DNA of 64,000 nt from positions 11,819 through 75,818 of the IMG/VR virus record IMGVR_UViG_3300044541_000063; one strand, 5' to 3'. A program made the translations under genes and the position numbers. This DNA comes from a virus. Lineage: Duplodnaviria; Caudoviricetes. Numbering within the stretch: the first letter of the stretch is position 1; every line of letters starts with the position of its first letter. Of this stretch, positions 1-64,000 are shown one piece after another. The notes under the pieces are model-generated. The model worked only from the letters and a program-made list of their open reading frames with translations, ran no database searches and had not been told where the DNA came from.

Positions 1-1
1 G

Positions 2-487
2 CGCACGCACCTGATCCTCGAGGCGAACGCGAAACTACCCGAGAAGTCTCGGGTCGTGCTTCGCGGCGCAGAGAATCGCCTGTACACGAGGTTCAAGGTT
101 CAGAAGCTGTTTCCCAAGTTCAAGCAGGGACGCAGCGGCTTTCCGATGGTCTGGGGTGCCAGCGCGCGCGAGTGCGCGAAGGGTCACTACGCCGTCGACT
201 TCACGTGGTTTCCGGACGACGGTGGCGGGTCGCAGTACTCTTCGCTCGAGGCGTGGGACGCCGGCGCCGTCAACGTCATTCACGAGGACTGGCTGCGGTA
301 CAAGGGCGAGATGGTCGCCGGCAAGAACTGCCTCGCGGTGAACGGTGCCGATGGTCTAGCGAAACTTCTGAGTCGCCCAGACACGGCGTCGACTCGCCAC
401 GAGATAGTCGACGCCGGCTACGCGGCCCTGAAGGCGCACGACCCGGTGAGAGTGGCGAGGGCGTATCACAGGGAGTTGACCAAGTGA
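2..487 (+). CDS. Glycosyltransferase, GT-B fold, C-terminal part (5' end outside window)
   Basis: Frame open from the window edge; D-x5-DGGGSQYSSLEAWDAG resembles the GT-B donor-binding motif; heads a nucleotide-modification operon. Confidence 0.55.
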   Translation, partial: RTHLILEANAKLPEKSRVVLRGAENRLYTRFKVQKLFPKFKQGRSGFPMVWGASARECAKGHYAVDFTWFPDDGGGSQYSSLEAWDAGAVNVIHEDWLRYKGEMVAGKNCLAVNGADGLAKLLSRPDTASTRHEIVDAGYAALKAHDPVRVARAYHRELTK

Positions 488-657
488 GCAGGGAGCGCGT
501 CATCACGTTTCGCGGCGAGGATCACACTCTGTGCATCACCGACGCGGAGGGAAACTGGGTCGTCTACCGTGGCGGAGACAGACACGAGGTCTCGGACCTC
601 ACCGAAGAAGAAATCGACTGGATCAACAACTACGTCCACGACTGGAGAACAGACTAA
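484..657 (+). CDS. Small acidic hypothetical protein (57 aa)
   Basis: GTGA overlap with the upstream stop and TAATG coupling to the next gene. Confidence 0.6.
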   Translation: MSRERVITFRGEDHTLCITDAEGNWVVYRGGDRHEVSDLTEEEIDWINNYVHDWRTD

Positions 658-1691
658 TGAAGAAGGGAACACTCGAACCGGTCGTTGGCCGCAAGCACAA
701 GACGAAGGGCAACTATCGCGTCCAGGAGCAGCCGTACGCGGTGCAGATCGAGCTCGTCGAGGGCTGCAATCTGCGATGCACGTTCTGCGGCCTGAGCGGC
801 ATACGCGGCAAGGACAACGACTACAAGTACATGGACGTCGCCACGCTGTCGGTGCTGTGCGACGAGATGATTCGCGCCGGCTGGAATCCTCGCATCGAGT
901 TCGCCATGCACGGCGAGCCGTCGATGCATCCAGATCCGGCGAAGATGGTCGGCGTGGTTCGCGCGGCGTCCCCCGGCTGGTCCATCATGATGACCAGTAA
1001 CGGGGGAGGGCTGCTGCGGAAGCCCGGACCCGCTCATCACGTCAACGCGCTGTTCGCGGCCGGCCTCAACGTGCTGGCTCTCGACGACTACGAGGGCGCG
1101 AACATCGTCGGAAAGATTAGGACGGCGCTGGAGCAAGACAGGGCGGGCGGCGAGCCGTTCTGTAACGTCTACGAGTATCCGCGCGATCCGAGTGGCAATC
1201 CTCACACGCGCCGGCGTCCAGGTGTTCACGATCTGGTGTTCATCCAGGACATCGGCAAGGCCAAGCAGGGCACGCACAGTCACCTGAACAATCACGCCGG
1301 CAGCGGTGCGCCGCCGCTCGAGGAGCCTCTCGTGGCGCGGTGCGCCAAACCGTTCCGCGAGCTCTCGGTGCGCTACGACGGCAAGGTGGCAGTGTGCTGC
1401 AACGACTGGCGCGGCCTGTACTACTGCGGAAGCGTGGTGGACGACGGCCTCGAGGCGGTGTGGAACGGACCGGCCATGGGCGCGGCGCGGCAGATGCTGT
1501 ATCACAGCAACAGAAACTTCGGGCCGTGCACCGGCTGCGACGCCAGGAGCGATCGCGTCGGGCTGCTGCCGGACAAGCACGGGCGAGAGAAGCTGCCGCA
1601 CCCGAACGCGCGCACTGCGGTGGACGTCGCGGCGGCGCTGACGAGCCGTCCTCCGCTGGCGACGCCGGTTCTGAGACCGTGGGAGACGTAG
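657..1691 (+). CDS. Radical SAM enzyme with SPASM/twitch domain
   Basis: CNLRCTFC (CxxxCxxC), HGEP motif, C-terminal C-x2-PF..DGKVAVCCND..C-x2-C; ATG at 657 overlaps the upstream TAA. Confidence 0.9.
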   Translation: MKKGTLEPVVGRKHKTKGNYRVQEQPYAVQIELVEGCNLRCTFCGLSGIRGKDNDYKYMDVATLSVLCDEMIRAGWNPRIEFAMHGEPSMHPDPAKMVGVVRAASPGWSIMMTSNGGGLLRKPGPAHHVNALFAAGLNVLALDDYEGANIVGKIRTALEQDRAGGEPFCNVYEYPRDPSGNPHTRRRPGVHDLVFIQDIGKAKQGTHSHLNNHAGSGAPPLEEPLVARCAKPFRELSVRYDGKVAVCCNDWRGLYYCGSVVDDGLEAVWNGPAMGAARQMLYHSNRNFGPCTGCDARSDRVGLLPDKHGREKLPHPNARTAVDVAAALTSRPPLATPVLRPWET

Positions 1692-1851
1692 TGCTTTACT
1701 TCGCCGCGACGTTGAGCGAGAATGCGCACTAACCGGCACTGCGTACCGTCTGTCGGCTAGGACGGGATACGTTGTGGCCGGGCGAGGCCGGGCACCGAGC
1801 CGGGTGGCCGGCCTCGCGCTTATATGGTCGTCGGAGAACCGCGAGGACATC

Positions 1852-2466
1852 GTGAGAGCAGTACTCCTGGCAATGAACAATCCGTTGTCGCCGGACCCGC
1901 GACACGCTCTGTACCCGTATCCTCCGGGCTGCACCGGGTACAGACTCCTGAAGCTGCTGCAGCGGCGGCGCCCAGACGTCACGAGGTCGCTCTATCTGCG
2001 GGCGTTCGAGCGCATGAATATCCTAAGCACAAGAAACTGGGACAAGAAAGAGGCTAAGCGTGCCGGCGTCACGATGCGCGACCTGCTGGTGCACCAGTAT
2101 CGCGGTCGCACCGTGCTGGTGCTGGGCAACGAGCCGCGCAACGCGCTGAGGCTGCCGCCGCTGCTGGTGTATCCGCAGGAGATCGACGGCGTCACGTGGC
2201 GCCAGCTGCCTCACCCGTCGGGGCGGTGCCACTGGTACAACGACCCGATGAATGCCGAACTGGCGGCTCTGCTGCTCGAGTCACTCTATCAACAGGGAGC
2301 TGAGACACATGATACTGTCAGCGCAGACGATACGAAAGGCAGCGCGCCTGGGACTGGTGCTGCCGTTCAGGGAGCGGTTCAAGGACAAGCTGGGAAACAG
2401 CGGCGGTCTGGGACCGTGCGGGTACGACGTGACGCTGGACAAGGAGCTCAGGATCAAGCCCGGTGA
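1852..2466 (+). CDS. Uracil-DNA glycosylase-like superfamily protein
   Basis: VLVLG motif and LPHPSGRCHWYN (UDG-fold HPS motif); GAGGA RBS before GTG 1852; 3' tail overlaps dcd. Confidence 0.5.
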   Translation: MRAVLLAMNNPLSPDPRHALYPYPPGCTGYRLLKLLQRRRPDVTRSLYLRAFERMNILSTRNWDKKEAKRAGVTMRDLLVHQYRGRTVLVLGNEPRNALRLPPLLVYPQEIDGVTWRQLPHPSGRCHWYNDPMNAELAALLLESLYQQGAETHDTVSADDTKGSAPGTGAAVQGAVQGQAGKQRRSGTVRVRRDAGQGAQDQAR

Positions 2467-2824
2467 CTTCGTGCTGGCGGCGACCAACGAACATTTTGTA
2501 GTTCCGGTGGACGTGATGTTCGTGGTGCACGACAAGAGCACCTGGATCCGTCAGGGCGTTGCCGTGCACAACACCGTCGCCGAGCCGGGCTGGCGCGGCT
2601 TCCTTACGCTGGAGATTTCGCACCACGGCACGAAGGAGATCGTCATACCGGCCGGCTGCTCGATCGCTCAGGTAGTGTTTCACCTGCTCGACAGCAACAC
2701 CGAGGAGCCGTACGACGGAAAGTACCAGGACCAGCCGGCCGGGCCGCAGCCGGCCAAGTTCTACGGCGACGACGAAGACGAGAAGGGCGGCGACAACGAC
2801 GAGAAGATAGAGGGCACCGCGTGA
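2309..2824 (+). CDS. dcd: dCTP deaminase (trimeric dUTPase fold)
   Basis: MILS start, GYDVTL, KSTWIRQG, EPGWRGFLTLE, IAQVVF, YDGKYQDQ motifs. Confidence 0.9.
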   Translation: MILSAQTIRKAARLGLVLPFRERFKDKLGNSGGLGPCGYDVTLDKELRIKPGDFVLAATNEHFVVPVDVMFVVHDKSTWIRQGVAVHNTVAEPGWRGFLTLEISHHGTKEIVIPAGCSIAQVVFHLLDSNTEEPYDGKYQDQPAGPQPAKFYGDDEDEKGGDNDEKIEGTA

Positions 2825-3099
2825 GCACCGGCAACTCGCCGCTGCGAGTCCTCAAGATGCAGGCCGACGGCATGGCCAAGCTGCTCAAGGCGATAAGCCG
2901 CGGCGAGAGAGTGATGGACGATCGAGGCGGCAAGATCGCCGCCTCGCGTGCGAGCGGCATGTTCAGGTTCGGCATCGCGATGGACGACAAGCTCGTCATG
3001 GTGGAGATCACCTGGAAGACGATCGAGGCGACCTCCGAGGTAGCACTGGCAGAGTACATACTGAAGCAGACCAAGAACGCAAGAGACACTCACCACTAG
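2821..3099 (+). CDS. Hypothetical protein (92 aa)
   Basis: Translationally coupled ORF with typical codon usage. Confidence 0.65.
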   Translation: MSTGNSPLRVLKMQADGMAKLLKAISRGERVMDDRGGKIAASRASGMFRFGIAMDDKLVMVEITWKTIEATSEVALAEYILKQTKNARDTHH

Positions 3100-3111
3100 A
3101 AGGAGGCCACT

Positions 3112-4365
3112 ATGCTGAAGGGAATGACGGTGCGAAACGCGTGCGAGGCCCTGCCGCAGGGACTCAGGCTGCTGCTGGAGTTCGGTCGCAAGGAGCGCAG
3201 CCGGGCCGGCGACGTCCTGGTTCTCCCCGGCCCGCTGGTCACTGAGACCACGCACCCGACGGAGCGCGTGCTGTTCAGCGCGGTGCGCGACGCGAACCCG
3301 TTTTTCCACCTGTGCGAGGCGATGTGGATGCTGGCAGGGCAGCAGGACGCGCGACCGCTCGACGCGTTCGTCGGCGACTTCTCGAAACGGTTCGCCGAGC
3401 CTGACGGCAACATGCACGGAGCATACGGCTTCAGGTGGCGTCACCATTTCATGTTCGATCAGCTGCACAAGATCGTGGAGATGCTGGTCGCAGAGCCCAC
3501 GACGCGGCAGGCGGTGCTCGCCATGTGGGACCCGCACGAGCTGACGGCTCCGGTGGACTTTGGTAACGGCAACGTGGGGGAGGAGTTGATCGGTGGAGCA
3601 GACCTGACAGGAGTCTGGAAGGACCGACCGTGCAACACTCACGTGTATTTTCGCGTGCGGTACGAGAAGGGACCGCAGCACTACAACTCGTCGACCGCGG
3701 ACCCGGAGTGGACGAGGCACCTCGACATGACGGTGTGCTGCCGCAGCAACGACTTGATCTGGGGTGCGCACGGTGCCAACGCGGTGCACTTCAGCGTGCT
3801 CCAGGAGTACGTCGCGGCGCGTACTGGCTGCGAGGTCGGAGTGATGTATCAGTTGTCGAACAACTATCACGCGTACACGGCGTTCCTGGACGTGCTGAAG
3901 CAGAGGGCGGCGGCAACCGGCAAGTATTTCTCTCTGAACGTGATGCTCATGGACAATCGGTACGAGGAGAGGGACAGTATCCGCTCGCTGCCGAAGGTGT
4001 CGTCCGAGCCGATGTTCAATCGTCCGGACTACATCGACGAGGACGTGAAGATGTTCTGGCGGTGGTTCATCGAGTACAATCAGGAGACCGAGTCGCCGCA
4101 CTACAAGAACGACTGGTTCGCCACCACTCTCGAGATGATGATGATGGCGCACTACTTTCACAAGAAGGGCGCGAGGGCCGAGGCCATGCACTGCGCCCGA
4201 GAGGTCGACGCGCAGGACTGGAGCGTGGCCGCCGTCGAGTGGCTCCAGAGGCGCAACAAGGAGAAGGCAAGTGAGAAGAGACCAGATGATGCAGTCCAGA
4301 GCGCTGGCGCTGCGAGTGAAGAGGTACCACACGTGGCCGATGCTGCATCCACAGACGGTGGGTGA
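3112..4365 (+). CDS. Thymidylate synthase family, dUMP hydroxymethylase type
   Basis: GAYGFRW, TRQAVLAMWDP, catalytic PCN, RSND-x8-N (Asn indicates a dUMP substrate), NYHAY; AAGGAGG RBS. Confidence 0.85.
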   Translation: MLKGMTVRNACEALPQGLRLLLEFGRKERSRAGDVLVLPGPLVTETTHPTERVLFSAVRDANPFFHLCEAMWMLAGQQDARPLDAFVGDFSKRFAEPDGNMHGAYGFRWRHHFMFDQLHKIVEMLVAEPTTRQAVLAMWDPHELTAPVDFGNGNVGEELIGGADLTGVWKDRPCNTHVYFRVRYEKGPQHYNSSTADPEWTRHLDMTVCCRSNDLIWGAHGANAVHFSVLQEYVAARTGCEVGVMYQLSNNYHAYTAFLDVLKQRAAATGKYFSLNVMLMDNRYEERDSIRSLPKVSSEPMFNRPDYIDEDVKMFWRWFIEYNQETESPHYKNDWFATTLEMMMMAHYFHKKGARAEAMHCAREVDAQDWSVAAVEWLQRRNKEKASEKRPDDAVQSAGAASEEVPHVADAASTDGG

Positions 4366-4768
4366 GCACAGCGCGCGCGTCGCTACGCTGTACGTGGAGA
4401 TCTTCGGCTTGCCGCGCGCCGAGGTTCTCTACTACATTCTGCACCACGACAGCGGCGAGCTGACGGCCGGCGACACACCGTTTCCGGCGAAGCAGCTGTC
4501 TCCTGGTTTCAAGAAGGAGTACGAGAAGGTCGAAGCGCTTGGCTACGAGCGACTCGGCGTGGTGCTTCCGGACCTGGCCGACTGGGAGTTTCGGCGAGTC
4601 AAGGTCGCCGACCTCATGGAGATGTGGGAGACCGGCTGGCACGAGATGCGACTGGGAAACGGTTACGCGCGGCCCATCGTAGACGACACCGCAGAGGCGG
4701 CCTTCAACGTAGTCTCTGCGGAAGACGCACCAAAGTTGAACGAGTGGTTTCAGATAAATGGAGTATAG
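4271..4768 (+). CDS. HD-domain 5'-deoxynucleotidase (YfbR-like)
   Basis: RYHT..QTVGEHS..LHHDSGE..GDTP..KVAD motifs. Confidence 0.85.
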   Translation: MRRDQMMQSRALALRVKRYHTWPMLHPQTVGEHSARVATLYVEIFGLPRAEVLYYILHHDSGELTAGDTPFPAKQLSPGFKKEYEKVEALGYERLGVVLPDLADWEFRRVKVADLMEMWETGWHEMRLGNGYARPIVDDTAEAAFNVVSAEDAPKLNEWFQINGV

Positions 4769-5909
4769 TGTCATGAGGCCGCACGACATGAAGCACTTGG
4801 AGCAGCTGTATCCAGTCGCTATCGGCGACGTGATGCACCTGAAGATGAAGGAGGCCACGTACCAGGGCAGCTGGAAGCGCAGCGGCGGGCGCAGCGCGTG
4901 GTTCATGCTTCGCCGCAAGATCGACAGGCTGCTGGAGATGATGAAGAGACCCGAAGCTCCAGACGGGTTCAATCCAGACGATCACCGCGACTCAAAGGTC
5001 AACTTGAACAGCAGCGAGGTGAACTTCCTTCTTGACTCGTACGCGGCTGAGAACGTCTTCGCCATGATCCGAAAGGACCCGACTGGCAAGGACGGCAGCG
5101 TGCTCGCCGAGGTGCGAGACCTCAGGCGATACTTGCTGCTCGTCGAGGCCGAGATGGTCTCGCGCGGCGTCGTCGACGAGCCTGACACGCGACAGGGCCA
5201 CGACCTCTACTCGCGCGTGGCGCACGCCACGGGTGTGCACCGCAACACCGTGAAAGAGATTCTGCTGTGCGCGGCGTACAGCGGGCAGGACACGTTCAAC
5301 GCAACTACGGGCAACCCACCGCAGCCAGACTCCGGAGACATCGGCGACGCGATGAGCGATCGTTGCGTACCTCGCTTCGCTTCTCGCTTCGATCCGATGC
5401 CAGACCCGACGCCGCCGACCGCCGCGCAGCGCTTCACTTCGTCTCCGACGCAGGTCGGCAGCGACACGCATCCGTTCGGCGAGAACGCGCCGTGGCTGGT
5501 CGGCAAGAGCTGCCTGAGCACCGCGGCTGAGACCGACTCGGAGAGAGCAGCACTCGACGGCCTGTACGCCGACCACGGCGCCGGCTGGATGAAGCTGGTC
5601 GAGCACCTGACGGAGTCGGAGCGATACACGCTGACGATGGTCGTCATGCAGAACACGTCGGTGGCGTCGACGCTCGTCGCCGAGGCACTGAAGTGCTACG
5701 TGCCGGTGACCGGCGCCAAGATGCACGTGATCGACCTCACGCGCGCGCCGAGGGACTACCGCAGCGCTTGGCCGACTCTGCACATGGAGTACAACGGCAA
5801 GGAGCGCAGCCTCTCGCCGTCGTGGACGCACGACCTGTACGCGTGGGACGAGGCGCAGACCAAGTGGCGAATCAAGCCGGGCTTCGAGTACTTCACCAAC
5901 AAGGAGTAG
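4758..5909 (+). CDS. DUF1599/MazG-like nucleotide-modification-associated protein with long C-terminal extension
   Basis: YQGSWKRSGG..MLRRKIDRL..DLRRYLLL helical motif; position in the modification cluster. Confidence 0.55.
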   Translation: MEYSVMRPHDMKHLEQLYPVAIGDVMHLKMKEATYQGSWKRSGGRSAWFMLRRKIDRLLEMMKRPEAPDGFNPDDHRDSKVNLNSSEVNFLLDSYAAENVFAMIRKDPTGKDGSVLAEVRDLRRYLLLVEAEMVSRGVVDEPDTRQGHDLYSRVAHATGVHRNTVKEILLCAAYSGQDTFNATTGNPPQPDSGDIGDAMSDRCVPRFASRFDPMPDPTPPTAAQRFTSSPTQVGSDTHPFGENAPWLVGKSCLSTAAETDSERAALDGLYADHGAGWMKLVEHLTESERYTLTMVVMQNTSVASTLVAEALKCYVPVTGAKMHVIDLTRAPRDYRSAWPTLHMEYNGKERSLSPSWTHDLYAWDEAQTKWRIKPGFEYFTNKE

Positions 5910-5913
5910 CGCG

Positions 5914-7977
5914 GTGGCGCGGCAGTCCACGAAGTACACGTACAAGAGTAAGTCTGAGAACAAGACTTACTACAACGTCGGCGGCAGCCAGCTGCCGATG
6001 TTCCTCCCCGACTCGACATGGGCGATGCCGACGGAGCTGCCAGACCTCCGTCGCGTCAAGCGCGTGGCACTCGACCGCGAGTGCAAGGACGACGGTCTCG
6101 CGATGAAGAAGGGACCGGGCTGGGCGACCGGTGCCGGTCACGTGTGCGGCTCGTCCTACGCGTGGCGCGAGGGCGGCGCGCTGCGAAGCATCTACGTCCC
6201 GCTGACGCATCCAGACAGCGAGAACTTCGACGCGGCGCAGCTGGCGCAGTGGGAGCGGGACCTCGACGCGGCCGGCGTCGAGTTCGTCATGCAGAACGCG
6301 CCCTACGACGTGGGATGGGGCAACAGGGACCTCAAGGTACCGTGCCCCAAGAAGGTGCACGACACCACGTGCATGGCGTACATGGTCGACGAGAACAGGC
6401 TCTCGTACCAGCTGGACCAGCTGTGCCGGTGGAAAGGGCTGCCCGGCAAGGACGAGGACCTCCTGCGCGAGGCTGCGGCTTGCTACGGCTGGCAAGGCGA
6501 CGAGGTAAAGGCGCACGTCCACCAGCTGCCGGCGCGCTACGTGGGGCAGTACGCCGAGACTGACGCGGTGCGCACGCTGCAGCTGGCCGAGCTCATCGAG
6601 CCTGACCTGCACGCCCAGGAGGTCTACGAGGCGTACCAGCTGGAGATGGACCTGCTCCCGGTGGTCCACGAGATGCGACGGCGCGGCATACGCGTGAACG
6701 TCGACCGAGCCGTCCAGGTTCAGGCGATGTTCTACGCCAGGGCGGAGGCCGCGTTCAAGGAGCTTCGCGAGAAACTGTGCACCACCGCCATCGGCATCGA
6801 CGAGCTGCGCGACAACCAGTGGCTCGACGACATGTTCACGGCCCAGAAGGTGAGAATACCGCGCGACCACAAGGGCAAGGGCTCGTTCGAGAAGACGTGG
6901 ATGCAAGTCTACGATCACTGGCTCCCCCGGCTGTGTGTCAAGGCCAAGTCGTACTACGAGGCGGCCGACAAGTTCATCGGCAACTACATGCTGGGATACG
7001 CGCACAACGGTCGCATTCACGCGTCGGTGAATCAGTTCAAGTCCGAGGACGGGTACGGCACCAAGACGTATCGGTTCTCGTACTCCGACCCGCCGCTGCA
7101 GCAGTGGCCGTCGCGCGACGAGCTGGCCAGTACGGAGATAAGAGGCTGCCTCGAGGCGGAGCCGGGGGATAAGTGGGGCAAGAATGACTACAGCCAGCAG
7201 GAGTATCGGCTGATCGTGAGCTACGCCGTGATGAACGGCCTCGACCGCGCGCAGGAGGCGGCCGACCAGTACATCAACGACCCGAAGACCGACTTTCACA
7301 GCATGGTCGCCGAGATGACTGGCCTCGACCGCAAGCCTGCCAAGGACACGAACTTCGCCAAGTCGTACGGCGCCGGCATACCGAAGTTTGCGACCATGAT
7401 CAACAAGCCGCTGGCCGAGGCCGAGGCGATCATGAAGCAGTACGATGAGAAGATGCCGTTCAACGCTCAGCTGAACCAGAAGTGCCAGAAGCTCGCCGAG
7501 CAGCGCGGATACATGGTGCTGCTCGACAAGGCGCGTATTCACTTCGACAACTGGGAGCCGACGTGGTTGTCAAAGGACGAGCGCTCTGCAGGCTACGCAC
7601 CGGGTAGTCCATATAAGATGAATCCCTGCGGTCTCGAGGAGGCGCGCGCCCGGCTGCAGCAGCAGGGCCATCCGTGGTTTCACAAGCGTCTGCGGCGCGC
7701 CGACTGCCGCAAGGCGATGAACTCGCTCATTCAGGGCGGCGCGGCGCGACAGACGAAGCTGGCCATGCGCGCCATCTACCGCGAGGGGCAGGTTCCTCTT
7801 CTTCAGATGCACGACGAGCTGAACTTCAGCTTCGCACGCGAGAAGGACGCCAAGATGGTGGCCACCGTCATGCGCGACGTCGTCAAGCTGAAGGTTCCGA
7901 TGATGGTCGACGCCGGCTACGGTCCCTCGTGGGGCGCGGCGAAGAAGTCGTGGAGGGAGGCGAAGGCCGCCAAGTAG
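5914..7977 (+). CDS. polA: DNA polymerase, family A, with 3'-5' exonuclease
   Basis: ExoI DRE, ExoII NAPYD, ExoIII YAETD; motif A DYSQQEYR, motif B RKPAKDTNFAKSYG (Phe762 type), motif C MHDEL. Confidence 0.95.
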   Translation: MARQSTKYTYKSKSENKTYYNVGGSQLPMFLPDSTWAMPTELPDLRRVKRVALDRECKDDGLAMKKGPGWATGAGHVCGSSYAWREGGALRSIYVPLTHPDSENFDAAQLAQWERDLDAAGVEFVMQNAPYDVGWGNRDLKVPCPKKVHDTTCMAYMVDENRLSYQLDQLCRWKGLPGKDEDLLREAAACYGWQGDEVKAHVHQLPARYVGQYAETDAVRTLQLAELIEPDLHAQEVYEAYQLEMDLLPVVHEMRRRGIRVNVDRAVQVQAMFYARAEAAFKELREKLCTTAIGIDELRDNQWLDDMFTAQKVRIPRDHKGKGSFEKTWMQVYDHWLPRLCVKAKSYYEAADKFIGNYMLGYAHNGRIHASVNQFKSEDGYGTKTYRFSYSDPPLQQWPSRDELASTEIRGCLEAEPGDKWGKNDYSQQEYRLIVSYAVMNGLDRAQEAADQYINDPKTDFHSMVAEMTGLDRKPAKDTNFAKSYGAGIPKFATMINKPLAEAEAIMKQYDEKMPFNAQLNQKCQKLAEQRGYMVLLDKARIHFDNWEPTWLSKDERSAGYAPGSPYKMNPCGLEEARARLQQQGHPWFHKRLRRADCRKAMNSLIQGGAARQTKLAMRAIYREGQVPLLQMHDELNFSFAREKDAKMVATVMRDVVKLKVPMMVDAGYGPSWGAAKKSWREAKAAK

Positions 7978-8073
7978 AAATTCTATTTTACTGCCAGCAT
8001 ATTACACCCGCGTTAAAAACGCGAGCCCGCGCATGGCTGACATGCGTTACCCTGAATACCCTCAATATAATGA

Positions 8074-8102
8074 TTGCGTGCCTCCTACCGGTAGGGTAGT
8101 CT
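8074..8102 (+). promoter_or_regulatory. Sigma70-type promoter with a palindromic operator in the spacer
   Basis: TTGCGT-17 bp-TAGTCT; CCTACCGGTAGG palindrome at 8084-8095; AT-rich upstream region. Confidence 0.55.
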
Positions 8103-8366
8103 ATATATGGAAAGGCAGGGTTTGGTTAGGCAAAAAGGCGGGTTTAGTTAGTTAAGTTAAAGAGCTGGCGGGTCTGGGAAGAAACCCAAGGGGAGGCCTG
8201 GATATTACAGGCGAGTGGTGGGGGCAAAGGCTCACAGTTCGTTGGTGGTCCGCCCGGCAGGAAGAAGCCGGGCCGGGAGGCGCTGAGGCAATGCGGTTGT
8301 TAAGGCACACCGGATCTCAACCGTTCCTAAGATCGCTGGCGGGATGGCCCGTGGGCAGGAGATTTC

Positions 8367-8415
8367 AAGCGGCACGCGTTGCGGTAAGCAGCGCGCGCCG
8401 TTTTAGTTTGTTTTT
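8367..8415 (+). terminator. Rho-independent terminator-like hairpin
   Basis: CGGCACGCGTTGC-GGTAA-GCAGCGCGCGCCG stem followed by TTTTAGTTTGTTTTT. Confidence 0.5.
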
Positions 8416-8430
8416 CAAGAGGAGCACGCG

Positions 8431-8616
8431 ATGCTTACACCTACAATGCTAGAGCGCGCCTCGAGCGGTTACCGCCGAGGCTACAACGACGCAGCGCGCG
8501 GCAAGCCGGCCGTCGACGAGAGGGAGCTGGCTTATCCGTGGGAGGTCTTCGACTACCGAGAGGGCTACCGGGCAGCTGCAAACGACAAGAGTTGGTCCGA
8601 GAAGAGGAGGGCCTGA
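8431..8616 (+). CDS. Hypothetical early protein (61 aa)
   Basis: GAGGAG RBS; GYxxGY motifs typical of small phage proteins. Confidence 0.7.
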   Translation: MLTPTMLERASSGYRRGYNDAARGKPAVDERELAYPWEVFDYREGYRAAANDKSWSEKRRA

Positions 8617-8831
8617 TGGCACTGGTCAAGAGAGACCCGTTCGCGCGCACCGAGTTGCACCGCGAGCTTGTTCGCACCGATCTGACTTGCTACTGGTGCG
8701 GTGGCACGCGGGGCGAGGGCAAGGTGCGCAAGCTCTACGAGTACCACACCGAGCACGACGGTGGCCGCAAGGAGACGCACAGCGGCGCGTTCTGCTGCCG
8801 CTCGTGCTTCGACAGCTACCACTGCTTGTGA
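8616..8831 (+). CDS. Small Cys-rich, probably Zn-binding protein
   Basis: CYWC..CCRSC; TGATG coupling. Confidence 0.7.
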   Translation: MALVKRDPFARTELHRELVRTDLTCYWCGGTRGEGKVRKLYEYHTEHDGGRKETHSGAFCCRSCFDSYHCL

Positions 8832-8842
8832 AGGAGAAAAAC

Positions 8843-9097
8843 ATGCACGTCAAGGTCGAGATGAACAGCACGCTGCGGACGTTCGCCAGCGTGGACATGG
8901 CCGTGGCCAAGGTCGAGGACTTCCTCGGCCCTCGGCTCGACGAGATGGCGCACCAGCTGCACTGGCTGATTCTGCCGGTGCCGGTCGCGCCCGACAGCAA
9001 GGAGGTCAGGTACACGCCGGTGTTCTTCGCGATAAGCGACGAGGCGCGGCAGCTCGGCTTCACGCTGGCGCGGCACGGCTGGAAGACATACGGCTAG
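8843..9097 (+). CDS. Hypothetical protein (84 aa)
   Basis: AAGGAG RBS before ATG 8843. Confidence 0.7.
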   Translation: MHVKVEMNSTLRTFASVDMAVAKVEDFLGPRLDEMAHQLHWLILPVPVAPDSKEVRYTPVFFAISDEARQLGFTLARHGWKTYG

Positions 9098-9218
9098 AGC
9101 GCGGCGGCAATTACGCCGCTCAGCACGGCGCCACGCACTACGGGCGCCGGGACGCGGCGGGCGGGCCGCTGGAATTGGCCTCGCTCGTCGCGTTGCATTC
9201 AACATCAAGGAGAGAGCC

Positions 9219-9461
9219 ATGTTGGTCAGAGAACTCATCGAGGAACTGAAGAGCGTCAACCCAGAAGCCGAGGTGCATCACACCTACAACTACGGCGACC
9301 ACGGGCGCACGACGGTGGCGCCGGCCATTCACCGGGTCGAAGAGGGTCACGTGGTGCACTCAGGCTACCACGACATGGACAAGGTCGTGGACGAAGACAG
9401 CGAGGACGACTTGCGCTACAGCAAGAGATCAGAGTGGCGCGAAGTCGTACTCCTGAGCTAG
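9219..9461 (+). CDS. Hypothetical protein (80 aa)
   Basis: AAGGAG RBS; M-x-VRELIEEL N-terminus common in phage small proteins. Confidence 0.7.
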   Translation: MLVRELIEELKSVNPEAEVHHTYNYGDHGRTTVAPAIHRVEEGHVVHSGYHDMDKVVDEDSEDDLRYSKRSEWREVVLLS

Positions 9462-9520
9462 TGCGCTGCAGGGCAGCTGGTGCAGCTGCCCGACAGTGTA
9501 CTCAAGAGAAGGAGAGAGTC

Positions 9521-10138
9521 ATGGAACGCATGGAACGCAAGTGGGTCGACTACGAGCGCGTGACGGTCGTGAAGGGCGCCGTCGAGTGGATGGACAACGC
9601 GGTGGCCACGTTCGAGCGCGCCGCGCGCGAGGCCGCCAACTACAAGGCCAGATTCCTGGAGTCGGTCGAGGAGACCATCGCCGGCAAGGCGAACGCCACG
9701 AAGCCCGAAGAGGTGCTGTCGTGGCTGGTCAACAGCACGTGCAATCCTGCCGCCAACTTGCGACTGGACATGGCCGTGACCCACGGCGCGCGCCTCACCG
9801 AGGCGTTTCGCAAGGTCAAGGCACTGGCCGAGGCAGAGCGCGACGCGGCCGTCGCCGAGAAGAACGCGGCGGCGCGGTACATGCTCACCGGCGCGCGCAC
9901 CATACTTCAGTCGCTCAAGTCTGCGCGAGAGGTGGCTGCGGCCGGCTTGCGGCCGACCCTCATCTTTCTCGGCTCGTTCGAGGACTGCTACGCGCGCGCC
10001 GAGCAGCTGAAGGGCGGCGTCATGAACGCCTCGAAGGAGCTGGTGCTCAACAGTGGCGGCCGGCTGCCCGTGGTGGTCACCGACGTGTGGACCTACCACA
10101 TCACCGAGATCGCCGCGTCTGACGACGCGAAGATGTGA
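9521..10138 (+). CDS. Hypothetical protein (205 aa)
   Basis: AAGGAG RBS before ATG 9521; coding-like codon bias. Confidence 0.7.
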   Translation: MERMERKWVDYERVTVVKGAVEWMDNAVATFERAAREAANYKARFLESVEETIAGKANATKPEEVLSWLVNSTCNPAANLRLDMAVTHGARLTEAFRKVKALAEAERDAAVAEKNAAARYMLTGARTILQSLKSAREVAAAGLRPTLIFLGSFEDCYARAEQLKGGVMNASKELVLNSGGRLPVVVTDVWTYHITEIAASDDAKM

Positions 10139-10149
10139 GGGAGACGACA

Positions 10150-10350
10150 ATGAGAGTCGACGACGTACTGGCACTCCGGGAGCACTTCCCGGAGGCGCCG
10201 GCGTGGGTGGTCGAGCGCGACTGGTCGCTCGCCGCCGCGCGCAACGCCATGGTCAAGCTGCGGCTCACGGACGTTGCCAGCGTGGGGCTGGCGACGTCCG
10301 AGCGTGGCAGGGCCGCCGAGCTGCACCGCATACTCAAGCATGGAGGGTGA
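10150..10350 (+). CDS. Hypothetical protein
   Basis: GAGGGAG RBS. Confidence 0.6.
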   Translation: MRVDDVLALREHFPEAPAWVVERDWSLAAARNAMVKLRLTDVASVGLATSERGRAAELHRILKHGG

Positions 10351-10351
10351 C

Positions 10352-10546
10352 GTGACGATCCAGACCATCGAGACGTTGGCCGCGCATTTTCAGGAGAATG
10401 CCGCGTACCACGCGGCCGAGGCGGTGCGCGCGCGGGAGCAGGGTAACCCGGCACTCGCCCGTCACATGCAGCGGCTCGCGCGACTGGACTACGCTGCCGG
10501 CTGGCAGCACTTGGTCGCGCTGCTGATCCGAGAGCCCATCTTATGA
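10352..10546 (+). CDS. Hypothetical protein
   Basis: GGAGG RBS before GTG. Confidence 0.55.
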   Translation: MTIQTIETLAAHFQENAAYHAAEAVRAREQGNPALARHMQRLARLDYAAGWQHLVALLIREPIL

Positions 10547-10776
10547 AGGAGAACGACATGAACAGGGAAGCCGCAATGCGCGCTCTGCACGCCATAGCCG
10601 ACAGCGTCGTGGACGCCGTCAAGGTGGCAGGAGACCACGGCGCGCCCGGTGGCGTGCTGTACGCCGCTCTCATGCAGTACGGCTGCAGGCTCGACCAGTT
10701 CGAGCAGATCATGGGCGCCTTGGTGGCCGCCAAGAAGGTGGTCAAGCGCGGGCAGCTGTACTTCGCCGTCAAGTAG
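10543..10776 (+). CDS. Hypothetical protein, possibly winged-helix-like
   Basis: Coupled ORF with a helix-helix-helix-wing pattern. Confidence 0.6.
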   Translation: MKENDMNREAAMRALHAIADSVVDAVKVAGDHGAPGGVLYAALMQYGCRLDQFEQIMGALVAAKKVVKRGQLYFAVK

Positions 10777-10856
10777 CGGCAAGCTGCTTCGGCAAAGGCG
10801 TCAACGTTCAACGACAGGAGGTCGTCATGAGCAGCCGGGGCTAATGCCCGGCGATT

Positions 10857-10894
10857 GCCGACGGTGGGTCTGCACCGTCGGCGTTTGTCAATTT
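10857..10894 (+). terminator. Terminator-like hairpin
   Basis: GCCGACGGTG-GGTCTG-CACCGTCGGC (10-bp perfect stem) followed by GTTTGTCAATTTT. Confidence 0.5.
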
Positions 10895-10909
10895 TCAGAG
10901 GAGGCGCAG

Positions 10910-11122
10910 TTGACCAAGATCAAGACCATCACGGTGTCGTACCCGCACTACGACAACTCGAAGAGCATGCCGCTCGAGCGCACCGAGGCGCCGCGCGTGT
11001 ACCGCGTCGAGAAGGTGACTGACAGCACGGCGTTCGCGCCGTACGCGCAGCTGTCCAAGATGCAGGTCGACGATCTGTGTATCGACGACCTCTGGAAGGT
11101 CATCGTCGTTCCAGTCAAGTAG
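10910..11122 (+). CDS. Hypothetical protein (70 aa)
   Basis: GAGGAGG RBS before TTG. Confidence 0.6.
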   Translation: MTKIKTITVSYPHYDNSKSMPLERTEAPRVYRVEKVTDSTAFAPYAQLSKMQVDDLCIDDLWKVIVVPVK

Positions 11123-11192
11123 AAGAGACTCACAGTCGGCCGGATAAGTAAGCGCGGCTCCCCCGGCACCGCGCCAACGTAGGAGTTCAGCG

Positions 11193-12761
11193 ATGTCCGT
11201 AGTGATCAGAGACGAAGAGCAGGACGGTGCGACCGGCACGTGGTCGAGGCCGAAGCCAATCGCGTGGGGCCCTCAGCAGACGTCGGTGTTCAACTGGGTC
11301 CGCCGGGGCCGGGGGAGCACCTTCATGAGAGCGCGCGCCGGCACCGGCAAGACCACCACGCTCGTGGGCGTGTGCCACGTGCTGCGCGAGATCAACGAGC
11401 TCGGCAGCGTGGCCATGGCCGCGTTCAATACCAAGATCGTCAAGGATGTCAAGCTCAAGCTGGCCGAGGAGGAGTTCAGCTGGAAGGACGTGAATGTCCG
11501 CACGTTTCACGGTCACGGCTACGCGCCGTTGCGCAAGGTGTACGACAGGGCGTTCCTGGACGAGGACGGTCGAGCCAAGCTCGAGGAGATCTGCCGGCTG
11601 GCTGGCACGCCGCAGCACCTCGAGAGCTTCTGCGCGCAGCTGGTCTCGCTGGCCAAGAACGCGGCGGTGGGCATCTTCAGCAACGTCGACGACGATAAGG
11701 TGTGGCTGGGTCTCGTGGACCACCACGACATGGCCGACGACTTGGAGCGGCTCGAGGACCTCAGGCTGGCAGTCGACAAGGCTAAGCTGATGCTGCACCA
11801 CTCGAACGAGATCTGTCACAGGCTGCTCAACTTCGACGACATGATCTACGTGCCGGTGCTCAAGCGCATGAGGTTCTGGCAGAATCGGTGGGTGCTCATC
11901 GACGAGGCGCAGGACACGAACGCCATACGGCGCGCCATGGCGCGCATGATGCTGCGCGGAGACGGTCGCAGCATATGGGTAGGAGACGACCGTCAGGCCA
12001 TCTACGGCTTCACGGGCGCCGACGCGGACAGCGTCGAGAAGATTCAGCGAGAGTTCGGATGCGACGTGCACCCGCTCACGCTGACATACCGCTGCGGCAA
12101 GAGCATCGTCGCCGAGGCGCAGCAGTTCGTTCCGGACATCGAGGCTCACGAGAGCAACGAGGCAGGGACGGTGCGGCGCATTCACGAGCGCGAGCTCGTC
12201 TCCCAGGAGCTTCGTGCGGATGACGCCATTCTGTGTCGCAAGACGGCGCCGCTCATCACGACGGCGTTCGCACTCATCAAGCGCGGCATAGCCTGCCACG
12301 TCGAGGGACGCGAGATTGGCGCCGGCCTGCTCAAGCTGGCAAAGCGGTGGAAGACGGTGAAGACCGTCGACGCGCTGCGGACCAAGCTCGAGGACTTCTG
12401 CGAGAAGCAGGTGAAGAAGTTCATGGACAAGAAGAAAGAAGTCAAGGCCGAGCAGGTTCGCGACCGCGTCGACACGCTGCTCGCGCTCATGCAGGGCTGC
12501 CCAGACCTAGCGTGCGTCGAGAAGAAGATCGAGGACATGTTCAAGGACGACGACCTCGAGGTCAAGAAGACCCTGACGCTCAGCACGGTGCATCGGGCGA
12601 AGGGCCGCGAGTGGCCGCGCGTGTTCGTGCTCGGTCGCTTTCAGTTCATGCCGTCGAACTTCGCGCGTCAGCAGTGGCAGCTGGTGCAGGAGGATAACCT
12701 GATCTACGTCGCGTGCACGCGCGCCAAGAGCGAGCTCGTGTATGTCGACGTGGACATGTGA
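11193..12761 (+). CDS. UvrD/Rep-like superfamily 1 helicase
   Basis: AGTGKTT, IDEAQD, VGDDRQAIYGF, TYRC, STVHRAKGREW, YVACTRAK motifs. Confidence 0.92.
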   Translation: MSVVIRDEEQDGATGTWSRPKPIAWGPQQTSVFNWVRRGRGSTFMRARAGTGKTTTLVGVCHVLREINELGSVAMAAFNTKIVKDVKLKLAEEEFSWKDVNVRTFHGHGYAPLRKVYDRAFLDEDGRAKLEEICRLAGTPQHLESFCAQLVSLAKNAAVGIFSNVDDDKVWLGLVDHHDMADDLERLEDLRLAVDKAKLMLHHSNEICHRLLNFDDMIYVPVLKRMRFWQNRWVLIDEAQDTNAIRRAMARMMLRGDGRSIWVGDDRQAIYGFTGADADSVEKIQREFGCDVHPLTLTYRCGKSIVAEAQQFVPDIEAHESNEAGTVRRIHERELVSQELRADDAILCRKTAPLITTAFALIKRGIACHVEGREIGAGLLKLAKRWKTVKTVDALRTKLEDFCEKQVKKFMDKKKEVKAEQVRDRVDTLLALMQGCPDLACVEKKIEDMFKDDDLEVKKTLTLSTVHRAKGREWPRVFVLGRFQFMPSNFARQQWQLVQEDNLIYVACTRAKSELVYVDVDM

Positions 12762-12770
12762 GGAGAGAAG

Positions 12771-13007
12771 ATGAACACGAAGACCAAGATACTCGAGTGG
12801 CAGCCGGTGCCGGGACGCAAGCCGAAGTCGCACGACAGCTTCGCGGTGCGCGGCACGAACACGTGGACGGTCAAGAAGTCCTCGGCTAGCCACTACTCGT
12901 TCTACGTGGTGCGGCTCAACGGCGGCGTCGTCTCCCGTCAGGAGACCCTCAAGGAGGCCAAGTCAAAAGCCGAGCAGCTGTGCCTGGACAGGGAGAGCGT
13001 GCGATGA
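12771..13007 (+). CDS. Hypothetical protein (78 aa)
   Basis: GAGGAG RBS. Confidence 0.65.
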   Translation: MNTKTKILEWQPVPGRKPKSHDSFAVRGTNTWTVKKSSASHYSFYVVRLNGGVVSRQETLKEAKSKAEQLCLDRESVR

Positions 13008-13486
13008 GATGGGAGACCGGCAGGCAGGGCAAGGGAACGATCGCCTACGTCGACGTCGCCGGTGTCGGGCGATATCTGGTGAAGTGGTCGTCCGTCGACG
13101 AGCGATACGTCGCGCTGCTGAACAACGAGACGACGACGTACAAGGCGCGCACGATGGAGGCGGTGCAGCGACAGGTAGAGCGCGCGGTGCTGGCGATCGA
13201 GAACATGGACCGCGAGCAGGAGGCGACGGTGGCGCTGCCAGACTACGAGAACATCGAGAGACGCATCTTAGCGTCAGAGAAGAGTGGCCGGCTGCCGCTC
13301 GAGGACATGGAGGCGTTCGCCGACGAGGTCTGCAGGCAGGCGCGGCACTACGCGCAGAATAGGCGGCACATCGTGCTGACTGACATCTACCTCGCGCTAG
13401 AGACGGTGGCGCGCAAGTGCGCGCAGCTGCAGAACAGGGTGAAGGAGCTGGAGGACAGGTATGAACGGGACGATCACAGGAGTTGA
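13004..13486 (+). CDS. Hypothetical protein
   Basis: ATGA coupling; coding-like codon usage. Confidence 0.6.
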   Translation: MRWETGRQGKGTIAYVDVAGVGRYLVKWSSVDERYVALLNNETTTYKARTMEAVQRQVERAVLAIENMDREQEATVALPDYENIERRILASEKSGRLPLEDMEAFADEVCRQARHYAQNRRHIVLTDIYLALETVARKCAQLQNRVKELEDRYERDDHRS

Positions 13487-14498
13487 CGAGAGGGTACTCG
13501 AGAAGGTTCGCAAGCTGCTGCGGCTGGCCAACGACGCGCGCGGCAACGAGAGCGAGGCCTCGAATGCTGCCGAGGCCGCAGCGCGCATCATGCGGCAGCA
13601 CGGTATCAGCACGGCGACCATCGAGGCCGGCGGCGGCGAGGGCGAGAGGCGCACTCAGGAGACTGAGGGCGGCGTCGCCCGAGGGCGCGCGCCGTGGATG
13701 CCCGAGCTGATGCGCACCGTGGCGCAGAGCTGCTTCTGCCTCTGCGAGGTAGAGTTCAGCACGCCGGAGGGCGACAGACAGCTTCGCATGTCGTTCCGCC
13801 TGTACGGCCGCGAGTCGGCGGTGGCGAGCGCCTTCGCGCTGGCCGACTACCTCAAGGACGTCATCTGGCGCCTGAGCAAGAACGCCGAGCGACCGCACTA
13901 CTTTCGCATGGGATGCGCCGAGCGTCTCGGCGAGCGCGTGCGCGAGAACCACGAGATGGCGCTGGCTAACCAGCGGGCCGAGGCAGAGCGGCAGTCCCGC
14001 GAGGCCGCGGCGCGCGCCAAGCATCCAGGTGCGTGGCACACCGGCACCAGTCTCGTCGTGATCCTCGAGGACTACGCCGAGAAGGAGCACGAGGCGAACG
14101 AGGAGCTTCGTCTCGGCCTGAAGCCGGGTACGCTGGCGCGGCGGCGAGCAGAGGCAGAGTCCGACCGCGCCGCGCGCGAGGCGCGGTATCAGCAGCTGCT
14201 GAGAGACGGCGTCGAGAAGGGCGTGGCGTGGAACATGACTCAGATGAACATGACCATGGAGCGCGCCACCGAGTACGAGGCTGAATGGAATGCGCGCGAG
14301 GCCGCGCGTCAAGCTGAGCCAGAGAAGCCGCGCAAGAAGACCAAGGCCGACGAGTCGCGCGAGCAGGCTCGCCATCGCCGCTACATGCGCGAGATGGAGC
14401 GGCGCTGCGACCCGTCTTGGGTAGCGGGCCGCGAGAGAGGCGACGAGGTGTCGCTGGCGCGGCAGCTGTCCGACCGCAAGGACGGGAGGCTGAAATGA
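13461..14498 (+). CDS. DUF2786-domain protein
   Basis: N-terminal KVRKLLRLA..ESEASNAAEAAARIMRQHGI signature. Confidence 0.75.
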   Translation: MNGTITGVDERVLEKVRKLLRLANDARGNESEASNAAEAAARIMRQHGISTATIEAGGGEGERRTQETEGGVARGRAPWMPELMRTVAQSCFCLCEVEFSTPEGDRQLRMSFRLYGRESAVASAFALADYLKDVIWRLSKNAERPHYFRMGCAERLGERVRENHEMALANQRAEAERQSREAAARAKHPGAWHTGTSLVVILEDYAEKEHEANEELRLGLKPGTLARRRAEAESDRAAREARYQQLLRDGVEKGVAWNMTQMNMTMERATEYEAEWNAREAARQAEPEKPRKKTKADESREQARHRRYMREMERRCDPSWVAGRERGDEVSLARQLSDRKDGRLK

Positions 14499-14596
14499 GC
14501 CCCGACGACACGATCTACGGGCTGGCGCTGTTCAGCGCTGCCCTCTGCGCCGGCTACTACCTAGCGTCGTGGTTCAGAGACTGGAGGAGAAAGTGA
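14495..14596 (+). CDS. Small membrane peptide (33 aa)
   Basis: MSPDDTIYGLALFSAALCAGYYLASWFRDWRRK; GGAGG RBS; fills the gap between coupled genes. Confidence 0.55.
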   Translation: MSPDDTIYGLALFSAALCAGYYLASWFRDWRRK

Positions 14597-14809
14597 ATGC
14601 GCATCTCTCTGAAGAAGGGAGTCGCCTACGTGGCGCCTCTGCACGTGAAGTACATCTTGCCATATACTACGGAGGACTATCCAGAAGTCCGCTGCAAGGT
14701 GTACGTGGACAAGGACGAGTTCTTCGAGTCGGTCGAGAACCCGGAGGATCTGCACCGACGATGCAACGTGGCGATTCGAAACATCTACTCGCTCGCCAGG
14801 AACGAGTGA
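14597..14809 (+). CDS. Hypothetical protein (70 aa), FlbD-like pattern
   Basis: GGAGGAG RBS; short beta-beta-beta-helix pattern. Confidence 0.6.
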   Translation: MRISLKKGVAYVAPLHVKYILPYTTEDYPEVRCKVYVDKDEFFESVENPEDLHRRCNVAIRNIYSLARNE

Positions 14810-14958
14810 GCTTCGGCGCGTACTTTACCGAGACTTGGCACGAGGGCGTCACCGTCGCCTCCGGCTACGCGGTGGCGGCAGCCTGGAAGGCCGTCGGCCT
14901 TCCGAGCGTCTGGCAGCTGGTGCACAAGTTCGCGTTGCTGATTTACTTCGCCGGCTAG
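14806..14958 (+). CDS. Small hydrophobic protein (50 aa)
   Basis: GTGA coupling. Confidence 0.45.
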   Translation: MSFGAYFTETWHEGVTVASGYAVAAAWKAVGLPSVWQLVHKFALLIYFAG

Positions 14959-14991
14959 TCGGCGCACAGTTAGTGGTGACAGGAGGGCAAT

Positions 14992-15957
14992 ATGCAGATG
15001 GCAGCAAGAACCAAGGCAAAGACAAGAGGCACGTACGCACCGCAGCCGAAGGCTGCGCCGGTCGAGGACAAGAAGCCGGCACCAAAGCCCGCGCCGCCGC
15101 TGAACTCCATCCAGGTCAAGGACGACGAGGGCGACAAGCTCAACGCGGGGCTGACGCAGTACGGACTTCGCGTTCCGAAGTTCGGAGAGCACGGTGAGGC
15201 TGGCTTTCACCTGGACGAGGGCGTCATTCCGCGCCGCTGGGCGCGCGAGAGCTCGACGGTGATGGCGCTGGCGCGGCGCTTGGCCGCCAAGAACGAGAGC
15301 TTCGAGCGGGTCGCGGCGAGCACCGACGAGGCGCGCGCCAAGGCGAAAGAGGAGAGGGCCGAGGCGAAGGCGGCGGTGTACCGAGGGATGATTCACCTCA
15401 GGGCACTGCTGCAGGAGCTGGGCGAGAAGGCACCTAGCGAGGGCCGCGCCAAGAAGGCCATCGAGCGCGCCCACATGATTCACCGCAAGTTTCACTTCGG
15501 GCCGAAGGAGGTGGAGCAGGCGCGCAAGATCTTGCGCGAGATGCCGGCTGCCGTGAATCCCTTCGCCCGCGCGGCGGGTGCTGGGGGCACGGCTCGCCAA
15601 GCCGCACCGGCACCCGCTGGCATCGTCGCGGTCCTGGTCAAGGAGAATCCGCACAGGGCGGGCAGCGTTCAGTACGACCGCATGGCCGCGCTCATGGCGC
15701 ACGCTAACAAGCCGGTCGCCGACTACCTGGGGGCGGGCGGCTGCCGGCTGAAACTGAAGAACGCCCTGGAGAAGGGCTGGGTGAGGCTGGACCAGGAGGC
15801 CCCGGCCACCGTAGCACCCGCCAAGTCCGCGAGCTCCGGCGCGACCCGGGACGCCAAGAAAGCGCCACCGGTCAAGGTATCTGAGACAGTCAAGCCGACT
15901 GGCACTGCTAAGAAAGCAGTGCCACCTGCGAAGGCCAAGAAGTCCAAGCGCAAGTAA
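14992..15957 (+). CDS. Lys/Ala/Pro-rich basic protein with a conserved ~58-aa domain
   Basis: AGGAGG RBS; histone-like tails; NP-x-R-x-GS-x2-YDR..G..GW domain. Confidence 0.75.
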   Translation: MQMAARTKAKTRGTYAPQPKAAPVEDKKPAPKPAPPLNSIQVKDDEGDKLNAGLTQYGLRVPKFGEHGEAGFHLDEGVIPRRWARESSTVMALARRLAAKNESFERVAASTDEARAKAKEERAEAKAAVYRGMIHLRALLQELGEKAPSEGRAKKAIERAHMIHRKFHFGPKEVEQARKILREMPAAVNPFARAAGAGGTARQAAPAPAGIVAVLVKENPHRAGSVQYDRMAALMAHANKPVADYLGAGGCRLKLKNALEKGWVRLDQEAPATVAPAKSASSGATRDAKKAPPVKVSETVKPTGTAKKAVPPAKAKKSKRK

Positions 15958-16008
15958 GCCGCATTGCGACCACAACCGAGACGTAACAGAAACAGGTAGG
16001 AGTCTAGT

Positions 16009-16638
16009 ATGAAAGTAGTAGAAGCGAACGGCGCTGCAGTGACCATCAAGTTCGGCGAGCTGTCTCTCGAGGATCTGGTGGCCCACCACAACGAGATGTG
16101 TCTCACCGCGATCGACCTCGGTCTGTCGGGCGTGACGGTAGAGACGTTCGCATCAGTACAGGAGGGCGTCGCGGCCTGCGAGCGGCTGCACGGCGCCATA
16201 CTCAAGGCTCGCGAGCGCGCGGCAGCTCCGCCTAAGAAGCAGCGCGCCAGTGTCAAGGCTAAGGCGAAGAGGGCAGCGACCGAGACCGAGAAGGTCAAGA
16301 GTGCGGCTGCCAGCACGCCCGGCATCGTAGCCGGGTACACCGAACCAACGAAGGAGAAGACCGTGGCTAAGAAAGCGAAGAAGGCAGCTGGTAAGAAGAC
16401 CGCGAAGAAGGTGGCGGCGAAGAAGTCGAGCGGCAACGGCACGCGCACGCGGCTGTCGGGAGACACGAAGATCACGTGGCTCGCCGAGGGCAATCCCGCA
16501 CGCAAGGGCAGCATCTTCTACGACCGCGTGGAGAAGGTGCGCAAGGCCAAGACCGTCGAGGGCATCACCAAGGCGGGCGGCATCGCGGCCGACGCCACCG
16601 AGTGTGCGAAGCGCGGCTGGGCCAAGCTCAGCGCCTGA
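16009..16638 (+). CDS. Histone H1-like protein with the same C-terminal domain
   Basis: KKAKKAAGKKTAKKVAAKK; GNPARKGSIFYDR..AGG..KRGW. Confidence 0.75.
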   Translation: MKVVEANGAAVTIKFGELSLEDLVAHHNEMCLTAIDLGLSGVTVETFASVQEGVAACERLHGAILKARERAAAPPKKQRASVKAKAKRAATETEKVKSAAASTPGIVAGYTEPTKEKTVAKKAKKAAGKKTAKKVAAKKSSGNGTRTRLSGDTKITWLAEGNPARKGSIFYDRVEKVRKAKTVEGITKAGGIAADATECAKRGWAKLSA

Positions 16639-16651
16639 GCGCGCGTCCACC

Positions 16652-16686
16652 TCAGCTCCCCCGGCTGCCGCAGCCGGGGGAGTTGA
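16652..16686. terminator. 16-bp GC-rich inverted repeat (terminator or processing hairpin)
   Basis: TCAGCTCCCCCGGCTG-CCG-CAGCCGGGGGAGTTGA; no clear U-tract. Confidence 0.4.
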
Positions 16687-16702
16687 ACGAAGGGAGGGTG
16701 CG

Positions 16703-17038
16703 ATGAAGAACTGGCGGTGTGACTGGTGCTACGAGGTGTGCTCGGCGAAGGAGAGACCGAGCAAGTGCCCGCACTGCAGTCGTCCTAGAGAACTCACTCG
16801 AGTGACGACTCAACTTGAACTTAAAGAGACTGCGGCGGCAAGCTGCAACGTGGAGAGCAGCGCGCTCGAGGAGATCGGAGGGATCAACGATCCCAGACAG
16901 AATGTCGGCCTCAAGGTAGACGGTCGTGGCAGAGGCGGCGGCAGAAAGTACTTCAACAGTCGGGCGCCACTCTGGAAGAGGCAGCTGTCCGGCGTGCGCG
17001 CCGCTGCAGCCGTGAAGCGAAAGAGGGAGAAGGAGTGA
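16703..17038 (+). CDS. Rubredoxin-like Zn-ribbon protein
   Basis: WRCDWC..KCPHC; GGGAGG RBS. Confidence 0.65.
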   Translation: MKNWRCDWCYEVCSAKERPSKCPHCSRPRELTRVTTQLELKETAAASCNVESSALEEIGGINDPRQNVGLKVDGRGRGGGRKYFNSRAPLWKRQLSGVRAAAAVKRKREKE

Positions 17039-17268
17039 TGAGCGGCAGCAACAGGTTCAAGCGTCACGTGGTGGCGCTACTGGTGAGCTCACCAGTGGCC
17101 GGCACCAGGGCCGAGGTGCAGAACTCGGTGAAGAGGTGGGCCGAGCACCACGGCCACACGTCGTTGGACTTCGGGTTCGAGATACTCGACGCTGGACGCG
17201 TGACGGTCAGGTTCAGCAGCGCGGCCAAGCCGGCACTCGGCGAGGTCGCAGACGAGGAGGAGTCGTGA
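17035..17268 (+). CDS. Hypothetical protein (77 aa)
   Basis: AAGGAG RBS; coupled. Confidence 0.6.
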   Translation: MMSGSNRFKRHVVALLVSSPVAGTRAEVQNSVKRWAEHHGHTSLDFGFEILDAGRVTVRFSSAAKPALGEVADEEES

Positions 17269-17753
17269 AGAGTCACTTTCCAGACGCGAGGGCGTGCACC
17301 GTGGTCACGGTGGTGGACCTCGACACGTGCGAGCCGGCCTTCGACGTGATGCTCTACGGCGTGACGATGGAGGACGTCTGCGTCGTAGCGGTCCCAAAGG
17401 CCGGCAACGAGCGAGACTGGATCGCGGCCGGGCGCGACGGGCGGCGCCAGCTGTGCGGCGCCGAGTACGTGCGACAGGCGCTGCGGCGGCGGGGACTAGA
17501 CCCAGATCGCTTCACGTCTTCGGTCTTCATGGTTCGCAGCGAGAACCGCGGCTACGCCGTCAAGAGGGAGAGAGTCGATGAGCCGGTACGTCAACGCGAC
17601 AGTGTTCTTCAGGGACGGCAACCTGCAGCCTCAGATCCGCACGAAGGTGCGAGTGTCGTTCGAGAGCGGCTGGGTCCAATTCACCGACGAGTACGACGAG
17701 TCAACCACGTTCCCGTCCGAGGTCGTCTTCAAGGTGGAGACGAAGCACAATAG
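17265..17753 (+). CDS. Hypothetical protein
   Basis: GAGGAGG RBS before GTG; 3' end overlaps the next ORF, so the true end is uncertain. Confidence 0.5.
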   Translation: MKSHFPDARACTVVTVVDLDTCEPAFDVMLYGVTMEDVCVVAVPKAGNERDWIAAGRDGRRQLCGAEYVRQALRRRGLDPDRFTSSVFMVRSENRGYAVKRERVDEPVRQRDSVLQGRQPAASDPHEGASVVRERLGPIHRRVRRVNHVPVRGRLQGGDEAQ

Positions 17754-17763
17754 TGGATGGTGA
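17578..17763 (+). CDS. Hypothetical protein (61 aa)
   Basis: GAGGGAG RBS; beta-rich globular-looking sequence. Confidence 0.55.
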   Translation: MSRYVNATVFFRDGNLQPQIRTKVRVSFESGWVQFTDEYDESTTFPSEVVFKVETKHNSGW

Positions 17764-18740
17764 CACCGATGAAGCAGCGAGAGACACTGGCAGAGCTGTA
17801 TCTGCGCGCGGGCCGCGTTCACCGCGACTCGCAGGAGTACCATCAGGGACTGAAGGTGCACGAGATCGTGCGTCTGTGCCTGCGGCCACCCGACCCGCGC
17901 GCGTACTCGGCGATCGAGCGGATGCCGTCGCCGGCCGAGCGGTTCGTGTTCGACGAGGACGCCATGGACATGGTCCGCGACATGATCAAGGCCGGAGCGC
18001 TGTCGATGCGAACGATGGGCGAGACGGCGCGCATGCCGACCGAGAGCGTGTGGATGGAGTACCTCGACACGAAGGAGCAGTGCCGCAACGGCATTCTCGT
18101 CACGCGGCGAGTCGGCGACGGAAAGCTGCTGATCGTCGTCGTGATGGAGTTCGAGGGACTCGCCCTTCCTGGCATGATGATAGAGACGAACAACTTTCCG
18201 TGGAACTTCGCGGAGGAGTACGACGACAGCAAGGAGGGCGGGCCGGAGCTGCCGCCCGGCGAGAAGCCGGAGGGCGGCGAGGGCTGTCTACTGCTGTGGG
18301 AGGTCACCAAGGTGAGCAGGCGACGCACGTGGCAGCGCGCCGCGCAACTCATGCACGACGCCCTCGCCATGCTGTTTCTCCTCACGGTGCCGCGCGTGTG
18401 CGAGGTGCGCACGGCAGTCTCGCGCGCGGAGAGGATGCGCGCGAGGGAGCCGCGCCAGCACCCGGCCGTGGAGTACAAGCACGTCAAGCTGACCATCGGC
18501 TCGGGCGGCGCGCGCTACAAGCACGTCAAGCGGGAGGACGGCGAGACGGCGGAGGACTACGCGAAGCGGTTCCACCGCGTGATGGGACACTTCAGGACCT
18601 ACCGCCACGAGTACGGTAGCGGCGGCAGCAGGACGCGAGCAGAGCCGCTGGTGCGGTGGATCCCGGTGCACTGGCGCGGCGACCCGACCAAGGGCATTCT
18701 GCTGCACACGCGAGACGTCGGAACCAAGAAGGAGACTTGA
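17757..18740 (+). CDS. Conserved phage hypothetical protein
   Basis: C-terminal H-x-VMGHFR..RWI-x2-HWRGD..G motif seen in phage early proteins; start may be 17769. Confidence 0.7.
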   Translation: MVTPMKQRETLAELYLRAGRVHRDSQEYHQGLKVHEIVRLCLRPPDPRAYSAIERMPSPAERFVFDEDAMDMVRDMIKAGALSMRTMGETARMPTESVWMEYLDTKEQCRNGILVTRRVGDGKLLIVVVMEFEGLALPGMMIETNNFPWNFAEEYDDSKEGGPELPPGEKPEGGEGCLLLWEVTKVSRRRTWQRAAQLMHDALAMLFLLTVPRVCEVRTAVSRAERMRAREPRQHPAVEYKHVKLTIGSGGARYKHVKREDGETAEDYAKRFHRVMGHFRTYRHEYGSGGSRTRAEPLVRWIPVHWRGDPTKGILLHTRDVGTKKET

Positions 18741-18741
18741 C

Positions 18742-19053
18742 ATGGAACTCTGGAAGATCGGCGCGCGTCTGCGCTATCTGCACGGCCGCACTCCAAGCTG
18801 TCAGCCGGGCGACATCGAGACTCTCATCAAGGAGCTCGACCCGATCGGCAGCGGAACCAGCTATCCGTACCTCAGGCTCGCTCGGCACGTCGGCGCGGCC
18901 TACGGCGACGTTCTGTGGTTCGCAGACTTTCTGCAGGGCGGCGGCAACCTGAGAATCAGCGACGTGCGCGTGCACGGCGCGCTCGAGCGACTGAACAACG
19001 AGCAGCGCGAGGCGATCATGCGCGTCGTGCACGACAGGAGGGCCAAGTCATGA
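18742..19053 (+). CDS. Hypothetical protein (103 aa)
   Basis: AAGGAG RBS. Confidence 0.6.
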   Translation: MELWKIGARLRYLHGRTPSCQPGDIETLIKELDPIGSGTSYPYLRLARHVGAAYGDVLWFADFLQGGGNLRISDVRVHGALERLNNEQREAIMRVVHDRRAKS

Positions 19054-19223
19054 GAATGTCGTCTCCAGAACTTGAGATACTGCGCAACCCGCAAGTCATC
19101 CTCACAGCTCTGTCGCTGCTCGTGCCGAGAGAGGAGGCTGCGACGCGTATCGAGATAACGAAGCGCATCTGCCGAATCCAGGAGATCTCGAAGGGTGCCA
19201 CGACGTGGCCGGAGGACAGCTGA
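19050..19223 (+). CDS. Hypothetical protein (57 aa)
   Basis: AGGAGG RBS; coupled. Confidence 0.55.
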   Translation: MRMSSPELEILRNPQVILTALSLLVPREEAATRIEITKRICRIQEISKGATTWPEDS

Positions 19224-19624
19224 TGAAGGAGGACGAGGTCAGGGCACTGCACGAGCTCGAGCGTCTGTGGGGGCTGCCGGCCGCGCCGAGCATCGCCTGC
19301 CCGTCGTGCGGCAAGCGCAGCTACAACGCCAACGACGTCAACTATCGGTACTGCGGCTACTGTCACCAGTTTCACGACGACATGCTGCCGAAGGACGTCA
19401 ATCCGAAGACCGGCACCACACCGGAGGACGGTGCCGCGCCTCCGAACTTTCTGATGAGAGAGCAGAGTCAGCGCGAGGAGTACGGCATGAGCCCCGAGTT
19501 TCAGTGGCCAACGTGGCCGGGCTGGCGCGCCTTCGTGTCGCTGGACGACTGGAGGCTGACCTTGGCCGTGATGGCCGGTGCCAGCGCGCTGACGCTCATC
19601 GTCATGCTCGCAGCGCTGCTGTGA
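19223..19624 (+). CDS. Zn-finger protein with C-terminal transmembrane helix
   Basis: CPSCG..YCGYCHQFH; hydrophobic C-terminus. Confidence 0.65.
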   Translation: MKEDEVRALHELERLWGLPAAPSIACPSCGKRSYNANDVNYRYCGYCHQFHDDMLPKDVNPKTGTTPEDGAAPPNFLMREQSQREEYGMSPEFQWPTWPGWRAFVSLDDWRLTLAVMAGASALTLIVMLAALL

Positions 19625-19735
19625 GCATAACGGAGCGTAACATTGCTTGATAATTTGGCTCCCTACGGGTAGGTTTACTTCGCCAGACAGGCGTGGCAGA
19701 CTTTATTGTCGTTGAACCAAAAGGAGATTTAGCAA

Positions 19736-20302
19736 ATGGCTGCGAAGAGAGGACCCAGGAGAACTACACGAATTTACTACGGAACAGGAGACGCGCCACT
19801 ATTCTGGATAGTTCGTGTCTCAGACGCAAAGGAGTCGGTGGCCATTGACGGTAACGTCTGGGACGCATTAACAGGGACACCGGGTCAGACTGTCGGATGT
19901 CAACTCTCTAACTGCGTCATGCGAAATCGTACGGTGTTCCCGCACGATGTCTTCTTTGCCTCATTCACGAAGCGTACCTGCTGGCTGGTTGACAAGATAA
20001 CGAATGGTCAACCTTCACACGCCGTGCGATACGAGCACTGGTACGGATCACTGGTTGACTTGAACGATACTGATATCAAGAAAGCTGCAGTGAAGATGCG
20101 TCCAGAGCTTGCTGAACGCCAGTTTGTTCTTAGAAAACCCTACAAGAAAAATAACAAGTACGGCGGCAGTGTTCCACAAGGGCGAACCACGAATGAGAGA
20201 GTGGCAATCGTTCCCAAGGGGGCACTGGCACGAGCTCGCAAGACAGGACTCATCACCGCTGATCTGGCGAGTCAGATCTCTAGCTGGTCAAGTGATAAAT
20301 AG
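19736..20302 (+). CDS. Hypothetical protein (188 aa), lower-GC gene
   Basis: AAAGGAG RBS; preceded by an AT-rich intergenic region containing the operator palindrome. Confidence 0.75.
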   Translation: MAAKRGPRRTTRIYYGTGDAPLFWIVRVSDAKESVAIDGNVWDALTGTPGQTVGCQLSNCVMRNRTVFPHDVFFASFTKRTCWLVDKITNGQPSHAVRYEHWYGSLVDLNDTDIKKAAVKMRPELAERQFVLRKPYKKNNKYGGSVPQGRTTNERVAIVPKGALARARKTGLITADLASQISSWSSDK

Positions 20303-20315
20303 GAAAGAAATAAAC

Positions 20316-20846
20316 ATGGGAAGTCAGAAGGGCAGACACTACCACTCGTGGACCGGTCCGGTGCGCGCCTACATGCGGTGTCTCGCGACCAGGTTCTTCG
20401 ACCGAGGGTACACGACGGAGAAGGAACTCGCGGCCATCTTCGCGCACCGCATTCCAAACTGGAAGGACCAGTTCGGAGGAACGATCACCGACAAGGCTCT
20501 TCGAGAACGTGCCGACAAGGCGCGGCGCAACGCGAGCGAGAATCCCGAGACGCATCCAGAGATGCGTCTGTACTGGGAGCAGGCCGGCAAGGACATGAAG
20601 TCCGGCAAGAAGTGGGACAGCTGGCAGCAGCTTCAGCATGAGCTTCTGGGGGAGTCTCTCAGTGAGAAGCCGCCGCTGGCTGAGGTCAAGCAGCTAGACC
20701 CGCTCACCGAGCTCGTCGCGTCCAGGGACGAGGAGCAGCAGTACGCGTGTCGCTCGTTCGTCGTCAGCGTGCGCCTCGTCGCCGAGATAACGCGCGTGCT
20801 GAAGCAGCACGGCATAAGCGCGATATTCGATCCGGTGACTAGCTGA
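20316..20846 (+). CDS. Hypothetical protein (176 aa)
   Basis: AGGAAAG RBS before ATG 20316. Confidence 0.65.
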   Translation: MGSQKGRHYHSWTGPVRAYMRCLATRFFDRGYTTEKELAAIFAHRIPNWKDQFGGTITDKALRERADKARRNASENPETHPEMRLYWEQAGKDMKSGKKWDSWQQLQHELLGESLSEKPPLAEVKQLDPLTELVASRDEEQQYACRSFVVSVRLVAEITRVLKQHGISAIFDPVTS

Positions 20847-21276
20847 GCAGCATGTCGGAGACGGCGGCCCAGTCCCAGCCGGCAGGGCCACCGTCCCACC
20901 AGTTCAGCACCGTGCCCGCGGGCAGCCTCTGGTGGTCCGACATGCCCATCTGCTTGAGCTCCCTGGCACTGCTGCCGGCCAGAAGCCACAGGCGGTCCCG
21001 CGCCTCGCGCTGAGGGCCGGGGGAGGCGCGCTGCCGCAACCCCACGAGCACTCTGCCGCCGTGGCGAGTTCGGCGCAGTATCCACCCGACCTGCACCGGG
21101 CGCAGCGGCACCGTCCATCCTGTCGTCTGCTTGAACTCGATCCATCCCTCCACTCCGCCGCAACAGTAGTTGCTGTCAGGCACTCCCCCGCCCGTGGCGC
21201 CGGTCTCGACGCTGTTCCAGTCGAAGTGCGGCAAGTGCGCCCTGAACAGGGGGCGAAGGTCGCCGTCGTCGCTCAT
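20839..21276 (-). CDS. PD-(D/E)xK nuclease, VRR-NUC/Holliday-junction-resolvase-like
   Basis: VETG..GVPD..GWIEFK..LRPVQVGW motif; CAGGAG RBS. Confidence 0.8.
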   Translation of the reverse strand: MSDDGDLRPLFRAHLPHFDWNSVETGATGGGVPDSNYCCGGVEGWIEFKQTTGWTVPLRPVQVGWILRRTRHGGRVLVGLRQRASPGPQREARDRLWLLAGSSARELKQMGMSDHQRLPAGTVLNWWDGGPAGWDWAAVSDMLLS

Positions 21277-21296
21277 CGTGGTCTCCTGCTCTCGGG

Positions 21297-21404
21297 TCAG
21301 TCCCATCCGGCGAACATGGCGCACAGCAAGATTATCGCTACGAGCGTGACCGCGCCCACGGCGTTGCCGTCCAGCTGCATTCTCAGTAGCTCTATCGGGT
21401 CCAT
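21297..21404 (-). CDS. Small membrane peptide (35 aa)
   Basis: MDPIELLRMQLDGNAVGAVTLVAIILLCAMFAGWD; TGATG coupling. Confidence 0.5.
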   Translation of the reverse strand: MDPIELLRMQLDGNAVGAVTLVAIILLCAMFAGWD

Positions 21405-21568
21405 CAGTCTTCCCTCAGTACGCACGGCCCGTCGTGGCCGGGCGGCAGCACGCACGTCCAGCTGCGGCGGTGCCAGCTGCGGCGGCGCAGCCAGTGCGCC
21501 AGTGCGGCCGTGAGCAGGCCGGCTAGGTACGCCGCCAGGGCCACTCCAGCGAGCTCCAGGGCTCTCAC
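21404..21568 (-). CDS. Small membrane protein (54 aa) with a C-x-L-x2-GHDGP motif
   Basis: GTGA coupling; N-terminal hydrophobic helix. Confidence 0.5.
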   Translation of the reverse strand: MRALELAGVALAAYLAGLLTAALAHWLRRRSWHRRSWTCVLPPGHDGPCVLRED

Positions 21569-21771
21569 CGGACGCTCCACTTGCCGGGCCGGCGCACGCG
21601 CACGGCCGTGTGAGGCTGACGCGGCGCTGCGAGGGCCGGAGGGTCCGGCTCGTCCAGGTGCGGCGGCAGGTCGTAGACCGGCAGCGAGGGCGTCGGCCGC
21701 TTGACGCCGGTGCCGCCGCGGCTGAAGACGTCCTGGTGACGGGCTGTCGTCTGCACCACAAGTTTCTTCAT
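21565..21771 (-). CDS. Hypothetical protein (68 aa)
   Basis: ATGA coupling; GAGGGG RBS. Confidence 0.45.
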   Translation of the reverse strand: MKKLVVQTTARHQDVFSRGGTGVKRPTPSLPVYDLPPHLDEPDPPALAAPRQPHTAVRVRRPGKWSVR

Positions 21772-21998
21772 CTTCGTCCCCTCTTCATGGCCTTCTCGAC
21801 CGTCTCGAACTTGTGCAGACACTGTCGGTTCGTGCACAGACGGAAGCGACGAACTCCGAGTCCGTCCTCCTGCCTTCGGGTGTCCACCACCTCCGTTCGT
21901 GAGGAGCACTTCGGGCAGGCGTGGCTCGCGCCGCCGCGCGGCTTGCCCTTCACGTCCTGCTGTCGCATCATTAGTGCGACTGCGCGCTTTCTTCCCAT
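21768..21998 (-). CDS. Zn-ribbon regulator (NrdR-N/Ogr-Delta-like)
   Basis: CPKCSSRTEVVDTR..VRRFRLCTNRQCLHKFETVE. Confidence 0.7.
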   Translation of the reverse strand: MGRKRAVALMMRQQDVKGKPRGGASHACPKCSSRTEVVDTRRQEDGLGVRRFRLCTNRQCLHKFETVEKAMKRGRR

Positions 21999-21999
21999 C

Positions 22000-22191
22000 T
22001 TACTGCTTCCTCTTCTTTCTGCCCGGCACGCCGGCCCTCGCCGCTATCTTGCACACCGCCGACTCGGTGCAATTCAGCTGTGCAGCTATCGCCAAGACCT
22101 TGACGCCCGACACGTAGCAGTTCAGCGCGAAGAGACGCTCCATCTTCGTGAGCGGTCGTCCGTGAACCTTCAGGTGCCTTCCAGCCTTCAT
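22000..22191 (-). CDS. Helix-turn-helix protein
   Basis: IAAQLNCTESAVCKIAAR HTH with basic tail. Confidence 0.7.
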   Translation of the reverse strand: MKAGRHLKVHGRPLTKMERLFALNCYVSGVKVLAIAAQLNCTESAVCKIAARAGVPGRKKRKQ

Positions 22192-22194
22192 GTC

Positions 22195-22668
22195 TCAGTG
22201 TCTCCTGCTCTCGGGCAACTCCTCGAGGACGCAGTACCCTCGCTTCACCGCGAGGGTCACGTCCTTGCGCCGCACGCCCCGAGCGATGGCGCGACGCAGC
22301 GGCTGTCCGTGCTTGAGAAGCGCGGCCATCCTCACGTAGATCGCGGTGTTGAGCTGGCGCTTGGCGCCCTCGAACTCGGACGGACGCGACAGCACCAGCA
22401 CGCGGCGGTCGTCGGGTCCGAGTTTGGGCGGGGGAAGCCCGCGATACTGTGCGGGCCTCCCCCTAGTGATCTTCCTGCCTATCAGGTGCTCGGCCGCTTG
22501 AAGTTCTCCGGCCTCAAGAAGTCGGAGAACTAGATCCGCTTGGCACAAGCCGGCCATCTCGGCGGCGTCGTGCAGCGAGCCGTCGCGCTTGAGATAGAAC
22601 CATCGACGCAGCTCGTGCGCTGCAGTCGCGCTTAGAGTCTCCACGAGTGGTCTGTATCGCTCTTGCAT
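22195..22668 (-). CDS. Putative DNA-binding protein carrying a third copy of the ~58-aa domain
   Basis: GGGAGG RBS; YVRMAALLKH..KRGY..L. Confidence 0.65.
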   Translation of the reverse strand: MQERYRPLVETLSATAAHELRRWFYLKRDGSLHDAAEMAGLCQADLVLRLLEAGELQAAEHLIGRKITRGRPAQYRGLPPPKLGPDDRRVLVLSRPSEFEGAKRQLNTAIYVRMAALLKHGQPLRRAIARGVRRKDVTLAVKRGYCVLEELPESRRH

Positions 22669-22879
22669 GCACCCTCCCAGGTGAGCCCGCAGTCACTACG
22701 GGTAGCGACACCGTTGCACGCTGCACCAGCGATTGCAAGCTGCAAATTACCGCGAATCTGGTTACAAGCGCAATCAGTTGCGGTTGCTTTGCATCGCAAA
22801 CACACTTTCGCGCGCGATCGCAAAATTCACCGTAATGACCACGATTTGAGTAGTACCACTGCACCGGGAGACCTCGCCG

Positions 22880-23189
22880 CCGGTATTAGACTTTGTCCGG
22901 TATATCCGGTATACCCGGTAATGTACTTGAGATTGCTTGAGTTTATTTTTGCGCACCGCAGCGGGGTCGCAGGTAAACGCGAATCCATGGAGTGCGCGAT
23001 TCGCGCTAATAACGCGAGCAGAAACAATGGGTTTACCGGGTATACCGGGGACAACTAACAATCGGTAGGGAAAACTCAAGCAGTAACAGTGTCTTTACCG
23101 GGTATACCGGGTATACTGCCTTGCCGCGCGCCCGCGCGTGTACATGCGTGCGCGCGCGCAAGTAGGTCCGGTATATCCGGTATATTCGG
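22880..23189. repeat. Iteron-like clusters of 9-bp CCGG(G)TATA repeats
   Basis: Clusters at 22897-22920, 23034-23049, 23096-23116 and 23168-23189, in both orientations, in a non-coding divergent region. Confidence 0.8.
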
Positions 23190-23207
23190 CATCCCCCGGT
23201 TATCTCC

Positions 23208-23236
23208 TTGCCAGGGCATTGCGGCCGTGCTAGCGA
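23208..23236 (+). promoter_or_regulatory. Possible sigma70 promoter for the late operon
   Basis: TTGCCA-17 bp-TAGCGA (lacks the -7 T, as is common in Alphaproteobacteria), upstream of the nusG-like gene. Confidence 0.3.
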
Positions 23237-23278
23237 CGATGCCGGGTTGAGTGGTAATTTGGGCAAAGGGGCCGGGCG

Positions 23279-23767
23279 GTGCGCGCTGTCAAAACCTACT
23301 GGGCGTTGGCGATTACAAGATTTCAGCAGGAGGAGCGAGCGGCGTCTCACGTCGAGAAGCAGGGTTTCACGTATTGGCTGCCGCGAATGGCAATGTTTAC
23401 CCTGAGGGGCGCTGAAAGGCGCTCCTTGATGTTTCCGGGATATCTGTTCTTTCAAGTTCGCGCTGGCTGGGAGGCAGTGTGCAGCACGAAGGGAATCGCG
23501 TCGGTGTTTCTGTGCGACGGGCTTCCGTCTCGTGTGCGGCAGGACGAATTCGAGTATCTGCGAGGACTCGAGGATGACCGCGGTCTGGTCGTGCTCCCTC
23601 CCAGGTTCAACGACGGCGACAGTGTTCGAGTGGTCAAGGGATCGTACAGCGGTGTCGTCGGTATGGTGCAGGGCATGTCGGTGGCCGGTCGCCTCAGCGT
23701 GCTCTGGTCAATGTTCGGCAAGGAAGTTTCGCTTCAGGTGAGCGAGAGCTCGCTTGAACTCGCGTAG
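23279..23767 (+). CDS. NusG-family transcription antitermination factor (RfaH/UpxY-like paralogue)
   Basis: NGN domain (W..T..QEERA..LMFPGYLF) plus KOW (GDSVRVVKGSYSGVVGMV). Confidence 0.9.
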   Translation: MRAVKTYWALAITRFQQEERAASHVEKQGFTYWLPRMAMFTLRGAERRSLMFPGYLFFQVRAGWEAVCSTKGIASVFLCDGLPSRVRQDEFEYLRGLEDDRGLVVLPPRFNDGDSVRVVKGSYSGVVGMVQGMSVAGRLSVLWSMFGKEVSLQVSESSLELA

Positions 23768-23776
23768 TTAGTCGCG

Positions 23777-23855
23777 TCGGGCGCGCACCCGAAACGGCCA
23801 ATCCCTGCGGCTGCTGCATTACAGCGAATGCTGGTGCAGCAGCCGTGGAGGGATT
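23777..23855 (+). promoter_or_regulatory. Structured RNA element between nusG-like gene and terS
   Basis: TCGGG-cgcgca-CCCGA hairpin, then an interrupted ~23-bp stem AATCCCT.GCGGCTGCTGCA..CAGC-GAAT-GCTG.TGCAGCAGCCGT..AGGGATT. Confidence 0.55.
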
Positions 23856-23872
23856 CACAACAGGAACATCAA

Positions 23873-24289
23873 ATGCTTAGAGATGAGCACTCTGGTCCAC
23901 AGCCTTCCAAGCAGGTCACGCGGAACGGCGCTCCTCCGCCTGCTCCTAAGGGGAATCTGTATGCGGCCGGCAATAAGGGTGCTCACAAGGACTTTCTCAC
24001 AAAGACTCTGATCTCGCAGCTGCACGAGGTGGTGAAGCGCGACGTGCCCCGCAAGGAGATCTACTTGTACAAGGGCAAGCCGAAGACGCGCTGGATCATC
24101 TCGAAGGAGTCTCACGAGCGCATTCACTTTCTCGTCGAGGCCCTGCTCGAGAACGCCATGAACGGCGAGACGGACGCCATAAAGTACGTGTTCGATCGCA
24201 TCGAGGGGCGACCCATGTCCATAATGCCTGACGACGGCAGCGGGCAGGGAGTCACTATCAACTTCCTCCAGGTGGACCAACGCATATGA
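23873..24289 (+). CDS. Terminase small subunit (probable)
   Basis: APKGNLYAAGN N-terminus; L-x3-A-x2-GE-x2-AIKYVFDRIEGRP motif; position before terL. Confidence 0.7.
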   Translation: MLRDEHSGPQPSKQVTRNGAPPPAPKGNLYAAGNKGAHKDFLTKTLISQLHEVVKRDVPRKEIYLYKGKPKTRWIISKESHERIHFLVEALLENAMNGETDAIKYVFDRIEGRPMSIMPDDGSGQGVTINFLQVDQRI

Positions 24290-24579
24290 GCAGCACCGAG
24301 GGAACAGCGAACATGGGCAGAAGCCACGAGGAGGCGTCGCGCCGGCGCGCCATGCTGGCGGCTCCTATTCCAGAGCGCGTGGAGCGCATCGTCGAGCTCT
24401 GGCGCTACCTCGAGGGCACAAACATTCCTGAGCAGCAGGAGGAGGCGCATCGCGCCGAGATCGCTGTTCTCAGCGCCAGCGTGCTCGGCGAGGTGCTCTG
24501 TGCCGTGGTGCGCGGCGCCGACGCCCTCGAGGCCATCTCGATGAGCGTCGGGCGCACCAAGGAACCGGGCGGAGTCTGA
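24286..24579 (+). CDS. Hypothetical protein (97 aa)
   Basis: Coupled ORF between terS and terL. Confidence 0.55.
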   Translation: MSSTEGTANMGRSHEEASRRRAMLAAPIPERVERIVELWRYLEGTNIPEQQEEAHRAEIAVLSASVLGEVLCAVVRGADALEAISMSVGRTKEPGGV

Positions 24580-24582
24580 TGG

Positions 24583-25956
24583 GTGCTGGACTACGCGACA
24601 GTCGACGCGACAGCCGAGCAGGCGCAGGAGGCGGCGCGAGCAGCGCTGCCGGTGCAGCTGACAGAGAAACAGCTGGCGGCGCTGGACGTGATGGCCGGGC
24701 CGCAGACACACACGTGCGGCGTCGGTGGTTCTCGCTCTGGAAAGACGTTCCTGTTTACCCGCTCGATGATCATGCGTGGACTCCGGGCCGCCCACTCCCG
24801 TCACCTGTTCGTCAGGCACCACGCGAATGCGCTTCGGGCCTCGGTGTGGCTGGACACGTTCCCCAAGGTCATGAGACTGTGCTTCCCGGGAGTCAAGTGC
24901 ATTCCGCACAGAATGGACGGCTTCGAGGAGTTGCCCAATGGGTCGCAGCTGTGGTTCGGTGGACTGGACGAGGGAGACCGCACCGAGAAGATTCTGGGCC
25001 AGGAGTACGCGACGATCTACGCGGGCGAGTGCAGTCAGATCCCGTATGGTTCGATCGTAGTTCTCCGTACGCGCTTAGCGCAGCCGGACACTGGGCTGAC
25101 CTTGAGAGGATTCTACGATCTAAATCCCACCTCCAAGAAACACTGGACCAATCTCGAGTTCGGCGAGAAGCTCGACCCGATCGCGCTCAAGCCACTGCCC
25201 AATCCAGAGGACTTCGAGCGGTTCTTCATTCAGCCGAAGGACAACGCGCGCAACCTGGACCCGAAGTACCTCAAGGGTCTCGAGAACCTGCCCGAGATGT
25301 ACAAGATACGTTTCTGGAGGGGCGAGTACAGCGTCGACATCGAGGGAGCTCTGTGGACCAGTGACGTCATCGAACTCAATCGCATCGAGCCGATCGATCC
25401 ACTCGCGAATCCAGGTGCGCTGGCGCAGTTTCAGCGCATCGAGATCGGCGTGGACCCGAGTGGCGCCATGTCGAAGTTCGACATGAAGTCCGACGCGATC
25501 GGCATCGTAGTCATGGGACGCACTCACGGCGTGCGCGGCAAGCGTAACGCAGTCGTGCTCGAGGACGGTACGCTGCGCGGTAGTCCAGAGGAGTGGGGCA
25601 AGCGCGTGGCCGCGCTGTACAAGAAGTGGAAGGCCGATCGCGTGGTGGCAGAGATCAACTTCGGCGGAGCCATGGTAGTGTCGACGATCAAGCTCGTCGA
25701 GCCGGCCATCAAGGTCGAGGTGGTCACTGCCTCGCGCGGCAAGGTGCAGCGTGCAGAACCCATCAGCGCACTGCAGGACCAGAACATGGTGAAGTACGCC
25801 GGCTACTTCCCGGAGCTGGAGTCGGAGCTCTGCAACTTCTCGAAGTTCGGCTATCAGGGCGACAGGTCGCCGGACAGGGCAGACGCCAAGATCTGGGTCG
25901 CGTCGTCGCTCATGGTCGAGGAGACCAGCACCTACACGCTGATGCACGTGTCATGA
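24583..25956 (+). CDS. terL: Terminase large subunit
   Basis: GGSRSGKT Walker A, GLDE, Walker B region YAGECSQ, nuclease IGVDPS and D-x2-DA; RGKVQRAEP. Confidence 0.93.
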   Translation: MLDYATVDATAEQAQEAARAALPVQLTEKQLAALDVMAGPQTHTCGVGGSRSGKTFLFTRSMIMRGLRAAHSRHLFVRHHANALRASVWLDTFPKVMRLCFPGVKCIPHRMDGFEELPNGSQLWFGGLDEGDRTEKILGQEYATIYAGECSQIPYGSIVVLRTRLAQPDTGLTLRGFYDLNPTSKKHWTNLEFGEKLDPIALKPLPNPEDFERFFIQPKDNARNLDPKYLKGLENLPEMYKIRFWRGEYSVDIEGALWTSDVIELNRIEPIDPLANPGALAQFQRIEIGVDPSGAMSKFDMKSDAIGIVVMGRTHGVRGKRNAVVLEDGTLRGSPEEWGKRVAALYKKWKADRVVAEINFGGAMVVSTIKLVEPAIKVEVVTASRGKVQRAEPISALQDQNMVKYAGYFPELESELCNFSKFGYQGDRSPDRADAKIWVASSLMVEETSTYTLMHVS

Positions 25957-26129
25957 TGACGCTGTGCTACTTCATCGTCGGAGAGGTGGTCCTTCTCTGG
26001 GGGCTGTTTCACCCAGGAGTTCAGGTCGTGAGAGTAGTGTCGATGCACGCGGCCATCCTCGGTTCGGTGATGACTGTCATTCTGTGGCCAGTCGTCATCT
26101 TAGCCAAGCTCAGGGACAGGTTCAGATGA
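25953..26129 (+). CDS. Small membrane protein (58 aa)
   Basis: Two hydrophobic segments; ATGA coupling. Confidence 0.55.
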   Translation: MMTLCYFIVGEVVLLWGLFHPGVQVVRVVSMHAAILGSVMTVILWPVVILAKLRDRFR

Positions 26130-26308
26130 CAGGTGGCGTGCAGACCTTCGTTCTCATAGTGGCGCTGAACAGCTACGGCTTCACGGCCGGGCCGTACTTC
26201 AGCGAAGCCGAGTGCGAGGTTGCGCGCGGCGTGGTGGTGCGCGCACTCGACAAGCGGATGCAGTTCAACACGTTCTGTCTGCCGGGCGCAGTGGTGGAGA
26301 AGCAGTGA
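26126..26308 (+). CDS. Small hypothetical protein (60 aa)
   Basis: GPYFSEAEC..FC motif; coupled. Confidence 0.55.
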   Translation: MTGGVQTFVLIVALNSYGFTAGPYFSEAECEVARGVVVRALDKRMQFNTFCLPGAVVEKQ

Positions 26309-26429
26309 GTTCGCGCCGAACCAAGGCGGCGCGAATGGTGCGGCAGTGGCCTCAGCGTGATAGCCGCGCCGACTGGCCGCTCGCCTCGGGTTCCCGACGA
26401 CCTAGGGGCGGGCGGCTCGTAACAGGAGT

Positions 26430-29400
26430 ATGTCTGTGAGCAACGTTCACCCGCTTCCGGGCCGCGTCGACAGTCCTATCCTGGACACGCTCGTCAACTT
26501 GCTGTCGGGTCTCGGCACGGCCAAGGACAAGAGCACGTCGACGCAGTTCACGCTGCAGATACTCGATCCTGGACAGCTGCTAGCCGCGTATCGCGGCGAC
26601 TGGGTAGCGCGCAAGATCATCGACTGTCCAGCGCAGGACTCCACTCGCGAGTGGCGCTCGTGGCAGGCCGACAAGAAGGACATCACCGAGATCGAGAAGA
26701 CCGAGAAGGACCTCAAGCTCCAGTCGAAGGTCAAGGTCGCCATGCAGCGCGCCCGTCTGTGGGGCGGCGCGGCTCTCATCCTCGGCGTGGACCAGGGCTC
26801 GCATGACAAGGAGCTCAAGGTCGATCGCGTCAGGCAGGGTCAGCTGAAGTACGTTCACGTGGTGAACAAGCAGGACATTCAAGTAGACGGCGGCCTCGAC
26901 CTCGACGTCACGTCCGAGTTCTACGGCGAGCCTGTGTCGTACACCGTCAACAGTCCGAAGACCGGCATAGTCAAGATCCATCCGTCGCGCGTCATCAGGT
27001 TCCTGGGCAACGAGATCCCCGACATAAACCTGTCGCAGGACGGATGGGGCGACAGCACGCTGCAGAGTATCTACGACGCGGTGATACAGGCCGGGCAGAC
27101 CGCCGCCAACGTGGCCAGCCTAGTGAACGAGGCCAAGATCGACGTCGTTCAGATACCGGGCCTCATGCAGATGATGGGGACGCAGGAGTACCGCGCGAAG
27201 CTCATCGAGAGGTTCACGCTTGCGAACTCTATGAAGTCCCTCACCAACACTCTGATCCTCGACGGCGAGGAGGAGTGGAACAGGCTCAACGCGTCGTTCG
27301 CAGGTCTGCCAGACATCATCCGCATGTATCTGCTCATGGCCAGTGGTGCCGCTGACATTCCCGCCACGCGTCTACTCGGTCAGTCCTCTTCGGGCCTCAA
27401 CGCCACTGGCCAAGAAGATACTCGCAACTACTACGACAGGCTGGCGAGTGAGCAGACCAACGACCTCACGCCTCGCCTGGACAGGCTCGACGAGGTGCTG
27501 GTACGCAGCACCTTCGGCGACAAGCCCGAGGAGATGACGTACGACTGGAACTCGCTGTGGCAGCTGTCCAAGACCGAGGCCGCAGACGTGGCGGTGAAGA
27601 AGGCCACGGTGTACACGGCAGACGTCAACGCCGGGCTGCTCCCACCGGAGGTCATGCGCGAGGGTCGCGAGAACCAGCTCATCGAGGATCAGGTGTATCC
27701 CGGCCTCGAGCAGGCCATCGACGAGTATGGCCAGCAGAACCTCGACGAGTACAATCAGGCCGTCGTCGCGCAGATGGGCGCGCGCGCCGCTCTCATGGCG
27801 CCGGACGATCCCAACGACCCGAACGGCGGCAAGAAGAAAGCAGCTGCGGCCAAAGCAGAGCTCACTCGCCGCAAGGCTCTACCTCCGCCGCGTCCCCCGG
27901 CTGCGCGCTCGCAGGACTCGCGAGAGAGGGTTGTCTACACGTCCAATCCTAGAGGCGATGGTAGTGACTGGCTCTTCGCGTTCGACAAGGCCAACGCGGC
28001 CATCTGGAAGGACGGAGGTCCTTACCCAGAGCCGAGGTTCGCAGAGGACGAGACCACGCCTCGCAGCCTGTACGTGCGCCGCGACGTGCTCAACGGCGAG
28101 GAGATACTCGCGCACTTCGCAGAGCAGGGCGTCGACGTGAGCGGTGTCGAGCCGGAAGACCTTCACGTCACCGTGTTGTACTCCAGGCAGCCCGTCGACT
28201 GGATCAAGATGGGCGAGTCCAGCTACGGTCAGATCGGGCGCGGCGAGGACATGCCTGAGGGCTGCGACATGTGCGTGCGCGCCGGCGGACCGCGCGTGAT
28301 GGAGGCGTACGGCGTTCCTCCCGACACGCTCGTCATGTGCTTCGCGTCGAGCGCGCTGTGCTGGCGTCACCAGGACATGGTCTATAAGGGCGCGAGCGAG
28401 GACTACGAGTTTAGTCCGCACCTGAGCATCGCTCCGTGGGACGGCACCGACCCGCGCACGTACGAGGCGTTTCAGGGAGAGATCGAACTCGGCCCGGAGA
28501 TCTTCGAGCCGTGCAAGTCGGGCGGCGCCGGGGGCGAGGCGTACGACTACGACCCCTCCGAGCCGCGCGCGCAGGCCGGTACGGCGTTCGGCGGACAGTG
28601 GACACGCGAGGGTGCCGCGGCGGCGCGGCAGTCTCGAATCGACAAGACCCTGGCGACGCGGAGCGAGAGAGCTAAAGGCGACGTTGGCGCGCGTCTCAAG
28701 CGCACGCGCGAGGCCGCAGTGGCCAAGTCCAAGCGCGTCACGGCAGCTGCCGTGCACAAGGCAGTCGCGTTCCTGAAGAACAACGAGAGGCGCTCGAAGA
28801 GCATCGGCGCGCTGGCTGCGTCGCTGTCTGGCATGCTCGCAGGCGTCGACCACGTCACAGAGGCCATGATTCATCAGGCGGTGTCGGACTTCTCGTCTAC
28901 GCTGGGCGTCACTGTCGCGGTGGGACGCACCAAGATGCGCGAGGCCCTCAACAAGGCCATCAAGATACGTCGCGGTCTCACGGGCGACGCGGAGGAGCCT
29001 GAGGCCGAGGACGAGGTTCTCCAGACGCTGCTCGCGCTGCTGAAGATGCTCGACGCCACTGCCGCAGACGCCCTCATCAAGGACTGGCGCGGCACTGTCG
29101 GCGACTACAGTCCAGATCAGCCGCGCGTGCCGAGAGGCAGCGAGGGAGGCGGTCGCTTCGCGACCAGCGGCGGTGCGTACACGGGCGTTCTCGAGAAGGC
29201 CGGCATGTTCGTGAGGTTCGTCAAGGCCAGGCGACTGGAGTCTGGTCGCGGCTACAACGCGTTCTACAAGAAGAACGACTTGAACCCGTCGGGCAATCCG
29301 CAGACCGTAGAGGTCGGTCAGCAGGTGCGCGGCGTGAAGGGCAAGTGGAACAAGAACACCGACCACGCCGGCGACTACGCGGCCGGCTCGGGCTGGCTGC

Positions 29401-29714
29401 TGCTGCAGGAGTTCTCGGAGATGGGTCGGTTCGCCGATCAGTTCTGGAGGGACGCCGCTCAGTTCATGACTCCCGGCGAGTACGAGCGCGCCAAGCCGTA
29501 CTTCAGCACGCGCACCAGGGCATTCGTAGAGGGCTTCCGCGCCACGTACTCTCCGAACGGCAAGGCGTTCGGCCTGAGCAGGGCGCGCACGTCCGAGGTG
29601 TTCGGCAGGGCCACGTCGAACATGTCGTCGGGCATCGACCAGATATTCGCGCCTCCCAAGCCGGGTCTCATCGAGCGCACCGGCGAGCGCATCGCCAAGT
29701 TCTTCGGAGTGTAG
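26430..29714 (+). CDS. Portal protein (DUF1073/HI1409 family) fused to an Acb1-like 2H phosphoesterase and two tagged unknown domains
   Basis: N-terminal ~440 aa portal (YRGDWVARKIID, AADIPATRLLG); LHVTV/PHLSI 2H motifs; two D-Y-x-P-x2-PR..GG-x-W/F tags. Confidence 0.9.
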   Translation: MSVSNVHPLPGRVDSPILDTLVNLLSGLGTAKDKSTSTQFTLQILDPGQLLAAYRGDWVARKIIDCPAQDSTREWRSWQADKKDITEIEKTEKDLKLQSKVKVAMQRARLWGGAALILGVDQGSHDKELKVDRVRQGQLKYVHVVNKQDIQVDGGLDLDVTSEFYGEPVSYTVNSPKTGIVKIHPSRVIRFLGNEIPDINLSQDGWGDSTLQSIYDAVIQAGQTAANVASLVNEAKIDVVQIPGLMQMMGTQEYRAKLIERFTLANSMKSLTNTLILDGEEEWNRLNASFAGLPDIIRMYLLMASGAADIPATRLLGQSSSGLNATGQEDTRNYYDRLASEQTNDLTPRLDRLDEVLVRSTFGDKPEEMTYDWNSLWQLSKTEAADVAVKKATVYTADVNAGLLPPEVMREGRENQLIEDQVYPGLEQAIDEYGQQNLDEYNQAVVAQMGARAALMAPDDPNDPNGGKKKAAAAKAELTRRKALPPPRPPAARSQDSRERVVYTSNPRGDGSDWLFAFDKANAAIWKDGGPYPEPRFAEDETTPRSLYVRRDVLNGEEILAHFAEQGVDVSGVEPEDLHVTVLYSRQPVDWIKMGESSYGQIGRGEDMPEGCDMCVRAGGPRVMEAYGVPPDTLVMCFASSALCWRHQDMVYKGASEDYEFSPHLSIAPWDGTDPRTYEAFQGEIELGPEIFEPCKSGGAGGEAYDYDPSEPRAQAGTAFGGQWTREGAAAARQSRIDKTLATRSERAKGDVGARLKRTREAAVAKSKRVTAAAVHKAVAFLKNNERRSKSIGALAASLSGMLAGVDHVTEAMIHQAVSDFSSTLGVTVAVGRTKMREALNKAIKIRRGLTGDAEEPEAEDEVLQTLLALLKMLDATAADALIKDWRGTVGDYSPDQPRVPRGSEGGGRFATSGGAYTGVLEKAGMFVRFVKARRLESGRGYNAFYKKNDLNPSGNPQTVEVGQQVRGVKGKWNKNTDHAGDYAAGSGWLLLQEFSEMGRFADQFWRDAAQFMTPGEYERAKPYFSTRTRAFVEGFRATYSPNGKAFGLSRARTSEVFGRATSNMSSGIDQIFAPPKPGLIERTGERIAKFFGV

Positions 29715-29715
29715 C

Positions 29716-30057
29716 ATGCTGATGTATCGCGTGTCGCCTCTGTCAGACGGCAAGATGGGCGTGCAGCTCATAGACGGGGACTTCGTCACCGAGGTGGTCG
29801 GCGACGACGCCGAGGGGCTCAGGCCCGGCTACTACAACGACCACGGAGTGCTCATTCGCTCCCTGAGTGACGAACCAGTGGTGTTCGAGAAAGGTGGACA
29901 GCGTGCACACTCTCAGATGGAACCCGTCGATCATGCGGTGGATCGTGGAGTTCGTCGCGCAGGGCAGGCAGACGACTATCGGCTTCCTCGAAAAGGGGCA
30001 AGACGCCGTCGATCTGGTAAACTGTCTAAACGGCGGACAGCCGGCGGCGGTTACTGA
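29716..30057 (+). CDS. Hypothetical protein
   Basis: Starts 1 nt after the portal stop; 3' part overlaps the next ORF, so extent is uncertain. Confidence 0.4.
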   Translation: MLMYRVSPLSDGKMGVQLIDGDFVTEVVGDDAEGLRPGYYNDHGVLIRSLSDEPVVFEKGGQRAHSQMEPVDHAVDRGVRRAGQADDYRLPRKGARRRRSGKLSKRRTAGGGY

Positions 30058-30151
30058 GGATCCGCGCGGCGGCAAGCTCGGCGTGACGCCGGGCGTCAGC
30101 GACGCCGACCTGATGAAGCAGCTGGAGACCGAAGAGGCTGCTACGAAATAA
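29867..30151 (+). CDS. Hypothetical protein (94 aa)
   Basis: Globular-looking sequence; start uncertain. Confidence 0.45.
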   Translation: MTNQWCSRKVDSVHTLRWNPSIMRWIVEFVAQGRQTTIGFLEKGQDAVDLVNCLNGGQPAAVTEDPRGGKLGVTPGVSDADLMKQLETEEAATK

Positions 30152-30226
30152 CAGAGGGACTCCAGCGAGAGTCTCCGGTACGGAAGGGGCGAGGAAACTA
30201 ATCCTCACAACATGGGAGTTAGGACA

Positions 30227-30991
30227 ATGCGATTTCTTCTTGCTATCGTTCTCGGCGCCTTCGGCACTGCCGCGTTCGCGGCCGACATGCCGCTCAAGGC
30301 GCCGCGCGCAGCACCAGTCGTCGTCGACGGCTGGCAGGGACTCTACGTCGGCATCCAGGGCGGCGAGAACCTCGGCTCGTACAATCCGCTGTTCGGCGTC
30401 GGCGACGTGGCCACGAAGGTCAACCTCGACGACAACGCGCCGTTCGTCGGTGCTCACATCGGCTACCTGTTCGGCGACACCATCTACTTCGGCCCAGAGC
30501 TCGGCGTTCAGTACTGGAACTTCAAGAAGAAAGGCGATCTGGTGGCCGGCACGCCAGAGATTCCTCCGAGCGAGGAGCTTCCGGCCATCGCCGCGACGCC
30601 GGCCGTGCAGCTGCAGCAGACCATCGACTGGATGGTCTACGCCAACGTTCGTGTCGGCGCCTCGCTGATCCCGAACACTCTGATCTACGTCACGGGCGGC
30701 GCCGCGTGGGCGCACGTGCGCGGCGAGATTCTCAACGGCGGCACGCTGGGCGCGCTGTCGGCGTTCGACCAGGGCGTTCTCGGGTGGAACGTGGGTGCCG
30801 GCCTCGAGTTCAAGCTCGGACCTAACCTCGTGCTCGGCGCCGAGTATCGGCACATGGACTTCGGCAAGGTGTCGCCGGCTAATCCAGCGCTGGCTCTCAT
30901 CGGGCTGGCACCGGCCGCACTCACGGTCGATCAGGCCATGGGGCGTCTGTCGTGGCGCTTCGCTCCTGGCGGCGGCTACGCTCAGTACTGA
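30227..30991 (+). CDS. Outer-membrane beta-barrel protein, Omp25/Omp31/RopB family
   Basis: Signal peptide ending AFA-ADMPLKAP, WQGLYVGIQGG, GWNVGAGLEF, GAEYRHMDFG, C-terminal LSWRF. Confidence 0.9.
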   Translation: MRFLLAIVLGAFGTAAFAADMPLKAPRAAPVVVDGWQGLYVGIQGGENLGSYNPLFGVGDVATKVNLDDNAPFVGAHIGYLFGDTIYFGPELGVQYWNFKKKGDLVAGTPEIPPSEELPAIAATPAVQLQQTIDWMVYANVRVGASLIPNTLIYVTGGAAWAHVRGEILNGGTLGALSAFDQGVLGWNVGAGLEFKLGPNLVLGAEYRHMDFGKVSPANPALALIGLAPAALTVDQAMGRLSWRFAPGGGYAQY

Positions 30992-30992
30992 C

Positions 30993-32492
30993 GTGCTACT
31001 GACTTCGCACCACCGCTGCGTCCGGCCGCGCCTTGGGGTCGCGGTCTCAGACGCGGCGCGCGCGCGAACCGACCCGACGGGCACTGCTCCTATCGCCTCC
31101 CGATGGGACGCAGAGTTCGCCAGGAGGTTCGCGCGCGTCAAGCGCGTGCTGCACGAGGTGATCGTGACACGCGACACGCTCGGAATAAGCGACGATCTCA
31201 AGAAGAGGGTAGACGCATCAGTCGGGGGAGCGACCAGGGCGCAGCGCGCGGCGCGCGCCCTGGACCTCGTTCGCTCGGCGGTGCACTCCGAGATTCTGGG
31301 CTCCCCCGGCTACGCCGACTCGTGGCAGAACAAGTTCGTCGCGATGGCCGTGACCAAGGGCGTCACCGACGCGTACCGGCGCATGAAGCAGGCCGGCATG
31401 GACGTGACCCTGGAGCTCACGGTGGACGTCGGCATAGGCCAGTCGGCGCAGCGGCGCGCGGACTTCATCGCTCAGCAGAGCTACGATCTGCTCGAGGGCA
31501 TCGACGCCGACATGGCGGCGCAGATGCAGGACATCATTCAGCAGGGTCTCCTGGACGGCAAGAGTCCGCAGCAGATAGCGCGCGAGCTTGACCAGGAGCT
31601 GGACATCGGTCGCACGCGCGCGCGCACCATAGCGCGCACCGAGACCATCGGCGCTCACGCCGACGCAACGCTCGACTCGTACGAGGAGGGCGGCATCGAG
31701 GGCGTTCAGGCCGAGGTGGAGTTCGCCACGGCCGGTGACGACAACGTCTGTCCGCAGTGTCAAGCGCTGGAGGGCAGTACCTACACCATCGAGGACGCGC
31801 GCGACGTCATTCCAGTGCACCCGAACTGTCGGTGCGCTTGGTTGCCGGTGATCGCCAGCACCGCGGACGCAGTCACCATAGACTACGACCCGAGCGAGCC
31901 GCGCGTGCCGGCCGGCAGTGCCGAGGGCGGCGAGTGGACCAGCGAGGGCGGTGCTGGCAGCGCGCCGGGAGTCGAGGGCAGCGGCGGCGACGCGTCTAAG
32001 CAGAGAGCGCTCGACGTGGCCAAGGAGCTCAAGTTCTCTCCCAAGAAGATGGAGTTCTCCGACGAGAACAAAAAGTTCTCAGTGGCCGGCAAGCGCATGA
32101 CGAAGGGCGGCGAGTACGACCCGGCTACCGGGAAGGTGACGTTCTTCTCGCACAACGTGAGTCCGGAGGACGCCGAGCTGATAGCGGCGCACGAGATCAC
32201 CCACTCGATGTATCACGACTACTTCGGCTCCGAGGGATACCAGGAGCCGCTGATACATCTGTTCGGCAGCTACGCCACGTTCGCCAGGGAGGGCGGCGTC
32301 GACGAGTACAGCAATCAGTGGTGGAAGGCTGTCGGCGAGGGAAGGGCCAGACCTGAGCAGGCCATAAACGAGACGCTCGCGTCCATGGCCTCCATTCAGT
32401 ACACCACCGGGAAGGTGGTCGGCGGCCCCGAGCATCAGGCGCTGCTCAAGAGAATACAGCGCTATCGCGGCGTGAGCGGGACCAAGAAGTGA
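30993..32492 (+). CDS. MuF/SPP1 gp7-like head morphogenesis protein with a tagged C-terminal zincin metallopeptidase
   Basis: DPTGT start, IARTE, ATAGDDNVCPQC..HPNCRC; tag DYDPSEPRVPAG..GGEW; AHEITH..NETLA. Confidence 0.9.
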   Translation: MLLTSHHRCVRPRLGVAVSDAARARTDPTGTAPIASRWDAEFARRFARVKRVLHEVIVTRDTLGISDDLKKRVDASVGGATRAQRAARALDLVRSAVHSEILGSPGYADSWQNKFVAMAVTKGVTDAYRRMKQAGMDVTLELTVDVGIGQSAQRRADFIAQQSYDLLEGIDADMAAQMQDIIQQGLLDGKSPQQIARELDQELDIGRTRARTIARTETIGAHADATLDSYEEGGIEGVQAEVEFATAGDDNVCPQCQALEGSTYTIEDARDVIPVHPNCRCAWLPVIASTADAVTIDYDPSEPRVPAGSAEGGEWTSEGGAGSAPGVEGSGGDASKQRALDVAKELKFSPKKMEFSDENKKFSVAGKRMTKGGEYDPATGKVTFFSHNVSPEDAELIAAHEITHSMYHDYFGSEGYQEPLIHLFGSYATFAREGGVDEYSNQWWKAVGEGRARPEQAINETLASMASIQYTTGKVVGGPEHQALLKRIQRYRGVSGTKK

Positions 32493-34894
32493 GTGTTCGT
32501 CGCACCAAGGTCAACGGCGAGAGCGTTCTGCTGGCGCAGGTCAGTCCGACTCTGTGGAAGGTCGTGTATCCAGACGGCCGCGCGGTGTTTCTGGTTCCTG
32601 AGGCGGAGGCGAACGATGGCATCAGCTGGCACGAGGAGGATCACCCGCGAGGCGAGGGCGGCAAGTTCGCCACCGTCGGGCACGAGTCTCTTACTGGGCA
32701 GGAGCAGCAGAGTATCTACTACTACGCGCGACAGGCGTATCACGGACTGAACCGCAATCTTCGCCTCGGTCTGGGACTCAGCGAGCAGCAGGAAATTTGG
32801 AAGCGCGACCTCGACTCGGCGCTGGAGAAGTCGACGCTTGCGCAGGACATGACGGTCTATCGTGGCTTCGGCAACATGAAGCTCATCCGCGACATGAAGG
32901 AGGGAGACGTTCTCCGCAACGCCGCGTACACGTCGACTGCTCCAGACGCGAGGACCGCAACCTCGTTCAAGGACTTCAGCGAGGGTCTCCTGGAGATCTC
33001 GCTGCCGGCCGGCACCAGGGCGCTCGACGTGCATCGGGTCTCGAGCATGGAGCCGGAGATTCTGCTTCCTCGCGACACTTCGCTGAGGTACGTGGGCAGA
33101 GGTGAGCCGGCCGGTGTTGGCAGCGCGCCTGCGCGCACGTATAAGTTTGAGCTCGTGGCCAGCAGCGTCAGGGACTGGAGTCCCTTCCAGCCTCGCGTGC
33201 CGAAGGGTCAGTCTGGCGGCGGGCAGTGGTCCGGGGAGAACCTGACCAAGGCCGAGAGGGCCGAGGTGCGATACTACACTGGCGACGGGTTCGAGCACGT
33301 CAACTCGACGCTGCGGCAGGGCGAGGCCGGCATGCTCGACCGACTGCATCTGCTGGACAGCGCCGTGGCCAAGTCGGTCATAGACAAGAGCATCACGACG
33401 TATCGCGGCGTCAACAGCGCCGAGTTCACCGAGAAGCTCGACTCGCTGCAGCCGGGCGAGACCATCACCGACAGGGCGTTCACGTCTACGTCGGGCAGCT
33501 TTCTGTCGGCGGCCATGTACGGTGGAGTAGGATCCCCGACCATGGAGATCAGGATTCCGTCTGGCAGCAGCGTGCTCTACGCCGAGAGCATGAGCGCCAA
33601 CTCCGGAATAGGCGAGGAGGAGTACCTTCTGCCCCGCGACTCGACGTTCAGGTACGTCGGCTCGAGGACTGTGGGCGGCGGTGCCGGCGCCTCGAAGGGA
33701 AGCAAGGTCTACACGTTCGACCTAGTGCCGCGCGTTGTCAAGGACTACGACCCGAGCGAGCCGCGCGTACCGGCCGGGCAGCCGGGCGGCGGACAGTGGC
33801 AAGGCCAGAATCTGGGCGATGACGAGAAGAAGCAGGTTCGTTTCTACACGCGCAATGGATACACTCCGATTAATAAGTCCTTGCGCACTGGTACCGGGCC
33901 AGAATACCTGAAGGACGTCGTCGCGACGATAGACAGTGCCATCGCGAAGTCGGTGCTGTCGAGCGACACTGTCGTCTATCGTGGCGTTAACGCAGTGGGA
34001 TTCGTTAGCGCTTTAGGTGCCCTCAAGCCGGGAGACACGATCACTGACTCAGCATACGTGTCGACTTCTGGTTCGTTGGCGTCCGCTGCGACGTTCGCAG
34101 GAACATACAACACGGTGATGGAGGTCAGGCTTCCGGCAGGCAGCAACGCACTCTATGTCGAGGAGTTCAGCGGAAGCAGTGGTCAGGAAGAAGATGAATA
34201 TATTCTGCCGCGCGGCACTAAGTTTCAGTACGTTACCAGCAGGGTCACCAGGACGAAGAGGACTATCTACACGTTCGACCTCGTGCCGCGCGGCGCGGCC
34301 GACTGGAACCCATTCCAGCCGCGCGTTCCCGCGGGGCAGCACGGCGGCGGCGAGTGGACCGAGGGCACCAGCGGCACGGCAACCGGATCTCTCGTCGGCG
34401 GCAATCCCAAGAAGGGCTTCGACCCGAAGCACGTCGACGCGCTCAAGCAGTACGCTGCCAGCATCTATCAGCCGGTGAACGAGGGTCTGCGCAACAAGAC
34501 GAAGCTGCGGACCCAGGAGGAGCAGGTCGTTTTGGCACTCGACGAGGCGTTCGAGCGCAATCAGCGTACCACCGAGGTGATGCAGCTGTTTCGCGCGGCG
34601 GGCGAGGAGTTCGCGGCCTACGTGGACGCACTCAAGGTCGGCGACAACCTGATAGACGAGGGATTCGCGTCGACCACCACCGACGAGAGACTGGCGCGCT
34701 CGTTCCTCAGCGGGCAGCCGGGCGAGAAGAAGGTGATGGTTGAGATCGTCCTTCCGAAGGACTCGAAGGCCATCGACACGTCGCCGTTCAATCCCTTCAA
34801 GGGAGAGAACGAGGTGCTGCTGCCGCGCAACACCACGTTCAAGTATCTCGGCATGGAGCGAGACGTGTATCGCTTCAGGGCCAATCCAAGGTAG
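32489..34894 (+). CDS. Polyprotein of four tandem ADP-ribosyltransferase (VIP2/C3/Alt-like, R-S-E) domains, each preceded by the tag
   Basis: YRG/YRG/YRG/FRA, TST/TST/VST/AST and EPE/EEE/EDE/ENE-x-LLPR motifs. Confidence 0.9.
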   Translation: MSVRRTKVNGESVLLAQVSPTLWKVVYPDGRAVFLVPEAEANDGISWHEEDHPRGEGGKFATVGHESLTGQEQQSIYYYARQAYHGLNRNLRLGLGLSEQQEIWKRDLDSALEKSTLAQDMTVYRGFGNMKLIRDMKEGDVLRNAAYTSTAPDARTATSFKDFSEGLLEISLPAGTRALDVHRVSSMEPEILLPRDTSLRYVGRGEPAGVGSAPARTYKFELVASSVRDWSPFQPRVPKGQSGGGQWSGENLTKAERAEVRYYTGDGFEHVNSTLRQGEAGMLDRLHLLDSAVAKSVIDKSITTYRGVNSAEFTEKLDSLQPGETITDRAFTSTSGSFLSAAMYGGVGSPTMEIRIPSGSSVLYAESMSANSGIGEEEYLLPRDSTFRYVGSRTVGGGAGASKGSKVYTFDLVPRVVKDYDPSEPRVPAGQPGGGQWQGQNLGDDEKKQVRFYTRNGYTPINKSLRTGTGPEYLKDVVATIDSAIAKSVLSSDTVVYRGVNAVGFVSALGALKPGDTITDSAYVSTSGSLASAATFAGTYNTVMEVRLPAGSNALYVEEFSGSSGQEEDEYILPRGTKFQYVTSRVTRTKRTIYTFDLVPRGAADWNPFQPRVPAGQHGGGEWTEGTSGTATGSLVGGNPKKGFDPKHVDALKQYAASIYQPVNEGLRNKTKLRTQEEQVVLALDEAFERNQRTTEVMQLFRAAGEEFAAYVDALKVGDNLIDEGFASTTTDERLARSFLSGQPGEKKVMVEIVLPKDSKAIDTSPFNPFKGENEVLLPRNTTFKYLGMERDVYRFRANPR

Positions 34895-34907
34895 AAGGAG
34901 GACCACC

Positions 34908-35066
34908 GTGGCGAAGAAAGTGAAGAAGCAGTCAGAAGAGGAGGCTCGTCGCCGATTCGGCGAGCGTATCACGGAGCAGACCGGCGAGGGTCTGATAATC
35001 GAGCGCCAGGACGGTACGCGCGAGCGCATCGGCAAGGGCGGCAAGCTCGAGAAGATCGAAGACTGA
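34908..35066 (+). CDS. Small charged protein (52 aa)
   Basis: AAGGAGG RBS before GTG. Confidence 0.6.
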   Translation: MAKKVKKQSEEEARRRFGERITEQTGEGLIIERQDGTRERIGKGGKLEKIED

Positions 35067-35067
35067 C

Positions 35068-35514
35068 ATGAGCATTCCGACCGCTCTGTCTCCCTCGCGC
35101 GGGTGGGAGCAGATGAAGGATTTCGCGTCGGCGATGAAGTCCGAGGCACTCGCCATGAAGGACGTCACGTTGACGGGAACATGCACGTCGGCTCAGCTCA
35201 TTGACTATCTGCAGCGGCTCGTCGCTTTCAAGGAGGTGTTCGTCGCGATCGGAAACGTGCCGGGCATCGCAGTCTACGCGCAAGAGCAGGTGAACAATCC
35301 GTCGTTCAACATCGCGACTGAGTTCACGACGATGCTGAACGCGGTCGACGGTGCGGGAGGCTGGCTCATCGCCAACTTCCCGAAGGACGGTAACGGGTTT
35401 CTGCTCGCGCAGACACTCGACGGCGCCGGACATCTCGTGCAGCGCACGTTCACCTCTGCCACGCTGCTGCCGTTTCGTACCACGCTCGACACGCTGATCG
35501 CGACTGTCAGCTAG
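35068..35514 (+). CDS. Hypothetical protein, probably virion-associated
   Basis: Coupled ORF in the head module. Confidence 0.7.
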   Translation: MSIPTALSPSRGWEQMKDFASAMKSEALAMKDVTLTGTCTSAQLIDYLQRLVAFKEVFVAIGNVPGIAVYAQEQVNNPSFNIATEFTTMLNAVDGAGGWLIANFPKDGNGFLLAQTLDGAGHLVQRTFTSATLLPFRTTLDTLIATVS

Positions 35515-36191
35515 TGGCTGTCGCGTTTGACGCAGCGTCCAGCTCAAGCTCGCTTGCTCAACCTGCGAGCATAACGTGGTCGCACACGTGCACCGGGGCG
35601 AACGGGTACCTGCTCGCCATCATCGGCCTGACGTCTGGTACGCTCGGCAACGTCACGGCTTGCACCTACAACGGCGTCTCCATGGGCACGGCCCTGTGGA
35701 ACGCCACCGTCGGCGGGATTCGCTGCGTCGCGTTTGGCCTGAAGGCTCCCGCGACCGGCGCGCACAACATCGTGGCGACCATCACGTCAGCCAACGACGG
35801 CGTGAGCGCCATGGGCGTCTCATTCACCGGCGTCGACCAGACCACTCCGACCGGCACTGCCAACACCGCGACGAACGGTTCGGCGTCTACGGCGACAGTC
35901 AACATCACGTCGGCGGCCGGCGAGCTGGTGGTCGACGGGCTCGCGGTCGGCGCCACCGGCACGGTCACGGTCGGCGCCGGGCAGACGCAGCGCAACAGCG
36001 TCGTCGTCGTTGGCGAGCACTCTGGAAAGTCGTCGGAGGAGGCGGGCGCGGCGTCCGTAACGATGTCGTGGTCGTGGGCGACAGGCGCCGTCTCGTACGC
36101 GATGGGCGGTGTCTCGCTCAAGCCGGCCGCAGCTGGCGGTCAGGTTCCCTATCAGCCTCACTATCAGCTCGCTCCACTTCTAGCACACTGA
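35514..36191 (+). CDS. Beta-rich Thr/Ala/Gly virion protein (fibre/decoration-like)
   Basis: Composition and position; ends in QPHYQ..L. Confidence 0.65.
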   Translation: MAVAFDAASSSSSLAQPASITWSHTCTGANGYLLAIIGLTSGTLGNVTACTYNGVSMGTALWNATVGGIRCVAFGLKAPATGAHNIVATITSANDGVSAMGVSFTGVDQTTPTGTANTATNGSASTATVNITSAAGELVVDGLAVGATGTVTVGAGQTQRNSVVVVGEHSGKSSEEAGAASVTMSWSWATGAVSYAMGGVSLKPAAAGGQVPYQPHYQLAPLLAH

Positions 36192-36198
36192 GGACTGC

Positions 36199-36519
36199 AT
36201 GTCGGACACTCTGGACCCTCGCCTGTTCCCGTTCATGCGTCGCCCCAAGGGCGAGCAGACCCACGAGACTGAGGCCTACGTCAGCATTCCTCCTGCTCTC
36301 ATGATACAGGACGGGCAGGGCAACATGTGGACTCTGGGCTTCGACCAGGGCGGCTGGCGCACGGGCGAGTTCGAGTTCGACGTCGTCGTCGCGTCGCCGC
36401 CGGACTTGAAGCCGCGCAAGACCGGCGAGATGGCCTGTCGCATCGAGTATCGGCAAGGCAAGGTTCGCATCTACGGGTCCGATAGGTGGCGAACGTGGAA
36501 CGGACGGACCTTCGTTTGA
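36199..36519 (+). CDS. Hypothetical protein (106 aa)
   Basis: GAGGA RBS. Confidence 0.65.
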   Translation: MSDTLDPRLFPFMRRPKGEQTHETEAYVSIPPALMIQDGQGNMWTLGFDQGGWRTGEFEFDVVVASPPDLKPRKTGEMACRIEYRQGKVRIYGSDRWRTWNGRTFV

Positions 36520-36556
36520 AACTTCATCGCTCTACTGAAAGAAGGAGACTGAAACT

Positions 36557-37054
36557 ATGCGTGAGTTCGCCCTGTCTGCTGGAGGCGCGGCTGGTCTTAC
36601 CGTTCTCGGTGCCACCACGCTCTTGTTTCTCAATCCGACCGCAGCCCCGAACCTGAACATCGAGTTCACTCGGTTCTGGATCGGTCAGGCTGCGAACGCC
36701 ACCTCGGCGCAGCAGCGCGCTCAGCTCGAGACGCAGGTCACCGCGTTTCCGACGCTGGTGTCTGCGACGCCGGCCAAGCTCAAGCGCGCTGATCCCAACG
36801 CGTCCATCATCACGGGCGGCACGGCGGGCGCGGCTGGCACCAGCGGAGTCAACGCGTCTGCAGAGGGTGCCGGCGCCAAGACCGCCATCTTCGACGACGT
36901 GTTCAACGTGCTGAACGGCTGGCTGCACGTGCCGACTCCTCCTGAGACCATCATCATGCCGGCCGGCTCAGCGTCTGGACTCGGTCTGTTTTTTCCGGCT
37001 GCACCGACCACGCTCACTGGATGGGCGTTCGGTACAATATTCCGGGAGGTCTAG
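36557..37054 (+). CDS. Hypothetical beta-sandwich virion protein (165 aa)
   Basis: AAGGAG RBS; structural-protein composition. Confidence 0.65.
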   Translation: MREFALSAGGAAGLTVLGATTLLFLNPTAAPNLNIEFTRFWIGQAANATSAQQRAQLETQVTAFPTLVSATPAKLKRADPNASIITGGTAGAAGTSGVNASAEGAGAKTAIFDDVFNVLNGWLHVPTPPETIIMPAGSASGLGLFFPAAPTTLTGWAFGTIFREV

Positions 37055-37060
37055 GAGTTC

Positions 37061-38734
37061 GTGGCCGGATCAGTCTACCGCGTACCGCCGCCGGTCTTCG
37101 TCGGCGGGCAGCAGCCCTATCAAGCAAGGGACCTGTCGCCCGCCTTCGAGGCGGTGCCTGTAGACGCGCCTCCAGTCAGGAGGGCGCAGCCGCCGTTTCA
37201 CTCGTCGTGGTGGGCCGTCGCGCTGTCGCCTCAGCAGCGCTCGGACTCTGACATGTCGTCCGGGATACCGGGGCAGTCGGTTGACAATCCGCCAGCTGCT
37301 CGCTCGACCATTCCATCGTCGGCGTGGTGGCTGAGCACTCCAGCGCCGACGCAGCTACGAGATCTCTCGCCTGGAATTCCTGGCCAGTCGGTGGACAATC
37401 CACCGGCCGCGCGCTCTGCCGTGCCGCCCTCGGCGTGGTGGCTCACGGTACCAACGCCGACGCAGCTGCGCGACATGGCTCCGGGAATCCCGGGTCAGTC
37501 GGTAGACAATCCGCCCGGCCTGCAGGCGCGCACTCCTGCTCCGCAGCCGGTTCCGTTCTTCGACGTTCAGCGCCGCTATCTCGTGCAGGAGTTCGTCGCC
37601 GCTGCGGCGGACAGCACGCCCTTCGCGCGGGTCGTTGACAGTGTAATTCGCTCGTGGCAGCGCGAGCAGCCGCTTCCGACACTGCCGAGACTGCTGAGTC
37701 CCTCCATCACCGCGGTGCCGGAGGACTCGCCGATTCCGATGCACGCCGGTCGCACGCCGCTGCAGGTGCAGCTCACGGCGTGGTTCGCGGGCGTGCTGCC
37801 GTACCGACCGGCTCAGTTCGTCACGCACACTGCGGCACCTCCTGGATGGTCGGTCGACGACCCTCCACGCTTCAGGGCGTTCGTCGTTCCGCCGCAGCCG
37901 CCGACTCCGCTTCAGGTGCAGTACCCGAAGCTGGTTCAGGAGAGCGTGGCTGCAGCTGCGGCCGATCAGTCGTACGCGCGCGAGACTCTGGCGCTGCGGT
38001 GGTGGGTGGTCCAGGCGGCTCCCCCGGTGCTGCCGCGCCTGCTCTCGCCCGGCGTGCCGGGGCAGTCCGCAGACGCGCCGCCTCCTGCGCGACTGCAGCA
38101 GCCGGCGGCCGTGCACTACGCCGCTCAGCCGCTCGCGCCAGTGCGGCAGCAGCTGTCGCCCGGCATACCGGGCCAGTCGGTGGACCCGCCGCCGTCCATA
38201 GTCTCGCGCATGCCCGCGCGCGCGTGGTACGACGGTCTGTATCCCGGCGCGCAGCGCCAGCCGGGGGCTGCGGCGCTTGCTCAGCAGGCGCAGGTGGACT
38301 TTGCGCCCGTGTCGCTGCGAGGTGCGGGCTGGAGCGTCGCTCACTGGTTCGCGCCGTACGTGGCGCCGCAGCGGCATCGGCCGCTGTTTCCTGCGGCTCT
38401 CGCGGTGCGGGTCGACGATCCGCCCTTCGACGCTCGGCGTCTGGGGCGGCTGGCCAGCATCATCGCGCGGGCGCAGATACCGACGCCCGACAGGGTCTAT
38501 CTGCGCTACGAGGTGCAGGAGGGACCGGCGTTTACTCTGCTGACGCTGGTCTGCGGCAGCATCACGATCAGCGCCTCGACGAACGCACTCTTGTCGACCG
38601 CGCCAGCCGTGCTGGCTGCTACGTCTACGACACCAGTCGCTTCTGCCGCTCCCTCGTCCGCGCCGGCAACTTCGGCGGAGACGTCGACCGAGCCGGCAGT
38701 GGGCGGCGAGCCAGGAATAGAGATCTGCGAGTGA
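37061..38734 (+). CDS. Pro-rich repetitive protein (PGIPGQSVDNPP repeats)
   Basis: AGGAG RBS before GTG; tandem ~37-aa units plus degenerate copies. Confidence 0.7.
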   Translation: MAGSVYRVPPPVFVGGQQPYQARDLSPAFEAVPVDAPPVRRAQPPFHSSWWAVALSPQQRSDSDMSSGIPGQSVDNPPAARSTIPSSAWWLSTPAPTQLRDLSPGIPGQSVDNPPAARSAVPPSAWWLTVPTPTQLRDMAPGIPGQSVDNPPGLQARTPAPQPVPFFDVQRRYLVQEFVAAAADSTPFARVVDSVIRSWQREQPLPTLPRLLSPSITAVPEDSPIPMHAGRTPLQVQLTAWFAGVLPYRPAQFVTHTAAPPGWSVDDPPRFRAFVVPPQPPTPLQVQYPKLVQESVAAAAADQSYARETLALRWWVVQAAPPVLPRLLSPGVPGQSADAPPPARLQQPAAVHYAAQPLAPVRQQLSPGIPGQSVDPPPSIVSRMPARAWYDGLYPGAQRQPGAAALAQQAQVDFAPVSLRGAGWSVAHWFAPYVAPQRHRPLFPAALAVRVDDPPFDARRLGRLASIIARAQIPTPDRVYLRYEVQEGPAFTLLTLVCGSITISASTNALLSTAPAVLAATSTTPVASAAPSSAPATSAETSTEPAVGGEPGIEICE

Positions 38735-38743
38735 GGAGACTAG

Positions 38744-39052
38744 ATGCCCGTGTATCTCAGCAACACGAATCTGCTGCAGCTCAAGGACCTGAGCAAGGAG
38801 ACCGACGGGTCGGCGATCGTCGGTGCCGCAGTGGCGGTGACCGTCAACACGAAGGCCGGCGCGCAGCTGGCGGGAGCGGCGTGGCCGCAGAACATGATAG
38901 ACATCGGTGGCGGCGACTACGAACTGTCGCTGCCTCCCGCTCTCGCGTGGGTCGAGGGCGGCGAGTACGTCGCGGTGATAGACGCGACGACGCCGGCCGG
39001 CATGGGGCACTGGGAGTATCACTTCAAGGCGCAGAGGCGAACCACCTCGTAG
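38744..39052 (+). CDS. Ig-like/BppU-N-like virion protein (102 aa)
   Basis: GAGGAG RBS; alternating beta-strand pattern. Confidence 0.6.
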   Translation: MPVYLSNTNLLQLKDLSKETDGSAIVGAAVAVTVNTKAGAQLAGAAWPQNMIDIGGGDYELSLPPALAWVEGGEYVAVIDATTPAGMGHWEYHFKAQRRTTS

Positions 39053-39066
39053 CGAAGGAGAGAGCA

Positions 39067-39288
39067 ATGGGAATGATCGAGAGAGTCATACGCGCGCTGC
39101 TGTATCTGTGCTGCATCGCGATCTGCTACTACCTGATCGTGTGGGTGCTGGGCGTGCTCGGAATTCACATTCCTCCGAACATTCTCACTATTCTCATGGT
39201 GATGTTCGCGCTCATCGCCATTCTGGTTCTGGTGCGACTCTTCTACCCGTGGGCCTCTAGTCAGAACTGGTGGGGCGACAGGCCGTGA
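39067..39288 (+). CDS. Two-helix membrane protein (73 aa)
   Basis: AAGGAG RBS; two long hydrophobic segments. Confidence 0.7.
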   Translation: MGMIERVIRALLYLCCIAICYYLIVWVLGVLGIHIPPNILTILMVMFALIAILVLVRLFYPWASSQNWWGDRP

Positions 39289-39752
39289 GCGAGCCGACCG
39301 CGTTCGCGCAGCACTCGACGCGTGATCTGAAGAACATGCTTCTCGGCGAGGTGTCGAACTTCGGCGAGAAGCCCGACGACGAGCTGCAGCGCGCGCTCGG
39401 TGTCGCCTACAAGATCGTCGGCGCGCGCGGGCGCGGTATCGAAGACCTAAGCCTCCTGCTGGCGCGCGCGGTGGTGCGCCTCAGCAGCGGCAAGGTGGAG
39501 GAGGTCGAGCAGGAGCGCCAGCGCGACGCCCTCCGCGTCGAGGGCGCGGTGCACGCCACCGCGCGCGAGGCTCAGCTGGCCGAGGCGCGCGAGAAGATCA
39601 GGACGATGATGCGCCAGCACGCGCACGTGTCGTCGGAGAGGGAGCAGGTCATCGAGCTGATGCTGGCCATGCTCTCTAACAAAGACCATCGCATCAGCGA
39701 TCACCCCGAGTGGATCTTGGAGCTCGGGAGACTGTCGGGAGCCACAGAATGA
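39285..39752 (+). CDS. Helical hypothetical protein
   Basis: Coupled ORF; coiled-coil character. Confidence 0.6.
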   Translation: MSEPTAFAQHSTRDLKNMLLGEVSNFGEKPDDELQRALGVAYKIVGARGRGIEDLSLLLARAVVRLSSGKVEEVEQERQRDALRVEGAVHATAREAQLAEAREKIRTMMRQHAHVSSEREQVIELMLAMLSNKDHRISDHPEWILELGRLSGATE

Positions 39753-40150
39753 ACAGGCGCAACTTTCTGCTCAAGGGAATGGCGGCGCTGGCACTGCCGG
39801 CAATTGCCGAGCCGTTTCAGCCGTTGCTGCTAGACGGGACCGGAGACTACGCGACAGTAATCTGCGACGACAGGTATCTGTTCGGTGGTGACTGGACCCT
39901 CGACATGTGGATCAGAAGGCCGAGCGAAGAGAACACGGTGGTCTCAGACCTGACTCTTACGTTCGACCTTCCTGCCGGGAAGGTTCTTGACTGGGACAGC
40001 GTGCGCGTAGTCATTCAGAAGCACGAGAAGGAAGTTCCGGTCGACTCGGACTGGCATCACCTGTGTGCGCACGGCGGCCGCTTCTTCGTCGACGGAGTCG
40101 AGGAGCGTCCACTCGTGATAACGGACGAGAGCGTCGCAGAGACGGCGTGA
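39749..40150 (+). CDS. Protein with a Tat-like signal and a miniature LamG-like domain
   Basis: MNRRNFLLKGMAALALPAIA; LDGTGDY, DWTLDMWI, WHHL, FVDGV. Confidence 0.6.
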   Translation: MNRRNFLLKGMAALALPAIAEPFQPLLLDGTGDYATVICDDRYLFGGDWTLDMWIRRPSEENTVVSDLTLTFDLPAGKVLDWDSVRVVIQKHEKEVPVDSDWHHLCAHGGRFFVDGVEERPLVITDESVAETA

Positions 40151-40248
40151 CGGCGGTGAGGTGGCTCGCAGGTCTCCTCAGGCGACTCTTCAGGCGCAAG
40201 CCCTCGTACGAGTGGATGCGCGACGACTATCCGTGGAGGTGACCAGAC

Positions 40249-42051
40249 ATGAATAAGACCAAGCGCGCCAAGGCAGGCGACAACTGGGACGAGAGCGCTC
40301 ACCCGCGCGCGCCGAAGGGCGGCGCCGGGGGAGGGCAGTTCGCAGGAGGCCAGACTGCGGGCGGCATCGACCAGGGCGAGGTCGGCTCCGGCTGGCATCC
40401 AGAGAAGGACAACACCTACGCCGGCCGCAAGCCGGACGAGGCGAAGTTCGGGCGCAGCAACGAAGACTTCAGCCTGACCGACGAGGACGAGCAGTTCGTC
40501 GAGGACCACGGCGAGGCGTTCGTGCCGGTGCTCAACGAGCTGTTCCAGGAGTACGATGCCGCGCCTGCAGACGTCGAGAATTTCATGGAAGAGATGAACC
40601 TCAGCGACAGCACCGACACGGCGGCAGCCGACGTCCTCACGGCGTTTCACAACAGCTACGTCGGCACGTTCGAGGACACCGATGCGGCGGCGGAGAACTT
40701 CATTCACGAGACGTACCCGCGCCTACCGAAGGCGTTCACCGACGCCATCAGCAGAAGCGACCTCAGCGACAGTCTGTTCTACAACAAGGGCTCGCCGTAC
40801 GCTGCTGTCGAGTCTGACAGTGGCGAGTACATGGTCTTCAAGAAGCCGGCGTCGATGGTCTCGCGAACCAAGGACGCGAAGCCGCTGGCGTTCGAGGTCG
40901 ACAGCGTGAACCTGGAGAACACTCTGCAGCTGATCGGAGTCAACGACGACGGCGCCGCGCTGGTGCTCGACGAGGGCGCGAACATCCACCGCACGGCTGA
41001 CGGCTATCTGGCGGCCTTCCCCCGGATAGCCAGAACCGGAATTCAGGTCTATCGCGGCTACGAGATGGGCGCTCCCGACAAGGACAAGGTGCGCATCTAC
41101 AGGCCGGAGAGCGAGGTCTTCGCGCCCGACAGCCTGCGGTCGTACGCGCACAAGCCCGTGACCAACGACCATCCGAAGGAGGCGGTCACCAAGGACAATT
41201 GGCGCAAGTACGCCGTCGGCAACATGGCAGACGAGATCATGCGCGACGGCGGGTTCGTTCGCATTCCTATGATGATCTCTGACGGCGACGCCATCCAGGA
41301 CGTCGAGGACGGCAAGCGTGAACTCTCGCTTGGCTACACGATGGACCTCGACATGACGCCGGGCAAGACGGAGGACGGCGAGTCCTACGACGGGGTCATG
41401 AGAAACATACGAGCCAATCATCTGGCGCTGGTCACCGCCGCCAGAGGTGGAAAGGAACTCAGGGTCGGTGACTCAGGAGAAGGAGCTATCATGAAGAAGA
41501 TCGTAGTTGACGGCAACACCATCGAGGTCGACGACGTTGCGGCCGTCATCGTTCCGAAGCACATCGCGATGCTGGAGAAGAGCACCGCCGACGCAGCCAC
41601 CGCCCTCAAGGTCGCGCAGGACAAGACGGCTGCCGACACGGCTACCATCGCCACCCTGACGGCCGAGAACGCGACCCTGGTGAAGAAGGTCGCCGACGCG
41701 AAGCTCTCGCCGCAGCAGATCGAGCAGCTGGTGCGCGACCGCGCCGTGGTCGTCACTCAGGCGCGCGCCGTGCTGCCGACCGTCGTCACCGACAGCCGCG
41801 AGCTCTGCGACATTCGTCGTCAGGTCGTGGACGCTGCCATGGGTGCCGCGGCCAAGGGCTGGAACGACGAGCAGGTCGCGTCGTCCTTCGCCGTTCTCAC
41901 CAAGGACGTCGACACCAGGGCGAACGAGACTCAGGACAGTCTCAGGACTGCTCTCAGCCAGCCTGGTCCTCGAGTCGACGCGCGCGACGCGGCGTACGGC
42001 GAGTACGAGAACAAGCTGACCAACGCCTGGAAGAAGCCGGTCGCCGCCTAG
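40249..42051 (+). CDS. Head maturation protease/scaffold (DUF2213) with an N-terminal tag and ArdA-like acidic domain
   Basis: IARTGIQVY, VYRP-like RIYRPESEVF, KPVTNDHP, ELSLGY, NHLALV..ARGG; coiled-coil scaffold C-terminus; N-terminal WDESAHPRAPKG..GGQF. Confidence 0.9.
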   Translation: MNKTKRAKAGDNWDESAHPRAPKGGAGGGQFAGGQTAGGIDQGEVGSGWHPEKDNTYAGRKPDEAKFGRSNEDFSLTDEDEQFVEDHGEAFVPVLNELFQEYDAAPADVENFMEEMNLSDSTDTAAADVLTAFHNSYVGTFEDTDAAAENFIHETYPRLPKAFTDAISRSDLSDSLFYNKGSPYAAVESDSGEYMVFKKPASMVSRTKDAKPLAFEVDSVNLENTLQLIGVNDDGAALVLDEGANIHRTADGYLAAFPRIARTGIQVYRGYEMGAPDKDKVRIYRPESEVFAPDSLRSYAHKPVTNDHPKEAVTKDNWRKYAVGNMADEIMRDGGFVRIPMMISDGDAIQDVEDGKRELSLGYTMDLDMTPGKTEDGESYDGVMRNIRANHLALVTAARGGKELRVGDSGEGAIMKKIVVDGNTIEVDDVAAVIVPKHIAMLEKSTADAATALKVAQDKTAADTATIATLTAENATLVKKVADAKLSPQQIEQLVRDRAVVVTQARAVLPTVVTDSRELCDIRRQVVDAAMGAAAKGWNDEQVASSFAVLTKDVDTRANETQDSLRTALSQPGPRVDARDAAYGEYENKLTNAWKKPVAA

Positions 42052-42111
42052 GCGCTCGGCACCAGCACCACTCAACGGGAGTCTTAGGACTCTAGCAACA
42101 GGAGTTATGAT

Positions 42112-42594
42112 ATGGGAGTTCTGCAGACTACCTACGTCGAGCGCATCTCGCAGGCGGTTGCCGGCATGATCGCCGACATGTCGAAGTCGAACGTCGACAC
42201 GCGGTCTGTCGAGACCGTGGCCGGCATCGGCTTCGGCCTCGCGTGCGGCAAGGCCGTGGACGACAAGGGCGTCGTTCTCGGAGCCACGCTCACGACCGAC
42301 TTCGTGGGCATCTCGGTTCGCGACATCACGTTGCCGCCGATCATCGGTGCTACCGTGGACGTCTATCCTCGGTACTCGAGCGCCGGCATCCTCACCGAGG
42401 GCGATATCTGGGTTATCGTGGGCGGCAACGTCGTCGATGGCGGCATCGTCACCTACAACAACGTGACGGGAGTCCTCTCGTCCATCGCACCGGCCGCCGG
42501 TCAGTTTCTGGTGATCGGTGGCCGCTGGATGACCACGGCTCTCAGCGGCGCACTCGCCGTCGTTCGCCTCACCGGTCCACTCGGGGCGGTGTAG
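42112..42594 (+). CDS. Head decoration/cement protein
   Basis: Between protease and major capsid; GIGFG..GISVR..GDIWV pattern. Confidence 0.8.
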   Translation: MGVLQTTYVERISQAVAGMIADMSKSNVDTRSVETVAGIGFGLACGKAVDDKGVVLGATLTTDFVGISVRDITLPPIIGATVDVYPRYSSAGILTEGDIWVIVGGNVVDGGIVTYNNVTGVLSSIAPAAGQFLVIGGRWMTTALSGALAVVRLTGPLGAV

Positions 42595-42636
42595 TCCTAG
42601 TCCTGCTTCACGTACTGTCAAACAGAGGAAGGTTCA

Positions 42637-43590
42637 ATGCGCAATTTCGTACGAGACGCTCAGCAGGCTCTGGGATTTCTCACGTCCCAGGTCAGCTCGA
42701 TCGAGGCTACCGTGGTCAAGGTGCTTTACCCTGACATTCAGTACCCTCAGCTCATTCCGGTCGACACCAGTGCCAACGAGTGGGCCAAGTCGGTTACTTG
42801 GTTCTCGATGGACAAGCTCGGCCGCGCGCAGTGGTTTCAGCACCTCGCGAACGACATGCCGCTGGCAGACGTCCAGCGCACGAAGTTCGAGCAGGGTATC
42901 GAGATGGCCGGCATCGGATATCGCTACGATCTCGAGGAGATCGGGCAGGCCATGATGATTCCCGGGATGAACCTCACGACCGACAAGGCCGAGGCGGCCC
43001 GCCGGGCGGCCGAGGAGTTCATCGACGACATTGCGCTTCGCGGAAGCACGGTGCGCAACTGGACTGGTCTGTTCAACGACGCGAACGTGGTCAACACGAC
43101 TGCTCCAGCTGACGGTGTCGGTGCTCTAACAACCTGGGCATCGAAGGTGACGACGCCAGATCTCATTATCAGAGACATCAACTTGGCCATCACTGGTGTC
43201 TACACTGGGTCTTTGACGGTCGAGATGGCAGACACGGTGCTCCTGCCAGTGGCAGAGCTGGCAAGGATCGCGACTCTACCACGCTCGACTGCGTCTGACA
43301 TGTCAGTCTTGGACTGGGTGACCAAGTACAATGTCTACACTGCGCAGACTGGGATACCCATCATGATGCGCGGTGTGCGAGGTCTAGAAGTCGCAGGACC
43401 TGGTCCCTCGCAGCGTATCATCGCGTACAAGCGGGATCCTCAGATTCTCAAGCTGCATCTGCCGATGCCTCACCGTTTCCTGCCGATCTGGCAGACCGGT
43501 CCCATGACGTTCGACATTCCCGGCATTCTCCGTCTGGGCGGCGTCGAGGTCAGGCGCCCTGGTGGTATTCGGTACATCAGCGGCATCTAG
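42637..43590 (+). CDS. Major capsid protein (DUF2184, HK97 fold)
   Basis: YPDIQYPQLIPVDT, GYRYDLEE, GLFND, LHLPMP..GGVEVRRP. Confidence 0.92.
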   Translation: MRNFVRDAQQALGFLTSQVSSIEATVVKVLYPDIQYPQLIPVDTSANEWAKSVTWFSMDKLGRAQWFQHLANDMPLADVQRTKFEQGIEMAGIGYRYDLEEIGQAMMIPGMNLTTDKAEAARRAAEEFIDDIALRGSTVRNWTGLFNDANVVNTTAPADGVGALTTWASKVTTPDLIIRDINLAITGVYTGSLTVEMADTVLLPVAELARIATLPRSTASDMSVLDWVTKYNVYTAQTGIPIMMRGVRGLEVAGPGPSQRIIAYKRDPQILKLHLPMPHRFLPIWQTGPMTFDIPGILRLGGVEVRRPGGIRYISGI

Positions 43591-43628
43591 TCAGAAGCCC
43601 TGACGCGTTAATAAAGAAAGGACGTGAG

Positions 43629-43935
43629 ATGCTTCACGGAACTACACTAGGACCATGTCACTGCAGCCGGCCCTGGAGTTCCTATTATTCCAGACAAACC
43701 GATGCAGCTGGCAACTATGCACGTCCTGAGTGAGGGCGGGGCAACAATCTCGATAGCTCTCGAGGGCACCATAGACATGGTCAACTGGTTCACTGTCTCT
43801 GGACCGAATCCATTCACAGAGCGCATGTCAACGGGTGCAGGAGGTCCTGTCTGCGTAGCGTATCGAGGAAACATCTTGTCAATGACCGGTGGAACCGATC
43901 CAAAGGTCACTGCTCACATCGCCATCAAGGAGTGA
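43629..43935 (+). pseudogene. Small virion-type gene apparently split by a one-base frameshift near 43650
   Basis: AAGGA RBS and ATG 43629; removing one G at CTAGGAC joins MLHGTTL to DHVTAAGPGVPIIPDKPMQLAT.. and the ORF ending at 43935. Confidence 0.4.
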
Positions 43936-43998
43936 CGACGTTTCAGGGTGAGTAGACACTGAAGTTTAAAACTGAACATCCTCAGGAGAAACAGTCCG

Positions 43999-44616
43999 AT
44001 GACTATCAAGTGCAAGATCCACAATCGGGGACCCAGCCGACAGCTGTTCTTCGATGCTCAAGGTAGAGAGACACTGGTCAACGTCGGAGAGACCGTTGAC
44101 ACTGAACTGAACGAGGGAACGTTCAAGGCACTGAAGACTGCTCACTTCGATGATCAGAATCAAGGCCTCGATCTCGTCTCTGCTGAAGTCGTCGACGACG
44201 ACAAGAAGAGCGACGGAGAGAACGCGACCGAACTCGTCAGCAAGACGAAGACACACGAAGTGGTACTGAATCCGGATCCCAACAAGCCACTGAATCCGGA
44301 TCCCACTAAGCCGCTCAACCCAGACCCGAACGCTCCGCTCGTCAATCCGCAGGCTCCGCCAGTCACCGGTGCGGTCAACGATGGTGCGGGCGGGGGAGCC
44401 GGAGAGGGTGGTGCCATTCCGGCCGGTGACTCCATCGACAAGCTGCTCGCAGAGGCCGACGCCAAGGCCATCACCTTCGCGCAGCTGCGCTCGCGCGCCA
44501 AGGCTCTCCTCGGCAGAGACTTCCCGCTTGGGACCAGCCCGAAGATGGACGAGATCGTCGACCTTCTCCGCGCTGCTCAGAAGAAGCAGAAGGCAGCTGA
44601 GAAGGCGGCCATCTGA
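43999..44616 (+). CDS. Hypothetical head-associated protein with LNPDPxKP repeats
   Basis: CAGGAG RBS; three 24-nt tandem units at ~44266-44337. Confidence 0.7.
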   Translation: MTIKCKIHNRGPSRQLFFDAQGRETLVNVGETVDTELNEGTFKALKTAHFDDQNQGLDLVSAEVVDDDKKSDGENATELVSKTKTHEVVLNPDPNKPLNPDPTKPLNPDPNAPLVNPQAPPVTGAVNDGAGGGAGEGGAIPAGDSIDKLLAEADAKAITFAQLRSRAKALLGRDFPLGTSPKMDEIVDLLRAAQKKQKAAEKAAI

Positions 44617-45011
44617 TGACGGTCGACGTCCCGACGCCGGCAGACCTCAAGGCGAAGCTGCCGTACTTCGCCGGCGTCGACGACACCGTGATGGCTGACA
44701 CCATCACGGAGGCCGGCCGCAGCGTCGACGACTCGTGGATCGTCGGGGACCAGAAGAACGCGATCATGTACTTGGCCGCGCATCTGCTGTTCGTCCTCGG
44801 CGCCACTAGCACGGGCGGCGCTCCCCCCGGTGGCGTGGGTGGGAGCGGTGTGGTGCAGAGCCAGAGTATCGGCGACGCCAGCGTGAGCTTCGCCGTCAAC
44901 TCGTACATGAAGGGCAGCGGCGACCTTCAGGACGACTACCGCTCCACGATCTGGGGTCGGCAGTATCTCAGGCTTCTGAGACTCAACCAGCCAGCGGTGG
45001 GAATCGTCTGA
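44616..45011 (+). CDS. Head-tail adaptor (DUF4054-like)
   Basis: YLAAHLL..SQSIGDASVSF..STIWGRQY. Confidence 0.8.
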   Translation: MTVDVPTPADLKAKLPYFAGVDDTVMADTITEAGRSVDDSWIVGDQKNAIMYLAAHLLFVLGATSTGGAPPGGVGGSGVVQSQSIGDASVSFAVNSYMKGSGDLQDDYRSTIWGRQYLRLLRLNQPAVGIV

Positions 45012-45361
45012 TGGCGCTTCCCCTCGCCTTTCCCTGGCTCCTGAACCAGACGCTGACGTACTGGGCACCGGGCAGCAGCCCGAACGGTTTCGGTGGCGTG
45101 TCGTTCGCCGCGCCGGTTCTCGTCAGGTGCCGCTGGCAGAACAAGCATCAGTTGATGCGGCGTCCTGACGGCGAGGAGTTCTCGTCCATCGCGATCGTCT
45201 ATCCAGCCATCGAGCTGAGGGAGAAAGGCTACGTCGCGCTCGGTAGTTTCCTGGCGACGGTTAATCCAAAGACTCTGACGGACGTGGCGTTCGAGGTGCG
45301 GCAGGCTGACACGTCGCCGTCGGTGGCCGGCGACATGCAGATGAACAAGGTATTCGTCTGA
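45011..45361 (+). CDS. Head-closure (stopper) protein
   Basis: TYWAP..NGFGG..PVLVRCRWQ; position. Confidence 0.7.
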   Translation: MALPLAFPWLLNQTLTYWAPGSSPNGFGGVSFAAPVLVRCRWQNKHQLMRRPDGEEFSSIAIVYPAIELREKGYVALGSFLATVNPKTLTDVAFEVRQADTSPSVAGDMQMNKVFV

Positions 45362-45832
45362 ATGTTTCCGCTCATAGTCGTACGCTACACTCTACGCACG
45401 GCGTTCGCTCTGGTGCGCCCGGTCATGATCGGGTCGACGCATCTGATGAGCGACAACGCCGAGGAGGAGGTCGTCGGCTCGCTGCGCGAGTTGTGCCAGA
45501 AGATTCAGAGAAACTCCGATCAGCGCGTTCCGGTCGAGTACGGCAACCTGCGAGCCTCGTCGTTCCTGGAGCAGGACATCAAGCCTGGGCACGGCGGCGC
45601 GTTCGAGGTGGGATACACGTCCAGCTACGCCGTCTACGTGCACGAGAACCTCGAGATGAAGTGGGAGGGCATGCCGCGCCGCAGCGGCATCGGCGTGTAC
45701 TGGGGACCGCACGGCGAGAACAAGTTCCTCGAGAAGGCGTTCCACGAGGAGACCGAGAAGCTGCACATGGAGGAGATCTTGCGCAAGTTCTTCAAGAGTG
45801 GCGGCGTCGAGTTCAAGTTTGGTGGCAGATGA
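45362..45832 (+). CDS. Neck protein, HK97 gp10-like
   Basis: VPVEYGNLRAS, YAVYVHE, KFLEKA; start uncertain. Confidence 0.75.
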   Translation: MFPLIVVRYTLRTAFALVRPVMIGSTHLMSDNAEEEVVGSLRELCQKIQRNSDQRVPVEYGNLRASSFLEQDIKPGHGGAFEVGYTSSYAVYVHENLEMKWEGMPRRSGIGVYWGPHGENKFLEKAFHEETEKLHMEEILRKFFKSGGVEFKFGGR

Positions 45833-46215
45833 AGTCGCCCGCGCACGACCTCGCCATCTACCTCGCCGCGCACGGTGTCGGAACGTTCCCAGGAACGATC
45901 TCGGTGCACGCCGAGCCGGCTGCGCCCGACAACGTCGTCACGCTGTACGACACGGGCGGGCTAGAGCCGGACACCGATCAGCTCGACCTCATGCGACCCA
46001 CGTTTCAGGTTCGCGTGCGAAACATGGATCCAGCGGCCGGCTACGTCAAGCAGGAGCAGATTCGTGATCTACTGATGCTGCCGGGCCGCGTGGTGACGGC
46101 AGACTCCACGTTCGTGATGATCACTCCGTCGTCCGACATCGCGAGTCTCGGCAGAGACGACAACGACAGGTTTCTCACCACGCTCAACTACAGTGCAATT
46201 CGAGAGAGGAGCTAG
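45829..46215 (+). CDS. Tail terminator/minor capsid protein
   Basis: YDTGG..RPTFQVRVR..LGRDDNDR; position. Confidence 0.75.
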   Translation: MKSPAHDLAIYLAAHGVGTFPGTISVHAEPAAPDNVVTLYDTGGLEPDTDQLDLMRPTFQVRVRNMDPAAGYVKQEQIRDLLMLPGRVVTADSTFVMITPSSDIASLGRDDNDRFLTTLNYSAIRERS

Positions 46216-46218
46216 AAC

Positions 46219-46608
46219 ATGCCAGCCGCAGCAGGCCGACAAGTATTGCTCACCTGGGGCGGCACGCCGCTCCTCGGAGTTCGCGAGAAGGGCGTCACCC
46301 TGAATGGTGAGCCGATCAATGTCACCTCGGACGAGGACAGTGGGTGGCGCACCCTGATTCCCGACGTGCCGAACGAGGACGCGGTGGAGGTCAAGCTGTC
46401 TGGCGTCTCCAAGGACGATCGCCTGAAGACAGACTGGTTCGCGCGCACGCGCACGCGCGCGGCCGTGTTCACCTATCCGAACGGTGCCACTATCAGCGGA
46501 ACGTTCATGATCGGCTCGTTTTCGGAGGGAATTCCGTACAATAACGCGTTGACCTTCGAGACGACGCTGCTGTCGCACGGAGTCGTGACCTTCACGCCGG
46601 GCTCGTAA
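46219..46608 (+). CDS. Major tail tube protein (TP901-1/GTA-like)
   Basis: INVTSDEDSGWRTL..ISGTFMI..TFETTLLSHG. Confidence 0.85.
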   Translation: MPAAAGRQVLLTWGGTPLLGVREKGVTLNGEPINVTSDEDSGWRTLIPDVPNEDAVEVKLSGVSKDDRLKTDWFARTRTRAAVFTYPNGATISGTFMIGSFSEGIPYNNALTFETTLLSHGVVTFTPGS

Positions 46609-46649
46609 GAGTTCGGTATCTTCAACCCAGTCCTCACAGGAGATTCATC

Positions 46650-47069
46650 GTGGTAGACCTCGCAGTAACCGCCAACAACGTCAAGCCGGGGACGACCGGG
46701 GCAAGAACGACAGAGACACTGGTCGCCAAGGAGATCATCACGGCAGGACAGTACGTGGCGAAGGACCCGTCGGACGGCAAGGTCGGACTCGCCGACGCCA
46801 ACTCGCCGACCGGCTGGAAGAAGGACCCGATCGGAGTCGCGCTCAACGGCGCTCAGGTCGATCAACCGGTTCAGGTGCACAAGTCCGGGAAGTACGTGTG
46901 CGGCGGCGCCGTCACGGCCGGCAGCGTGTGGATGCTCAGCGCCACGCCGGGCGCCATCTGTCCGGTGGCCGACATCACGACCGGCATCGACGCGGTCTTC
47001 ATCGGTATCGGCACGTCGGTCACCGAGATCGTGGTCAACATCGTCGACGTTGGAGCCACGGTGCCGTAA
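46650..47069 (+). CDS. Decoration-like virion protein
   Basis: EIITAGQYV..GVALNGA..YMLS-like pattern (DUF2190-like fold). Confidence 0.6.
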   Translation: MVDLAVTANNVKPGTTGARTTETLVAKEIITAGQYVAKDPSDGKVGLADANSPTGWKKDPIGVALNGAQVDQPVQVHKSGKYVCGGAVTAGSVWMLSATPGAICPVADITTGIDAVFIGIGTSVTEIVVNIVDVGATVP

Positions 47070-47521
47070 TGGCAAAGCGCGTCTTCGAAGACATCACGCT
47101 GACTTGGAAAGGGGCGAAGTACGTCGTTCCAAGTCAGCACGTGATGAGGGCCATCGCGCGTATCGAGGACCACATCACTCTCCAGGAGTTGATGGAGGGC
47201 ATGTCGCAAAGGCGTCCGAAGTTCTCGAAGATCGCCAGCGCGTTCGCCTCCGTGCTCAGGTTCGCCGGCTGCGCGGTCGAGGACGAGGAGGTCTACGACG
47301 GCCTCTTGTCGGGAGCCGACGAGGAGAGTCCAGAGGGAATCAGCGTGATAGCGCAGGCTCTCACTGGACTGCTGAACATGATGATGCCCCCTAAGTCGAT
47401 GCAGAAGCTGTCGGCCGTGGAGGTCGGCAAGAAGGGGGAATCAAGGAGACGGTCGCCGTCCCCAAAGGCCGCGGCGAATTCGTCTCTGAAGCCTACAAAG
47501 TTAGCCACAGCTGGGGACTGA
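47069..47521 (+). CDS. Tail assembly chaperone (gpG-like)
   Basis: TAATG coupling; immediately upstream of the tape measure gene. Confidence 0.8.
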   Translation: MAKRVFEDITLTWKGAKYVVPSQHVMRAIARIEDHITLQELMEGMSQRRPKFSKIASAFASVLRFAGCAVEDEEVYDGLLSGADEESPEGISVIAQALTGLLNMMMPPKSMQKLSAVEVGKKGESRRRSPSPKAAANSSLKPTKLATAGD

Positions 47522-47691
47522 GGCCCGGAGAGTTCTGGAACCTGCACCCGAAGGAGTTCTGGTGGCTAGCCGACTTCCACCGCAAGAAGAACTCCGCGGA
47601 GCGCAACGACTACGCGGGAATGACTGAGGACGAGGTAGAGAAGATCTACCGAGAGGCATACGGACCGGAGCCATTCGAAGATGCCGACTAA
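47434..47691 (+). CDS. -1 frameshift extension of the tail assembly chaperone (gpT-like)
   Basis: Slippery heptamer G GGG GAA at 47434-47440; -1 frame reads ..GEFVSEAYKVSHSWGLRPGEFWNLHPKEFWWL..AD* with no start codon of its own. Confidence 0.75.
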   Translation, partial: GGIKETVAVPKGRGEFVSEAYKVSHSWGLRPGEFWNLHPKEFWWLADFHRKKNSAERNDYAGMTEDEVEKIYREAYGPEPFEDAD

Positions 47692-49582
47692 CGTAGGACA
47701 ACTGGTGGTGAGCGTCAGTGGTGACGTGTCGCAGCTGCGCACCGCTCTCAGCAGCGCCGAGGACGCGCTGAACAAGTTCAGTGGCGTGGCGTCGCGCGTC
47801 ACTGAGCTGTCAGAACTGTCGTCGTCTGCCGACACCACGGTCGCCTCGCTGCAGGCCGTGGAGTTTGCCGCGTCGAGCACCGGGCTGTCGCTCGCCGACC
47901 TCGGCAAGAAGGCCGGGGAGTTCAACAAGAACATCGAGGACGAGGCGAAGGGCGTCGGGAAGGGACTCAAGGAGCTGAAGCTGACCTTCAAGGACCTTGC
48001 CGACCTCAACTTCGACGAGCGCCTAGTCAAGATCGCCGAGCAGTTCAAGGCGCTTGGCAAGGACCTCGGCGACCAGAAGGACATTCTCGAGAAGCTGGGA
48101 CTCGGCGAGAAGGACTACCTGATCATAACTCAAGATGGCGGCGAGATCATCAAGAAGGCGCAGGAGGAGATAGTCAAGTACGGGATAGCGCTCGACAGCG
48201 TCGACGCGCACGCGGCGGCTCAGGCGCACCGCGAACTCGACGAGGTGATGAAGCGCTTCACGCTCACCGGCAAGGGACTCTGGGACCAGATAGCCGTGGT
48301 GGCCGCGCCGGCGTTCGATCTGCTGACCAGGGCACTGCTGGGAACTGGCACTCAGTTCAATCTCACCGAGGGCGCCGTCATCTCTCTGACGCGCTCGCTC
48401 CTGGGTGGACTCGACAGCATGGAGATGGCGTTTCAGCACTTCCTCGGCGAGACGGTGAAGAACAGCACTGCCCTGACGTACATCTTCTTTCTGCTAGACT
48501 CGGCGATGAAGATTTCTCAGAACAACATCGACGGCATCAGCTGGACGAAGTTCAGGCAGGGACTCGAGGACATCGGCAACAAGGTGGAGCAGGGTGTCGG
48601 CTTCGGAGACCTCGGCAACAATCTGAAGAAGTTCGACGAGTATCTGGTGGCGCTGAAGGAGAGAGGAGAGAAGGCCGCCGAGACGCGCGGCAACATCGAC
48701 AAGGCGTACATCGAGGGCGAGAAGGGGATGACCGACGAGCAGAAGAAAGCGCTCGAGGCCCGCTTCGCCGCGATACAGCAGTACGCCGACTACGAGTTCA
48801 GCGCGCGCAAGGACGCCTTCGAGAAGCGGCAGAAGCAGCTCGACGACGAGAAGTTCCTGGAGATCAAGACGGCGACCGAGATCGCCGACCTGAAGTCGAA
48901 ACTCCAGGAGAAGTTCGACAACGAGAGCCAGAAGATGCTGTTCGACCGGCTCACCTCGTACTACGCCACCGAGTTGGAGATAATCGCCGCTCAGGAGCTG
49001 AAGAAGCTGCTGCTGCTCGAGGACGCGCAGAAGGCCGGCATCGTCAACGAGCAGACCTACAACGACATGAAGGCGAAGATCAACGCCGCGGCTAACCTGA
49101 AGATGCTGCAGGAGACCGCCAGAATGTACTCGGCGCTGGCCAACGTCGTCGACACGGCGATGGGTCAGATCTCGGCACTCGTGGACAGCGAGGGCAAGAA
49201 GCAGTTCACAATCTTCAAGGCCATCTCAGTCGCCACTGCTCTGGTCAAGGGCTTCGAGGCCGTCGTCAGCGCGTTCGCTGCTGGCAACAAGGTGGGCGGT
49301 CCCCCGGTCGGCTTCGCCTTTGCCGCCATAGCAGCGGCCGGCGTGGCGGCGCAGATAGCGAAGCTCGTGTCGACCAACGTAGGATCCAGCGACACGGTAA
49401 CAGCGCCGTCCGCGTCCGACAGCGGTGCGTCTGCGGCAGCTGCGCCGCTGCCGAACGCCGGCAACACGCTGACCGTTGAGGGCATCAACGCGGCGTCATT
49501 CTTCTCCGGCGAGCAGATACGCACGATCGCCGACAAGCTTCTGCAGTTTCAGCGCGACGGTGGCACGGTGATACTCCGATGA
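47681..49582 (+). CDS. Tape measure protein (633 aa)
   Basis: LVVSVSGDVSQL N-terminus; long helical Ala/Leu/Lys-rich sequence. Confidence 0.88.
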   Translation: MPTNVGQLVVSVSGDVSQLRTALSSAEDALNKFSGVASRVTELSELSSSADTTVASLQAVEFAASSTGLSLADLGKKAGEFNKNIEDEAKGVGKGLKELKLTFKDLADLNFDERLVKIAEQFKALGKDLGDQKDILEKLGLGEKDYLIITQDGGEIIKKAQEEIVKYGIALDSVDAHAAAQAHRELDEVMKRFTLTGKGLWDQIAVVAAPAFDLLTRALLGTGTQFNLTEGAVISLTRSLLGGLDSMEMAFQHFLGETVKNSTALTYIFFLLDSAMKISQNNIDGISWTKFRQGLEDIGNKVEQGVGFGDLGNNLKKFDEYLVALKERGEKAAETRGNIDKAYIEGEKGMTDEQKKALEARFAAIQQYADYEFSARKDAFEKRQKQLDDEKFLEIKTATEIADLKSKLQEKFDNESQKMLFDRLTSYYATELEIIAAQELKKLLLLEDAQKAGIVNEQTYNDMKAKINAAANLKMLQETARMYSALANVVDTAMGQISALVDSEGKKQFTIFKAISVATALVKGFEAVVSAFAAGNKVGGPPVGFAFAAIAAAGVAAQIAKLVSTNVGSSDTVTAPSASDSGASAAAAPLPNAGNTLTVEGINAASFFSGEQIRTIADKLLQFQRDGGTVILR

Positions 49583-51054
49583 TCGTCATATCTGACGCAC
49601 TCGTTCTGGCGCCCGGAAGTGCCGACCTCAACGCGCCCGTGGTCGGATGGCAGACTGCGCTGTTCGCTTCCAACGTGACGGCGTCTTTCGCAGACGTGAA
49701 TTTTCCGATCACCAACGTGGCGAACCCGTCGACCTATCTCAAGTGGAAGTCGACGTCGACTCTGATACAGCACGTCACGGTGTCGTTTCCTGCGCCGCTG
49801 GACGCGGACTACTTCGCGATAGCCGGGCACAACTTCGGAAGCGGGCAGGTCGCTGCGAAGGTCGAAGGAGCGGTCACCATCGACACTCAGCAGATGGTCA
49901 TGCTGCACTTCGAGGGCGCAGACGCGGCGACGGCGACTGTTGACAGTAACGCGGGCGGCAGCGCGCACACCTGGACTCCGCACGGCAATGCTCAGCTGGA
50001 CACGGCCGACAAGCAGTTCGGTATCTCGTCGGGGCTGTTCGACGGAACCGGAGACTTCTGGGACACGCCAGACCACGCCGATTTCACGCTCGGCTCTGGT
50101 AACTGGACGATAGACTTCTGGTTCAAGTGTGTGGCCACCACGGGTAGCTTCGAGCGGCTGGCTGGGCAGATGGACGGCGCCGATACCAGTACGCTGTCGG
50201 CGTGGAACTGCTTGCGCCTGAACGACAACAGAATGTTCTTCTCGGTCTTCGTCGCAGGCGTGCAGACCAGTGTCACCAGCGTCAGGACGTTTACGAACCT
50301 GATCAATCCCGGCTGGCATCACATGGCAGTCGTTCGCAGCGGCAACTTGCTGCTGCTGTTCATAGACGGTGTCCTGGAGGCGTCGTCTGCGCTCACCGGC
50401 ACGATCAACAACTCGGCAGCGAACCTCGCCGTCGGCGGCTACGGCAGCATTCCTGGCGACTGGAATGGCTGGCTCGACGAGTTCAGGATGGTCGTCGGTC
50501 GCGCCGAGTGGACTGCCAACTTCACGCCGGACGGCGCGCCGTACGACACGTTCTTGTGGCAGACGGTGGGCGACGAGCAGCTGGCGGCAGACGACACGCC
50601 GATGATGTGGCGTTTCGCGCCCGGCACGTTCGTGGCGCTGCGCTTGACCATGGACCCGACGTCGGTGTTTCCGGAGATAGCCGTGGCGTACGCGGGCGAG
50701 TTGCTCGAGCTCGAGCGCCGCATCTATGTCGGGCACCGCGTGCTGAAGTACAACAGAAAGACGAACGTGGTGACGGGCTTCTCGGACGACGCCACGTTTC
50801 TTGGACGCATCGTGCTGGGGAAGGTGACCGAGAGCTCGCTGAGTCTGCAGAATATCACGGCGTCGTTCTACAGAACGGATATAGACCCGTGGCTGTCGGA
50901 CGCGGTTCAGCGGCCATTCTTCTTCGCGTGGCGGCCGACGAGCTATCCTGAGGAGGTGGGATTCTGCTGGCTGACCGGTGACGCCACGATGTCGAATCAG
51001 AGGGCGAACGGCATGGTGCAAGCCACCGCTAACTTGCGGGGCATCGTTCAGTGA
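49579..51054 (+). CDS. Distal tail protein with an inserted LamG/concanavalin-A-like domain
   Basis: Follows the tape measure gene; LHFEG..FDGTGD..WTIDFW..WHHMAVVR..FIDG..LDEFR. Confidence 0.75.
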   Translation: MIVISDALVLAPGSADLNAPVVGWQTALFASNVTASFADVNFPITNVANPSTYLKWKSTSTLIQHVTVSFPAPLDADYFAIAGHNFGSGQVAAKVEGAVTIDTQQMVMLHFEGADAATATVDSNAGGSAHTWTPHGNAQLDTADKQFGISSGLFDGTGDFWDTPDHADFTLGSGNWTIDFWFKCVATTGSFERLAGQMDGADTSTLSAWNCLRLNDNRMFFSVFVAGVQTSVTSVRTFTNLINPGWHHMAVVRSGNLLLLFIDGVLEASSALTGTINNSAANLAVGGYGSIPGDWNGWLDEFRMVVGRAEWTANFTPDGAPYDTFLWQTVGDEQLAADDTPMMWRFAPGTFVALRLTMDPTSVFPEIAVAYAGELLELERRIYVGHRVLKYNRKTNVVTGFSDDATFLGRIVLGKVTESSLSLQNITASFYRTDIDPWLSDAVQRPFFFAWRPTSYPEEVGFCWLTGDATMSNQRANGMVQATANLRGIVQ

Positions 51055-54000
51055 GCGACGAGGTCACCGGCAAGTCGCTCACCTACCTGGAGGTCGACCT
51101 CGACGTCTACCGGGCCACGATCTTCGAGAACGAGCCGATTGCGGCTGGACCACCACTCAACTGGACGGTTCAGTGGAGTCCAGTCACGACGATCTCGGTC
51201 GTGTCGGAGAGCTCGATGCCGTCGGGCAAGGCGGTTCGCATTCAGAAGTCCGCCGGCAACGACCGCTCCTCGATCGTCTGGAATGTCGCGAGTCCTGTTC
51301 GCGACGTCTCGGCGGTGGGTCTGTTTCGCTCGCGTGCCACAGCCCTGACGAACATGGGCATCGTGCTTCGCGCGTCTGGCGGGGACTCTACGGAGAATGC
51401 CTACTGGTGCAGGTTCGTCGGCGGCACCGGAGTTCAGATACTCAAGTTGGCTGCTGGCTCGGCTGCTGGCTTGGCCCTGGAGAACTTCGCGCACACTCTA
51501 CTCGAGAATTTGTGGCTGCGCTTCGACGCTTTGAATGTTACCGGCGGCGTGCTGCTGCGGGCGAAGGCGTGGCGCGGTGAGATTGACGACGAGCCGGAGG
51601 ACTTCGTAGTGTCCTTCACCGAGACGACGACCGTGCTCGCTGCCGGCAACGTCGGCCTGATAGCCACGCTCGGCGACACGCCGGACTTCGACGTGGGCTT
51701 CTTTCGCTTCAGGAGCCTGTTCAGCAACACGACAGAGACCGTGCGCTACGTCAAGTCCGTGGACTACGCGCCCGACAGCATCGACGCGATTCCGTCGCTG
51801 CTCGAGGTTCAGATATCACCGGGCGCCATCTCTCTTGGAGAGAACCTCGGCGAGCGGTCGTCTCTGTCGGCCGCGTTCAGGGATCACAAGCATGCCGACC
51901 TCGGGGAGATGTACGACCGGGGGACATACTGGGGTAAGTTTCGCGCGCGCCAGCTGTTCAGGCGCGGAGAGAACATACGGGTTCTGCGAGGATTTCTCGG
52001 CGACGCACTGGCAGACATGGAGGCGCGACACTACGTGCTCGACGCCTTCGACGGTCCCACGCCGAGCGGCGCGTTTCAGTTCACCGGCAAGGACCCTCTC
52101 AAGCTCGCCGACAACGACCGCGCGCTGGCACCGGCGCCGAGCCAGGGCGCACTCATCGCCAACGTGCTGGCCGCTGCGACGTCGTTCTCGCTCACGCCGG
52201 GCGGCATCGGTTCCACGTACCCGACGAGCGGCTACGTCGCCGTGGGCGGCAAGGAGGTGATGGCGTTTCAGCGCGGCGGCAACGACGCGTTCACTAAGGC
52301 GATGCTGCACCTGGACGGCGCCGACACCTCGAATGTCTTTACCGACACCAATGCGGGCGGCTCCGCGAAGACGTGGACGCAGCAGGGCAACGCGCAGATC
52401 GACACGGCCGACTTCAAGTTCAGCGGTTCGTCGGCACTGTTCGACGGAACCGGCGACGCCATTCAAACGCCAGACGATGCCGACTTCTCGCTCGGCACCT
52501 CGGACTTCACCATCGACTGCTGGTTCAAGGTCAACGTCGGGTCCGACGCGTCGTTCAGGTTCATCTGCGGGCAGGCCAATCCCGGCGCTACCATCCGCTC
52601 GTGGATGGTCTTTCGCAACACCACTGACAGAATGGAGGCCAACTTCTGGTCTGGCGGCGCGTTCTCCTTCAACATGAACAGCGTCTCGCAGTACACCGAC
52701 GTCATCAATCCTGGGTGGCACCACATCGCAGTCGTGCGCCACGGCACGTCCGTCCTGATGTTCATCGACGGCATCCTGGAGGGTAGCACGACCTCGGCGG
52801 CAGCTGTCGACGACATAGCGTTCGCCGCCGCGGTCGGAGCGCTCGGACAGGCGTCTGGCACTTGGCAGGGATGGATCGACGAGTTCAGGTTCAGCGTCGG
52901 CGTGGCGCGCTGGACGGCCAACTTCATTCCCCCGCCCGCGCCGTTCACCAACTCGGACAATACTCTCGGCGTGGTGCGCGCCCAGTTCGGCACCACGGCC
53001 ATAGACCATACCGCCGAGGACCGTGTTCAGCTCTGCCTGTACTACGTCGGCATGTCGCCGGCAGACATCATCAGTGATCTGCTGATAACGTACGCCGGCG
53101 TCGATCCCGCGATGGTTCCGTTGGCCACGTGGCAGAACGAGGTCGACACGTTCCTGGACAGGCTGTACACGAAGCTCATCGCGGACCCTGAGGGCGTGCA
53201 GGACTTGATCTCGCGGCTCATTCAGCAGGCCGGTCTCGCCATGTGGTGGGACTCCGTGACTCAGCTGATACGGCTGCAGGTTCTGCGCGGCGTTGCCACG
53301 GACGCGTTCCTCTACGACCAGAGTAACGTGCTGTCTGGCACGATATCGGTTAGCGAGCAGCCAGACAAGCGCGTGACGCAGGTGTGGACCTACTACGGCG
53401 TGCGCAATCCAACGGAGCCGCTCGATCAGCCGAACAACTTTCGCAGCGGTCTGGTGACCGTCGAGCTGGAGGCGGAGCTCCAGAACGGTGGGGCCGTCAT
53501 CAACGTGATCTACGCCGACTGGATACCGGCGTTCGGGCAGACCACGGCGCAGCGCGTCAACGACCTGCAGATCGGTCGCTTCGTCACGCCACCGCGCAAG
53601 GTGGCGTTCTCGGTCATGCGCGGTAGCGGCGTGCTCGAGCCGGAGCTCGGCGGTGGCTATCGCCTGAACTACTGGGGAGCGCAGACTGAGTACGGCTCGG
53701 AGGCGCAGATACCTCTGCAGATTACTCGACTGACGCCGATGGCAGACCAGATCAGGGTCGAGGGCGAGGAGATGCTGTTCACGCAGCAGTCGGCCGCTGA
53801 CCTGATCAACAGAGTGATCCTGTTCGACAGCGACTCGATCAACGTGAACCTGAGAAGCGTGCACGACAGCATCTACCCGGTGCTGACTGCCCAAGACGTG
53901 ATAGACGGAGTCACTCTCGTCGTCACCGTCGGCGTTGGCGTGACCATAGGCTCGAGCGGTACGGCGGCGTCCTTCGACGTCAGCAGCGGATGGCCGGTCG

Positions 54001-54536
54001 GAATGCCGATCCTGATACAGAACAGGGGAGTCATCGCCGGCAAGGGCGGCGACGGTGGCCGCGGTCACACTCAGACGGGGCCGTTCGGCGGTATTCCAGC
54101 CACCGCGGGCACTCTCGCGTTCTTGACAACCTTCCCAATCAGCCTCGACAATCTGGGCGGCGTCATCGGTGGCGGCGCTGGCGGCGGCGGCAGCGGCGGG
54201 TCGCACAATTTCGGCAACGACGACGACTTCCCGGGCGGTGGCGGCGGTGGTGGTGCGGGCGCTCCTCCCGGTGCTGGCGGCCTTCGAGGAGCCCTGGACC
54301 AGTCGTTCAATACCGACGGCGAGCCGGGCACGTTGCTGCTCGGCGGACTGGGCGGCGACGGGTTCGGGTTCGGCACTCAGAACGACGGCGGCAACGGCGG
54401 CAATCTCGGAGCCGCCGGTTCCCCGGGCGACGGCAACGTGGGAGCGCCGCAGGGAGCCGCCGGTGTCGCCATCAACGGCATCAGCCACATCACCGTGATC
54501 AACGCCGGCACGGTCTCGGGCGCGCAGATCAACTAG
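51051..54536 (+). CDS. Tail tip/hub protein with LamG domain and Gly-rich C-terminus
   Basis: 1161 aa; second LamG insert; GKDPLKLAD; Gly-rich end. Confidence 0.8.
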   Translation: MSDEVTGKSLTYLEVDLDVYRATIFENEPIAAGPPLNWTVQWSPVTTISVVSESSMPSGKAVRIQKSAGNDRSSIVWNVASPVRDVSAVGLFRSRATALTNMGIVLRASGGDSTENAYWCRFVGGTGVQILKLAAGSAAGLALENFAHTLLENLWLRFDALNVTGGVLLRAKAWRGEIDDEPEDFVVSFTETTTVLAAGNVGLIATLGDTPDFDVGFFRFRSLFSNTTETVRYVKSVDYAPDSIDAIPSLLEVQISPGAISLGENLGERSSLSAAFRDHKHADLGEMYDRGTYWGKFRARQLFRRGENIRVLRGFLGDALADMEARHYVLDAFDGPTPSGAFQFTGKDPLKLADNDRALAPAPSQGALIANVLAAATSFSLTPGGIGSTYPTSGYVAVGGKEVMAFQRGGNDAFTKAMLHLDGADTSNVFTDTNAGGSAKTWTQQGNAQIDTADFKFSGSSALFDGTGDAIQTPDDADFSLGTSDFTIDCWFKVNVGSDASFRFICGQANPGATIRSWMVFRNTTDRMEANFWSGGAFSFNMNSVSQYTDVINPGWHHIAVVRHGTSVLMFIDGILEGSTTSAAAVDDIAFAAAVGALGQASGTWQGWIDEFRFSVGVARWTANFIPPPAPFTNSDNTLGVVRAQFGTTAIDHTAEDRVQLCLYYVGMSPADIISDLLITYAGVDPAMVPLATWQNEVDTFLDRLYTKLIADPEGVQDLISRLIQQAGLAMWWDSVTQLIRLQVLRGVATDAFLYDQSNVLSGTISVSEQPDKRVTQVWTYYGVRNPTEPLDQPNNFRSGLVTVELEAELQNGGAVINVIYADWIPAFGQTTAQRVNDLQIGRFVTPPRKVAFSVMRGSGVLEPELGGGYRLNYWGAQTEYGSEAQIPLQITRLTPMADQIRVEGEEMLFTQQSAADLINRVILFDSDSINVNLRSVHDSIYPVLTAQDVIDGVTLVVTVGVGVTIGSSGTAASFDVSSGWPVGMPILIQNRGVIAGKGGDGGRGHTQTGPFGGIPATAGTLAFLTTFPISLDNLGGVIGGGAGGGGSGGSHNFGNDDDFPGGGGGGGAGAPPGAGGLRGALDQSFNTDGEPGTLLLGGLGGDGFGFGTQNDGGNGGNLGAAGSPGDGNVGAPQGAAGVAINGISHITVINAGTVSGAQIN

Positions 54537-54548
54537 AAGGTAACGCAG

Positions 54549-55712
54549 ATGGCACTCGCTAGGTGGCAGCGCACGATCACGACGAACGCCGGTCTAATCG
54601 TGCCGGGCGCGTCGATCGAGGTGCGGCGAGAGAGCGACAACGGGCTGGCGTCGCTGTTCTCTGACAGAGCCGGCACGGCGGCGATCCTCAATCCGTTCGT
54701 AGCTGACTCCGAGGGCTTCGCGGCGTTTCACGTCGTGGGCAGCGCCTACAAGATCACGGCGACGCTCGGCTCGCTCGTGAGAACGTGGCGCTATGTCGGC
54801 GTCGGGCTGGCTTCCGAGTTCGACGTCGATCAGTTGACCATCACGGCCGCGAACCTTCCGGACATGTCGGCGGGAACGACACTCGGGAGAGTGTTCGGAA
54901 CCGGGACGGGCGATCCAGTCGCCATGACCGGGTTGGAGACGTTCCTGAACTCGTCGGCGGCCGGCGGCTCGCTGGCTGGTCCCGGTCGCTTCATGTCGCT
55001 CTCCACGACTCCGGTGACGCTGACACTGGCAGACAGCGGGAAGCTAGTCACCAACTTCAACGCCACGCGCACGACCAATCTCCCGTCGCTCGCCAGCAGT
55101 CCTGGCGCGTGCTATGTCTTCTGGCACGGTGGAACCGGCTCGCTGACGGTCAACACGAACGGCGCAGACCAGATAACTTGGCCAGACACGAGCAGCGGGA
55201 CGACCGTCAACATCGGCGCTGGTCAGTCCTTCATTCTCACGAATGACGGAGGCGTGTGGGTCGCCCTTGGAAGCACCGTCAATCCCAAGATAGCGTCGCT
55301 GACTGCTGCGGCCTCCGTCTCGCTGGCGAGTGCGGCGCAGTACCGGTCCAACACGGCCGGCGGAATCGCTCTGAACCCCAACGAACTCTGGGCGTCGGCT
55401 GCTGCGTTCGGACTCACGGACGCGGCCACTATCGCCGTCGACATGAGCAGCGGCTACAATTTCAGCGTCACGCTCGGTGGCAACCGCACGCTCGGCAATC
55501 CCACTAATACTAAAAATGGCCAATGCGGAGCGATGCTCATCTCGCAGGACGGCACGGGAAGCAGAACGCTTGGATACGGCGCCAACTACGACTTCGCCGG
55601 CGGCACGCCGTTCGTTCTCTCGACCGGCATCAACGCGCGAGACCTACTGACGTACTACACGATCTCGTCGACGTCCATCCTGTTCACCGGAATCAACAAG
55701 GCCATCGCCTGA
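54549..55712 (+). CDS. Tail fibre protein
   Basis: N-terminal NPF-x-AD-x2-GF anchor motif; C-terminal LTDAATIAVD..TLGGNRTLGNP..QDGTGSRTL module. Confidence 0.75.
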   Translation: MALARWQRTITTNAGLIVPGASIEVRRESDNGLASLFSDRAGTAAILNPFVADSEGFAAFHVVGSAYKITATLGSLVRTWRYVGVGLASEFDVDQLTITAANLPDMSAGTTLGRVFGTGTGDPVAMTGLETFLNSSAAGGSLAGPGRFMSLSTTPVTLTLADSGKLVTNFNATRTTNLPSLASSPGACYVFWHGGTGSLTVNTNGADQITWPDTSSGTTVNIGAGQSFILTNDGGVWVALGSTVNPKIASLTAAASVSLASAAQYRSNTAGGIALNPNELWASAAAFGLTDAATIAVDMSSGYNFSVTLGGNRTLGNPTNTKNGQCGAMLISQDGTGSRTLGYGANYDFAGGTPFVLSTGINARDLLTYYTISSTSILFTGINKAIA

Positions 55713-56854
55713 TGCCCGTTCCAGGATCATCTCAGCAGGTGCAGTTCCCAACTCCTCCGGAGACGGGCGTGCAGGTCGGCTCGCTCTTCACCTGGGGATA
55801 CGCTGACGAAGGAAGACTCGGCAACGGGGCAGCTCCACCAGGAACTAACACGTCTTCGCCTGTCCAGGTCGGCGCGCTGTCCTGGCAGATGGTCTCGTGC
55901 GGCGGCGGCTCGTCGATCAACGACGGACACGGCCACATGGCGGCCATCAGGTCGGACGGACTGCTGTTCACCTGGGGAGCCAACGGAGATGGGCAGCTCG
56001 GCAACGGCAACACCGGCACCAATCAGTCGTCGCCGGTTCAGATCGGCGCGTCCAGCTGGAAGTTCGTGTCGTGCGGAGCAAACAATGGCCACGCCATCAG
56101 GGTCGACGGTCTGTTGTTTGGCTGGGGAAACAACGCTAGTGGACAGATAGGCGACGGAACCACCACTCTCAGGAACTCGCCGGTTCAGATCGGCGCGTCA
56201 AGCTGGAAAGTAGTGGCGGGCTGCGACCAGACCACGTTCGGGATCGACATCAACGGGCGTCTGTTCGCGTGGGGAACCGGCATCAACGGAATCCTCGGCG
56301 ACGGCACGAGCGTCAGCAAGAGCTCGCCGGTTCAGATCGGCGCGTCCAGCTGGACGATGGTGCACGCCGGTAGACACGTGACTTCTGCCATTGCCCTGAG
56401 AATAGACGGTCTCCTGTTCGCGTGGGGCAGCAATACGGCCGGTCTACTGGGAGTCAACAGCGCGACGGTGACATTCTCGTCGCCTGTTGCCATCGGCGCG
56501 TCGAGCTGGATGATGTGCGCCATGACTGGAATTGGCGGCATTGCCATTCGCATCGATGGACTGCTGTTCTCCTGGGGAAGCTTGCCGGGCGACGGCACAA
56601 TCACCAGCAAGTCGTCTCCTGTTCAGATCGGCTCCTCGACGTGGTCGAAGGTGTACGGCGGAGACTCGTGCAAGTGGATGATTCGGTCCGACAATGCTCT
56701 ATTCGTGGTCGGCTCTGGATTCGCGGACGGCACTGCCACACTCGCATCGTCGTCTCCTGTTCAGATCGGCACCTCGCAGTGGATTCAGATCGACTCTGGA
56801 CAGAACACGGCCGTATCGAACTTGAACACCTTCAGCGGGGGGATAAAGTTTTGA
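55712..56854 (+). CDS. RCC1/BLIP-II repeat beta-propeller (probable receptor-binding or fibre protein)
   Basis: Seven SSPVQIGASSW..G..LF-x-WG repeats. Confidence 0.85.
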   Translation: MPVPGSSQQVQFPTPPETGVQVGSLFTWGYADEGRLGNGAAPPGTNTSSPVQVGALSWQMVSCGGGSSINDGHGHMAAIRSDGLLFTWGANGDGQLGNGNTGTNQSSPVQIGASSWKFVSCGANNGHAIRVDGLLFGWGNNASGQIGDGTTTLRNSPVQIGASSWKVVAGCDQTTFGIDINGRLFAWGTGINGILGDGTSVSKSSPVQIGASSWTMVHAGRHVTSAIALRIDGLLFAWGSNTAGLLGVNSATVTFSSPVAIGASSWMMCAMTGIGGIAIRIDGLLFSWGSLPGDGTITSKSSPVQIGSSTWSKVYGGDSCKWMIRSDNALFVVGSGFADGTATLASSSPVQIGTSQWIQIDSGQNTAVSNLNTFSGGIKF

Positions 56855-57930
56855 CCGAGGTGCACCCACTCGACCGCGCCGTCGCGCTCGCGTATCGCGG
56901 CCAGCTCGACGAGGCCGAGGCGATCCTGCATGAGAACAGGGCAGACGCGCGAGCGCAGTTCAACATCGGCTGGCACGAGTGCCGACGCGGTCTCTGGCAC
57001 AACGCCGCCGTCTACCTCGACGTCGGCCGCATGCTGCAGTGCTACGGCTCGCCGCCCCTCAGGTGCGGCAAGCCGGTATGGAACGAGTTTCCGCTCGAGG
57101 GCAAGACGCTGCATCTGCGCTGCGAAGGCGGCTACGGAGACGAGATCATCGGCGTGCGCTGGGCGAAGAACTTCGCCGGGCTCGGCGCGCGCGTGCACGT
57201 CAGCTGCTCCCCCGGCCTAGCGTCGCTGTTCGCACGCGTACCGGGGGTGAGTGCTGTCACAGACTTTCGCGGAGCCGACTACGTGCACTGCGACTACTGG
57301 ATGCCGGCGATGTCGTGCATGCGGTGGTTCGAGCCTGACGGTAAGCCGTATCTGGCGGCAAGTCACGATAAGCGCAGACACTGGGAAGAGCGTATCGGCA
57401 GTCGGAGACTGGTATTCTGGGAGGAGCGGCTGAATACCGTCGGAAGAAGAGACAGCCCGAAGCGCGTCGGCATCAAGTGGGCCGGCAACCCGAGGTTCGA
57501 GGGCGAGCAGCATCGAAGATTTCCCATCGACCTGATGCTGCAGCTGGCGCGCGACTGGCCCGAGGTTCAGTTCTACTCGCTGCAGTGCGGCAACGACCTT
57601 GTCGATCTGTCCGGCACCAGTGTCGTAGACCTGGGTCCAGACCTCAAGGACTGGGACGAGACGGCCGCCGCCGTCAGCAACCTAGACCTGGTGATCTCGT
57701 CCTGCACGGGCGTGGCGCACTGCGCCGCGGCCATTGGCGTTCCGACGTGGGTTGTGGTACCAGTGATGCCGTACTACCTCTGGGCGGTGCCGGGCGAGCG
57801 CAGCGTGTGGTACGACTCGGTGCGCTTGTTTCGGCAGAAGGTCTTCGGCGAGTGGGAGCATCCGTTCCAGGAGATATCGCAGGCGATGTTCAAGTTGTTC
57901 TCGAAAGAGGAGCTGCGCCATGTTGGCTAG
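56851..57930 (+). CDS. TPR plus glycosyltransferase family 9-like protein
   Basis: TTGA coupling; EGGYGDEI, VGIKWAGNP, YSLQ, DWDETAA..LDLVISSCTGVAHCAAAIG..WYDSVRLFRQ. Confidence 0.85.
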   Translation: MTEVHPLDRAVALAYRGQLDEAEAILHENRADARAQFNIGWHECRRGLWHNAAVYLDVGRMLQCYGSPPLRCGKPVWNEFPLEGKTLHLRCEGGYGDEIIGVRWAKNFAGLGARVHVSCSPGLASLFARVPGVSAVTDFRGADYVHCDYWMPAMSCMRWFEPDGKPYLAASHDKRRHWEERIGSRRLVFWEERLNTVGRRDSPKRVGIKWAGNPRFEGEQHRRFPIDLMLQLARDWPEVQFYSLQCGNDLVDLSGTSVVDLGPDLKDWDETAAAVSNLDLVISSCTGVAHCAAAIGVPTWVVVPVMPYYLWAVPGERSVWYDSVRLFRQKVFGEWEHPFQEISQAMFKLFSKEELRHVG

Positions 57931-58384
57931 AGCAGACACCCTGGAGCCGTGGAGGGGCGAGCCGCTGCAGGTGACCATCGACACGGCGACCGTCACGTTC
58001 GAGGACGGTCGCCCGCCGCAAGAACTCAAAGTTGAGCCGTACGCGGTCACGCGCAAGTATCCACTCAACATCGGAGAGATGTGGACGAGGGAGGACTTGC
58101 TGGCCGTCGGTCTCATTCGCGTGATACTGGCCACTCCGCCGGCCGGCAAGCAGTTCGCGCCCGGCGAGCCGACGTACGCGCGCGACGGCGACGTGGCGCG
58201 CGAGGTGCGACCCATCGAGGACATTCCGCCGCCGCGCGAGACCGTCACCATAGAGAAGACTGAGCACGACAAGCTGGTCGCTGACGCCGAGAGTTGGCGC
58301 ACGCAGGGCATCGCGATGGCGGCTCGACTGGCAACAATCGAGGAGAATGATAATGCAGCACCCGTATCTAGAACTGAAGGGTGA
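57920..58384 (+). CDS. Hypothetical protein (tail-fibre-assembly-like)
   Basis: GAGGAG RBS; position at the end of the tail module. Confidence 0.6.
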   Translation: MLARADTLEPWRGEPLQVTIDTATVTFEDGRPPQELKVEPYAVTRKYPLNIGEMWTREDLLAVGLIRVILATPPAGKQFAPGEPTYARDGDVAREVRPIEDIPPPRETVTIEKTEHDKLVADAESWRTQGIAMAARLATIEENDNAAPVSRTEG

Positions 58385-59207
58385 GTACGAGCGGCGCCTC
58401 GCGGCGCTGAAGATCACTCGAGCGCCCGAGTTGCAGCGGCGCGCCGAGCAGATCCTGCGCCGGCCCGAGGTCATCAGAAACTTCGAGCCGGTCCAGGACC
58501 AGCTGAAGATACCGATGGTGTGGATGATCTGCTCGTTCGAGCGCGAGTCCAGTCTCGACTTCAGGACCTCGCCGGCTCAGGGCGACCCGTGGATCAAGGT
58601 GTCCACGCACGTGCCGGCCGGCGTTGGACCGTTCGCGAGTTTCACAGAGGCGGCCATCTGGTCGTACAGGCACGACGGCCTCGACAAGAACTCCGCTCCG
58701 TGGACGTGGTCCTACATGATGTGGGCGTGGGAGAAGTTCAACGGCTTCGGGCCGCGCAACCACGGCCGCGTCTCAGGCTACAACTTCTCGGGGACCGATC
58801 AGTACGATCCGCCGAAGGGCGAGGGCGGCAAGTACGAGTCCGACAACCACTGGTCAGCCGGCGCTGTCGACAAGCAGCTTGGATGCGTGCCTCTGGCGGT
58901 GTTCCTCTCGCACCTCGAACCGAGACTCATGGTGCCGGGCTTCCCGTCCGGTCCGATCGTCGTGCCGCAGGGCATCGTCGTCACTCCGACTCCTGTCGGC
59001 GTCGGCGGCGGAACCAGAAGCGCGGCGTGGGTGCAGCACGCACTCAACCAGCTGTCGGTCGAGGGAACGCCGCTCGTCGAGGACAACAGCTACGGCCGCA
59101 AGACGCGCAACGCCGTTCGCGCCTTCCAGGCAGCGCACGGCCTGGACGCCGACGGGCTGGCCGGACCGAAGACCATCGCGGCTCTCGAACGAGAGTTCGC
59201 GAACTAG
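58347..59207 (+). CDS. Endolysin: lysozyme-like catalytic domain plus PG-binding domain
   Basis: ERESS..QGDP..EKFNGFG..KY..D..DKQLG; C-terminal DNSYGRKTRNAVRAFQAAHGLDADGLAGPKT. Confidence 0.9.
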   Translation: MIMQHPYLELKGEYERRLAALKITRAPELQRRAEQILRRPEVIRNFEPVQDQLKIPMVWMICSFERESSLDFRTSPAQGDPWIKVSTHVPAGVGPFASFTEAAIWSYRHDGLDKNSAPWTWSYMMWAWEKFNGFGPRNHGRVSGYNFSGTDQYDPPKGEGGKYESDNHWSAGAVDKQLGCVPLAVFLSHLEPRLMVPGFPSGPIVVPQGIVVTPTPVGVGGGTRSAAWVQHALNQLSVEGTPLVEDNSYGRKTRNAVRAFQAAHGLDADGLAGPKTIAALEREFAN

Positions 59208-59264
59208 TTCACGCGGGTCCCGTCGGGGTCTGCCTGAAAGAGCGCAAGAGGAAGGGATACGTGG

Positions 59265-59699
59265 ATGCTACGAATGCTCATGCGCTACCTCACCACGAAG
59301 CTAGACGCCATCCACCGTCTGGTGATGTCTATCAAGATAACACTGGAGACTATCATGCTGAACTTACAAGGACTGACTGCTGCGAACGCCACACTCGTGG
59401 AGAAGATCACCGACCTGGAGACCGTCACGTCCGGCGTCGTGGCACTGCAGAAGCAAAGTGCTCAGCAGCTGCGCGACCTCGCGGCTCAGATCGAGGCGCT
59501 CAAGGCGAGCGCCGGCAATCCTGAGACTCAGCAGGCAGAGATCGACACGCTGGCTCAGGCCACGCGCGACCTCGCCACCGACGTCGAGACGAAGGCGAAG
59601 GCGGCAGCTGCGGCTCTCGTCGAGAACACCGACGCCGCCGACGAGCACACCAACGAGCCGGTTCCGGAGCCGGTTCCCGCCGCTCCCAACGCGGGCTGA
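59265..59699 (+). CDS. Coiled-coil hypothetical protein
   Basis: Heptad pattern; located in the lysis region. Confidence 0.6.
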   Translation: MLRMLMRYLTTKLDAIHRLVMSIKITLETIMLNLQGLTAANATLVEKITDLETVTSGVVALQKQSAQQLRDLAAQIEALKASAGNPETQQAEIDTLAQATRDLATDVETKAKAAAAALVENTDAADEHTNEPVPEPVPAAPNAG

Positions 59700-59801
59700 C
59701 CTAATCGTCTCGCCGGTGGTGCCGCTAGGATTCGCGCGGCTCAATCTGCAGCCGGAATGCAGGCCATCGTCGTCTTCACCACTAATCATCGGGAGAGTCA
59801 C

Positions 59802-60353
59802 GTGGGTCGGAAACTGATTCTGTTAGCTGCACTCGTCGCCGTCGCCGGACCGGCGCTGGCGGAGACCGCCACCGTAGAGGTCACGCAGCCGGGCTGGCTG
59901 CAGTACGTCAACGCGGGCGTGTCGGGACTTCTGGCCCTCGGCCTCGGCTGGCTGGGCCTGATCCTCAAGAACAAGTGGGGAATCGAGATCGACGCGAAGC
60001 AGCGCGAGCTGCTCGCGGCGTTCCTGTCGCGGCAGGCCGCGTCGCTCGTCGCCGACGGCTTCGTCAGGATCAATCAGCTGAAAGTGCTGGTCGACCATCC
60101 GGCGCTGGTCGCCGCCGCCAGGACCGCCCTGACTGCCATTCCAGACGCGCTGAAGCACTTCGGCCTGACTCCAGACAAGCTCGAGGCGATGATCGTCGAC
60201 AAGATTCCAGTCGTCCCGTCGGTCGCGGCAGTAGCCGGCGCGCAGGCGGCTCCCCCGGTTCCACTGGCAACCTCCTCGGTGGTCGTAGAGGCCGCCGCTG
60301 GTAGCGCCGTCGAGACGGGGCCGGGGAATGTCGTAGTCGAGAAGAAGCCGTGA
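59802..60353 (+). CDS. Membrane protein, holin-like
   Basis: GGGAG RBS before GTG; two hydrophobic segments; KNKWGIEID motif. Confidence 0.55.
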   Translation: MGRKLILLAALVAVAGPALAETATVEVTQPGWLQYVNAGVSGLLALGLGWLGLILKNKWGIEIDAKQRELLAAFLSRQAASLVADGFVRINQLKVLVDHPALVAAARTALTAIPDALKHFGLTPDKLEAMIVDKIPVVPSVAAVAGAQAAPPVPLATSSVVVEAAAGSAVETGPGNVVVEKKP

Positions 60354-60601
60354 TAGAGATACTCACCGGCTGGCTCCTGACTCAGGGAGTGCCGATGATA
60401 CTCGGTTTCGCGCTGAACGCCCTCACGCAGTACATCACGGCGCAGCAGCACGACACCGACGTCGGAGAACGTGCCAGACTGCAGGAGCACAACAGACAGT
60501 TGGAGGAGGCCGTCAGGGTCGAGCACCAGCTGGCAGAGGAGGCCGCCAAGCGCGTGTCCGAGGACGACGCCCTGAAGCGGCTGGAGGCGGGTACCGCATG
60601 A
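60350..60601 (+). CDS. Inner-membrane spanin candidate (Rz-like)
   Basis: N-terminal transmembrane helix plus coiled coil. Confidence 0.55.
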   Translation: MIEILTGWLLTQGVPMILGFALNALTQYITAQQHDTDVGERARLQEHNRQLEEAVRVEHQLAEEAAKRVSEDDALKRLEAGTA

Positions 60602-60846
60602 ACGGGACGTGGTGCTTAGGCATCTTGCTCATGTTCTGCGGAGAACCGACGGTCGCGACGAGGGGCGCAGCGATCGTCTGTCCGCCGGTCATAGAGTGGC
60701 CGGCGGATCTGCAACGTCGAGCAGCCGCAGAGCTGCGAGCTCTTCCGAAGGGGTCTGCGCTGAGCGAGGTCGCTAGGCGCGCAATCGAGCAGCGCGACGT
60801 CAACCGACGGTGCGTCGCGGAGCAGCAGAAGGGCAACATTCAGTAA
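60598..60846 (+). CDS. Outer-membrane spanin candidate (Rz1-like)
   Basis: Hydrophobic leader with Cys; CPPVIEW..RAAAELRALP..C pattern. Confidence 0.55.
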   Translation: MNGTWCLGILLMFCGEPTVATRGAAIVCPPVIEWPADLQRRAAAELRALPKGSALSEVARRAIEQRDVNRRCVAEQQKGNIQ

Positions 60847-61103
60847 TGTCAGGGGCTGAAAATGGAACATCTTCTACGGGAGAAGTTCACGAGCAAGGAT
60901 GCGGTGCAATGCACGGTGAGATAGAGCCTTCTGCGAGGACTCTCTCCTCGGACGAGATCAAGGCCGTGCGGAAAATGCTGGACGCGTACGACAAGTCAAA
61001 GTGGCTTGGGGGACTCATGTTCAAGGTCGTGATCGGTATCGGGACCTTGGTAGGTGTCTTGTCTACGTTCAAGAGCCAGCTGCTAAGTCTTATAAGAGGG
61101 TAG
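60846..61103 (+). CDS. Single-TM membrane protein (holin candidate)
   Basis: TAATG coupling; C-terminal transmembrane helix. Confidence 0.55.
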   Translation: MSGAENGTSSTGEVHEQGCGAMHGEIEPSARTLSSDEIKAVRKMLDAYDKSKWLGGLMFKVVIGIGTLVGVLSTFKSQLLSLIRG

Positions 61104-61105
61104 AT

Positions 61106-61573
61106 ATGAACACGCCTTCCTGGAAGGTGCAGAATTTTGTGTATCTGCCGTTGGCAGTCGTTCTGGTTGGACTCGTTTTCTACTGGTACTGGCTGTCCAC
61201 TCTGCCGATACACGAACTCTACGAGACCAAGATGACTCCGTCGGTCGTCACGCCGGGCGCTGACGGCAGGCTGTGCACCACGCTGACTGTCGTGTCGATT
61301 CGATCTAGACGGTGCGAGGTCACAGTCATCAGGCGAACCTTCGCTCGAGTGAGCGACAATCAGGTCATGATGGAGTTGATGTCGTCTGGTGGACTGATGG
61401 AGCCGAACGGCAAGAGAACGGAGGGTCCACCGACGCACATCTGCTTTCCGACTGAGCTGTTCGAAGACGGCGAGTACCTCGCGAGCACTCGCGCGGACAA
61501 CCGATGCAGCGACGGCACTCTGACGACCGCCATCAGCGACTTCGCGAGGTTTCAGATCAGGAGAAATCCATAG
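61106..61573 (+). CDS. Membrane-anchored protein with a periplasmic beta domain
   Basis: N-terminal transmembrane helix; four Cys. Confidence 0.65.
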   Translation: MNTPSWKVQNFVYLPLAVVLVGLVFYWYWLSTLPIHELYETKMTPSVVTPGADGRLCTTLTVVSIRSRRCEVTVIRRTFARVSDNQVMMELMSSGGLMEPNGKRTEGPPTHICFPTELFEDGEYLASTRADNRCSDGTLTTAISDFARFQIRRNP

Positions 61574-61589
61574 CAGAGGAGAGAAGACC

Positions 61590-62315
61590 ATGGCGCGTGC
61601 TCCCGGGGCTGGGAGAAGGCGTGTTGAGGTGGAAGGGGAACACAGCGAGGGTGGTGGTAGAGCGATCGTGGTACCAAGTCCTGATCCAACGACTGCCACC
61701 ACGGAGAGTCTGCTCCGCGAGATAGCGCACGCGAAGGACTTCGGCGACGTCCTTGTCAAGTTCGTGCGCGAGATCGTGGAGCAGAAGATCATAGGAGCGC
61801 GCGAAACTCTCGAGGCGCGTCTCAATGGCAACGATCAGGCGGTCACGCTGCTGCGATCGTCGACCGACAAGACTCCTGGTATGATCGACGCGGCCGTCAC
61901 GCAGCTGCGAACCATCATCGAGCAGAAGCTGATGACTCAGGACGAGAAGTTCAAGTCGGTAGAGACGCAGTTCAAGGAGCGAGACACGCGTCAGGAGCAG
62001 ACGACCAAGGACAGCGGCAAGGCCATCGATGCCGCCTTCGCCGCCGCCGACAAGTCTATGTCGAAGACCGAGACTGGTTTTGCCAAGCAGATAGACGAGC
62101 AGGGCAAGCGCGTCGATGCCGGCTTCGCCAGTCTTACCGAGAAGAACGACGACCTGAAGGAGCGAATCACGGCGATCGAGTCTAGAACGCAGGGCATCAC
62201 GGCCAACGCCACTGAGAACAGATCGGTCAGCCGCGATAGCACGGCGGTGTTTCTCGGCATCGCCGCCATAGTGGCGGCGGTGGTCATACCCATCGCGCTG
62301 CGGCTGGTGCGCTAG
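61590..62315 (+). CDS. Coiled-coil protein with a C-terminal transmembrane anchor
   Basis: GAGGAG RBS; heptads; hydrophobic end. Confidence 0.7.
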   Translation: MARAPGAGRRRVEVEGEHSEGGGRAIVVPSPDPTTATTESLLREIAHAKDFGDVLVKFVREIVEQKIIGARETLEARLNGNDQAVTLLRSSTDKTPGMIDAAVTQLRTIIEQKLMTQDEKFKSVETQFKERDTRQEQTTKDSGKAIDAAFAAADKSMSKTETGFAKQIDEQGKRVDAGFASLTEKNDDLKERITAIESRTQGITANATENRSVSRDSTAVFLGIAAIVAAVVIPIALRLVR

Positions 62316-62338
62316 CACCGTCCCAGGACGCACAAGCC

Positions 62339-62366
62339 AGCCGGGCGGCGCCACCCCCGGCTTTTT
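62339..62366 (+). terminator. Rho-independent terminator ending the late operon
   Basis: AGCCGGG-10 nt-CCCGGCT followed by TTTT; lies between convergent genes. Confidence 0.75.
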
Positions 62367-62552
62367 GCTGCCCGCGTCTCAGAGCGACCCTGGACGGCGG
62401 CGGACAGCCTATTTACCTCGCCCCCTTGCCCTGGTAGCTTGGCCGGGCTGGCAGCGGTGGCCGCTACCGCCCTCGGGGCGGCCTCCTGTCTAACCGCCGT
62501 CAGTCACGCCTGTCCTTGGCCGCGTCCCGCGCACACCGGGGCGCGGCCATTT

Positions 62553-63998
62553 TCATATCAGCCACTCGCGGTAGTTCTCGCCCGTTATGGCCGTCGCGAT
62601 ATCGATCTTCTGGCGCAGCGCGCGCACGATCTTCTCCTCCACGGTGCCGCGCGCTATCAAGTCGACATAGGTCACCGAGTTCTTCTGCCCCTTGCGGTGG
62701 TTCCGGTCCTCGGACTGCTGTCGCATCTCAAGGTTGTAGCTGTTCGCGGCGTAGATTGCCAAGTCGGCGTTGACCCACGTGTTGCCGCGTCCGCCTGCGG
62801 ACTGAGTCGCGACCATGAACTTGCAGTCTGGGTCCCCGAGAAAGCGCTGCTCGTCCTCGCCTCGCGTTCGCATGTTTCCACCGTGGAACTGCGCCGTGCT
62901 GCCGAGGCCGAACTCCTTCTCCAGCGCGGCGACGATCTTCCGCAGCTCCTGGTGATACGTGCACCAGATGATTGCCTTGCCGCGATGCTCTCCGAGCACT
63001 TCGAGGATGGCGTCGACGCGATTGCTCGGCACGTCGTGCATCTTGCCGTCCTCGTCGACCACGTGCCCGCACACCACCTGATGCATGCGAATCAGCTGCA
63101 CGATGACGGCCGTGGCCGTCACGTGAGCGTCATCGCCGAGCTGCGACGTGGCGAACTCCTTGATCTCCTGGTAGATTCGACGCTGCTCCTTGGTCAGCTC
63201 CACCTCGCGCGGCTGATACACTTTTGGCTGGAGGTCCAGGCAGTCCTCCTTCAGCACGCGGTAGCTGTACGGTGCGATCAGCTCCTTGAGCTCGCCGACG
63301 TTGCGATAGCCCTTGACGACCTTCGTCGGCCATCGCCTGCCCGGAAACTGCTGCTTGACGATGATGGCGTAGCGCGCCTGGAAGTTTGCCCAACTCTCGT
63401 GACCGAGGATGCGCCAGTCCAGGAAACTGAACTGCATGAACAGGTCCAGCGGCGAGTTCGGCGCGACCAGTCCAGACATGATGCGCCGCGCGCCCATCAT
63501 CTGTCCCAGCCTCACGCACTCCTTGGCGCGCATGGCGTCGTACGACTTGATGGTGGTGCTCTCGTCTATCGTCATCATGGTGCGCGGGCCGGCTACCGCG
63601 CTGATGGCCTCGAAGGCCGGGCTGTCCTCCCTCGACAGAGCCTCGACGTTGACGAAGAGCGCGCGCGGTCGACCCTTCTTCGCCCCAATCACGCGCCGCA
63701 GCTGCTCCCTCTGCTCAGCGTTGCCTCCCCCGGCTCTCCAGCCCGCGACCAGCATGCTGCGTCGCAGCCCCGGGTCCAGGTGAGCGTTGAGCTCGGACTT
63801 CTGATCGTCCGACTTGTCGAGGTACCAGTTTCGGTACGAGCCGGCCGGCGCCACGACGACGAGCGTGTCCATGTCGTTGGCCTCGACTCGGACCTGCCAC
63901 TCGATGAGATTGACGTACGTCTTTCCTGTTCCCATCTCCATCAGCCACGCGAACACGTCGGCTGAGGACGGATTCCTCGGCTTGTTGAACGACTTCAT
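62553..63998 (-). CDS. SNF2-like superfamily 2 helicase (5' end probably outside window)
   Basis: MEMGTGKT, IDESTTIK, MSGLVAPNSPLDLF, GGRGNTW, RQQSEDRNHRKGQ. Confidence 0.92.
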   Translation of the reverse strand: MKSFNKPRNPSSADVFAWLMEMGTGKTYVNLIEWQVRVEANDMDTLVVVAPAGSYRNWYLDKSDDQKSELNAHLDPGLRRSMLVAGWRAGGGNAEQREQLRRVIGAKKGRPRALFVNVEALSREDSPAFEAISAVAGPRTMMTIDESTTIKSYDAMRAKECVRLGQMMGARRIMSGLVAPNSPLDLFMQFSFLDWRILGHESWANFQARYAIIVKQQFPGRRWPTKVVKGYRNVGELKELIAPYSYRVLKEDCLDLQPKVYQPREVELTKEQRRIYQEIKEFATSQLGDDAHVTATAVIVQLIRMHQVVCGHVVDEDGKMHDVPSNRVDAILEVLGEHRGKAIIWCTYHQELRKIVAALEKEFGLGSTAQFHGGNMRTRGEDEQRFLGDPDCKFMVATQSAGGRGNTWVNADLAIYAANSYNLEMRQQSEDRNHRKGQKNSVTYVDLIARGTVEEKIVRALRQKIDIATAITGENYREWLI

Positions 63999-64000
63999 CA

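Follow-up and report, generated by a model that had tools for sequence, protein, structure and literature searches.

A recurrent peptide tag in front of variable modules of phage head proteins is a candidate label for capsid-carried cargo

Introduction

What is the role of a short peptide that recurs eight times in the head-module proteins of a single uncultured phage, each time in front of a non-structural module? The question is raised by the window, the 64,000-nucleotide stretch of a viral genome analysed here. Phage proteins that are carried in the capsid and injected are a first line of counter-defence and include toxins. To our knowledge, the phage proteins that travel in the capsid into the next host are largely unknown beyond T4, P1, N4 and a few others. 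An earlier note on this DNA had proposed that the peptide is a portable loading and/or cleavage signal, cut after an Asp by the DUF2213 protease encoded in the same region. Here, we examined the peptide (referred to as the tag), its carriers and its occurrence in other phages.

Results

The 75.8-kb phage genome holds exactly eight tags, all within four head-module proteins (Table 1). An HMM built from the eight copies and searched against all six frames of the whole 75,818-bp genome matched those eight and nothing else, with a negative next best score. Six of the eight are canonical ([YW]-x-P-x-[QE]-P-R-x-P-x-G-x3-G-G-x-[WF]) and scored 31.8-44.4 bits with a profile built mainly from other phages, for which 20 triplet-shuffled genomes gave a top score of 2.7 and the reversed genome one of -3.5. 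The remaining two (32615/32624 and 40279/40282) form an HPR...GG.F subtype and were at noise level with the other-phage profile. We regard them as real variants because near-identical copies ('WDES.HPR.P.G...GG.FAGG') occupy module boundaries of other tagged polyproteins (L256, P0155); an intermediate HPR form was found in P0155, a stand-alone ART homologue. The number of copies and the coordinates given in the earlier note, their position at a domain boundary (true of every tag) and their restriction to head proteins were all borne out, as was an Asp directly before the tag aromatic (six of eight copies) or shortly upstream of it (two to four residues in the other two).

Table 1 Tags, carriers and modules in the window (positions within the window)
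Feature	Position	Strand	Basis or remark
Portal polyprotein, 1094 aa: portal domain, Acb1-like 2H domain, two tag+module units	26430..29714	+	
Tag 1 (DYDPSEPRAQAGTAFGGQWT)	28545..28604	+	Canonical; genome HMM search, other-phage profile
Cargo module A, no assigned function	28605..29102	+	No Pfam match below E 0.03
Tag 2 (DYSPDQPRVPRGSEGGGRFA)	29103..29162	+	Genome HMM search
Cargo module B, no assigned function	29163..29714	+	No Pfam match
MuF-tag-zincin-like protein	30993..32492	+	Phage_Mu_F at 31521-31838
Tag 3 (DYDPSEPRVPAGSAEGGEWT)	31881..31940	+	Genome HMM search
Candidate zincin metallopeptidase module on MuF	31941..32492	+	HEITH at 32190-32204
Four C3-like ADP-ribosyltransferases (ARTs), one tag before each	32489..34894	+	ADPrib_exo_Tox, 4 stretches, E 1e-84
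Tag 4, short HPR subtype (DGISWHEEDHPRGEGGKFA)	32615..32671	+	Genome HMM search
Tag 5	33173..33232	+	Genome HMM search
Tag 6	33743..33802	+	Genome HMM search
Tag 7	34301..34360	+	Genome HMM search
Tag + acidic domain + PF09979 (DUF2213 / Pa193 gp24-like) head-interior protein, scaffold-like C-terminal region	40249..42051	+	
Tag 8, HPR subtype (NWDESAHPRAPKGGAGGGQFA)	40279..40344	+	Genome HMM search; near-identical subtype in L256
Cargo module after Tag 8, acidic	40345..40989	+	No Pfam, no ESM Atlas match

The head module in the window has a backbone of E217/Pam3/RHEph04 type, in which TerL, portal, MuF, PF09979, cement and capsid genes flank the tagged genes, and about 5 kb of untagged genes separates the ART gene from the scaffold gene. 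The portal polyprotein combines a portal domain (Phage_portal_3, aa 49-396, E 1e-104 in Pfam) with an Acb1 match (PF23474, aa 546-696; 69.5 bits compared to a gathering cut-off of 27). This Acb1-like 2H domain lies ahead of Tag 1 and is itself untagged. In the isolates RHEph04 and phiPSA1, whose head module matches that of the window but lacks tags and add-on modules, the portal with its 2H domain stops where Tag 1 starts in the window portal. For the MuF protein (PF04233, 59.2 bits; cut-off 29.6), the PHROG 758 alignment register and reading of the sequence placed the likely start at GTG 30993, two bases past the stop of the OMP gene. The zincin label proposed for its C-terminal module is backed by an HExxH motif (HEITH) and a weak Peptidase_M78 match (E 0.17); weak BLAST relatives of the module lie within other tagged polyproteins. 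The C-terminal module varies among close MuF relatives, as L253 encodes MuF-tag-ART-ART where the window has MuF-tag-zincin-like. In the window, the gene after MuF encodes the ART polyprotein, and a search of the window genes gave no immunity-like family.

In line with the four ARTs proposed earlier, Pfam finds four ART stretches in this one ORF. Residues R87, S114, T115 and E159 are invariant and E157 is present in at least 90% of sequences, i.e., the R, S-T and E-x-E positions are invariant or nearly so (R-S-E class), and a Foldseek search with an AF2 model of the ART gave C3larvin and C3bot as best matches (E 5e-12). In the AF2 model of a tag-ART-tag segment, the ART core reached a pLDDT of 83-95 while both tags stayed below 50 and the tag was not docked onto the ART domain; the tag is thus predicted to be a disordered linear motif. 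Stand-alone ART genes have a tag at their start and none at their end. In the fourth carrier, DUF2213 covers aa 248-409 (E 2e-53, Pfam) and PHROG 530 spans aa 245-597. The module after Tag 8 had been called ArdA-like; it has no Pfam match at E<=1 and no ESM Atlas match, and without similarity to ArdA in either resource this label is not borne out.

A profile search revealed the tag in 5,363 protein clusters at E<=1e-3 (1,085 at 1e-10), with a core of Q/E/H-P-R-x-P-x-G-x3-G-G-x-W/F that is usually preceded by K/D-[YFW]-[DNS]-P-[DNS]. Proteins carry up to 11 tags, about 150-350 aa apart (one-domain spacing). The cargo between them includes ART-PolyVal, ADPrib_exo_Tox, GNAT, NUDIX, Acb1, PARP, Zeta toxin, topoisomerase IB, Gln_amidase and RNases, and for thousands of tagged modules no domain is known. 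Portal fusions from four portal Pfam families account for 35 of 125 tagged IMG/VR ORFs examined; others of these encode RNAse_A_bac, barnase, CdiA_C or deaminases. Besides free polyproteins, the carriers are portals, MuF proteins and head proteases or scaffolds, and every identified carrier in the sampled tagged proteins was a phage-head protein rather than an unrelated one. The typical gene order in sampled loci is TerL-portal-MuF-[tagged genes]-protease-capsid, and in Xanthobacteraceae portal-S78-[tagged]-capsid-[tagged + DUF2019]; DUF2019 genes follow tagged toxins in L152 and L230. Most sampled tagged loci are HK97-like (portal, S78 protease, capsid), and two polyprotein loci use S78_2. 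The earlier note had expected enrichment upstream of effectors in portal, MuF and DUF2213 loci: the tag is indeed strongly enriched before cargo in portal, MuF and head-module contexts, but not in the sampled DUF2213 loci, and it behaves as the proposed portable element, heading non-structural modules attached to, or encoded beside, capsid-interior proteins. ORFs L028 and L125 terminate with the tag, and the portals L009, L043 and L123 end about 40-65 residues past it.

The tag was absent from 50,697 cultured-phage records and from true plasmids, where the sole matches lay in 2.8- and 4.6-Mb replicons. Among species genomes, the canonical PRVP form hardly occurs beyond Alphaproteobacteria: about 106 of 130 matches represent true tags, nearly all of them from Hyphomicrobiales and relatives. 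Consistent with the earlier note, which knew of no described function, no description of the tag was found in Pfam, PDB or the searched literature.

Pairwise comparisons showed 342 pairs similar solely upstream of the tag compared to 54 similar on both sides, with upstream identity of up to 99%. In addition, 26 small ORFs start with a copy of the portal C-terminal part (four of them beside a full portal gene), and orphan C-terminal cassettes sharing the junction occur in the relatives L017, L061, L084 and L243, with none in the window. As judged from sequence, a conserved upstream part, unrelated cargo and orphan cassettes together are the layout of polymorphic toxins. The tag would then act as the exchange point for cargo cassettes, like the junctions of those toxins, and the unit moving between phages may consist of tag, glycine-rich linker and domain. 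Eight amino-acid positions of the tag are 90-99% conserved across thousands of clusters. Selection acts at the protein level, with R, P, G, GG and W/F conserved to 94-99% against an identity of 0.30-0.85 at third codon positions of the tag.

In 461 tags, the residue before the tag aromatic was Lys in 52% and Asp in 5%. Together with the W/F, this position is the most lineage-specific of the tag (0.53 excess agreement compared to about 0.2-0.27 at other variable positions). In two independent DUF2213-type phages (the window and L254), 12 of 12 tags have an Asp at -1 or -2 (once -4), and both this contrast with the 5% at -1 overall and the high lineage-specific agreement would fit a DUF2213 head protease that cuts each tag after the preceding Asp; PHROGs labels the DUF2213/PF09979 protein as protease. 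However, none of 80 IMG/VR loci with a DUF2213/PF09979 relative had a tag within +/-10 kb, and the sampled tagged loci lack DUF2213 and instead carry S78 or S78_2 proteases, with Lys before the aromatic. The Asp agreement is also partly inherited, because tags within one protein are paralogues, and in the window protein the stretch from the PF09979 domain to the scaffold-like tail contains nothing resembling a tag. As for the putative protease activity of PF09979, the sole studied member, Pa193 gp24, has been interpreted as a putative scaffold retained inside the capsid of the virion, with no protease activity reported (PMC11456595). Cleavage after Asp by a DUF2213 protease is thus not supported as a general mechanism, and we consider this model very unlikely. 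Across the sequences compared, the Asp is a lineage-specific feature and not a general tag property; it might be a recognition residue of a processing enzyme in the lineage of the window phage.

Discussion

We favour, with somewhat better than even confidence, a portable, roughly 20-residue disordered tag that heads each capsid-interior cargo module and likely serves as its address and/or processing label. Because thousands of modules in other uncultured phages bear it, the tag is probably an undescribed label for proteins carried within the capsid. It would head effector, toxin or anti-defence modules on the portal C-terminus, the MuF C-terminus, the scaffold/protease and free polyproteins, and would be recognised in head assembly or maturation, most likely in a manner similar to the T4 capsid-targeting sequence. 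The modules would end up in the capsid and could be freed from their carrier; a portal-fused module would have to be cut off before leaving with the DNA. The window phage may have gained eight tag+module units on its E217/Pam3/RHEph04-type head module. Several observations speak against a cargo label. The tag is shared by portals of four families and by loci with at least three families of protease or scaffold, and no conserved partner was found; this diversity is hard to reconcile with a lineage-specific receptor. Some ORFs end at the tag and some portals shortly after it, and in the window about 5 kb of untagged genes lies between the ART and scaffold genes. The tag may also be redundant on portal and MuF, because fused modules need no address. 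More doubtful, although conceivable, is that the tag is a general transferable code, necessary and sufficient for capsid placement, release and ejection, in which homotypic docking of tagged cargo onto the tags of portal, MuF and scaffold may load the cargo.

Three further explanations are rivals to this reading. It could be a mere evolutionary junction, a neutral in-frame linker for cassette recombination without a role in loading or processing, as similarity breaks coincide with the tag, orphan cassettes exist, the tag is disordered in the AF2 model and it is present even where fusion makes an address needless. Yet recombination requires DNA identity, whereas synonymous sites differ and eight residues are conserved. 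The tag is also retained where it has nothing to link, at the very N-terminus of single-module genes and at the very C-terminus of others; we regard neutrality as quite unlikely. Cleavage of the tag by a cargo-encoded peptidase, such as the zincin-like MuF module (compare the MPTases of Iyer et al. 2017), in place of the head-maturation protease is unlikely too. Of the 149 top tagged proteins, 39 contain HExxH compared to 5 after shuffling, the window MuF bears a tagged HEITH module, an ATLF-type zincin gene is among the tagged genes of L250, and processing of polyvalent proteins by MPTases is predicted in PMC5512222. However, HExxH is missing in about three quarters of tagged polyproteins, no zincin was found among the scanned genes of small HK97-like alphaproteobacterial loci (portal-S78-capsid), and the zincin assignment in the window is weak. 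Finally, a conserved alphaproteobacterial host factor or protease might act on the tag after delivery and free, activate or localise the modules in the recipient. The near restriction of the PRVP form to Alphaproteobacteria fits this, and a tag that does not depend on the phage head family suggests a non-phage partner; but portal-fused modules need cutting before they can reach the recipient, no host partner was identified, and the taxonomic limit may reflect the spread of one subtype only, which makes a host factor highly improbable.

If the tag marks capsid cargo, injected effectors become predictable from metagenomes, cargo loading and release gain a handle, and phage particles could be filled with chosen proteins by means of a small tag. 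If the transferable code held true, the sequences of uncultured phages could reveal their injected proteome, and an extension of about 20 residues could serve to bring foreign proteins into phage heads. In the window, an otherwise plain RHEph04/E217-type head module appears to be equipped with eight add-ons of putative anti-CBASS-type, ADP-ribosylating, peptidase-like and unassigned function.

The system itself is known in the form of polyvalent proteins and MuF toxins. Our working analogy for loading plus trimming is the capsid targeting sequence of the injected T4 proteins IPI-III and Alt. This T4-like-specific signal of about 10 residues is always N-terminal, and the gp21 prohead protease cuts it off. 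The T4 signal and the tag are both short portable peptides on non-structural proteins including an ART, but without sequence similarity, and the tag spans unrelated head types. It is not a T4-type targeting sequence in the strict sense, being internal and C-terminal as well as N-terminal. Polymorphic toxins have pre-toxin or junction motifs such as VENN of CdiA and PxxxxDPxGL of Rhs. As in these toxins (Zhang et al. 2012, PMC3482391), a short motif sits where a conserved delivery part gives way to a variable toxin, and displaced orphan cassettes share the junction. In contrast, the tag has another sequence and a phage-head carrier, and also repeats between modules and at termini.

MuF polymorphic toxins (Jamet et al. 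2017, PMC5576092; Bxa and Apk2, PMC11699363) likewise join a head-protein carrier to a variable C-terminal toxin in the head-morphogenesis region, followed in some loci by immunity genes (compare the DUF2019 genes beside tagged toxins in L152 and L230). No motif, linker, cleavage or junction is mentioned in these MuF toxin papers, whereas the proteins described here have a conserved junction motif and orphan cassettes, are carried more often by portal than by MuF, and may chain several modules. Close parallels are the phage-type polyvalent proteins (Iyer, Burroughs, Anand, de Souza, Aravind 2017, PMC5512222; Iyer et al. 2022, PMC9503650), which fuse ART, 2H/Acb1, NUDIX, GNAT and zincin effectors to portal, MuF or capsid peptidase. 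For these proteins packaging and injection are predicted, possibly together with processing by peptidases. The window shares with them multi-domain effector polypeptides in the head module of portal-terminase phages, with at least two effector-type domains (four ARTs; portal with Acb1 and two modules; MuF with the zincin-like module), encoded among virion genes (TerL, portal, MuF, PF09979, cement, capsid). While the main texts of the two papers contain no conserved inter-module peptide, a single 20-residue motif punctuates the modules here and would define the mobile unit.

The eight tag copies and their variants

The eight copies of the ~20-residue tag (canonical form [YW]-x-P-x-[QE]-P-R-x-P-x-G-x3-G-G-x-[WF]) were all found where the earlier note had placed them: two in the portal (tags 1-2), one in the MuF protein (tag 3), four in the four-ART polyprotein (tags 4-7) and one in the PF09979 (DUF2213) protein (tag 8). 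A six-frame search of the complete genome with an HMM built from these copies gave no further match. Against a profile drawn largely from other phages, the six canonical copies scored 31.8-44.4 bits, the maximum over 20 shuffled genomes being 2.7 bits, and the two copies of the HPR subtype (tags 4 and 8) scored at noise level. The HPR form, 'WDES.HPR.P.G...GG.FAGG', recurs near letter-for-letter at module boundaries of other tagged polyproteins (sampled locus L256), and an intermediate form is present in the stand-alone ART homologue P0155; both HPR-type copies are therefore genuine variants.

Their position at domain boundaries, also claimed in the earlier note, was borne out by an AlphaFold2 model of tag-ART-tag, in which two undocked tags (pLDDT <50) flank a folded ART core (pLDDT 83-95) that matches C3 exoenzymes. 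The isolated tag gave an uninformative model (pLDDT 73, no secondary structure). As to the domains behind the tags, we found no support for the 'ArdA-like' label given to that following tag 8, for which the ESM Atlas returned no usable match, and the 'zincin' label is tentative, being based on a HEITH motif and a weak M78 match. The portal's Acb1-like 2H domain had been overlooked.

The tag is widespread in phage-head cargo contexts

The tag is real and widespread. A degenerate DNA pattern for PRVPxGxxxGGxW matched at least 120 stretches in IMG/VR and, among the matches listed, ~138 of 142 in-frame ones read '[KR][YF][NSD]P[DN][QE]PRVPAG..DGGQWT' and continued into a glycine-rich linker. Running a profile of 127 tag instances against 1.84 billion representative proteins retrieved 5,363 clusters at E<=1e-3 (1,085 at 1e-10), the best matches being polyproteins with up to 11 tags each and a median post-tag segment of 262 residues. 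Conservation over 461 profile-found tags was 90% for both Q and the P next to it, 99% for R, 94% for the second P, 98% for G, 96-98% for GG and 97% for W/F. Third codon positions vary freely among the window's copies, which argues for selection on the peptide, not on the DNA, and on the same ground a role as a DNA-level recombination site was rejected. Sequence comparison and the tag-ART-tag model together show the tag to be a disordered linear motif under protein-level selection. Likenesses to the TolB-box DG..W, the AT-hook PRxP and the double-glycine leader were considered and set aside; 'DGGQW' lacks a conserved Asp across the 461 tags.

In genomes of bacterial species, canonical tags are nearly restricted to Alphaproteobacteria (e.g. 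Bosea, Methylobacterium, Xanthobacteraceae, Devosia), where they lie in small ORFs within HK97-like modules, for example in the order portal - S78 protease - tagged ORF - capsid - tagged ORF - DUF2019. No true tag was detected in 50,697 cultured-phage records (tblastn, 34-aa tag peptides) and none in true plasmids, the just two plasmid matches being in Mb-sized replicons of Methylobacterium and Shinella. The tag profile had no match in the PDB at E<=10, and no Pfam model covered the tag when tag peptides were scanned at E<=10.

Portal fusions from four Pfam portal families make up 35 of the 125 tagged IMG/VR ORFs; other carriers and cargo in this set are RNAse_A_bac (13), barnase, Zeta toxin, CdiA_C, deaminases, ARTs, MuF and S78 protease. 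Multi-tag proteins contain ART-PolyVal, ADPrib_exo_Tox, GNAT, NUDIX, Acb1, PARP, Zeta toxin, topoisomerase IB, ChaB, Gln_amidase, MuF and portals, and also some oxidoreductase-type families. Tagged loci follow the order TerL-portal-MuF-[tagged genes]-protease-capsid, Pfam-identified carriers and cargo in the samples are phage-head proteins or effector/toxin-type enzymes, and the tag is confined to phage-head cargo contexts. The enrichment expected by the earlier note appeared for portal and MuF carriers upstream of varied effectors, and did not extend to loci of DUF2213 relatives.

Several loci deserve individual description. In representative tagged proteins (alignment A5), type IB topoisomerase (5/70), ChaB and pyridine-nucleotide oxidoreductases are cargo of multi-tag proteins, and are unusual candidates for packaged phage proteins. 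A 102-kb metagenome contig (L250:1-20993) has seven tags at or near the starts of consecutive genes, including two ARTs and an ATLF-type zincin, downstream of glycosyltransferases, methyltransferases, acetyltransferases and an Acb5-like gene. In a Xanthobacteraceae genome (L152:2384-3231), an RNAse_A_bac fragment follows a tagged ORF in a different frame, which points either to decay of a toxin cassette or to a frameshift within one gene; behind another tagged ORF there lies a DUF2019 (HEAT-like) gene resembling an immunity gene.

Tagged units are additions to a plain head backbone

The source genome is complete (75.8 kb, with terminal repeats; the window is its bases 11819-75818 in IMG/VR), and its head module has a backbone in common with the cultured Rhizobium phage RHEph04 and Pseudomonas phage phiPSA1. 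In both phages the portal+2H protein ends at the position where the window's tag 1 starts, MuF is short and the PF09979 protein is without the N-terminal extension; each tagged unit of the window is therefore an addition to a plain backbone. The portal+2H fusion itself is common to Rhizobium, Pseudomonas and cyanobacterial phage isolates.

Features of the head module in the window
Feature	Position	Strand	Remarks
TerL	24583-25956		
Portal	26430-29714		
Acb1-like (anti-CBASS 2H phosphoesterase) domain	28065-28517 (portal aa 546-696)	+	Fused directly to portal, upstream of tag 1, no own tag
113-aa ORF	29716-30057		
Outer-membrane beta-barrel moron	30212-30991	+	PF13505, E 1e-12; signal-peptide-like N-terminus
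MuF	30993-32492		Likely start GTG 30993
Four-ART polyprotein	32489-34894		
Untagged genes (~5 kb) without family matches	about 35068-40150	+	No Pfam/PHROG family except one weak 'minor tail' match
PF09979 (DUF2213) protein	40249-42051		
Cement protein	42112-42594		
Major capsid protein	42637-43590		PF09950

The beta-barrel gene separates the portal region from MuF and stops 2 bases ahead of the likely MuF start; it looks like an alphaproteobacterial-type moron, possibly with a role in superinfection exclusion or host-surface change. The place of the ~5 kb of untagged genes is taken in RHEph04 by an esterase-like 548-aa gene, and their products may be virion or cargo proteins.

The tag as an exchange junction

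Similarity was limited to the part upstream of the tag in 342 pairs and extended to both sides in 54, and upstream parts up to 99% identical are joined to unrelated downstream parts. In addition, 26 small tagged ORFs (four of them adjoining a full portal gene) carry at their start a duplicate of the final 50-200 residues of a tagged portal, the same layout as that of orphan cassettes in polymorphic toxin loci. The tag thus marks the exchange junction. Stand-alone ART genes have a tag at the start and none at the end, and in many polyproteins the first tag lies within the first 30 residues; because both open with a tag, the mobile unit is tag, linker and domain.

Some ORFs of unknown function end in the tag core '...QPRVPAGSPDGGQWTK*' (L028:517-1383, L125:1938-2534, L068:289-956), and the portals of loci L009, L043 and L123 stop ~40-65 residues past the tag, in a tail that is short and at times rich in Cys. 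These proteins thus display a tag with little or no cargo.

Putative function and processing enzyme

We infer, on what we consider good motivation, that the tag would serve as an address and/or a processing site, recognised by some partner while the head assembles or matures. Processing is suggested because a module fused to the portal ring can leave the capsid only if it is cut off, and an address because single-module genes have the tag at the extreme N-terminus, with no carrier ahead of it from which the module would need to be freed.

The earlier note had proposed cleavage after Asp by the DUF2213 protease, which the wider sampling did not support. Across the 461 tags the aromatic is preceded by Lys in 52% and by Asp in 5%, and homologues of S78 protease were present in 41 sampled tagged loci and of DUF2213 in 0; S78_2 proteases occur in L252 and L256. 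The window's PF09979 protein had no close relatives in a single-sequence search, and an alignment-based search yielded 573, 80 of which were fetched as IMG/VR loci (L257-L336). None of these 80 holds a tag within +/-10 kb, which argues against DUF2213 as the enzyme and suggests that tagged cassettes were imported into the window's lineage. Pa193 gp24, the sole studied PF09979 protein, is reported to be a putative scaffold remaining beneath the capsid vertices, with no protease activity reported. A cargo-encoded zincin is an alternative candidate for the enzyme: HExxH was found in 39 of 149 top tagged proteins, compared with 5 after shuffling, although it is not universal among tagged proteins. 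Self-cleavage at Asn/Asp-Pro was set aside, as the position is D/N/S in just 83% of tags and the next one Pro in 74%.

One observation favours a more general form of the cleavage idea: lineage specificity among tag positions is highest at W/F and at the residue preceding the aromatic. At the latter, agreement within proteins shows an excess of 0.53 (versus ~0.2-0.27 at other variable positions), which is partly inherited because tags within one protein are paralogues. Asp occupies -1 or -2 (once -4) in 12/12 tags of the two DUF2213-type phages seen (the window phage and L254), and Lys -1 or -2 in most tags of S78_2-type loci. A processing enzyme particular to each lineage, with its own residue preference, could account for this pattern. 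Cleavage after Asp by DUF2213 would at best be a detail of one lineage.

Relation to known systems

A literature text search for QPRVPAG and PRVPxG found no paper, and the 'PD pretoxin domain' of Liberibacter toxins (PMC8557891) was rejected as a published name for the tag, since alignment identified it as a different, helical domain. While no published description of the tag was found, including in the searched text of PMC5512222, PMC9503650, PMC5576092 and PMC11699363, where this inter-module peptide is not described, the underlying system is already known. It falls within the phage-type polyvalent proteins and effectors fused to head proteins (PMC5512222, PMC9503650) and also within the MuF polymorphic toxins (PMC5576092, PMC11699363), and these papers predict both packaging and peptidase processing.

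Follow-up and report, generated by a model that had tools for sequence, protein, structure and literature searches.

[quoted passage not shown] Up to 12 ART copies have been found in a polyvalent protein of a P. aeruginosa prophage (Iyer et al. 2017, PMC5512222). Although head-packaged ARTs are known (T4 Alt) or predicted (MuF and portal fusions), what is gained from placing several of them in one chain is unstudied. The locus described here is a compact and testable case, with four intact enzymes of conserved, distinct types and close relatives in which two or four modules form a protein of their own or are joined to MuF.

The array gene and its four ART domains

The array gene is the 801-aa open frame at 32489-34894 (+ strand) of the window, by which we mean the whole 64,000-nucleotide stretch of phage DNA analysed. 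The source phage is uncultured, with a genome of ~76 kb in which the array sits among head-assembly genes. The encoded protein, P0001, comprises a leader of ~45 aa (MSVRRTKVNGE..VSPTLWKVVYP..; 32489-32623, +), which is the conserved N-terminus of stand-alone arrays, followed by four units of one tag and one ART each. The gene order in the head module is TerL, portal-Acb1, MuF, ART array, then the protease and major capsid protein, and the GTG start of the array gene shares bases with the TGA that ends the MuF gene before it, as GTGA. A programmed frameshift joining MuF and the array was rejected, as the array genes of relatives begin with their own ATG and the same leader. An earlier note on this DNA had called the gene stand-alone, and the array protein indeed has no MuF domain (PF04233), the N-terminal element that marks MuF polymorphic toxins; close relatives nonetheless fuse the same modules to MuF, and P0006, P0007 and P0008 carry that element.

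Pfam PF03496 (ADPrib_exo_Tox) matches the array protein in four stretches (whole-protein E 1.1e-84). A six-frame search of the phage genome gave four separate PF03496 matches of 63.0-82.7 bits (curated cut-off, 23.4 bits) and none elsewhere in the genome. All on the + strand, these are module 1 (type A, with a short ARTT loop; 32684-33169, 68.2 bits), module 2 (type B; 33236-33739, 67.8 bits), module 3 (type C; 33806-34297, 82.7 bits) and module 4 (type D, with a PN-loop insert; 34388-34891, 63 bits, together with a PF01129 match). Only PF03496 and PF01129, both R-S-E families, match the array, with no match to PF18760 (ART-PolyVal).

The catalytic Arg of modules 1-4 lies in YRG 124, YRG 305, YRG 497 and FRA 701 (R125, R306, R498 and R702), the Ser in STA 149, STS 333, STS 525 and STT 728, and the Glu-x-Glu in EPE 188, EEE 376, EDE 568 and ENE 773, with [IL]LPRx[TS]x[FL]xY after every Glu-x-Glu. 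Across an alignment of 39 ART sequences the R, the S and the second E are invariant. All of the R, S and E residues named in the earlier note were recovered, with one correction: its 'TST' for module 1 had been read from T-S-T-A, where the aligned triplet is STA. Each module ends in a conserved ..PR, directly before a tag or at the C-terminus.

Sequence matches of the array in the PDB are to C3, VIP2, ExoT and Plx2A, module 1 matching the ExoT structure 6gnn, and the PHROG 'Alt-like RNA polymerase ADP-ribosyltransferase' is matched at E 1e-29. Module 3, the only module modelled with an MSA, gave an AF2 model with a mean pLDDT of 84 (core >90), for which Foldseek returned C3bot1 and Plx2A (E 5e-13, probability 1.0, TM 0.63-0.68) and, among the top matches, VIP2 (E 3e-12). 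Tag 4 has a low pLDDT (38-50) in this model, with the flanking tags modelled as disordered, and a single-sequence AF2 run on the whole 801-aa protein was uninformative (pLDDT 36). The earlier note had made its reading depend on a predicted ART fold, and this model matches a C3/VIP2-type ART. With Pfam, PDB sequence matches, the AF2 model and Foldseek in agreement, the proposal of four intact ARTs with Glu-x-Glu stands: the modules are genuine R-S-E ARTs with intact catalytic residues. That their activity would be Arg-directed is suggested only by the Glu-x-Glu loop.

Module types and relatives

The four modules show pairwise identities of 26-46%, and three of the four are each closer to counterparts in other phage proteins. 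In the tree, modules group by type and not by protein. Module 1 (type A) groups with P0004 m1 and P0007 m3 (SH-aLRT 95); module 2 (type B), 77% identical to P0004 m2, falls in a clade of 8 modules (SH-aLRT 99); and module 4 (type D) falls in a clade of 10 (SH-aLRT 99) and is C-terminal in every relative seen. Furthermore, the ARTT and PN loops differ between types and are kept within each type across phages, which lends indirect support to the earlier note's idea that the domains may have different targets. The modules are old paralogues, and their divergence, the closer counterparts elsewhere and the constant last position of type D point to separate specificities rather than recent amplification.

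Relatives of the array hold two or four modules and are either stand-alone with the same leader or directly fused to MuF (P0006 and P0007, MuF plus four ARTs; P0008, MuF plus two). The MuF of the fused relatives is clearly homologous to that of this phage across the whole N-terminal and core region. In stand-alone arrays the place taken by MuF is filled by the ~40-aa leader, which is strongly conserved in all of them (P0004, P0005, P0014 and L124), matches no Pfam family and, in single-sequence AF2, suggests four short strands at a pLDDT of 50-60. Portal-fused ART modules with the same tag (P0010, P0011 and P0013) group outside types A-D.

Arrays of 2-10 ART domains of this clade, with the domains mostly intact, are frequent among metagenomic proteins, and 12-copy arrays of the HYD clade have been published (PMC5512222), so that the earlier description of a four-ART concatemer as unusual was overstated. 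The array is therefore not unique, although R-S-E multi-ART arrays, like the tag, were not found described in the literature searched, of which coverage was incomplete and absence is unproven. Run against 50,697 deposited phage genomes, tblastn with P0001 and a 9-ART metagenomic protein detected no such array and gave only single-domain matches at ≤33% identity, and megablast of the region against deposited phages gave no match. A locus search of IMG/VR with the single array protein found none, while a search of the same collection with the alignment of type-D modules returned one relative, L124. No relatives were detected in the metagenome scan or in 185,579 GTDB species genomes, a word-index search with one module yielded only 2 small homologues, and the genomic locus of the giant 8-ART protein P0021 was not found in IMG/VR or metagenomes.

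The tag and the neighbouring genes

That a tag precedes each domain was borne out. Tag 1, an HPR variant (SWHEEDHPRGEGGKF; 32624-32674, aa 46-62), was located by regex, and tag 2 (DWSPFQPRVPKGQSGGGQW; 33173-33229, aa 229-247), tag 3 (DYDPSEPRVPAGQPGGGQW; 33743-33799, aa 419-437) and tag 4 (DWNPFQPRVPAGQHGGGEW; 34301-34357, aa 605-623) by regex and DNA pattern, all on the + strand. The consensus, of ~19 aa, is D[WY]xPxxPRVPxGxxxGGxW, or the HPR..GKF variant, with aromatic anchors at both ends; a strict DNA pattern for PRVPxGxxxGGxW gave 4 matches in the window against 0.00 expected (100 shuffles). P0004 has DWDESQHPRDDRGKF at the place corresponding to tag 1, and the HPR variant precedes the same type A module in P0007.

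The tag is also present in three other proteins of this phage. The upstream neighbour is, as the earlier note had it, a MuF (SPP1 gp7-like) head protein (30993-32492, +; PF04233 at E 8e-16, phrog_758 match), for which comparison with P0008 makes the GTG at 30993 the probable start. In this protein a tag at 31881-31937 is followed, at the C-terminus, by an HExxH-motif domain (HEITH, 32190-32204) that has no confident family (Pfam M78 at E 0.15; Atlas leads <0.9). The portal gene (26430-29714, +) encodes a PF06381 portal (E 1e-104), a PF23474 Acb1 domain (E 3e-19) and two further tagged domains, with tags at 28563 and 29121; the tagged portal-Acb1 belongs to the same tagged-cargo system as the array. 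The DUF2213 prohead protease/scaffold gene (40249-42051, +; phrog_530 at E 8e-91, PF09979 at E 2e-53) has its tag near the N-terminus (40303-40341). Tag 3 and the MuF tag share a 26-nt identical run. A main role of the tag as a recombination hotspot was rejected, since the DNA copies are 62-81% identical with this one identical run only, and conservation is at the protein level.

In IMG/VR, 31 of the 109 tag-bearing ORFs are PF04860 portals, and the rest bear toxin or anti-defence domains, among them RNase A-like CdiA-CT, NUDIX, Zeta, Acb1, ART and deaminases. The usual place of the tag is between a portal and a toxin-like domain or at the N-terminal end of a small cargo protein, with a median of 175 aa after the last tag. 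At least 7 ORFs have it within 15 aa of the earliest start they could use, and in P0030 too it stands at the very N-terminus. Three portal families and two protease families are found with the tag. This distribution is consistent with an address label on cargo. The 27-aa tag gave no tblastn match in phages, and neither of the cultured relatives, Rhizobium phage RHEph04 and Pseudomonas phage phiPSA1, contains the tag pattern, so that published virion proteomics cannot be linked to the tag.

Alternatively, the tags could be chiefly proteolytic processing sites, at which the DUF2213 prohead protease, a candidate processing enzyme, or the MuF-fused HExxH domain would cut a polyprotein into four free ARTs of ~20 kDa, with packaging directed by the leader alone. 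A tag modelled as disordered linker stands before every module, the conserved ..PR closes each one, and both peptidase candidates are encoded in the same gene module and bear tags themselves. In T4, the prohead protease cuts Alt and the internal proteins. Iyer et al. have proposed that peptidases process polyvalent proteins (PMC5512222). However, some 19 well-conserved residues with aromatic anchors go far beyond a typical cleavage site, the N-terminal tags of P0030 and several IMG/VR proteins leave nothing to remove, and the tag co-occurs with unrelated protease families. We regard cleavage as the chief role of the tag as unlikely. Such processing is compatible with a packaged effector.

Downstream of the array, a highly charged, conserved 52-aa ORF (34908-35066, +) has a Shine-Dalgarno sequence (GAAGGAGG) 6 nt upstream of its GTG start, and a 78% identical copy comes after the 2-ART gene of L124. 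The earlier note had raised this ORF as a possible immunity gene; it is real and conserved beside the array, but it matches no Pfam or PHROG family and nothing marks it as an immunity protein. The complete genome ends in direct terminal repeats and encodes DNA-modification and replication functions of its own, with no ARH, Macro, integrase or resolvase gene, and the phage looks virulent. This gene content fits a virulent phage that would turn its ARTs on its host; an enzyme injected to take over the host suits it better than a toxin paired with an immunity protein.

A further possibility, for which the conserved small ORF speaks, is that the array is a MuF-toxin-like polymorphic toxin for bacterial competition, released in particles or on lysis against non-immune neighbours, and that the 52-aa protein would confer immunity. 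The units of tag and domain resemble polymorphic-toxin cassettes, and in other phages many classical toxin domains come directly behind the tag. Bxa, a MuF-ART of a prophage, has antibacterial activity and requires two immunity proteins, of which one is small and not an enzyme (PMC11699363). Against this stand the apparently virulent character of the genome, its want of ARH or Macro genes and the absence of any relative from the species genomes searched; moreover, a single protein of 52 aa would probably not suffice to neutralise domains as divergent as these four. A role in competition therefore seems very improbable.

Proposed function and comparison with known systems

We consider it probable, with moderate confidence, that the array is a virion-packaged, host-injected multi-enzyme effector in the manner of T4 Alt, whose paralogous but distinct Arg-directed mono-ADP-ribosyltransferases modify different host proteins. 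The protein would be made late together with the head proteins, translationally coupled to MuF, and would enter the procapsid through the conserved leader and/or the four proline/glycine-rich tags, each tag serving as an address label ahead of one cargo domain. Delivered into the cell along with the DNA, the four ARTs would use host NAD+ to modify a different set of host proteins each as soon as infection begins, possible targets being transcription or translation factors and defence proteins. Concatenation of four such units would multiply the enzymatic payload per packaging slot. We infer packaging and ejection from where the gene lies, from the MuF fusions in relatives and from the tag common to head proteins; Arg specificity, distinct targets and possible cleavage at or near the tags are inferences too.

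Several observations count against packaging. With neither a MuF nor a portal domain, the array protein would have to be packaged through its leader and tags; a tag before every module exceeds what is needed to target one polypeptide; and the occurrence of the tag with three portal and two protease families makes a single binding partner not obvious. Late expression, by itself, would equally fit an enzyme acting in the producing cell. The ARTs might accordingly be unpackaged and act late, like T4 ModA/ModB, a reading that agrees with the late-gene position and the lack of a MuF or portal domain; or some modules might modify nucleic acid and not protein. Pierisin-like R-S-E enzymes modify DNA. 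Another such enzyme, ModB, attaches RNA to proteins (PMC9503650). However, relatives fuse the same modules to MuF, the leader and tags are shared with head proteins, and a late-only enzyme gains nothing from a head-gene address label. We judge this pair of possibilities quite improbable and retain the packaged, injected effector.

A broader reading, which we put forward only tentatively and think somewhat doubtful, is that tag plus domain forms a general, freely concatenable cargo unit for capsid delivery. The label would suffice to load, and perhaps release, any domain that follows, and phages would assemble custom payloads from such units, here four ARTs each disabling a different host factor or defence protein, in what would be the first documented R-S-E multi-ART polyvalent effector. 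A short label is common to the array and to other putative capsid cargo of the same phage, such as Acb1 on the portal. If the label alone directs loading, it offers a handle for studying protein loading into phage capsids. Should the module types each act on a separate host target, a single array would chart a number of host weak points or defence nodes together.

The closest solved folds are those of VIP2, iota toxin and CDTa, which also place tandem ART-fold domains in one chain. In these binary toxins the N-terminal ART copy lacks the catalytic residues and serves as adaptor to the pore-forming B component, whereas R, S and ExE are intact in all four copies of the array, around which no gene resembling a B component was seen.

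T4 Alt, an Arg-specific ART of the Alt/VIP2 R-S-E clade, shares with the array the R-S-E triad with Glu-x-Glu, the PHROG 'Alt-like' match and a position among virion genes. Entry into the cell along with the DNA and modification of host proteins as infection begins are presumed for the array as well. However, Alt has one ART per protein and the array four paralogous ones; the address element here is the repeated ~19-aa tag plus leader, which is not how T4 incorporates Alt; and the targets of Alt are established, while those of the array are only proposed.

The MuF-fused ARTs (Jamet et al. 2017, PMC5576092; Iyer et al. 2022, PMC9503650; Bxa, PMC11699363) belong to the same ART clade and head-morphogenesis context, and the direct relatives P0006, P0007 and P0008 are themselves MuF-ART fusions. 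In contrast, this phage encodes the array apart from MuF, with a short leader in front, and its MuF carries the HExxH-motif domain instead; published cases have one ART, and no Bxa-type immunity pair is evident here.

Polyvalent proteins (PMC5512222) likewise unite several enzymatic effector domains, including repeated ARTs, in one phage polypeptide predicted to be packaged and injected. With four ARTs encoded within a head-gene module, the array has the two or more effector domains and the delivery context by which such proteins are defined. However, their ARTs belong to the H-Y-[ED] Tox-ART-HYD2 clade, whereas all four of the array are R-S-E, and the array polypeptide holds ARTs only, set apart by a defined tag. 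The array also corrects a published claim, namely that polyvalent proteins contain no R-S-E ARTs.

ART domains and predicted fold of the array

The ART array gene (32489–34894, + strand) encodes an 801-aa protein in which Pfam identified four ADPrib_exo_Tox stretches (whole-protein E 1.1e-84). A six-frame search with this family across the whole phage gave four matches of 63–83 bits, with a cut-off of 23.4, and no match outside the four domains of the array. All four domains have a catalytic Arg, an S-T-x motif and an E-x-E loop where an earlier note, written from the sequence alone, had placed them. When the domains are aligned with one another and with 35 homologues, three residues (R, S and the second Glu) do not vary, and conservation of the first Glu is 90% or higher. 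The four R-S-E domains with intact motifs that the earlier note described are thus borne out. PDB sequence matches of the array comprised Plx2A, ExoT, C3 exoenzymes and VIP2; the PHROGs labels on the domains were ‘ADP-ribosyltransferase exoenzyme toxin’ and ‘Alt-like RNA polymerase ADP-ribosyltransferase’.

Each ART module is preceded by a tag, a Pro/Gly-rich peptide of ~19 aa. The stretch from tag 3 through module 3 to tag 4 was modelled with AlphaFold2 using a 39-row alignment, module 3 being the only module modelled with an alignment. The model had a mean pLDDT of 84, with a core above 90 and both tags below ~60. Foldseek matched module 3 to C3bot1 and Plx2A (E 5e-13, probability 1.0, TM 0.63–0.68) and to VIP2 and Certhrax (E 3e-12 to 1e-11), so that the predicted structure of this module has the ART fold, as the earlier note had expected.

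An exhaustive profile search returned 4233 matches, of which the best 150, a ranking that favours multi-domain proteins, mostly carry at least two ART domains and in some cases up to ten. The R-S-E-x-E signature is found in 8 of 8 domains of the homologous protein P0020 and in 7 of 7 of P0029, and 325 of the 410 modules from the best 150 of the 4233 matches are intact overall. Hence the description of a four-ART chain as unusual did not hold among these matches. At the sensitivity of tblastn, no array of this kind turned up among 50,697 deposited phage genomes. The array is an R-S-E multi-ART, tag-delimited putative payload protein and not a singular oddity.

Five very large, AT-rich proteins from metagenomes (P0017, P0020, P0021, P0029 and P0032; 2100–4300 aa, on contigs of 67–150 kb) have 7–10 ADPrib_exo_Tox domains. 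R-S-ExE is intact in most of these domains, and the proteins carry neither the tag nor any other recognised domain.

Head-gene neighbourhood and the tag

The source record is complete, at 75.8 kb with direct terminal repeats (IMG/VR), and the window covers its bases 11819–75818; in the window, G+C is ~63% and the + strand holds nearly all genes. A DNA-level search against deposited phages gave no close one. The portal shares ~42% identity with the portals of Rhizobium phages in the genus Kleczkowskavirus and with those of some Pseudomonas phages and cyanophages, and the head-gene order TerL, portal, MuF, DUF2213 protease is also present in RHEph04.

The portal gene (26430–29714, + strand; 1094 aa, PF06381) is extended by the anti-CBASS domain Acb1 (PF23474) and by two further tagged domains (~aa 730–890 and 920–1094) that match no assigned family. 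Directly upstream of the array lies the gene for MuF, an SPP1 gp7-like head protein (+ strand; PF04233, E 8e-16), whose start is most likely the GTG at 30993 and whose TGA stop overlaps the GTG start of the array as GTGA. The 175 aa that follow the MuF tag (31965–32489, + strand) form a C-terminal domain with a HEITH (HExxH) motif; it had no Pfam family match (M78 only at E 0.15), every Atlas lead (LPD23, ATLF, M90) scored below 0.9, and its role could be that of a peptidase for processing or of a further effector. Downstream of the array follow a 52-aa ORF, several unassigned ORFs, the DUF2213 prohead protease/scaffold (600 aa, tagged close to the N-terminus) and the major capsid protein. A long unassigned ORF (37061–38734) carries 111-nt units in tandem that are 73% identical, as well as 52-nt copies of a related repeat (37256–37477 and 38031–38193, + strand).

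The array protein runs leader (aa 1–45), tag 1, m1, tag 2, m2, tag 3, m3, tag 4, m4. The tag consensus is D[WY]xPx[EQ]PRVPxGxxxGGxW; tag 1 is a variant, W-x-E-x-HPRxxGGKF, and in relatives either variant can stand at a given equivalent position. A strict DNA pattern gave four matches in the window against 0.00 expected, and a looser peptide pattern gave eight tags (portal two, MuF one, array four, protease one). The DNA copies of the tag in the window are just 62–81% identical, which points to selection at the level of the peptide.

Scanning IMG/VR for the exact pattern gave at least 120 stretches, nearly all of them in the reading frame, whose consensus is K[YF][ND]P[DN][QE]PRVPAGNPDGGQWT. 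Among the matches listed, PF04860 portals account for 31 of 109 tag-bearing ORFs, others have Mu-type portal, MuF or S78 protease domains, and the cargo side comprises CdiA-CT RNase A (at least 13), NUDIX, Acb1, Zeta toxin and ART, together with barnase-like RNase, deaminases, MazF and HipA; the median length after the last tag is 175 aa. The QPRVPxGxxxGGxW pattern also occurs in at least 120 species genomes of GTDB (contigs L129–L248), which among the matches listed are mostly Alphaproteobacteria, especially Hyphomicrobiales (Bosea, Methylobacterium, Xanthobacteraceae, Devosia and Pseudolabrys being among the Alphaproteobacteria), with some Actinomycetota. These matches probably sit in prophages, and their distribution hints at Alphaproteobacteria as the host range of tag-using phages.

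The tag appears to be a disordered linear motif that marks where a cargo domain starts. No more than 15 aa separate it from the earliest start that is possible in at least seven ORFs, and the protein P0030 begins MAGKQPRVPKG, its tag likewise N-terminal. Its placement at the extreme N-terminus of small proteins argues that the tag would serve as an address label rather than just as a cleavage site. Processing may come on top, since every module has a tag in front of it and ends in a conserved ..PR. The capsid-targeting sequences of T4 combine address and cleavage roles.

Relatives and module types

Among the relatives found by protein searches, P0004 (808 aa; 63% identical) shares the leader and also has four modules; P0005 has three modules and P0014, identical to the gene on the IMG/VR phage fragment L124, has two. 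In P0006 and P0007 MuF is followed directly by four modules and in P0008 by two, and P0010, P0011 and P0013 are portals with a tag and one ART. P0009, a stand-alone 1188-aa protein from a JGI metagenome, carries tags and runs Acb1, tag, three ARTs, and would be a mixed tagged payload chain. All stand-alone arrays open with the same ~40 aa, MSVRRTKV[DN]GE..AQVSPTLWKVVYP.., and where the array is fused to MuF, the leader's position is taken by the end of that domain. Close relatives therefore differ in how many modules they have and in what order, while all keep the link to the head machinery.

The 8.7-kb fragment L124 has the same portal-Acb1-two-tagged-domain arrangement (63% identical), a MuF with the HExxH domain (75%), and a two-module array behind the same leader. 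A 259-aa ORF (30212–30991, + strand) lies between portal and MuF here, and its L124 counterpart (7376–8086; 56% identity) follows the ART gene and a small ORF, a local rearrangement of gene order inside the head module.

Module pairs of the array are 26–33% identical, save m2 and m3 (46%). In a maximum-likelihood tree of 47 modules from 18 proteins (quick search, with SH-aLRT as the sole support measure), modules cluster by type rather than by protein: m1 with P0004 m1 and P0007 m3 (SH-aLRT 95), m2 in an 8-member clade (99), m3 beside m2 inside a 12-member clade (99), and m4 in a 10-member clade (99) whose every member is the last module of its protein. A fifth type, in which Q-x-E replaces E-x-E and which would suggest a different acceptor residue, is found in P0006 and P0007; there it is module 1, directly after MuF.

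Substrate recognition in C3-like enzymes falls to two loops, ARTT (preceding E-x-E) and PN (following S-T-S). Both vary in length and sequence between types and are kept within a type across phages just 50–77% identical, which argues against recent amplification for dosage alone. The four domains are old paralogues of distinct types, with indirect support from the loops for types that would act on different targets.

This divergence bears on the 52-aa ORF directly after the array (34908–35066, + strand), which is highly charged, has a strong Shine-Dalgarno and no family match, and is conserved at the same position in L124 (7147–7296, 78% identical). Prophage MuF-ARTs can require immunity proteins, as for Bxa (PMC11699363), but it seems unlikely that one small protein would cover four divergent domains. 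No integrase, resolvase, ARH or Macro gene was found in the phage genome, which fits a virulent phage aiming its enzymes at the host and not a lysogen's weapon needing immunity.

Proposed working and known systems

The most likely route is that the array would be made together with the head proteins, enter the procapsid via its leader and/or tags, possibly be cleaved by either the DUF2213 protease or the MuF-borne HExxH domain to release the single enzymes, and be ejected along with the DNA, whereupon several host proteins would be ADP-ribosylated on arginine. Delivery into the host is proposed because of the MuF- and portal-fused relatives, the position in the head module and the shared label. 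MuF- and portal-fused Alt/VIP2 ARTs are known from comparative genomics (PMC9503650, PMC5576092), and Iyer et al. have described polyvalent proteins in which the ART copies number up to 12. T4 Alt serves as the functional model for the array.

Follow-up and report, generated by a model that had tools for sequence, protein, structure and literature searches.

An ArdA-like acidic domain fused ahead of a DUF2213 head protease/scaffold in an uncultured tailed phage

What is a strongly acidic domain doing at the front of a phage head-assembly protein? We addressed this question for the gene P0001 of an uncultured phage, whose complete genome in IMG/VR measures 75.8 kb and has direct terminal repeats. 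The DNA analysed here (the window) is a stretch of 64,000 nucleotides, bases 11819-75818 of that genome. ArdA inhibits type I restriction enzymes through DNA mimicry, and an earlier note on this DNA had proposed that an ArdA-like domain is fused here to the head maturation protease.

Layout of the P0001 gene

The start of P0001 is well supported, because a GGAGG lies at 40235-40239, 9 nt 5' of the ATG. The genes around it encode a 1094-aa portal, a MuF-like protein, an 801-aa ADP-ribosyltransferase (ART) protein, a cement protein and the major capsid protein. The features of the gene, in window coordinates, are as follows.

40249-42051, plus strand: whole gene P0001, with tag, putative mini-ArdA, DUF2213 core and helical scaffold tail; 600 aa (open reading frame list, Pfam, PHROG)
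40279-40341, plus strand: N-terminal peptide tag DNWDESAHPRAPKGGAGGGQF (aa 11-31), the eighth copy of a motif of about 20 aa
40342-40479, plus strand: Gly-rich, poorly conserved linker (aa 32-77), with low pLDDT and low identity to P0003
40480-40656, plus strand: four-helix sub-domain (aa 78-136), a possible counterpart of ArdA domain 2 (AF2 helices)
40633-40848, plus strand: alpha/beta sub-domain resembling ArdA domain 3 (aa 129-200), with the VF motif (YMVFKKP) at its C-terminal end (hhalign, ArdA HMM, AF2)
40849-40980, plus strand: variable linker between mini-ArdA and DUF2213 (aa 201-244), a candidate processing region (identity against P0003)
40990-41475, plus strand: DUF2213 (Pa193_gp24 family) core, aa 248-409 (Pfam PF09979, E 1.9e-53)
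41491-42048, plus strand: scaffold-like helical tail (aa 415-600), for which a second, internal in-frame start is possible (internal Shine-Dalgarno sequence and ATG)

The very acidic segment that the earlier note placed between the tag and DUF2213 is present. Translation of 40462-40845 (plus strand) reproduced the peptide quoted there, a 128-aa segment (aa 72-199) with the C-terminal end ...GEYMVFKK, and Pfam places DUF2213 downstream of it. The segment contains 30 Asp/Glu residues (23%) against 6 Lys/Arg, with a pI of 4.05. For comparison, R46 ArdA has 35 Asp/Glu against 9 Lys/Arg in 169 aa, and a pI of 4.07.

The PHROG family phrog_530, "head maturation protease", spans aa 245-597 of P0001 (8e-91). 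The term protease for DUF2213 is thus a PHROG annotation, and the one line of support that we found for it is a set of invariant His/Ser/His/Asp residues (H308, D345, S360 and H391 in 118 DUF2213 homologues). No S78, S77 or ClpP protease was recognisable elsewhere in the phage genome. When DUF2213 was compared by hhalign with the S78 domains that are fused to it in other phages, the P value of 0.036 was too weak for a homology call; the aligned stretch contains the invariant Ser. Pa193 gp24, the DUF2213 member that gives PF09979 its current name, was detected by mass spectrometry in mature virions, and its residues 286-326 (the helical part) bind the capsid from within at the five-fold vertices (PMC11456595).

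We also found AGGAGAAGGAG at 41474-41484, 6 nt before an internal ATG at 41491. GGAG followed by ATG at the internal start is present in L001 as well, and 47 of 131 aligned rows have Met in this column. The strong internal Shine-Dalgarno sequence and ATG therefore suggest a nested scaffold product. If this product is made, the cargo-bearing full-length form would be a minority species.

The acidic domain, its relatives and ArdA

Relatives were sought with phmmer among 1.8 billion cluster representatives. This exhaustive search recovered two true relatives: P0003 (691 aa), a tag/mini-ArdA/DUF2213 fusion as in the window, and P0005, a 174-aa stand-alone homologue of the domain (E 6e-5). The match to P0004, a repeat protein, was rejected as spurious. 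Searching with the protease part yielded seven further fusions (P0128, P0129, P0130, P0132, P0133, P0134 and P0135), which are 62-75% identical in that part and all carry the acidic domain immediately N-terminal to DUF2213 (7/7). The fusion is conserved in eight related metagenomic phage proteins. Other searches added little. The N-terminal 244 aa gave no real match by tblastn in 50,697 phage records, pattern scans for the domain recovered only the P0005 contig in IMG/VR and nothing in GTDB genomes, an IMG/VR scan revealed no close relatives of the protease part, and a word-index search with P0005 returned only itself.

Between P0001 and P0003 the domain is 66% identical (domain 3, 75%) and DUF2213 is 82.5% identical. 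The flanking linkers are only 36% (aa 61-77) and 43% identical (aa 201-244, with 10 gapped positions). The higher identity of the domain than of these linkers is evidence, at the level of the alignment, for selection on the domain.

The segment could be an acidic, low-information linker that resembles ArdA by chance and is evolutionarily unrelated to it. In favour of this view, Pfam assigned no family to the window domain, and its ArdA model (PF07275) matched neither the window protein nor the domain at E up to 1. PHROG, NCBIfam and PADLOC assigned no family to the domain either. Searches of PDB sequences returned noise only for the domain (phmmer and a three-sequence profile) and a designed helical barrel only for the whole of P0001 (phmmer). 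Against it, the independently built Pfam model matches the orthologue P0134 at 5e-5 (24.4 bits), and also P0133 (2.7e-3, 18.8 bits, from model position 60) and the stand-alone P0005 (0.016, 16.3 bits), although all three stay under the PF07275 gathering score of 27 bits, the threshold for Pfam membership.

We then used R46 ArdA (NC_003292) as a seed and, with enterobacterial ArdAs and 80 IMG/VR ArdA loci, obtained an 81-sequence alignment and HMM. An unfiltered hmmsearch with this HMM, run as one planned test, gave 13.8 bits for the window domain (p 2.3e-6), 16.8 bits for P0003 and 23.2 bits for P0005. Composition-matched shuffles (300 per sequence, 900 in total) reached 7.3 bits at most, and none attained the observed scores, which again speaks against chance. 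An earlier hhalign comparison of three family members with 15 enterobacterial ArdAs had found the right register at a probability of 3.6% (P 0.012), a value that would suit a chance match. It was superseded by deeper alignments: the 10-member family aligned with the 81-member ArdA profile at 94.8% probability (P 5.5e-8) over 64 columns. The whole of ArdA domain 3 is matched: the alignment begins at the f-x-x-Y-x-G-x-[FY]-[DE] helix and closes with VF on VF at the C-terminal end. By these sequence comparisons, the resemblance of the window domain to ArdA is more than chance.

The VF motif, which is essential in ArdA (PMC2731889), is present as [VI]F[KR] in all ten family members (10/10). ArdA dimerises through domain 3; its Tyr137, at the dimer interface, is not conserved in the family, and the position equivalent to Ile138 is I or V. 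Upstream of domain 3 the alignment to ArdA carries no confidence. The motifs of ArdA domain 1 (YVGTYxKYNxG...GxW) are absent upstream of the domain, and the matches to the ArdA HMM begin at model position 83 or later (at least 83). A PF07275 search found no second, canonical ArdA in the phage genome. As judged from the alignments, homology to ArdA is shown for the ~65 aa of domain 3 only. With no domain 1, the acidic segment is best described as a mini-ArdA that lies under the Pfam threshold. The ArdA reading of the earlier note thus stands for domain 3, as seen with hhalign, the HMM and Pfam on the orthologues. For domain 2 there is a possible resemblance in predicted fold only, and the reading does not extend to domain 1.

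What does the loss of domain 1 mean for the target? Domain 1 has been proposed to mimic the DNA that HsdR contacts (PMC2731889). Its absence and the lack of conservation at Tyr137 would fit a delivered DNA mimic directed at something other than type I restriction-modification (R-M). Candidates include type III enzymes, the PglX-type methyltransferase of BREX and other DNA-binding proteins of defence systems or the host, and both the loss of domain 1 and the altered dimer interface would then reflect retargeting. That a DNA mimic can act on BREX is known from Ocr, which inhibits BREX too (as cited in PMC12373910). However, domain 1 is dispensable for antirestriction in ColIb-P9 ArdA, where domains 2 and 3 suffice (McMahon et al., PMC2731889), and it is with domains 2 and 3 that ArdA binds the methyltransferase core (PMC2731889). 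We found no positive evidence for any alternative target, and we consider a different target unlikely.

We predicted the structure of the domain with AF2 from a three-sequence alignment of a stretch starting at aa 61. Only one of the five models was confident (pLDDT 71.9), with pLDDT below 50 at aa 61-74, the start of the modelled stretch. It contains four helices (model residues 18-27, 29-42, 46-55 and 66-76), followed by three strands and three helices. ArdA domains 2 and 3 have been described with this arrangement (PMC2731889). The AF2 model of the stand-alone P0005 was poor (pLDDT 51) and the structure search made from it was uninformative, and homodimer prediction for the domain gave a score of 0.02.

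In a structural comparison (VIA-align) with 48,161 PDB chains, ArdA (2W82) ranked first and was the sole match with Z of at least 5 (Z 5.8, rmsd 3.8 Å, 108 residues, model 15-139 against chain 3-165). The alignment includes the four predicted helices ahead of domain 3. A Z score of 5.8 is modest and lies in the range in which common folds can match, which counts against the ArdA reading and leaves room for chance. The Foldseek check that the earlier note had proposed gave a divided answer: nothing in the PDB reached E <=0.001, whereas 10 of the 17 top matches among predicted viral structures (BFVD) were phage antirestriction/ArdA proteins (E 0.02-0.2; probability 0.33-0.99, eight of them at 0.89 or above). 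Short phage ArdAs therefore exist: several of these proteins have a length of just 110-130 aa. The ESM Atlas gave no usable match for the domain.

Each structural result is weak alone, and the weight comes from their agreement with the sequence result. The helices ahead of domain 3 are a possible counterpart of ArdA domain 2, by predicted fold only. With ArdA first in the PDB comparison and antirestriction proteins dominating the BFVD list, we strongly disfavour a chance resemblance and regard it as very improbable. Taken together, these alignments and models support an ArdA-like acidic domain fused ahead of the DUF2213 head protease/scaffold.

The peptide tag and the cargo context

The N-terminal tag of P0001 belongs to a repeated motif with the consensus D-[YW]-[DSN]-P-x-[EQ]-P-R-[VA]-P-x-G-x2-G-G-G-[QE]-[WF]. 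We identified eight copies in four head genes: two in the C-terminal extension of the portal, one in the MuF-like protein, four in the ART protein and one in P0001. Every copy precedes a module, and several putative cargo proteins of the phage share an N-terminal leader. The tag may serve in loading, in cleavage or in the exchange of modules. An Acb1 anti-CBASS domain (E 3.2e-19) is part of the portal protein, and four ART domains are present in the tagged 801-aa protein. A syntenic relative encodes a portal-Acb1 protein, a MuF-ART fusion and a DUF6582-tag-mini-ArdA-DUF2213 protein. Canonical phage ArdA genes had no tag (0/80).

In an unrelated HK97-like phage, the stand-alone P0005 gene has the portal gene on one side and an S78 protease gene on the other. 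It is headed by the tag variant FDPNQARDDHGRW, and a variant of the tag is also present in the portal extension of that phage. The domain is thus found in the head module of two unrelated phages.

The N-terminus of the fusions varies. ChaB lies in front in P0128 and P0133, DUF6582 in P0130 and P0134, and a second, unassigned tagged domain is present in P0003 and P0134. In P0127, which is 73% identical, a different tagged domain occupies the position of mini-ArdA. Loading into procapsids is a requirement for S78. In other phages, the S78 prohead protease domain fills the N-terminal slot in about a dozen DUF2213 homologues among the matches listed.

These observations bear on a different reading, in which the acidic ArdA-derived domain is part of the scaffold and serves assembly as a DNA surrogate. 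It would neutralise the basic inner capsid surface, or exclude DNA until maturation, and would then be degraded or expelled, with no activity in the next host. The domain does belong to the scaffold polypeptide, we found neither a tag nor a recognisable cleavage site between it and DUF2213, and the acidic turn of Pa193 gp24 forms salt bridges with basic capsid residues (PMC11456595). But only 31 of 120 DUF2213 proteins have an N-terminal extension of more than 100 aa; most lack one, and mini-ArdA is therefore not needed for assembly. The replacement of the domain in P0127, the tagged, stand-alone gene for it in a phage whose protease is different, and the anti-defence or effector-type cargo that shares the slot also argue against an assembly role, which we judge quite unlikely.

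A proposed role at DNA entry

We lean slightly towards the following explanation as a whole: P0001 would deliver a minimal ArdA, carried on the head protease/scaffold, to act as a DNA mimic at entry. The strongly acidic N-terminal passenger of this head-assembly protein is predicted to combine a bundle of four helices with the alpha/beta unit of ArdA domain 3. Because it forms one chain with the DUF2213 protease/scaffold, mini-ArdA would co-assemble with it in the procapsid interior. Loading into the capsid through the fusion is likely, and the head-module context strengthens this view but does not prove it. During maturation, mini-ArdA would probably be cut free in the variable linker (aa 201-244), and the freed, folded acidic protein of ~15 kDa would stay trapped beside the DNA. 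It would leave through the tail at infection, like the T4 internal proteins. In the new host, it would sit in the groove with which the methyltransferase cores of type I R-M enzymes bind DNA, and perhaps in that of BREX-type methyltransferases as well. Its action would be immediate, prior to any phage gene expression. Release, injection, the type I R-M or BREX target and dimerisation are steps that we infer.

A broader proposal, which we put forward tentatively as a possibility somewhat short of even, is that the DUF2213 N-terminus is a general cargo slot (for S78, ChaB, DUF6582, zinc ribbons and mini-ArdA) and that PR...GGGQW is a common loading or processing signal. Together these would form one modular, virion-delivered anti-defence system. 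In this clade, each capsid would then contain many copies of mini-ArdA, which would block type I R-M or BREX as soon as the DNA enters. The PR...GGGQW peptide would tie mini-ArdA to the cargo borne by the portal, MuF and ART proteins.

We compared the domain with known systems. It shares with ArdA (PF07275; Tn916 Orf18, 2W82; R46/ColIb-P9) domain 3 with its f-x-x-Y-x-G-x-[FY]-[DE] helix and terminal VF, an ArdA-like predicted fold for domain 3 and possibly for domain 2, and an extreme acidity (pI about 4). It differs in being without domain 1, in the loss of Tyr137 and in falling below the Pfam threshold. Moreover, ArdA is a free early or leading-region protein, whereas the window copy is the N-terminus of a tagged head-assembly protein in the late operon. 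T7 Ocr is likewise a phage-encoded, acidic DNA mimic that inhibits type I R-M and BREX, but its fold is unrelated and it is the first early gene product after entry, not carried in the capsid.

There is a parallel in proposed logic with T4 Ip1, Ip2 and Ip3. These proteins have a capsid-targeting sequence, are processed by gp21, and are injected as inhibitors of GmrSD type IV enzymes. A pre-made inhibitor would, in both cases, be loaded through the scaffold core, processed and injected, although for P0001 these steps are putative. The T4 proteins are encoded by separate small genes with a 10-aa leader, act on a type IV target and have no sequence relation to mini-ArdA. The earlier note had drawn its analogy with P1 DarA/DarB. 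This comparison captures the head-packaged protection from type I restriction, but T4 Ip1-3 are functionally closer. DarB, a large methylase-helicase, acts in cis to protect DNA; its mechanism and fold are unrelated, and it is incorporated via DarA/Hdf rather than by scaffold fusion.

Phage-type polyvalent proteins and MuF/portal-effector fusions also join anti-defence or effector domains to head proteins (Iyer et al. 2017; PMC5512222). P0001 is of this kind: it is a multi-domain protein (tag, ArdA-like domain and DUF2213) encoded with portal-terminase head genes. According to that survey, ArdA is a known polyvalent-protein domain, mainly in conjugative-element proteins of Firmicutes together with ArdC-N, and term searches of the paper revealed no mention of the tag or of a fusion of ArdA to a prohead protease or scaffold.

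ArdA itself, its presence in polyvalent proteins, MuF/portal cargo and the injected inhibitors T4 Ip1-3 and P1 Dar are already known (PMC5512222, PMC12373910). In our literature searches, no paper reported a fusion of ArdA to a prohead protease/scaffold, or ArdA as tagged cargo beside one, which agrees with the earlier note, where the fusion is not known as a described arrangement.

What would such an arrangement mean for the phage? ArdA and Ocr are textbook DNA mimics that are expressed only after DNA entry, which leaves a period of vulnerability. If our reading is true, a capsid-borne ArdA would close this period at DNA entry, and the most widespread antirestriction family would join the strategy of T4 Ip and P1 Dar. 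The scaffold/protease itself would then be able to bear cargo, like the portal and MuF proteins, and the N-terminal extensions of DUF2213 proteins would be a simple place to find further virion-delivered anti-defence domains. Finally, mini-ArdA (domains 2 and 3, about 125 aa) is a natural minimal ArdA, and could help to define what is required for methyltransferase binding.

A shared peptide tag and the putative cargo modules of head genes

We identified a peptide tag of about 20 aa, with the consensus D-[YW]-[DSN]-P-x-[EQ]-PR-[VA]P-x-G-x2-GGG-[QE]-[WF], which precedes each of eight modules encoded by four head genes. The copies begin at the following window positions:

28545 and 29103, portal
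31881, MuF
32615, 33173, 33743 and 34301, ART protein
40279, gene for tag, mini-ArdA and DUF2213

Two of these genes carry several tagged modules:

26430-29714 (+), portal, 1094 aa, PF06381
32489-34894 (+), ART protein, 801 aa

The portal contains an Acb1 anti-CBASS 2H phosphoesterase domain (aa 546-696, E 3.2e-19), followed C-terminally by two more modules, both tagged. In the 801-aa protein, the tag precedes each of four ADP-ribosyltransferase (PF03496) stretches. This protein is separate in the window, whereas MuF is fused to ART domains in the syntenic relative L085.

A variant of the tag was also found in an unrelated HK97-like phage (L002), whose gene order is portal, tagged stand-alone mini-ArdA (P0005) and S78 protease. 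In its portal, the variant reads GGFDPLQERDDHGRW and stands at the head of an extra C-terminal stretch of about 130 aa:

L002 8361-10525, region of these genes

No description of the tag was found in the Iyer et al. 2017 survey (PMC5512222). Candidate roles are loading, cleavage or a recombination joint.

Open reading frames upstream of the DUF2213 gene

Two ORFs lie upstream of the tag, mini-ArdA and DUF2213 gene, the second directly so:

37061-38734 (+), putative proline-rich ORF, 557 aa
39710-40150 (+), 146-aa ORF

The putative 557-aa ORF, in which the unit LSPGIPGQSVDNPP recurs, matches no PHROG family and shares its stretch with long ORFs in other frames. The N-terminus of the 146-aa ORF, MNRRNFLLKGMAALALPAIA, resembles a twin-arginine (Tat) signal motif, an odd start for a head-module gene. 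This ORF also has a weak Laminin_G_3 match (E 0.022).

Candidate protease core, possible internal start and variable N-terminus of the DUF2213 protein

Two features were located within the 600-aa gene:

40990-41475, DUF2213 core
41474-41493, internal Shine-Dalgarno and in-frame ATG (Met415)

H308, D345, S360 and H391 are invariant in DUF2213, and no S78, S77 or ClpP-type prohead protease was detectable across the complete phage genome. In other phages, DUF2213 is preceded by a fused S78 domain; thus, DUF2213 is only a candidate for the protease itself.

The strong Shine-Dalgarno AGGAGAAGGAG lies 6 nt ahead of the ATG of Met415, the first residue of the helical tail. GGAG and ATG are also present in the compared locus L001, and 47 of the 131 rows in the alignment have Met in this column. 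This putative start may define a nested scaffold gene, similar to lambda C/Nu3.

Among related DUF2213 proteins, other N-terminal domains precede or replace mini-ArdA: ChaB in P0128 and P0133, DUF6582 in P0130 and P0134, and also domains of no assigned family, with P0127 having a different tagged domain where mini-ArdA would stand. The N-terminus of DUF2213 proteins looks like a variable cargo slot.
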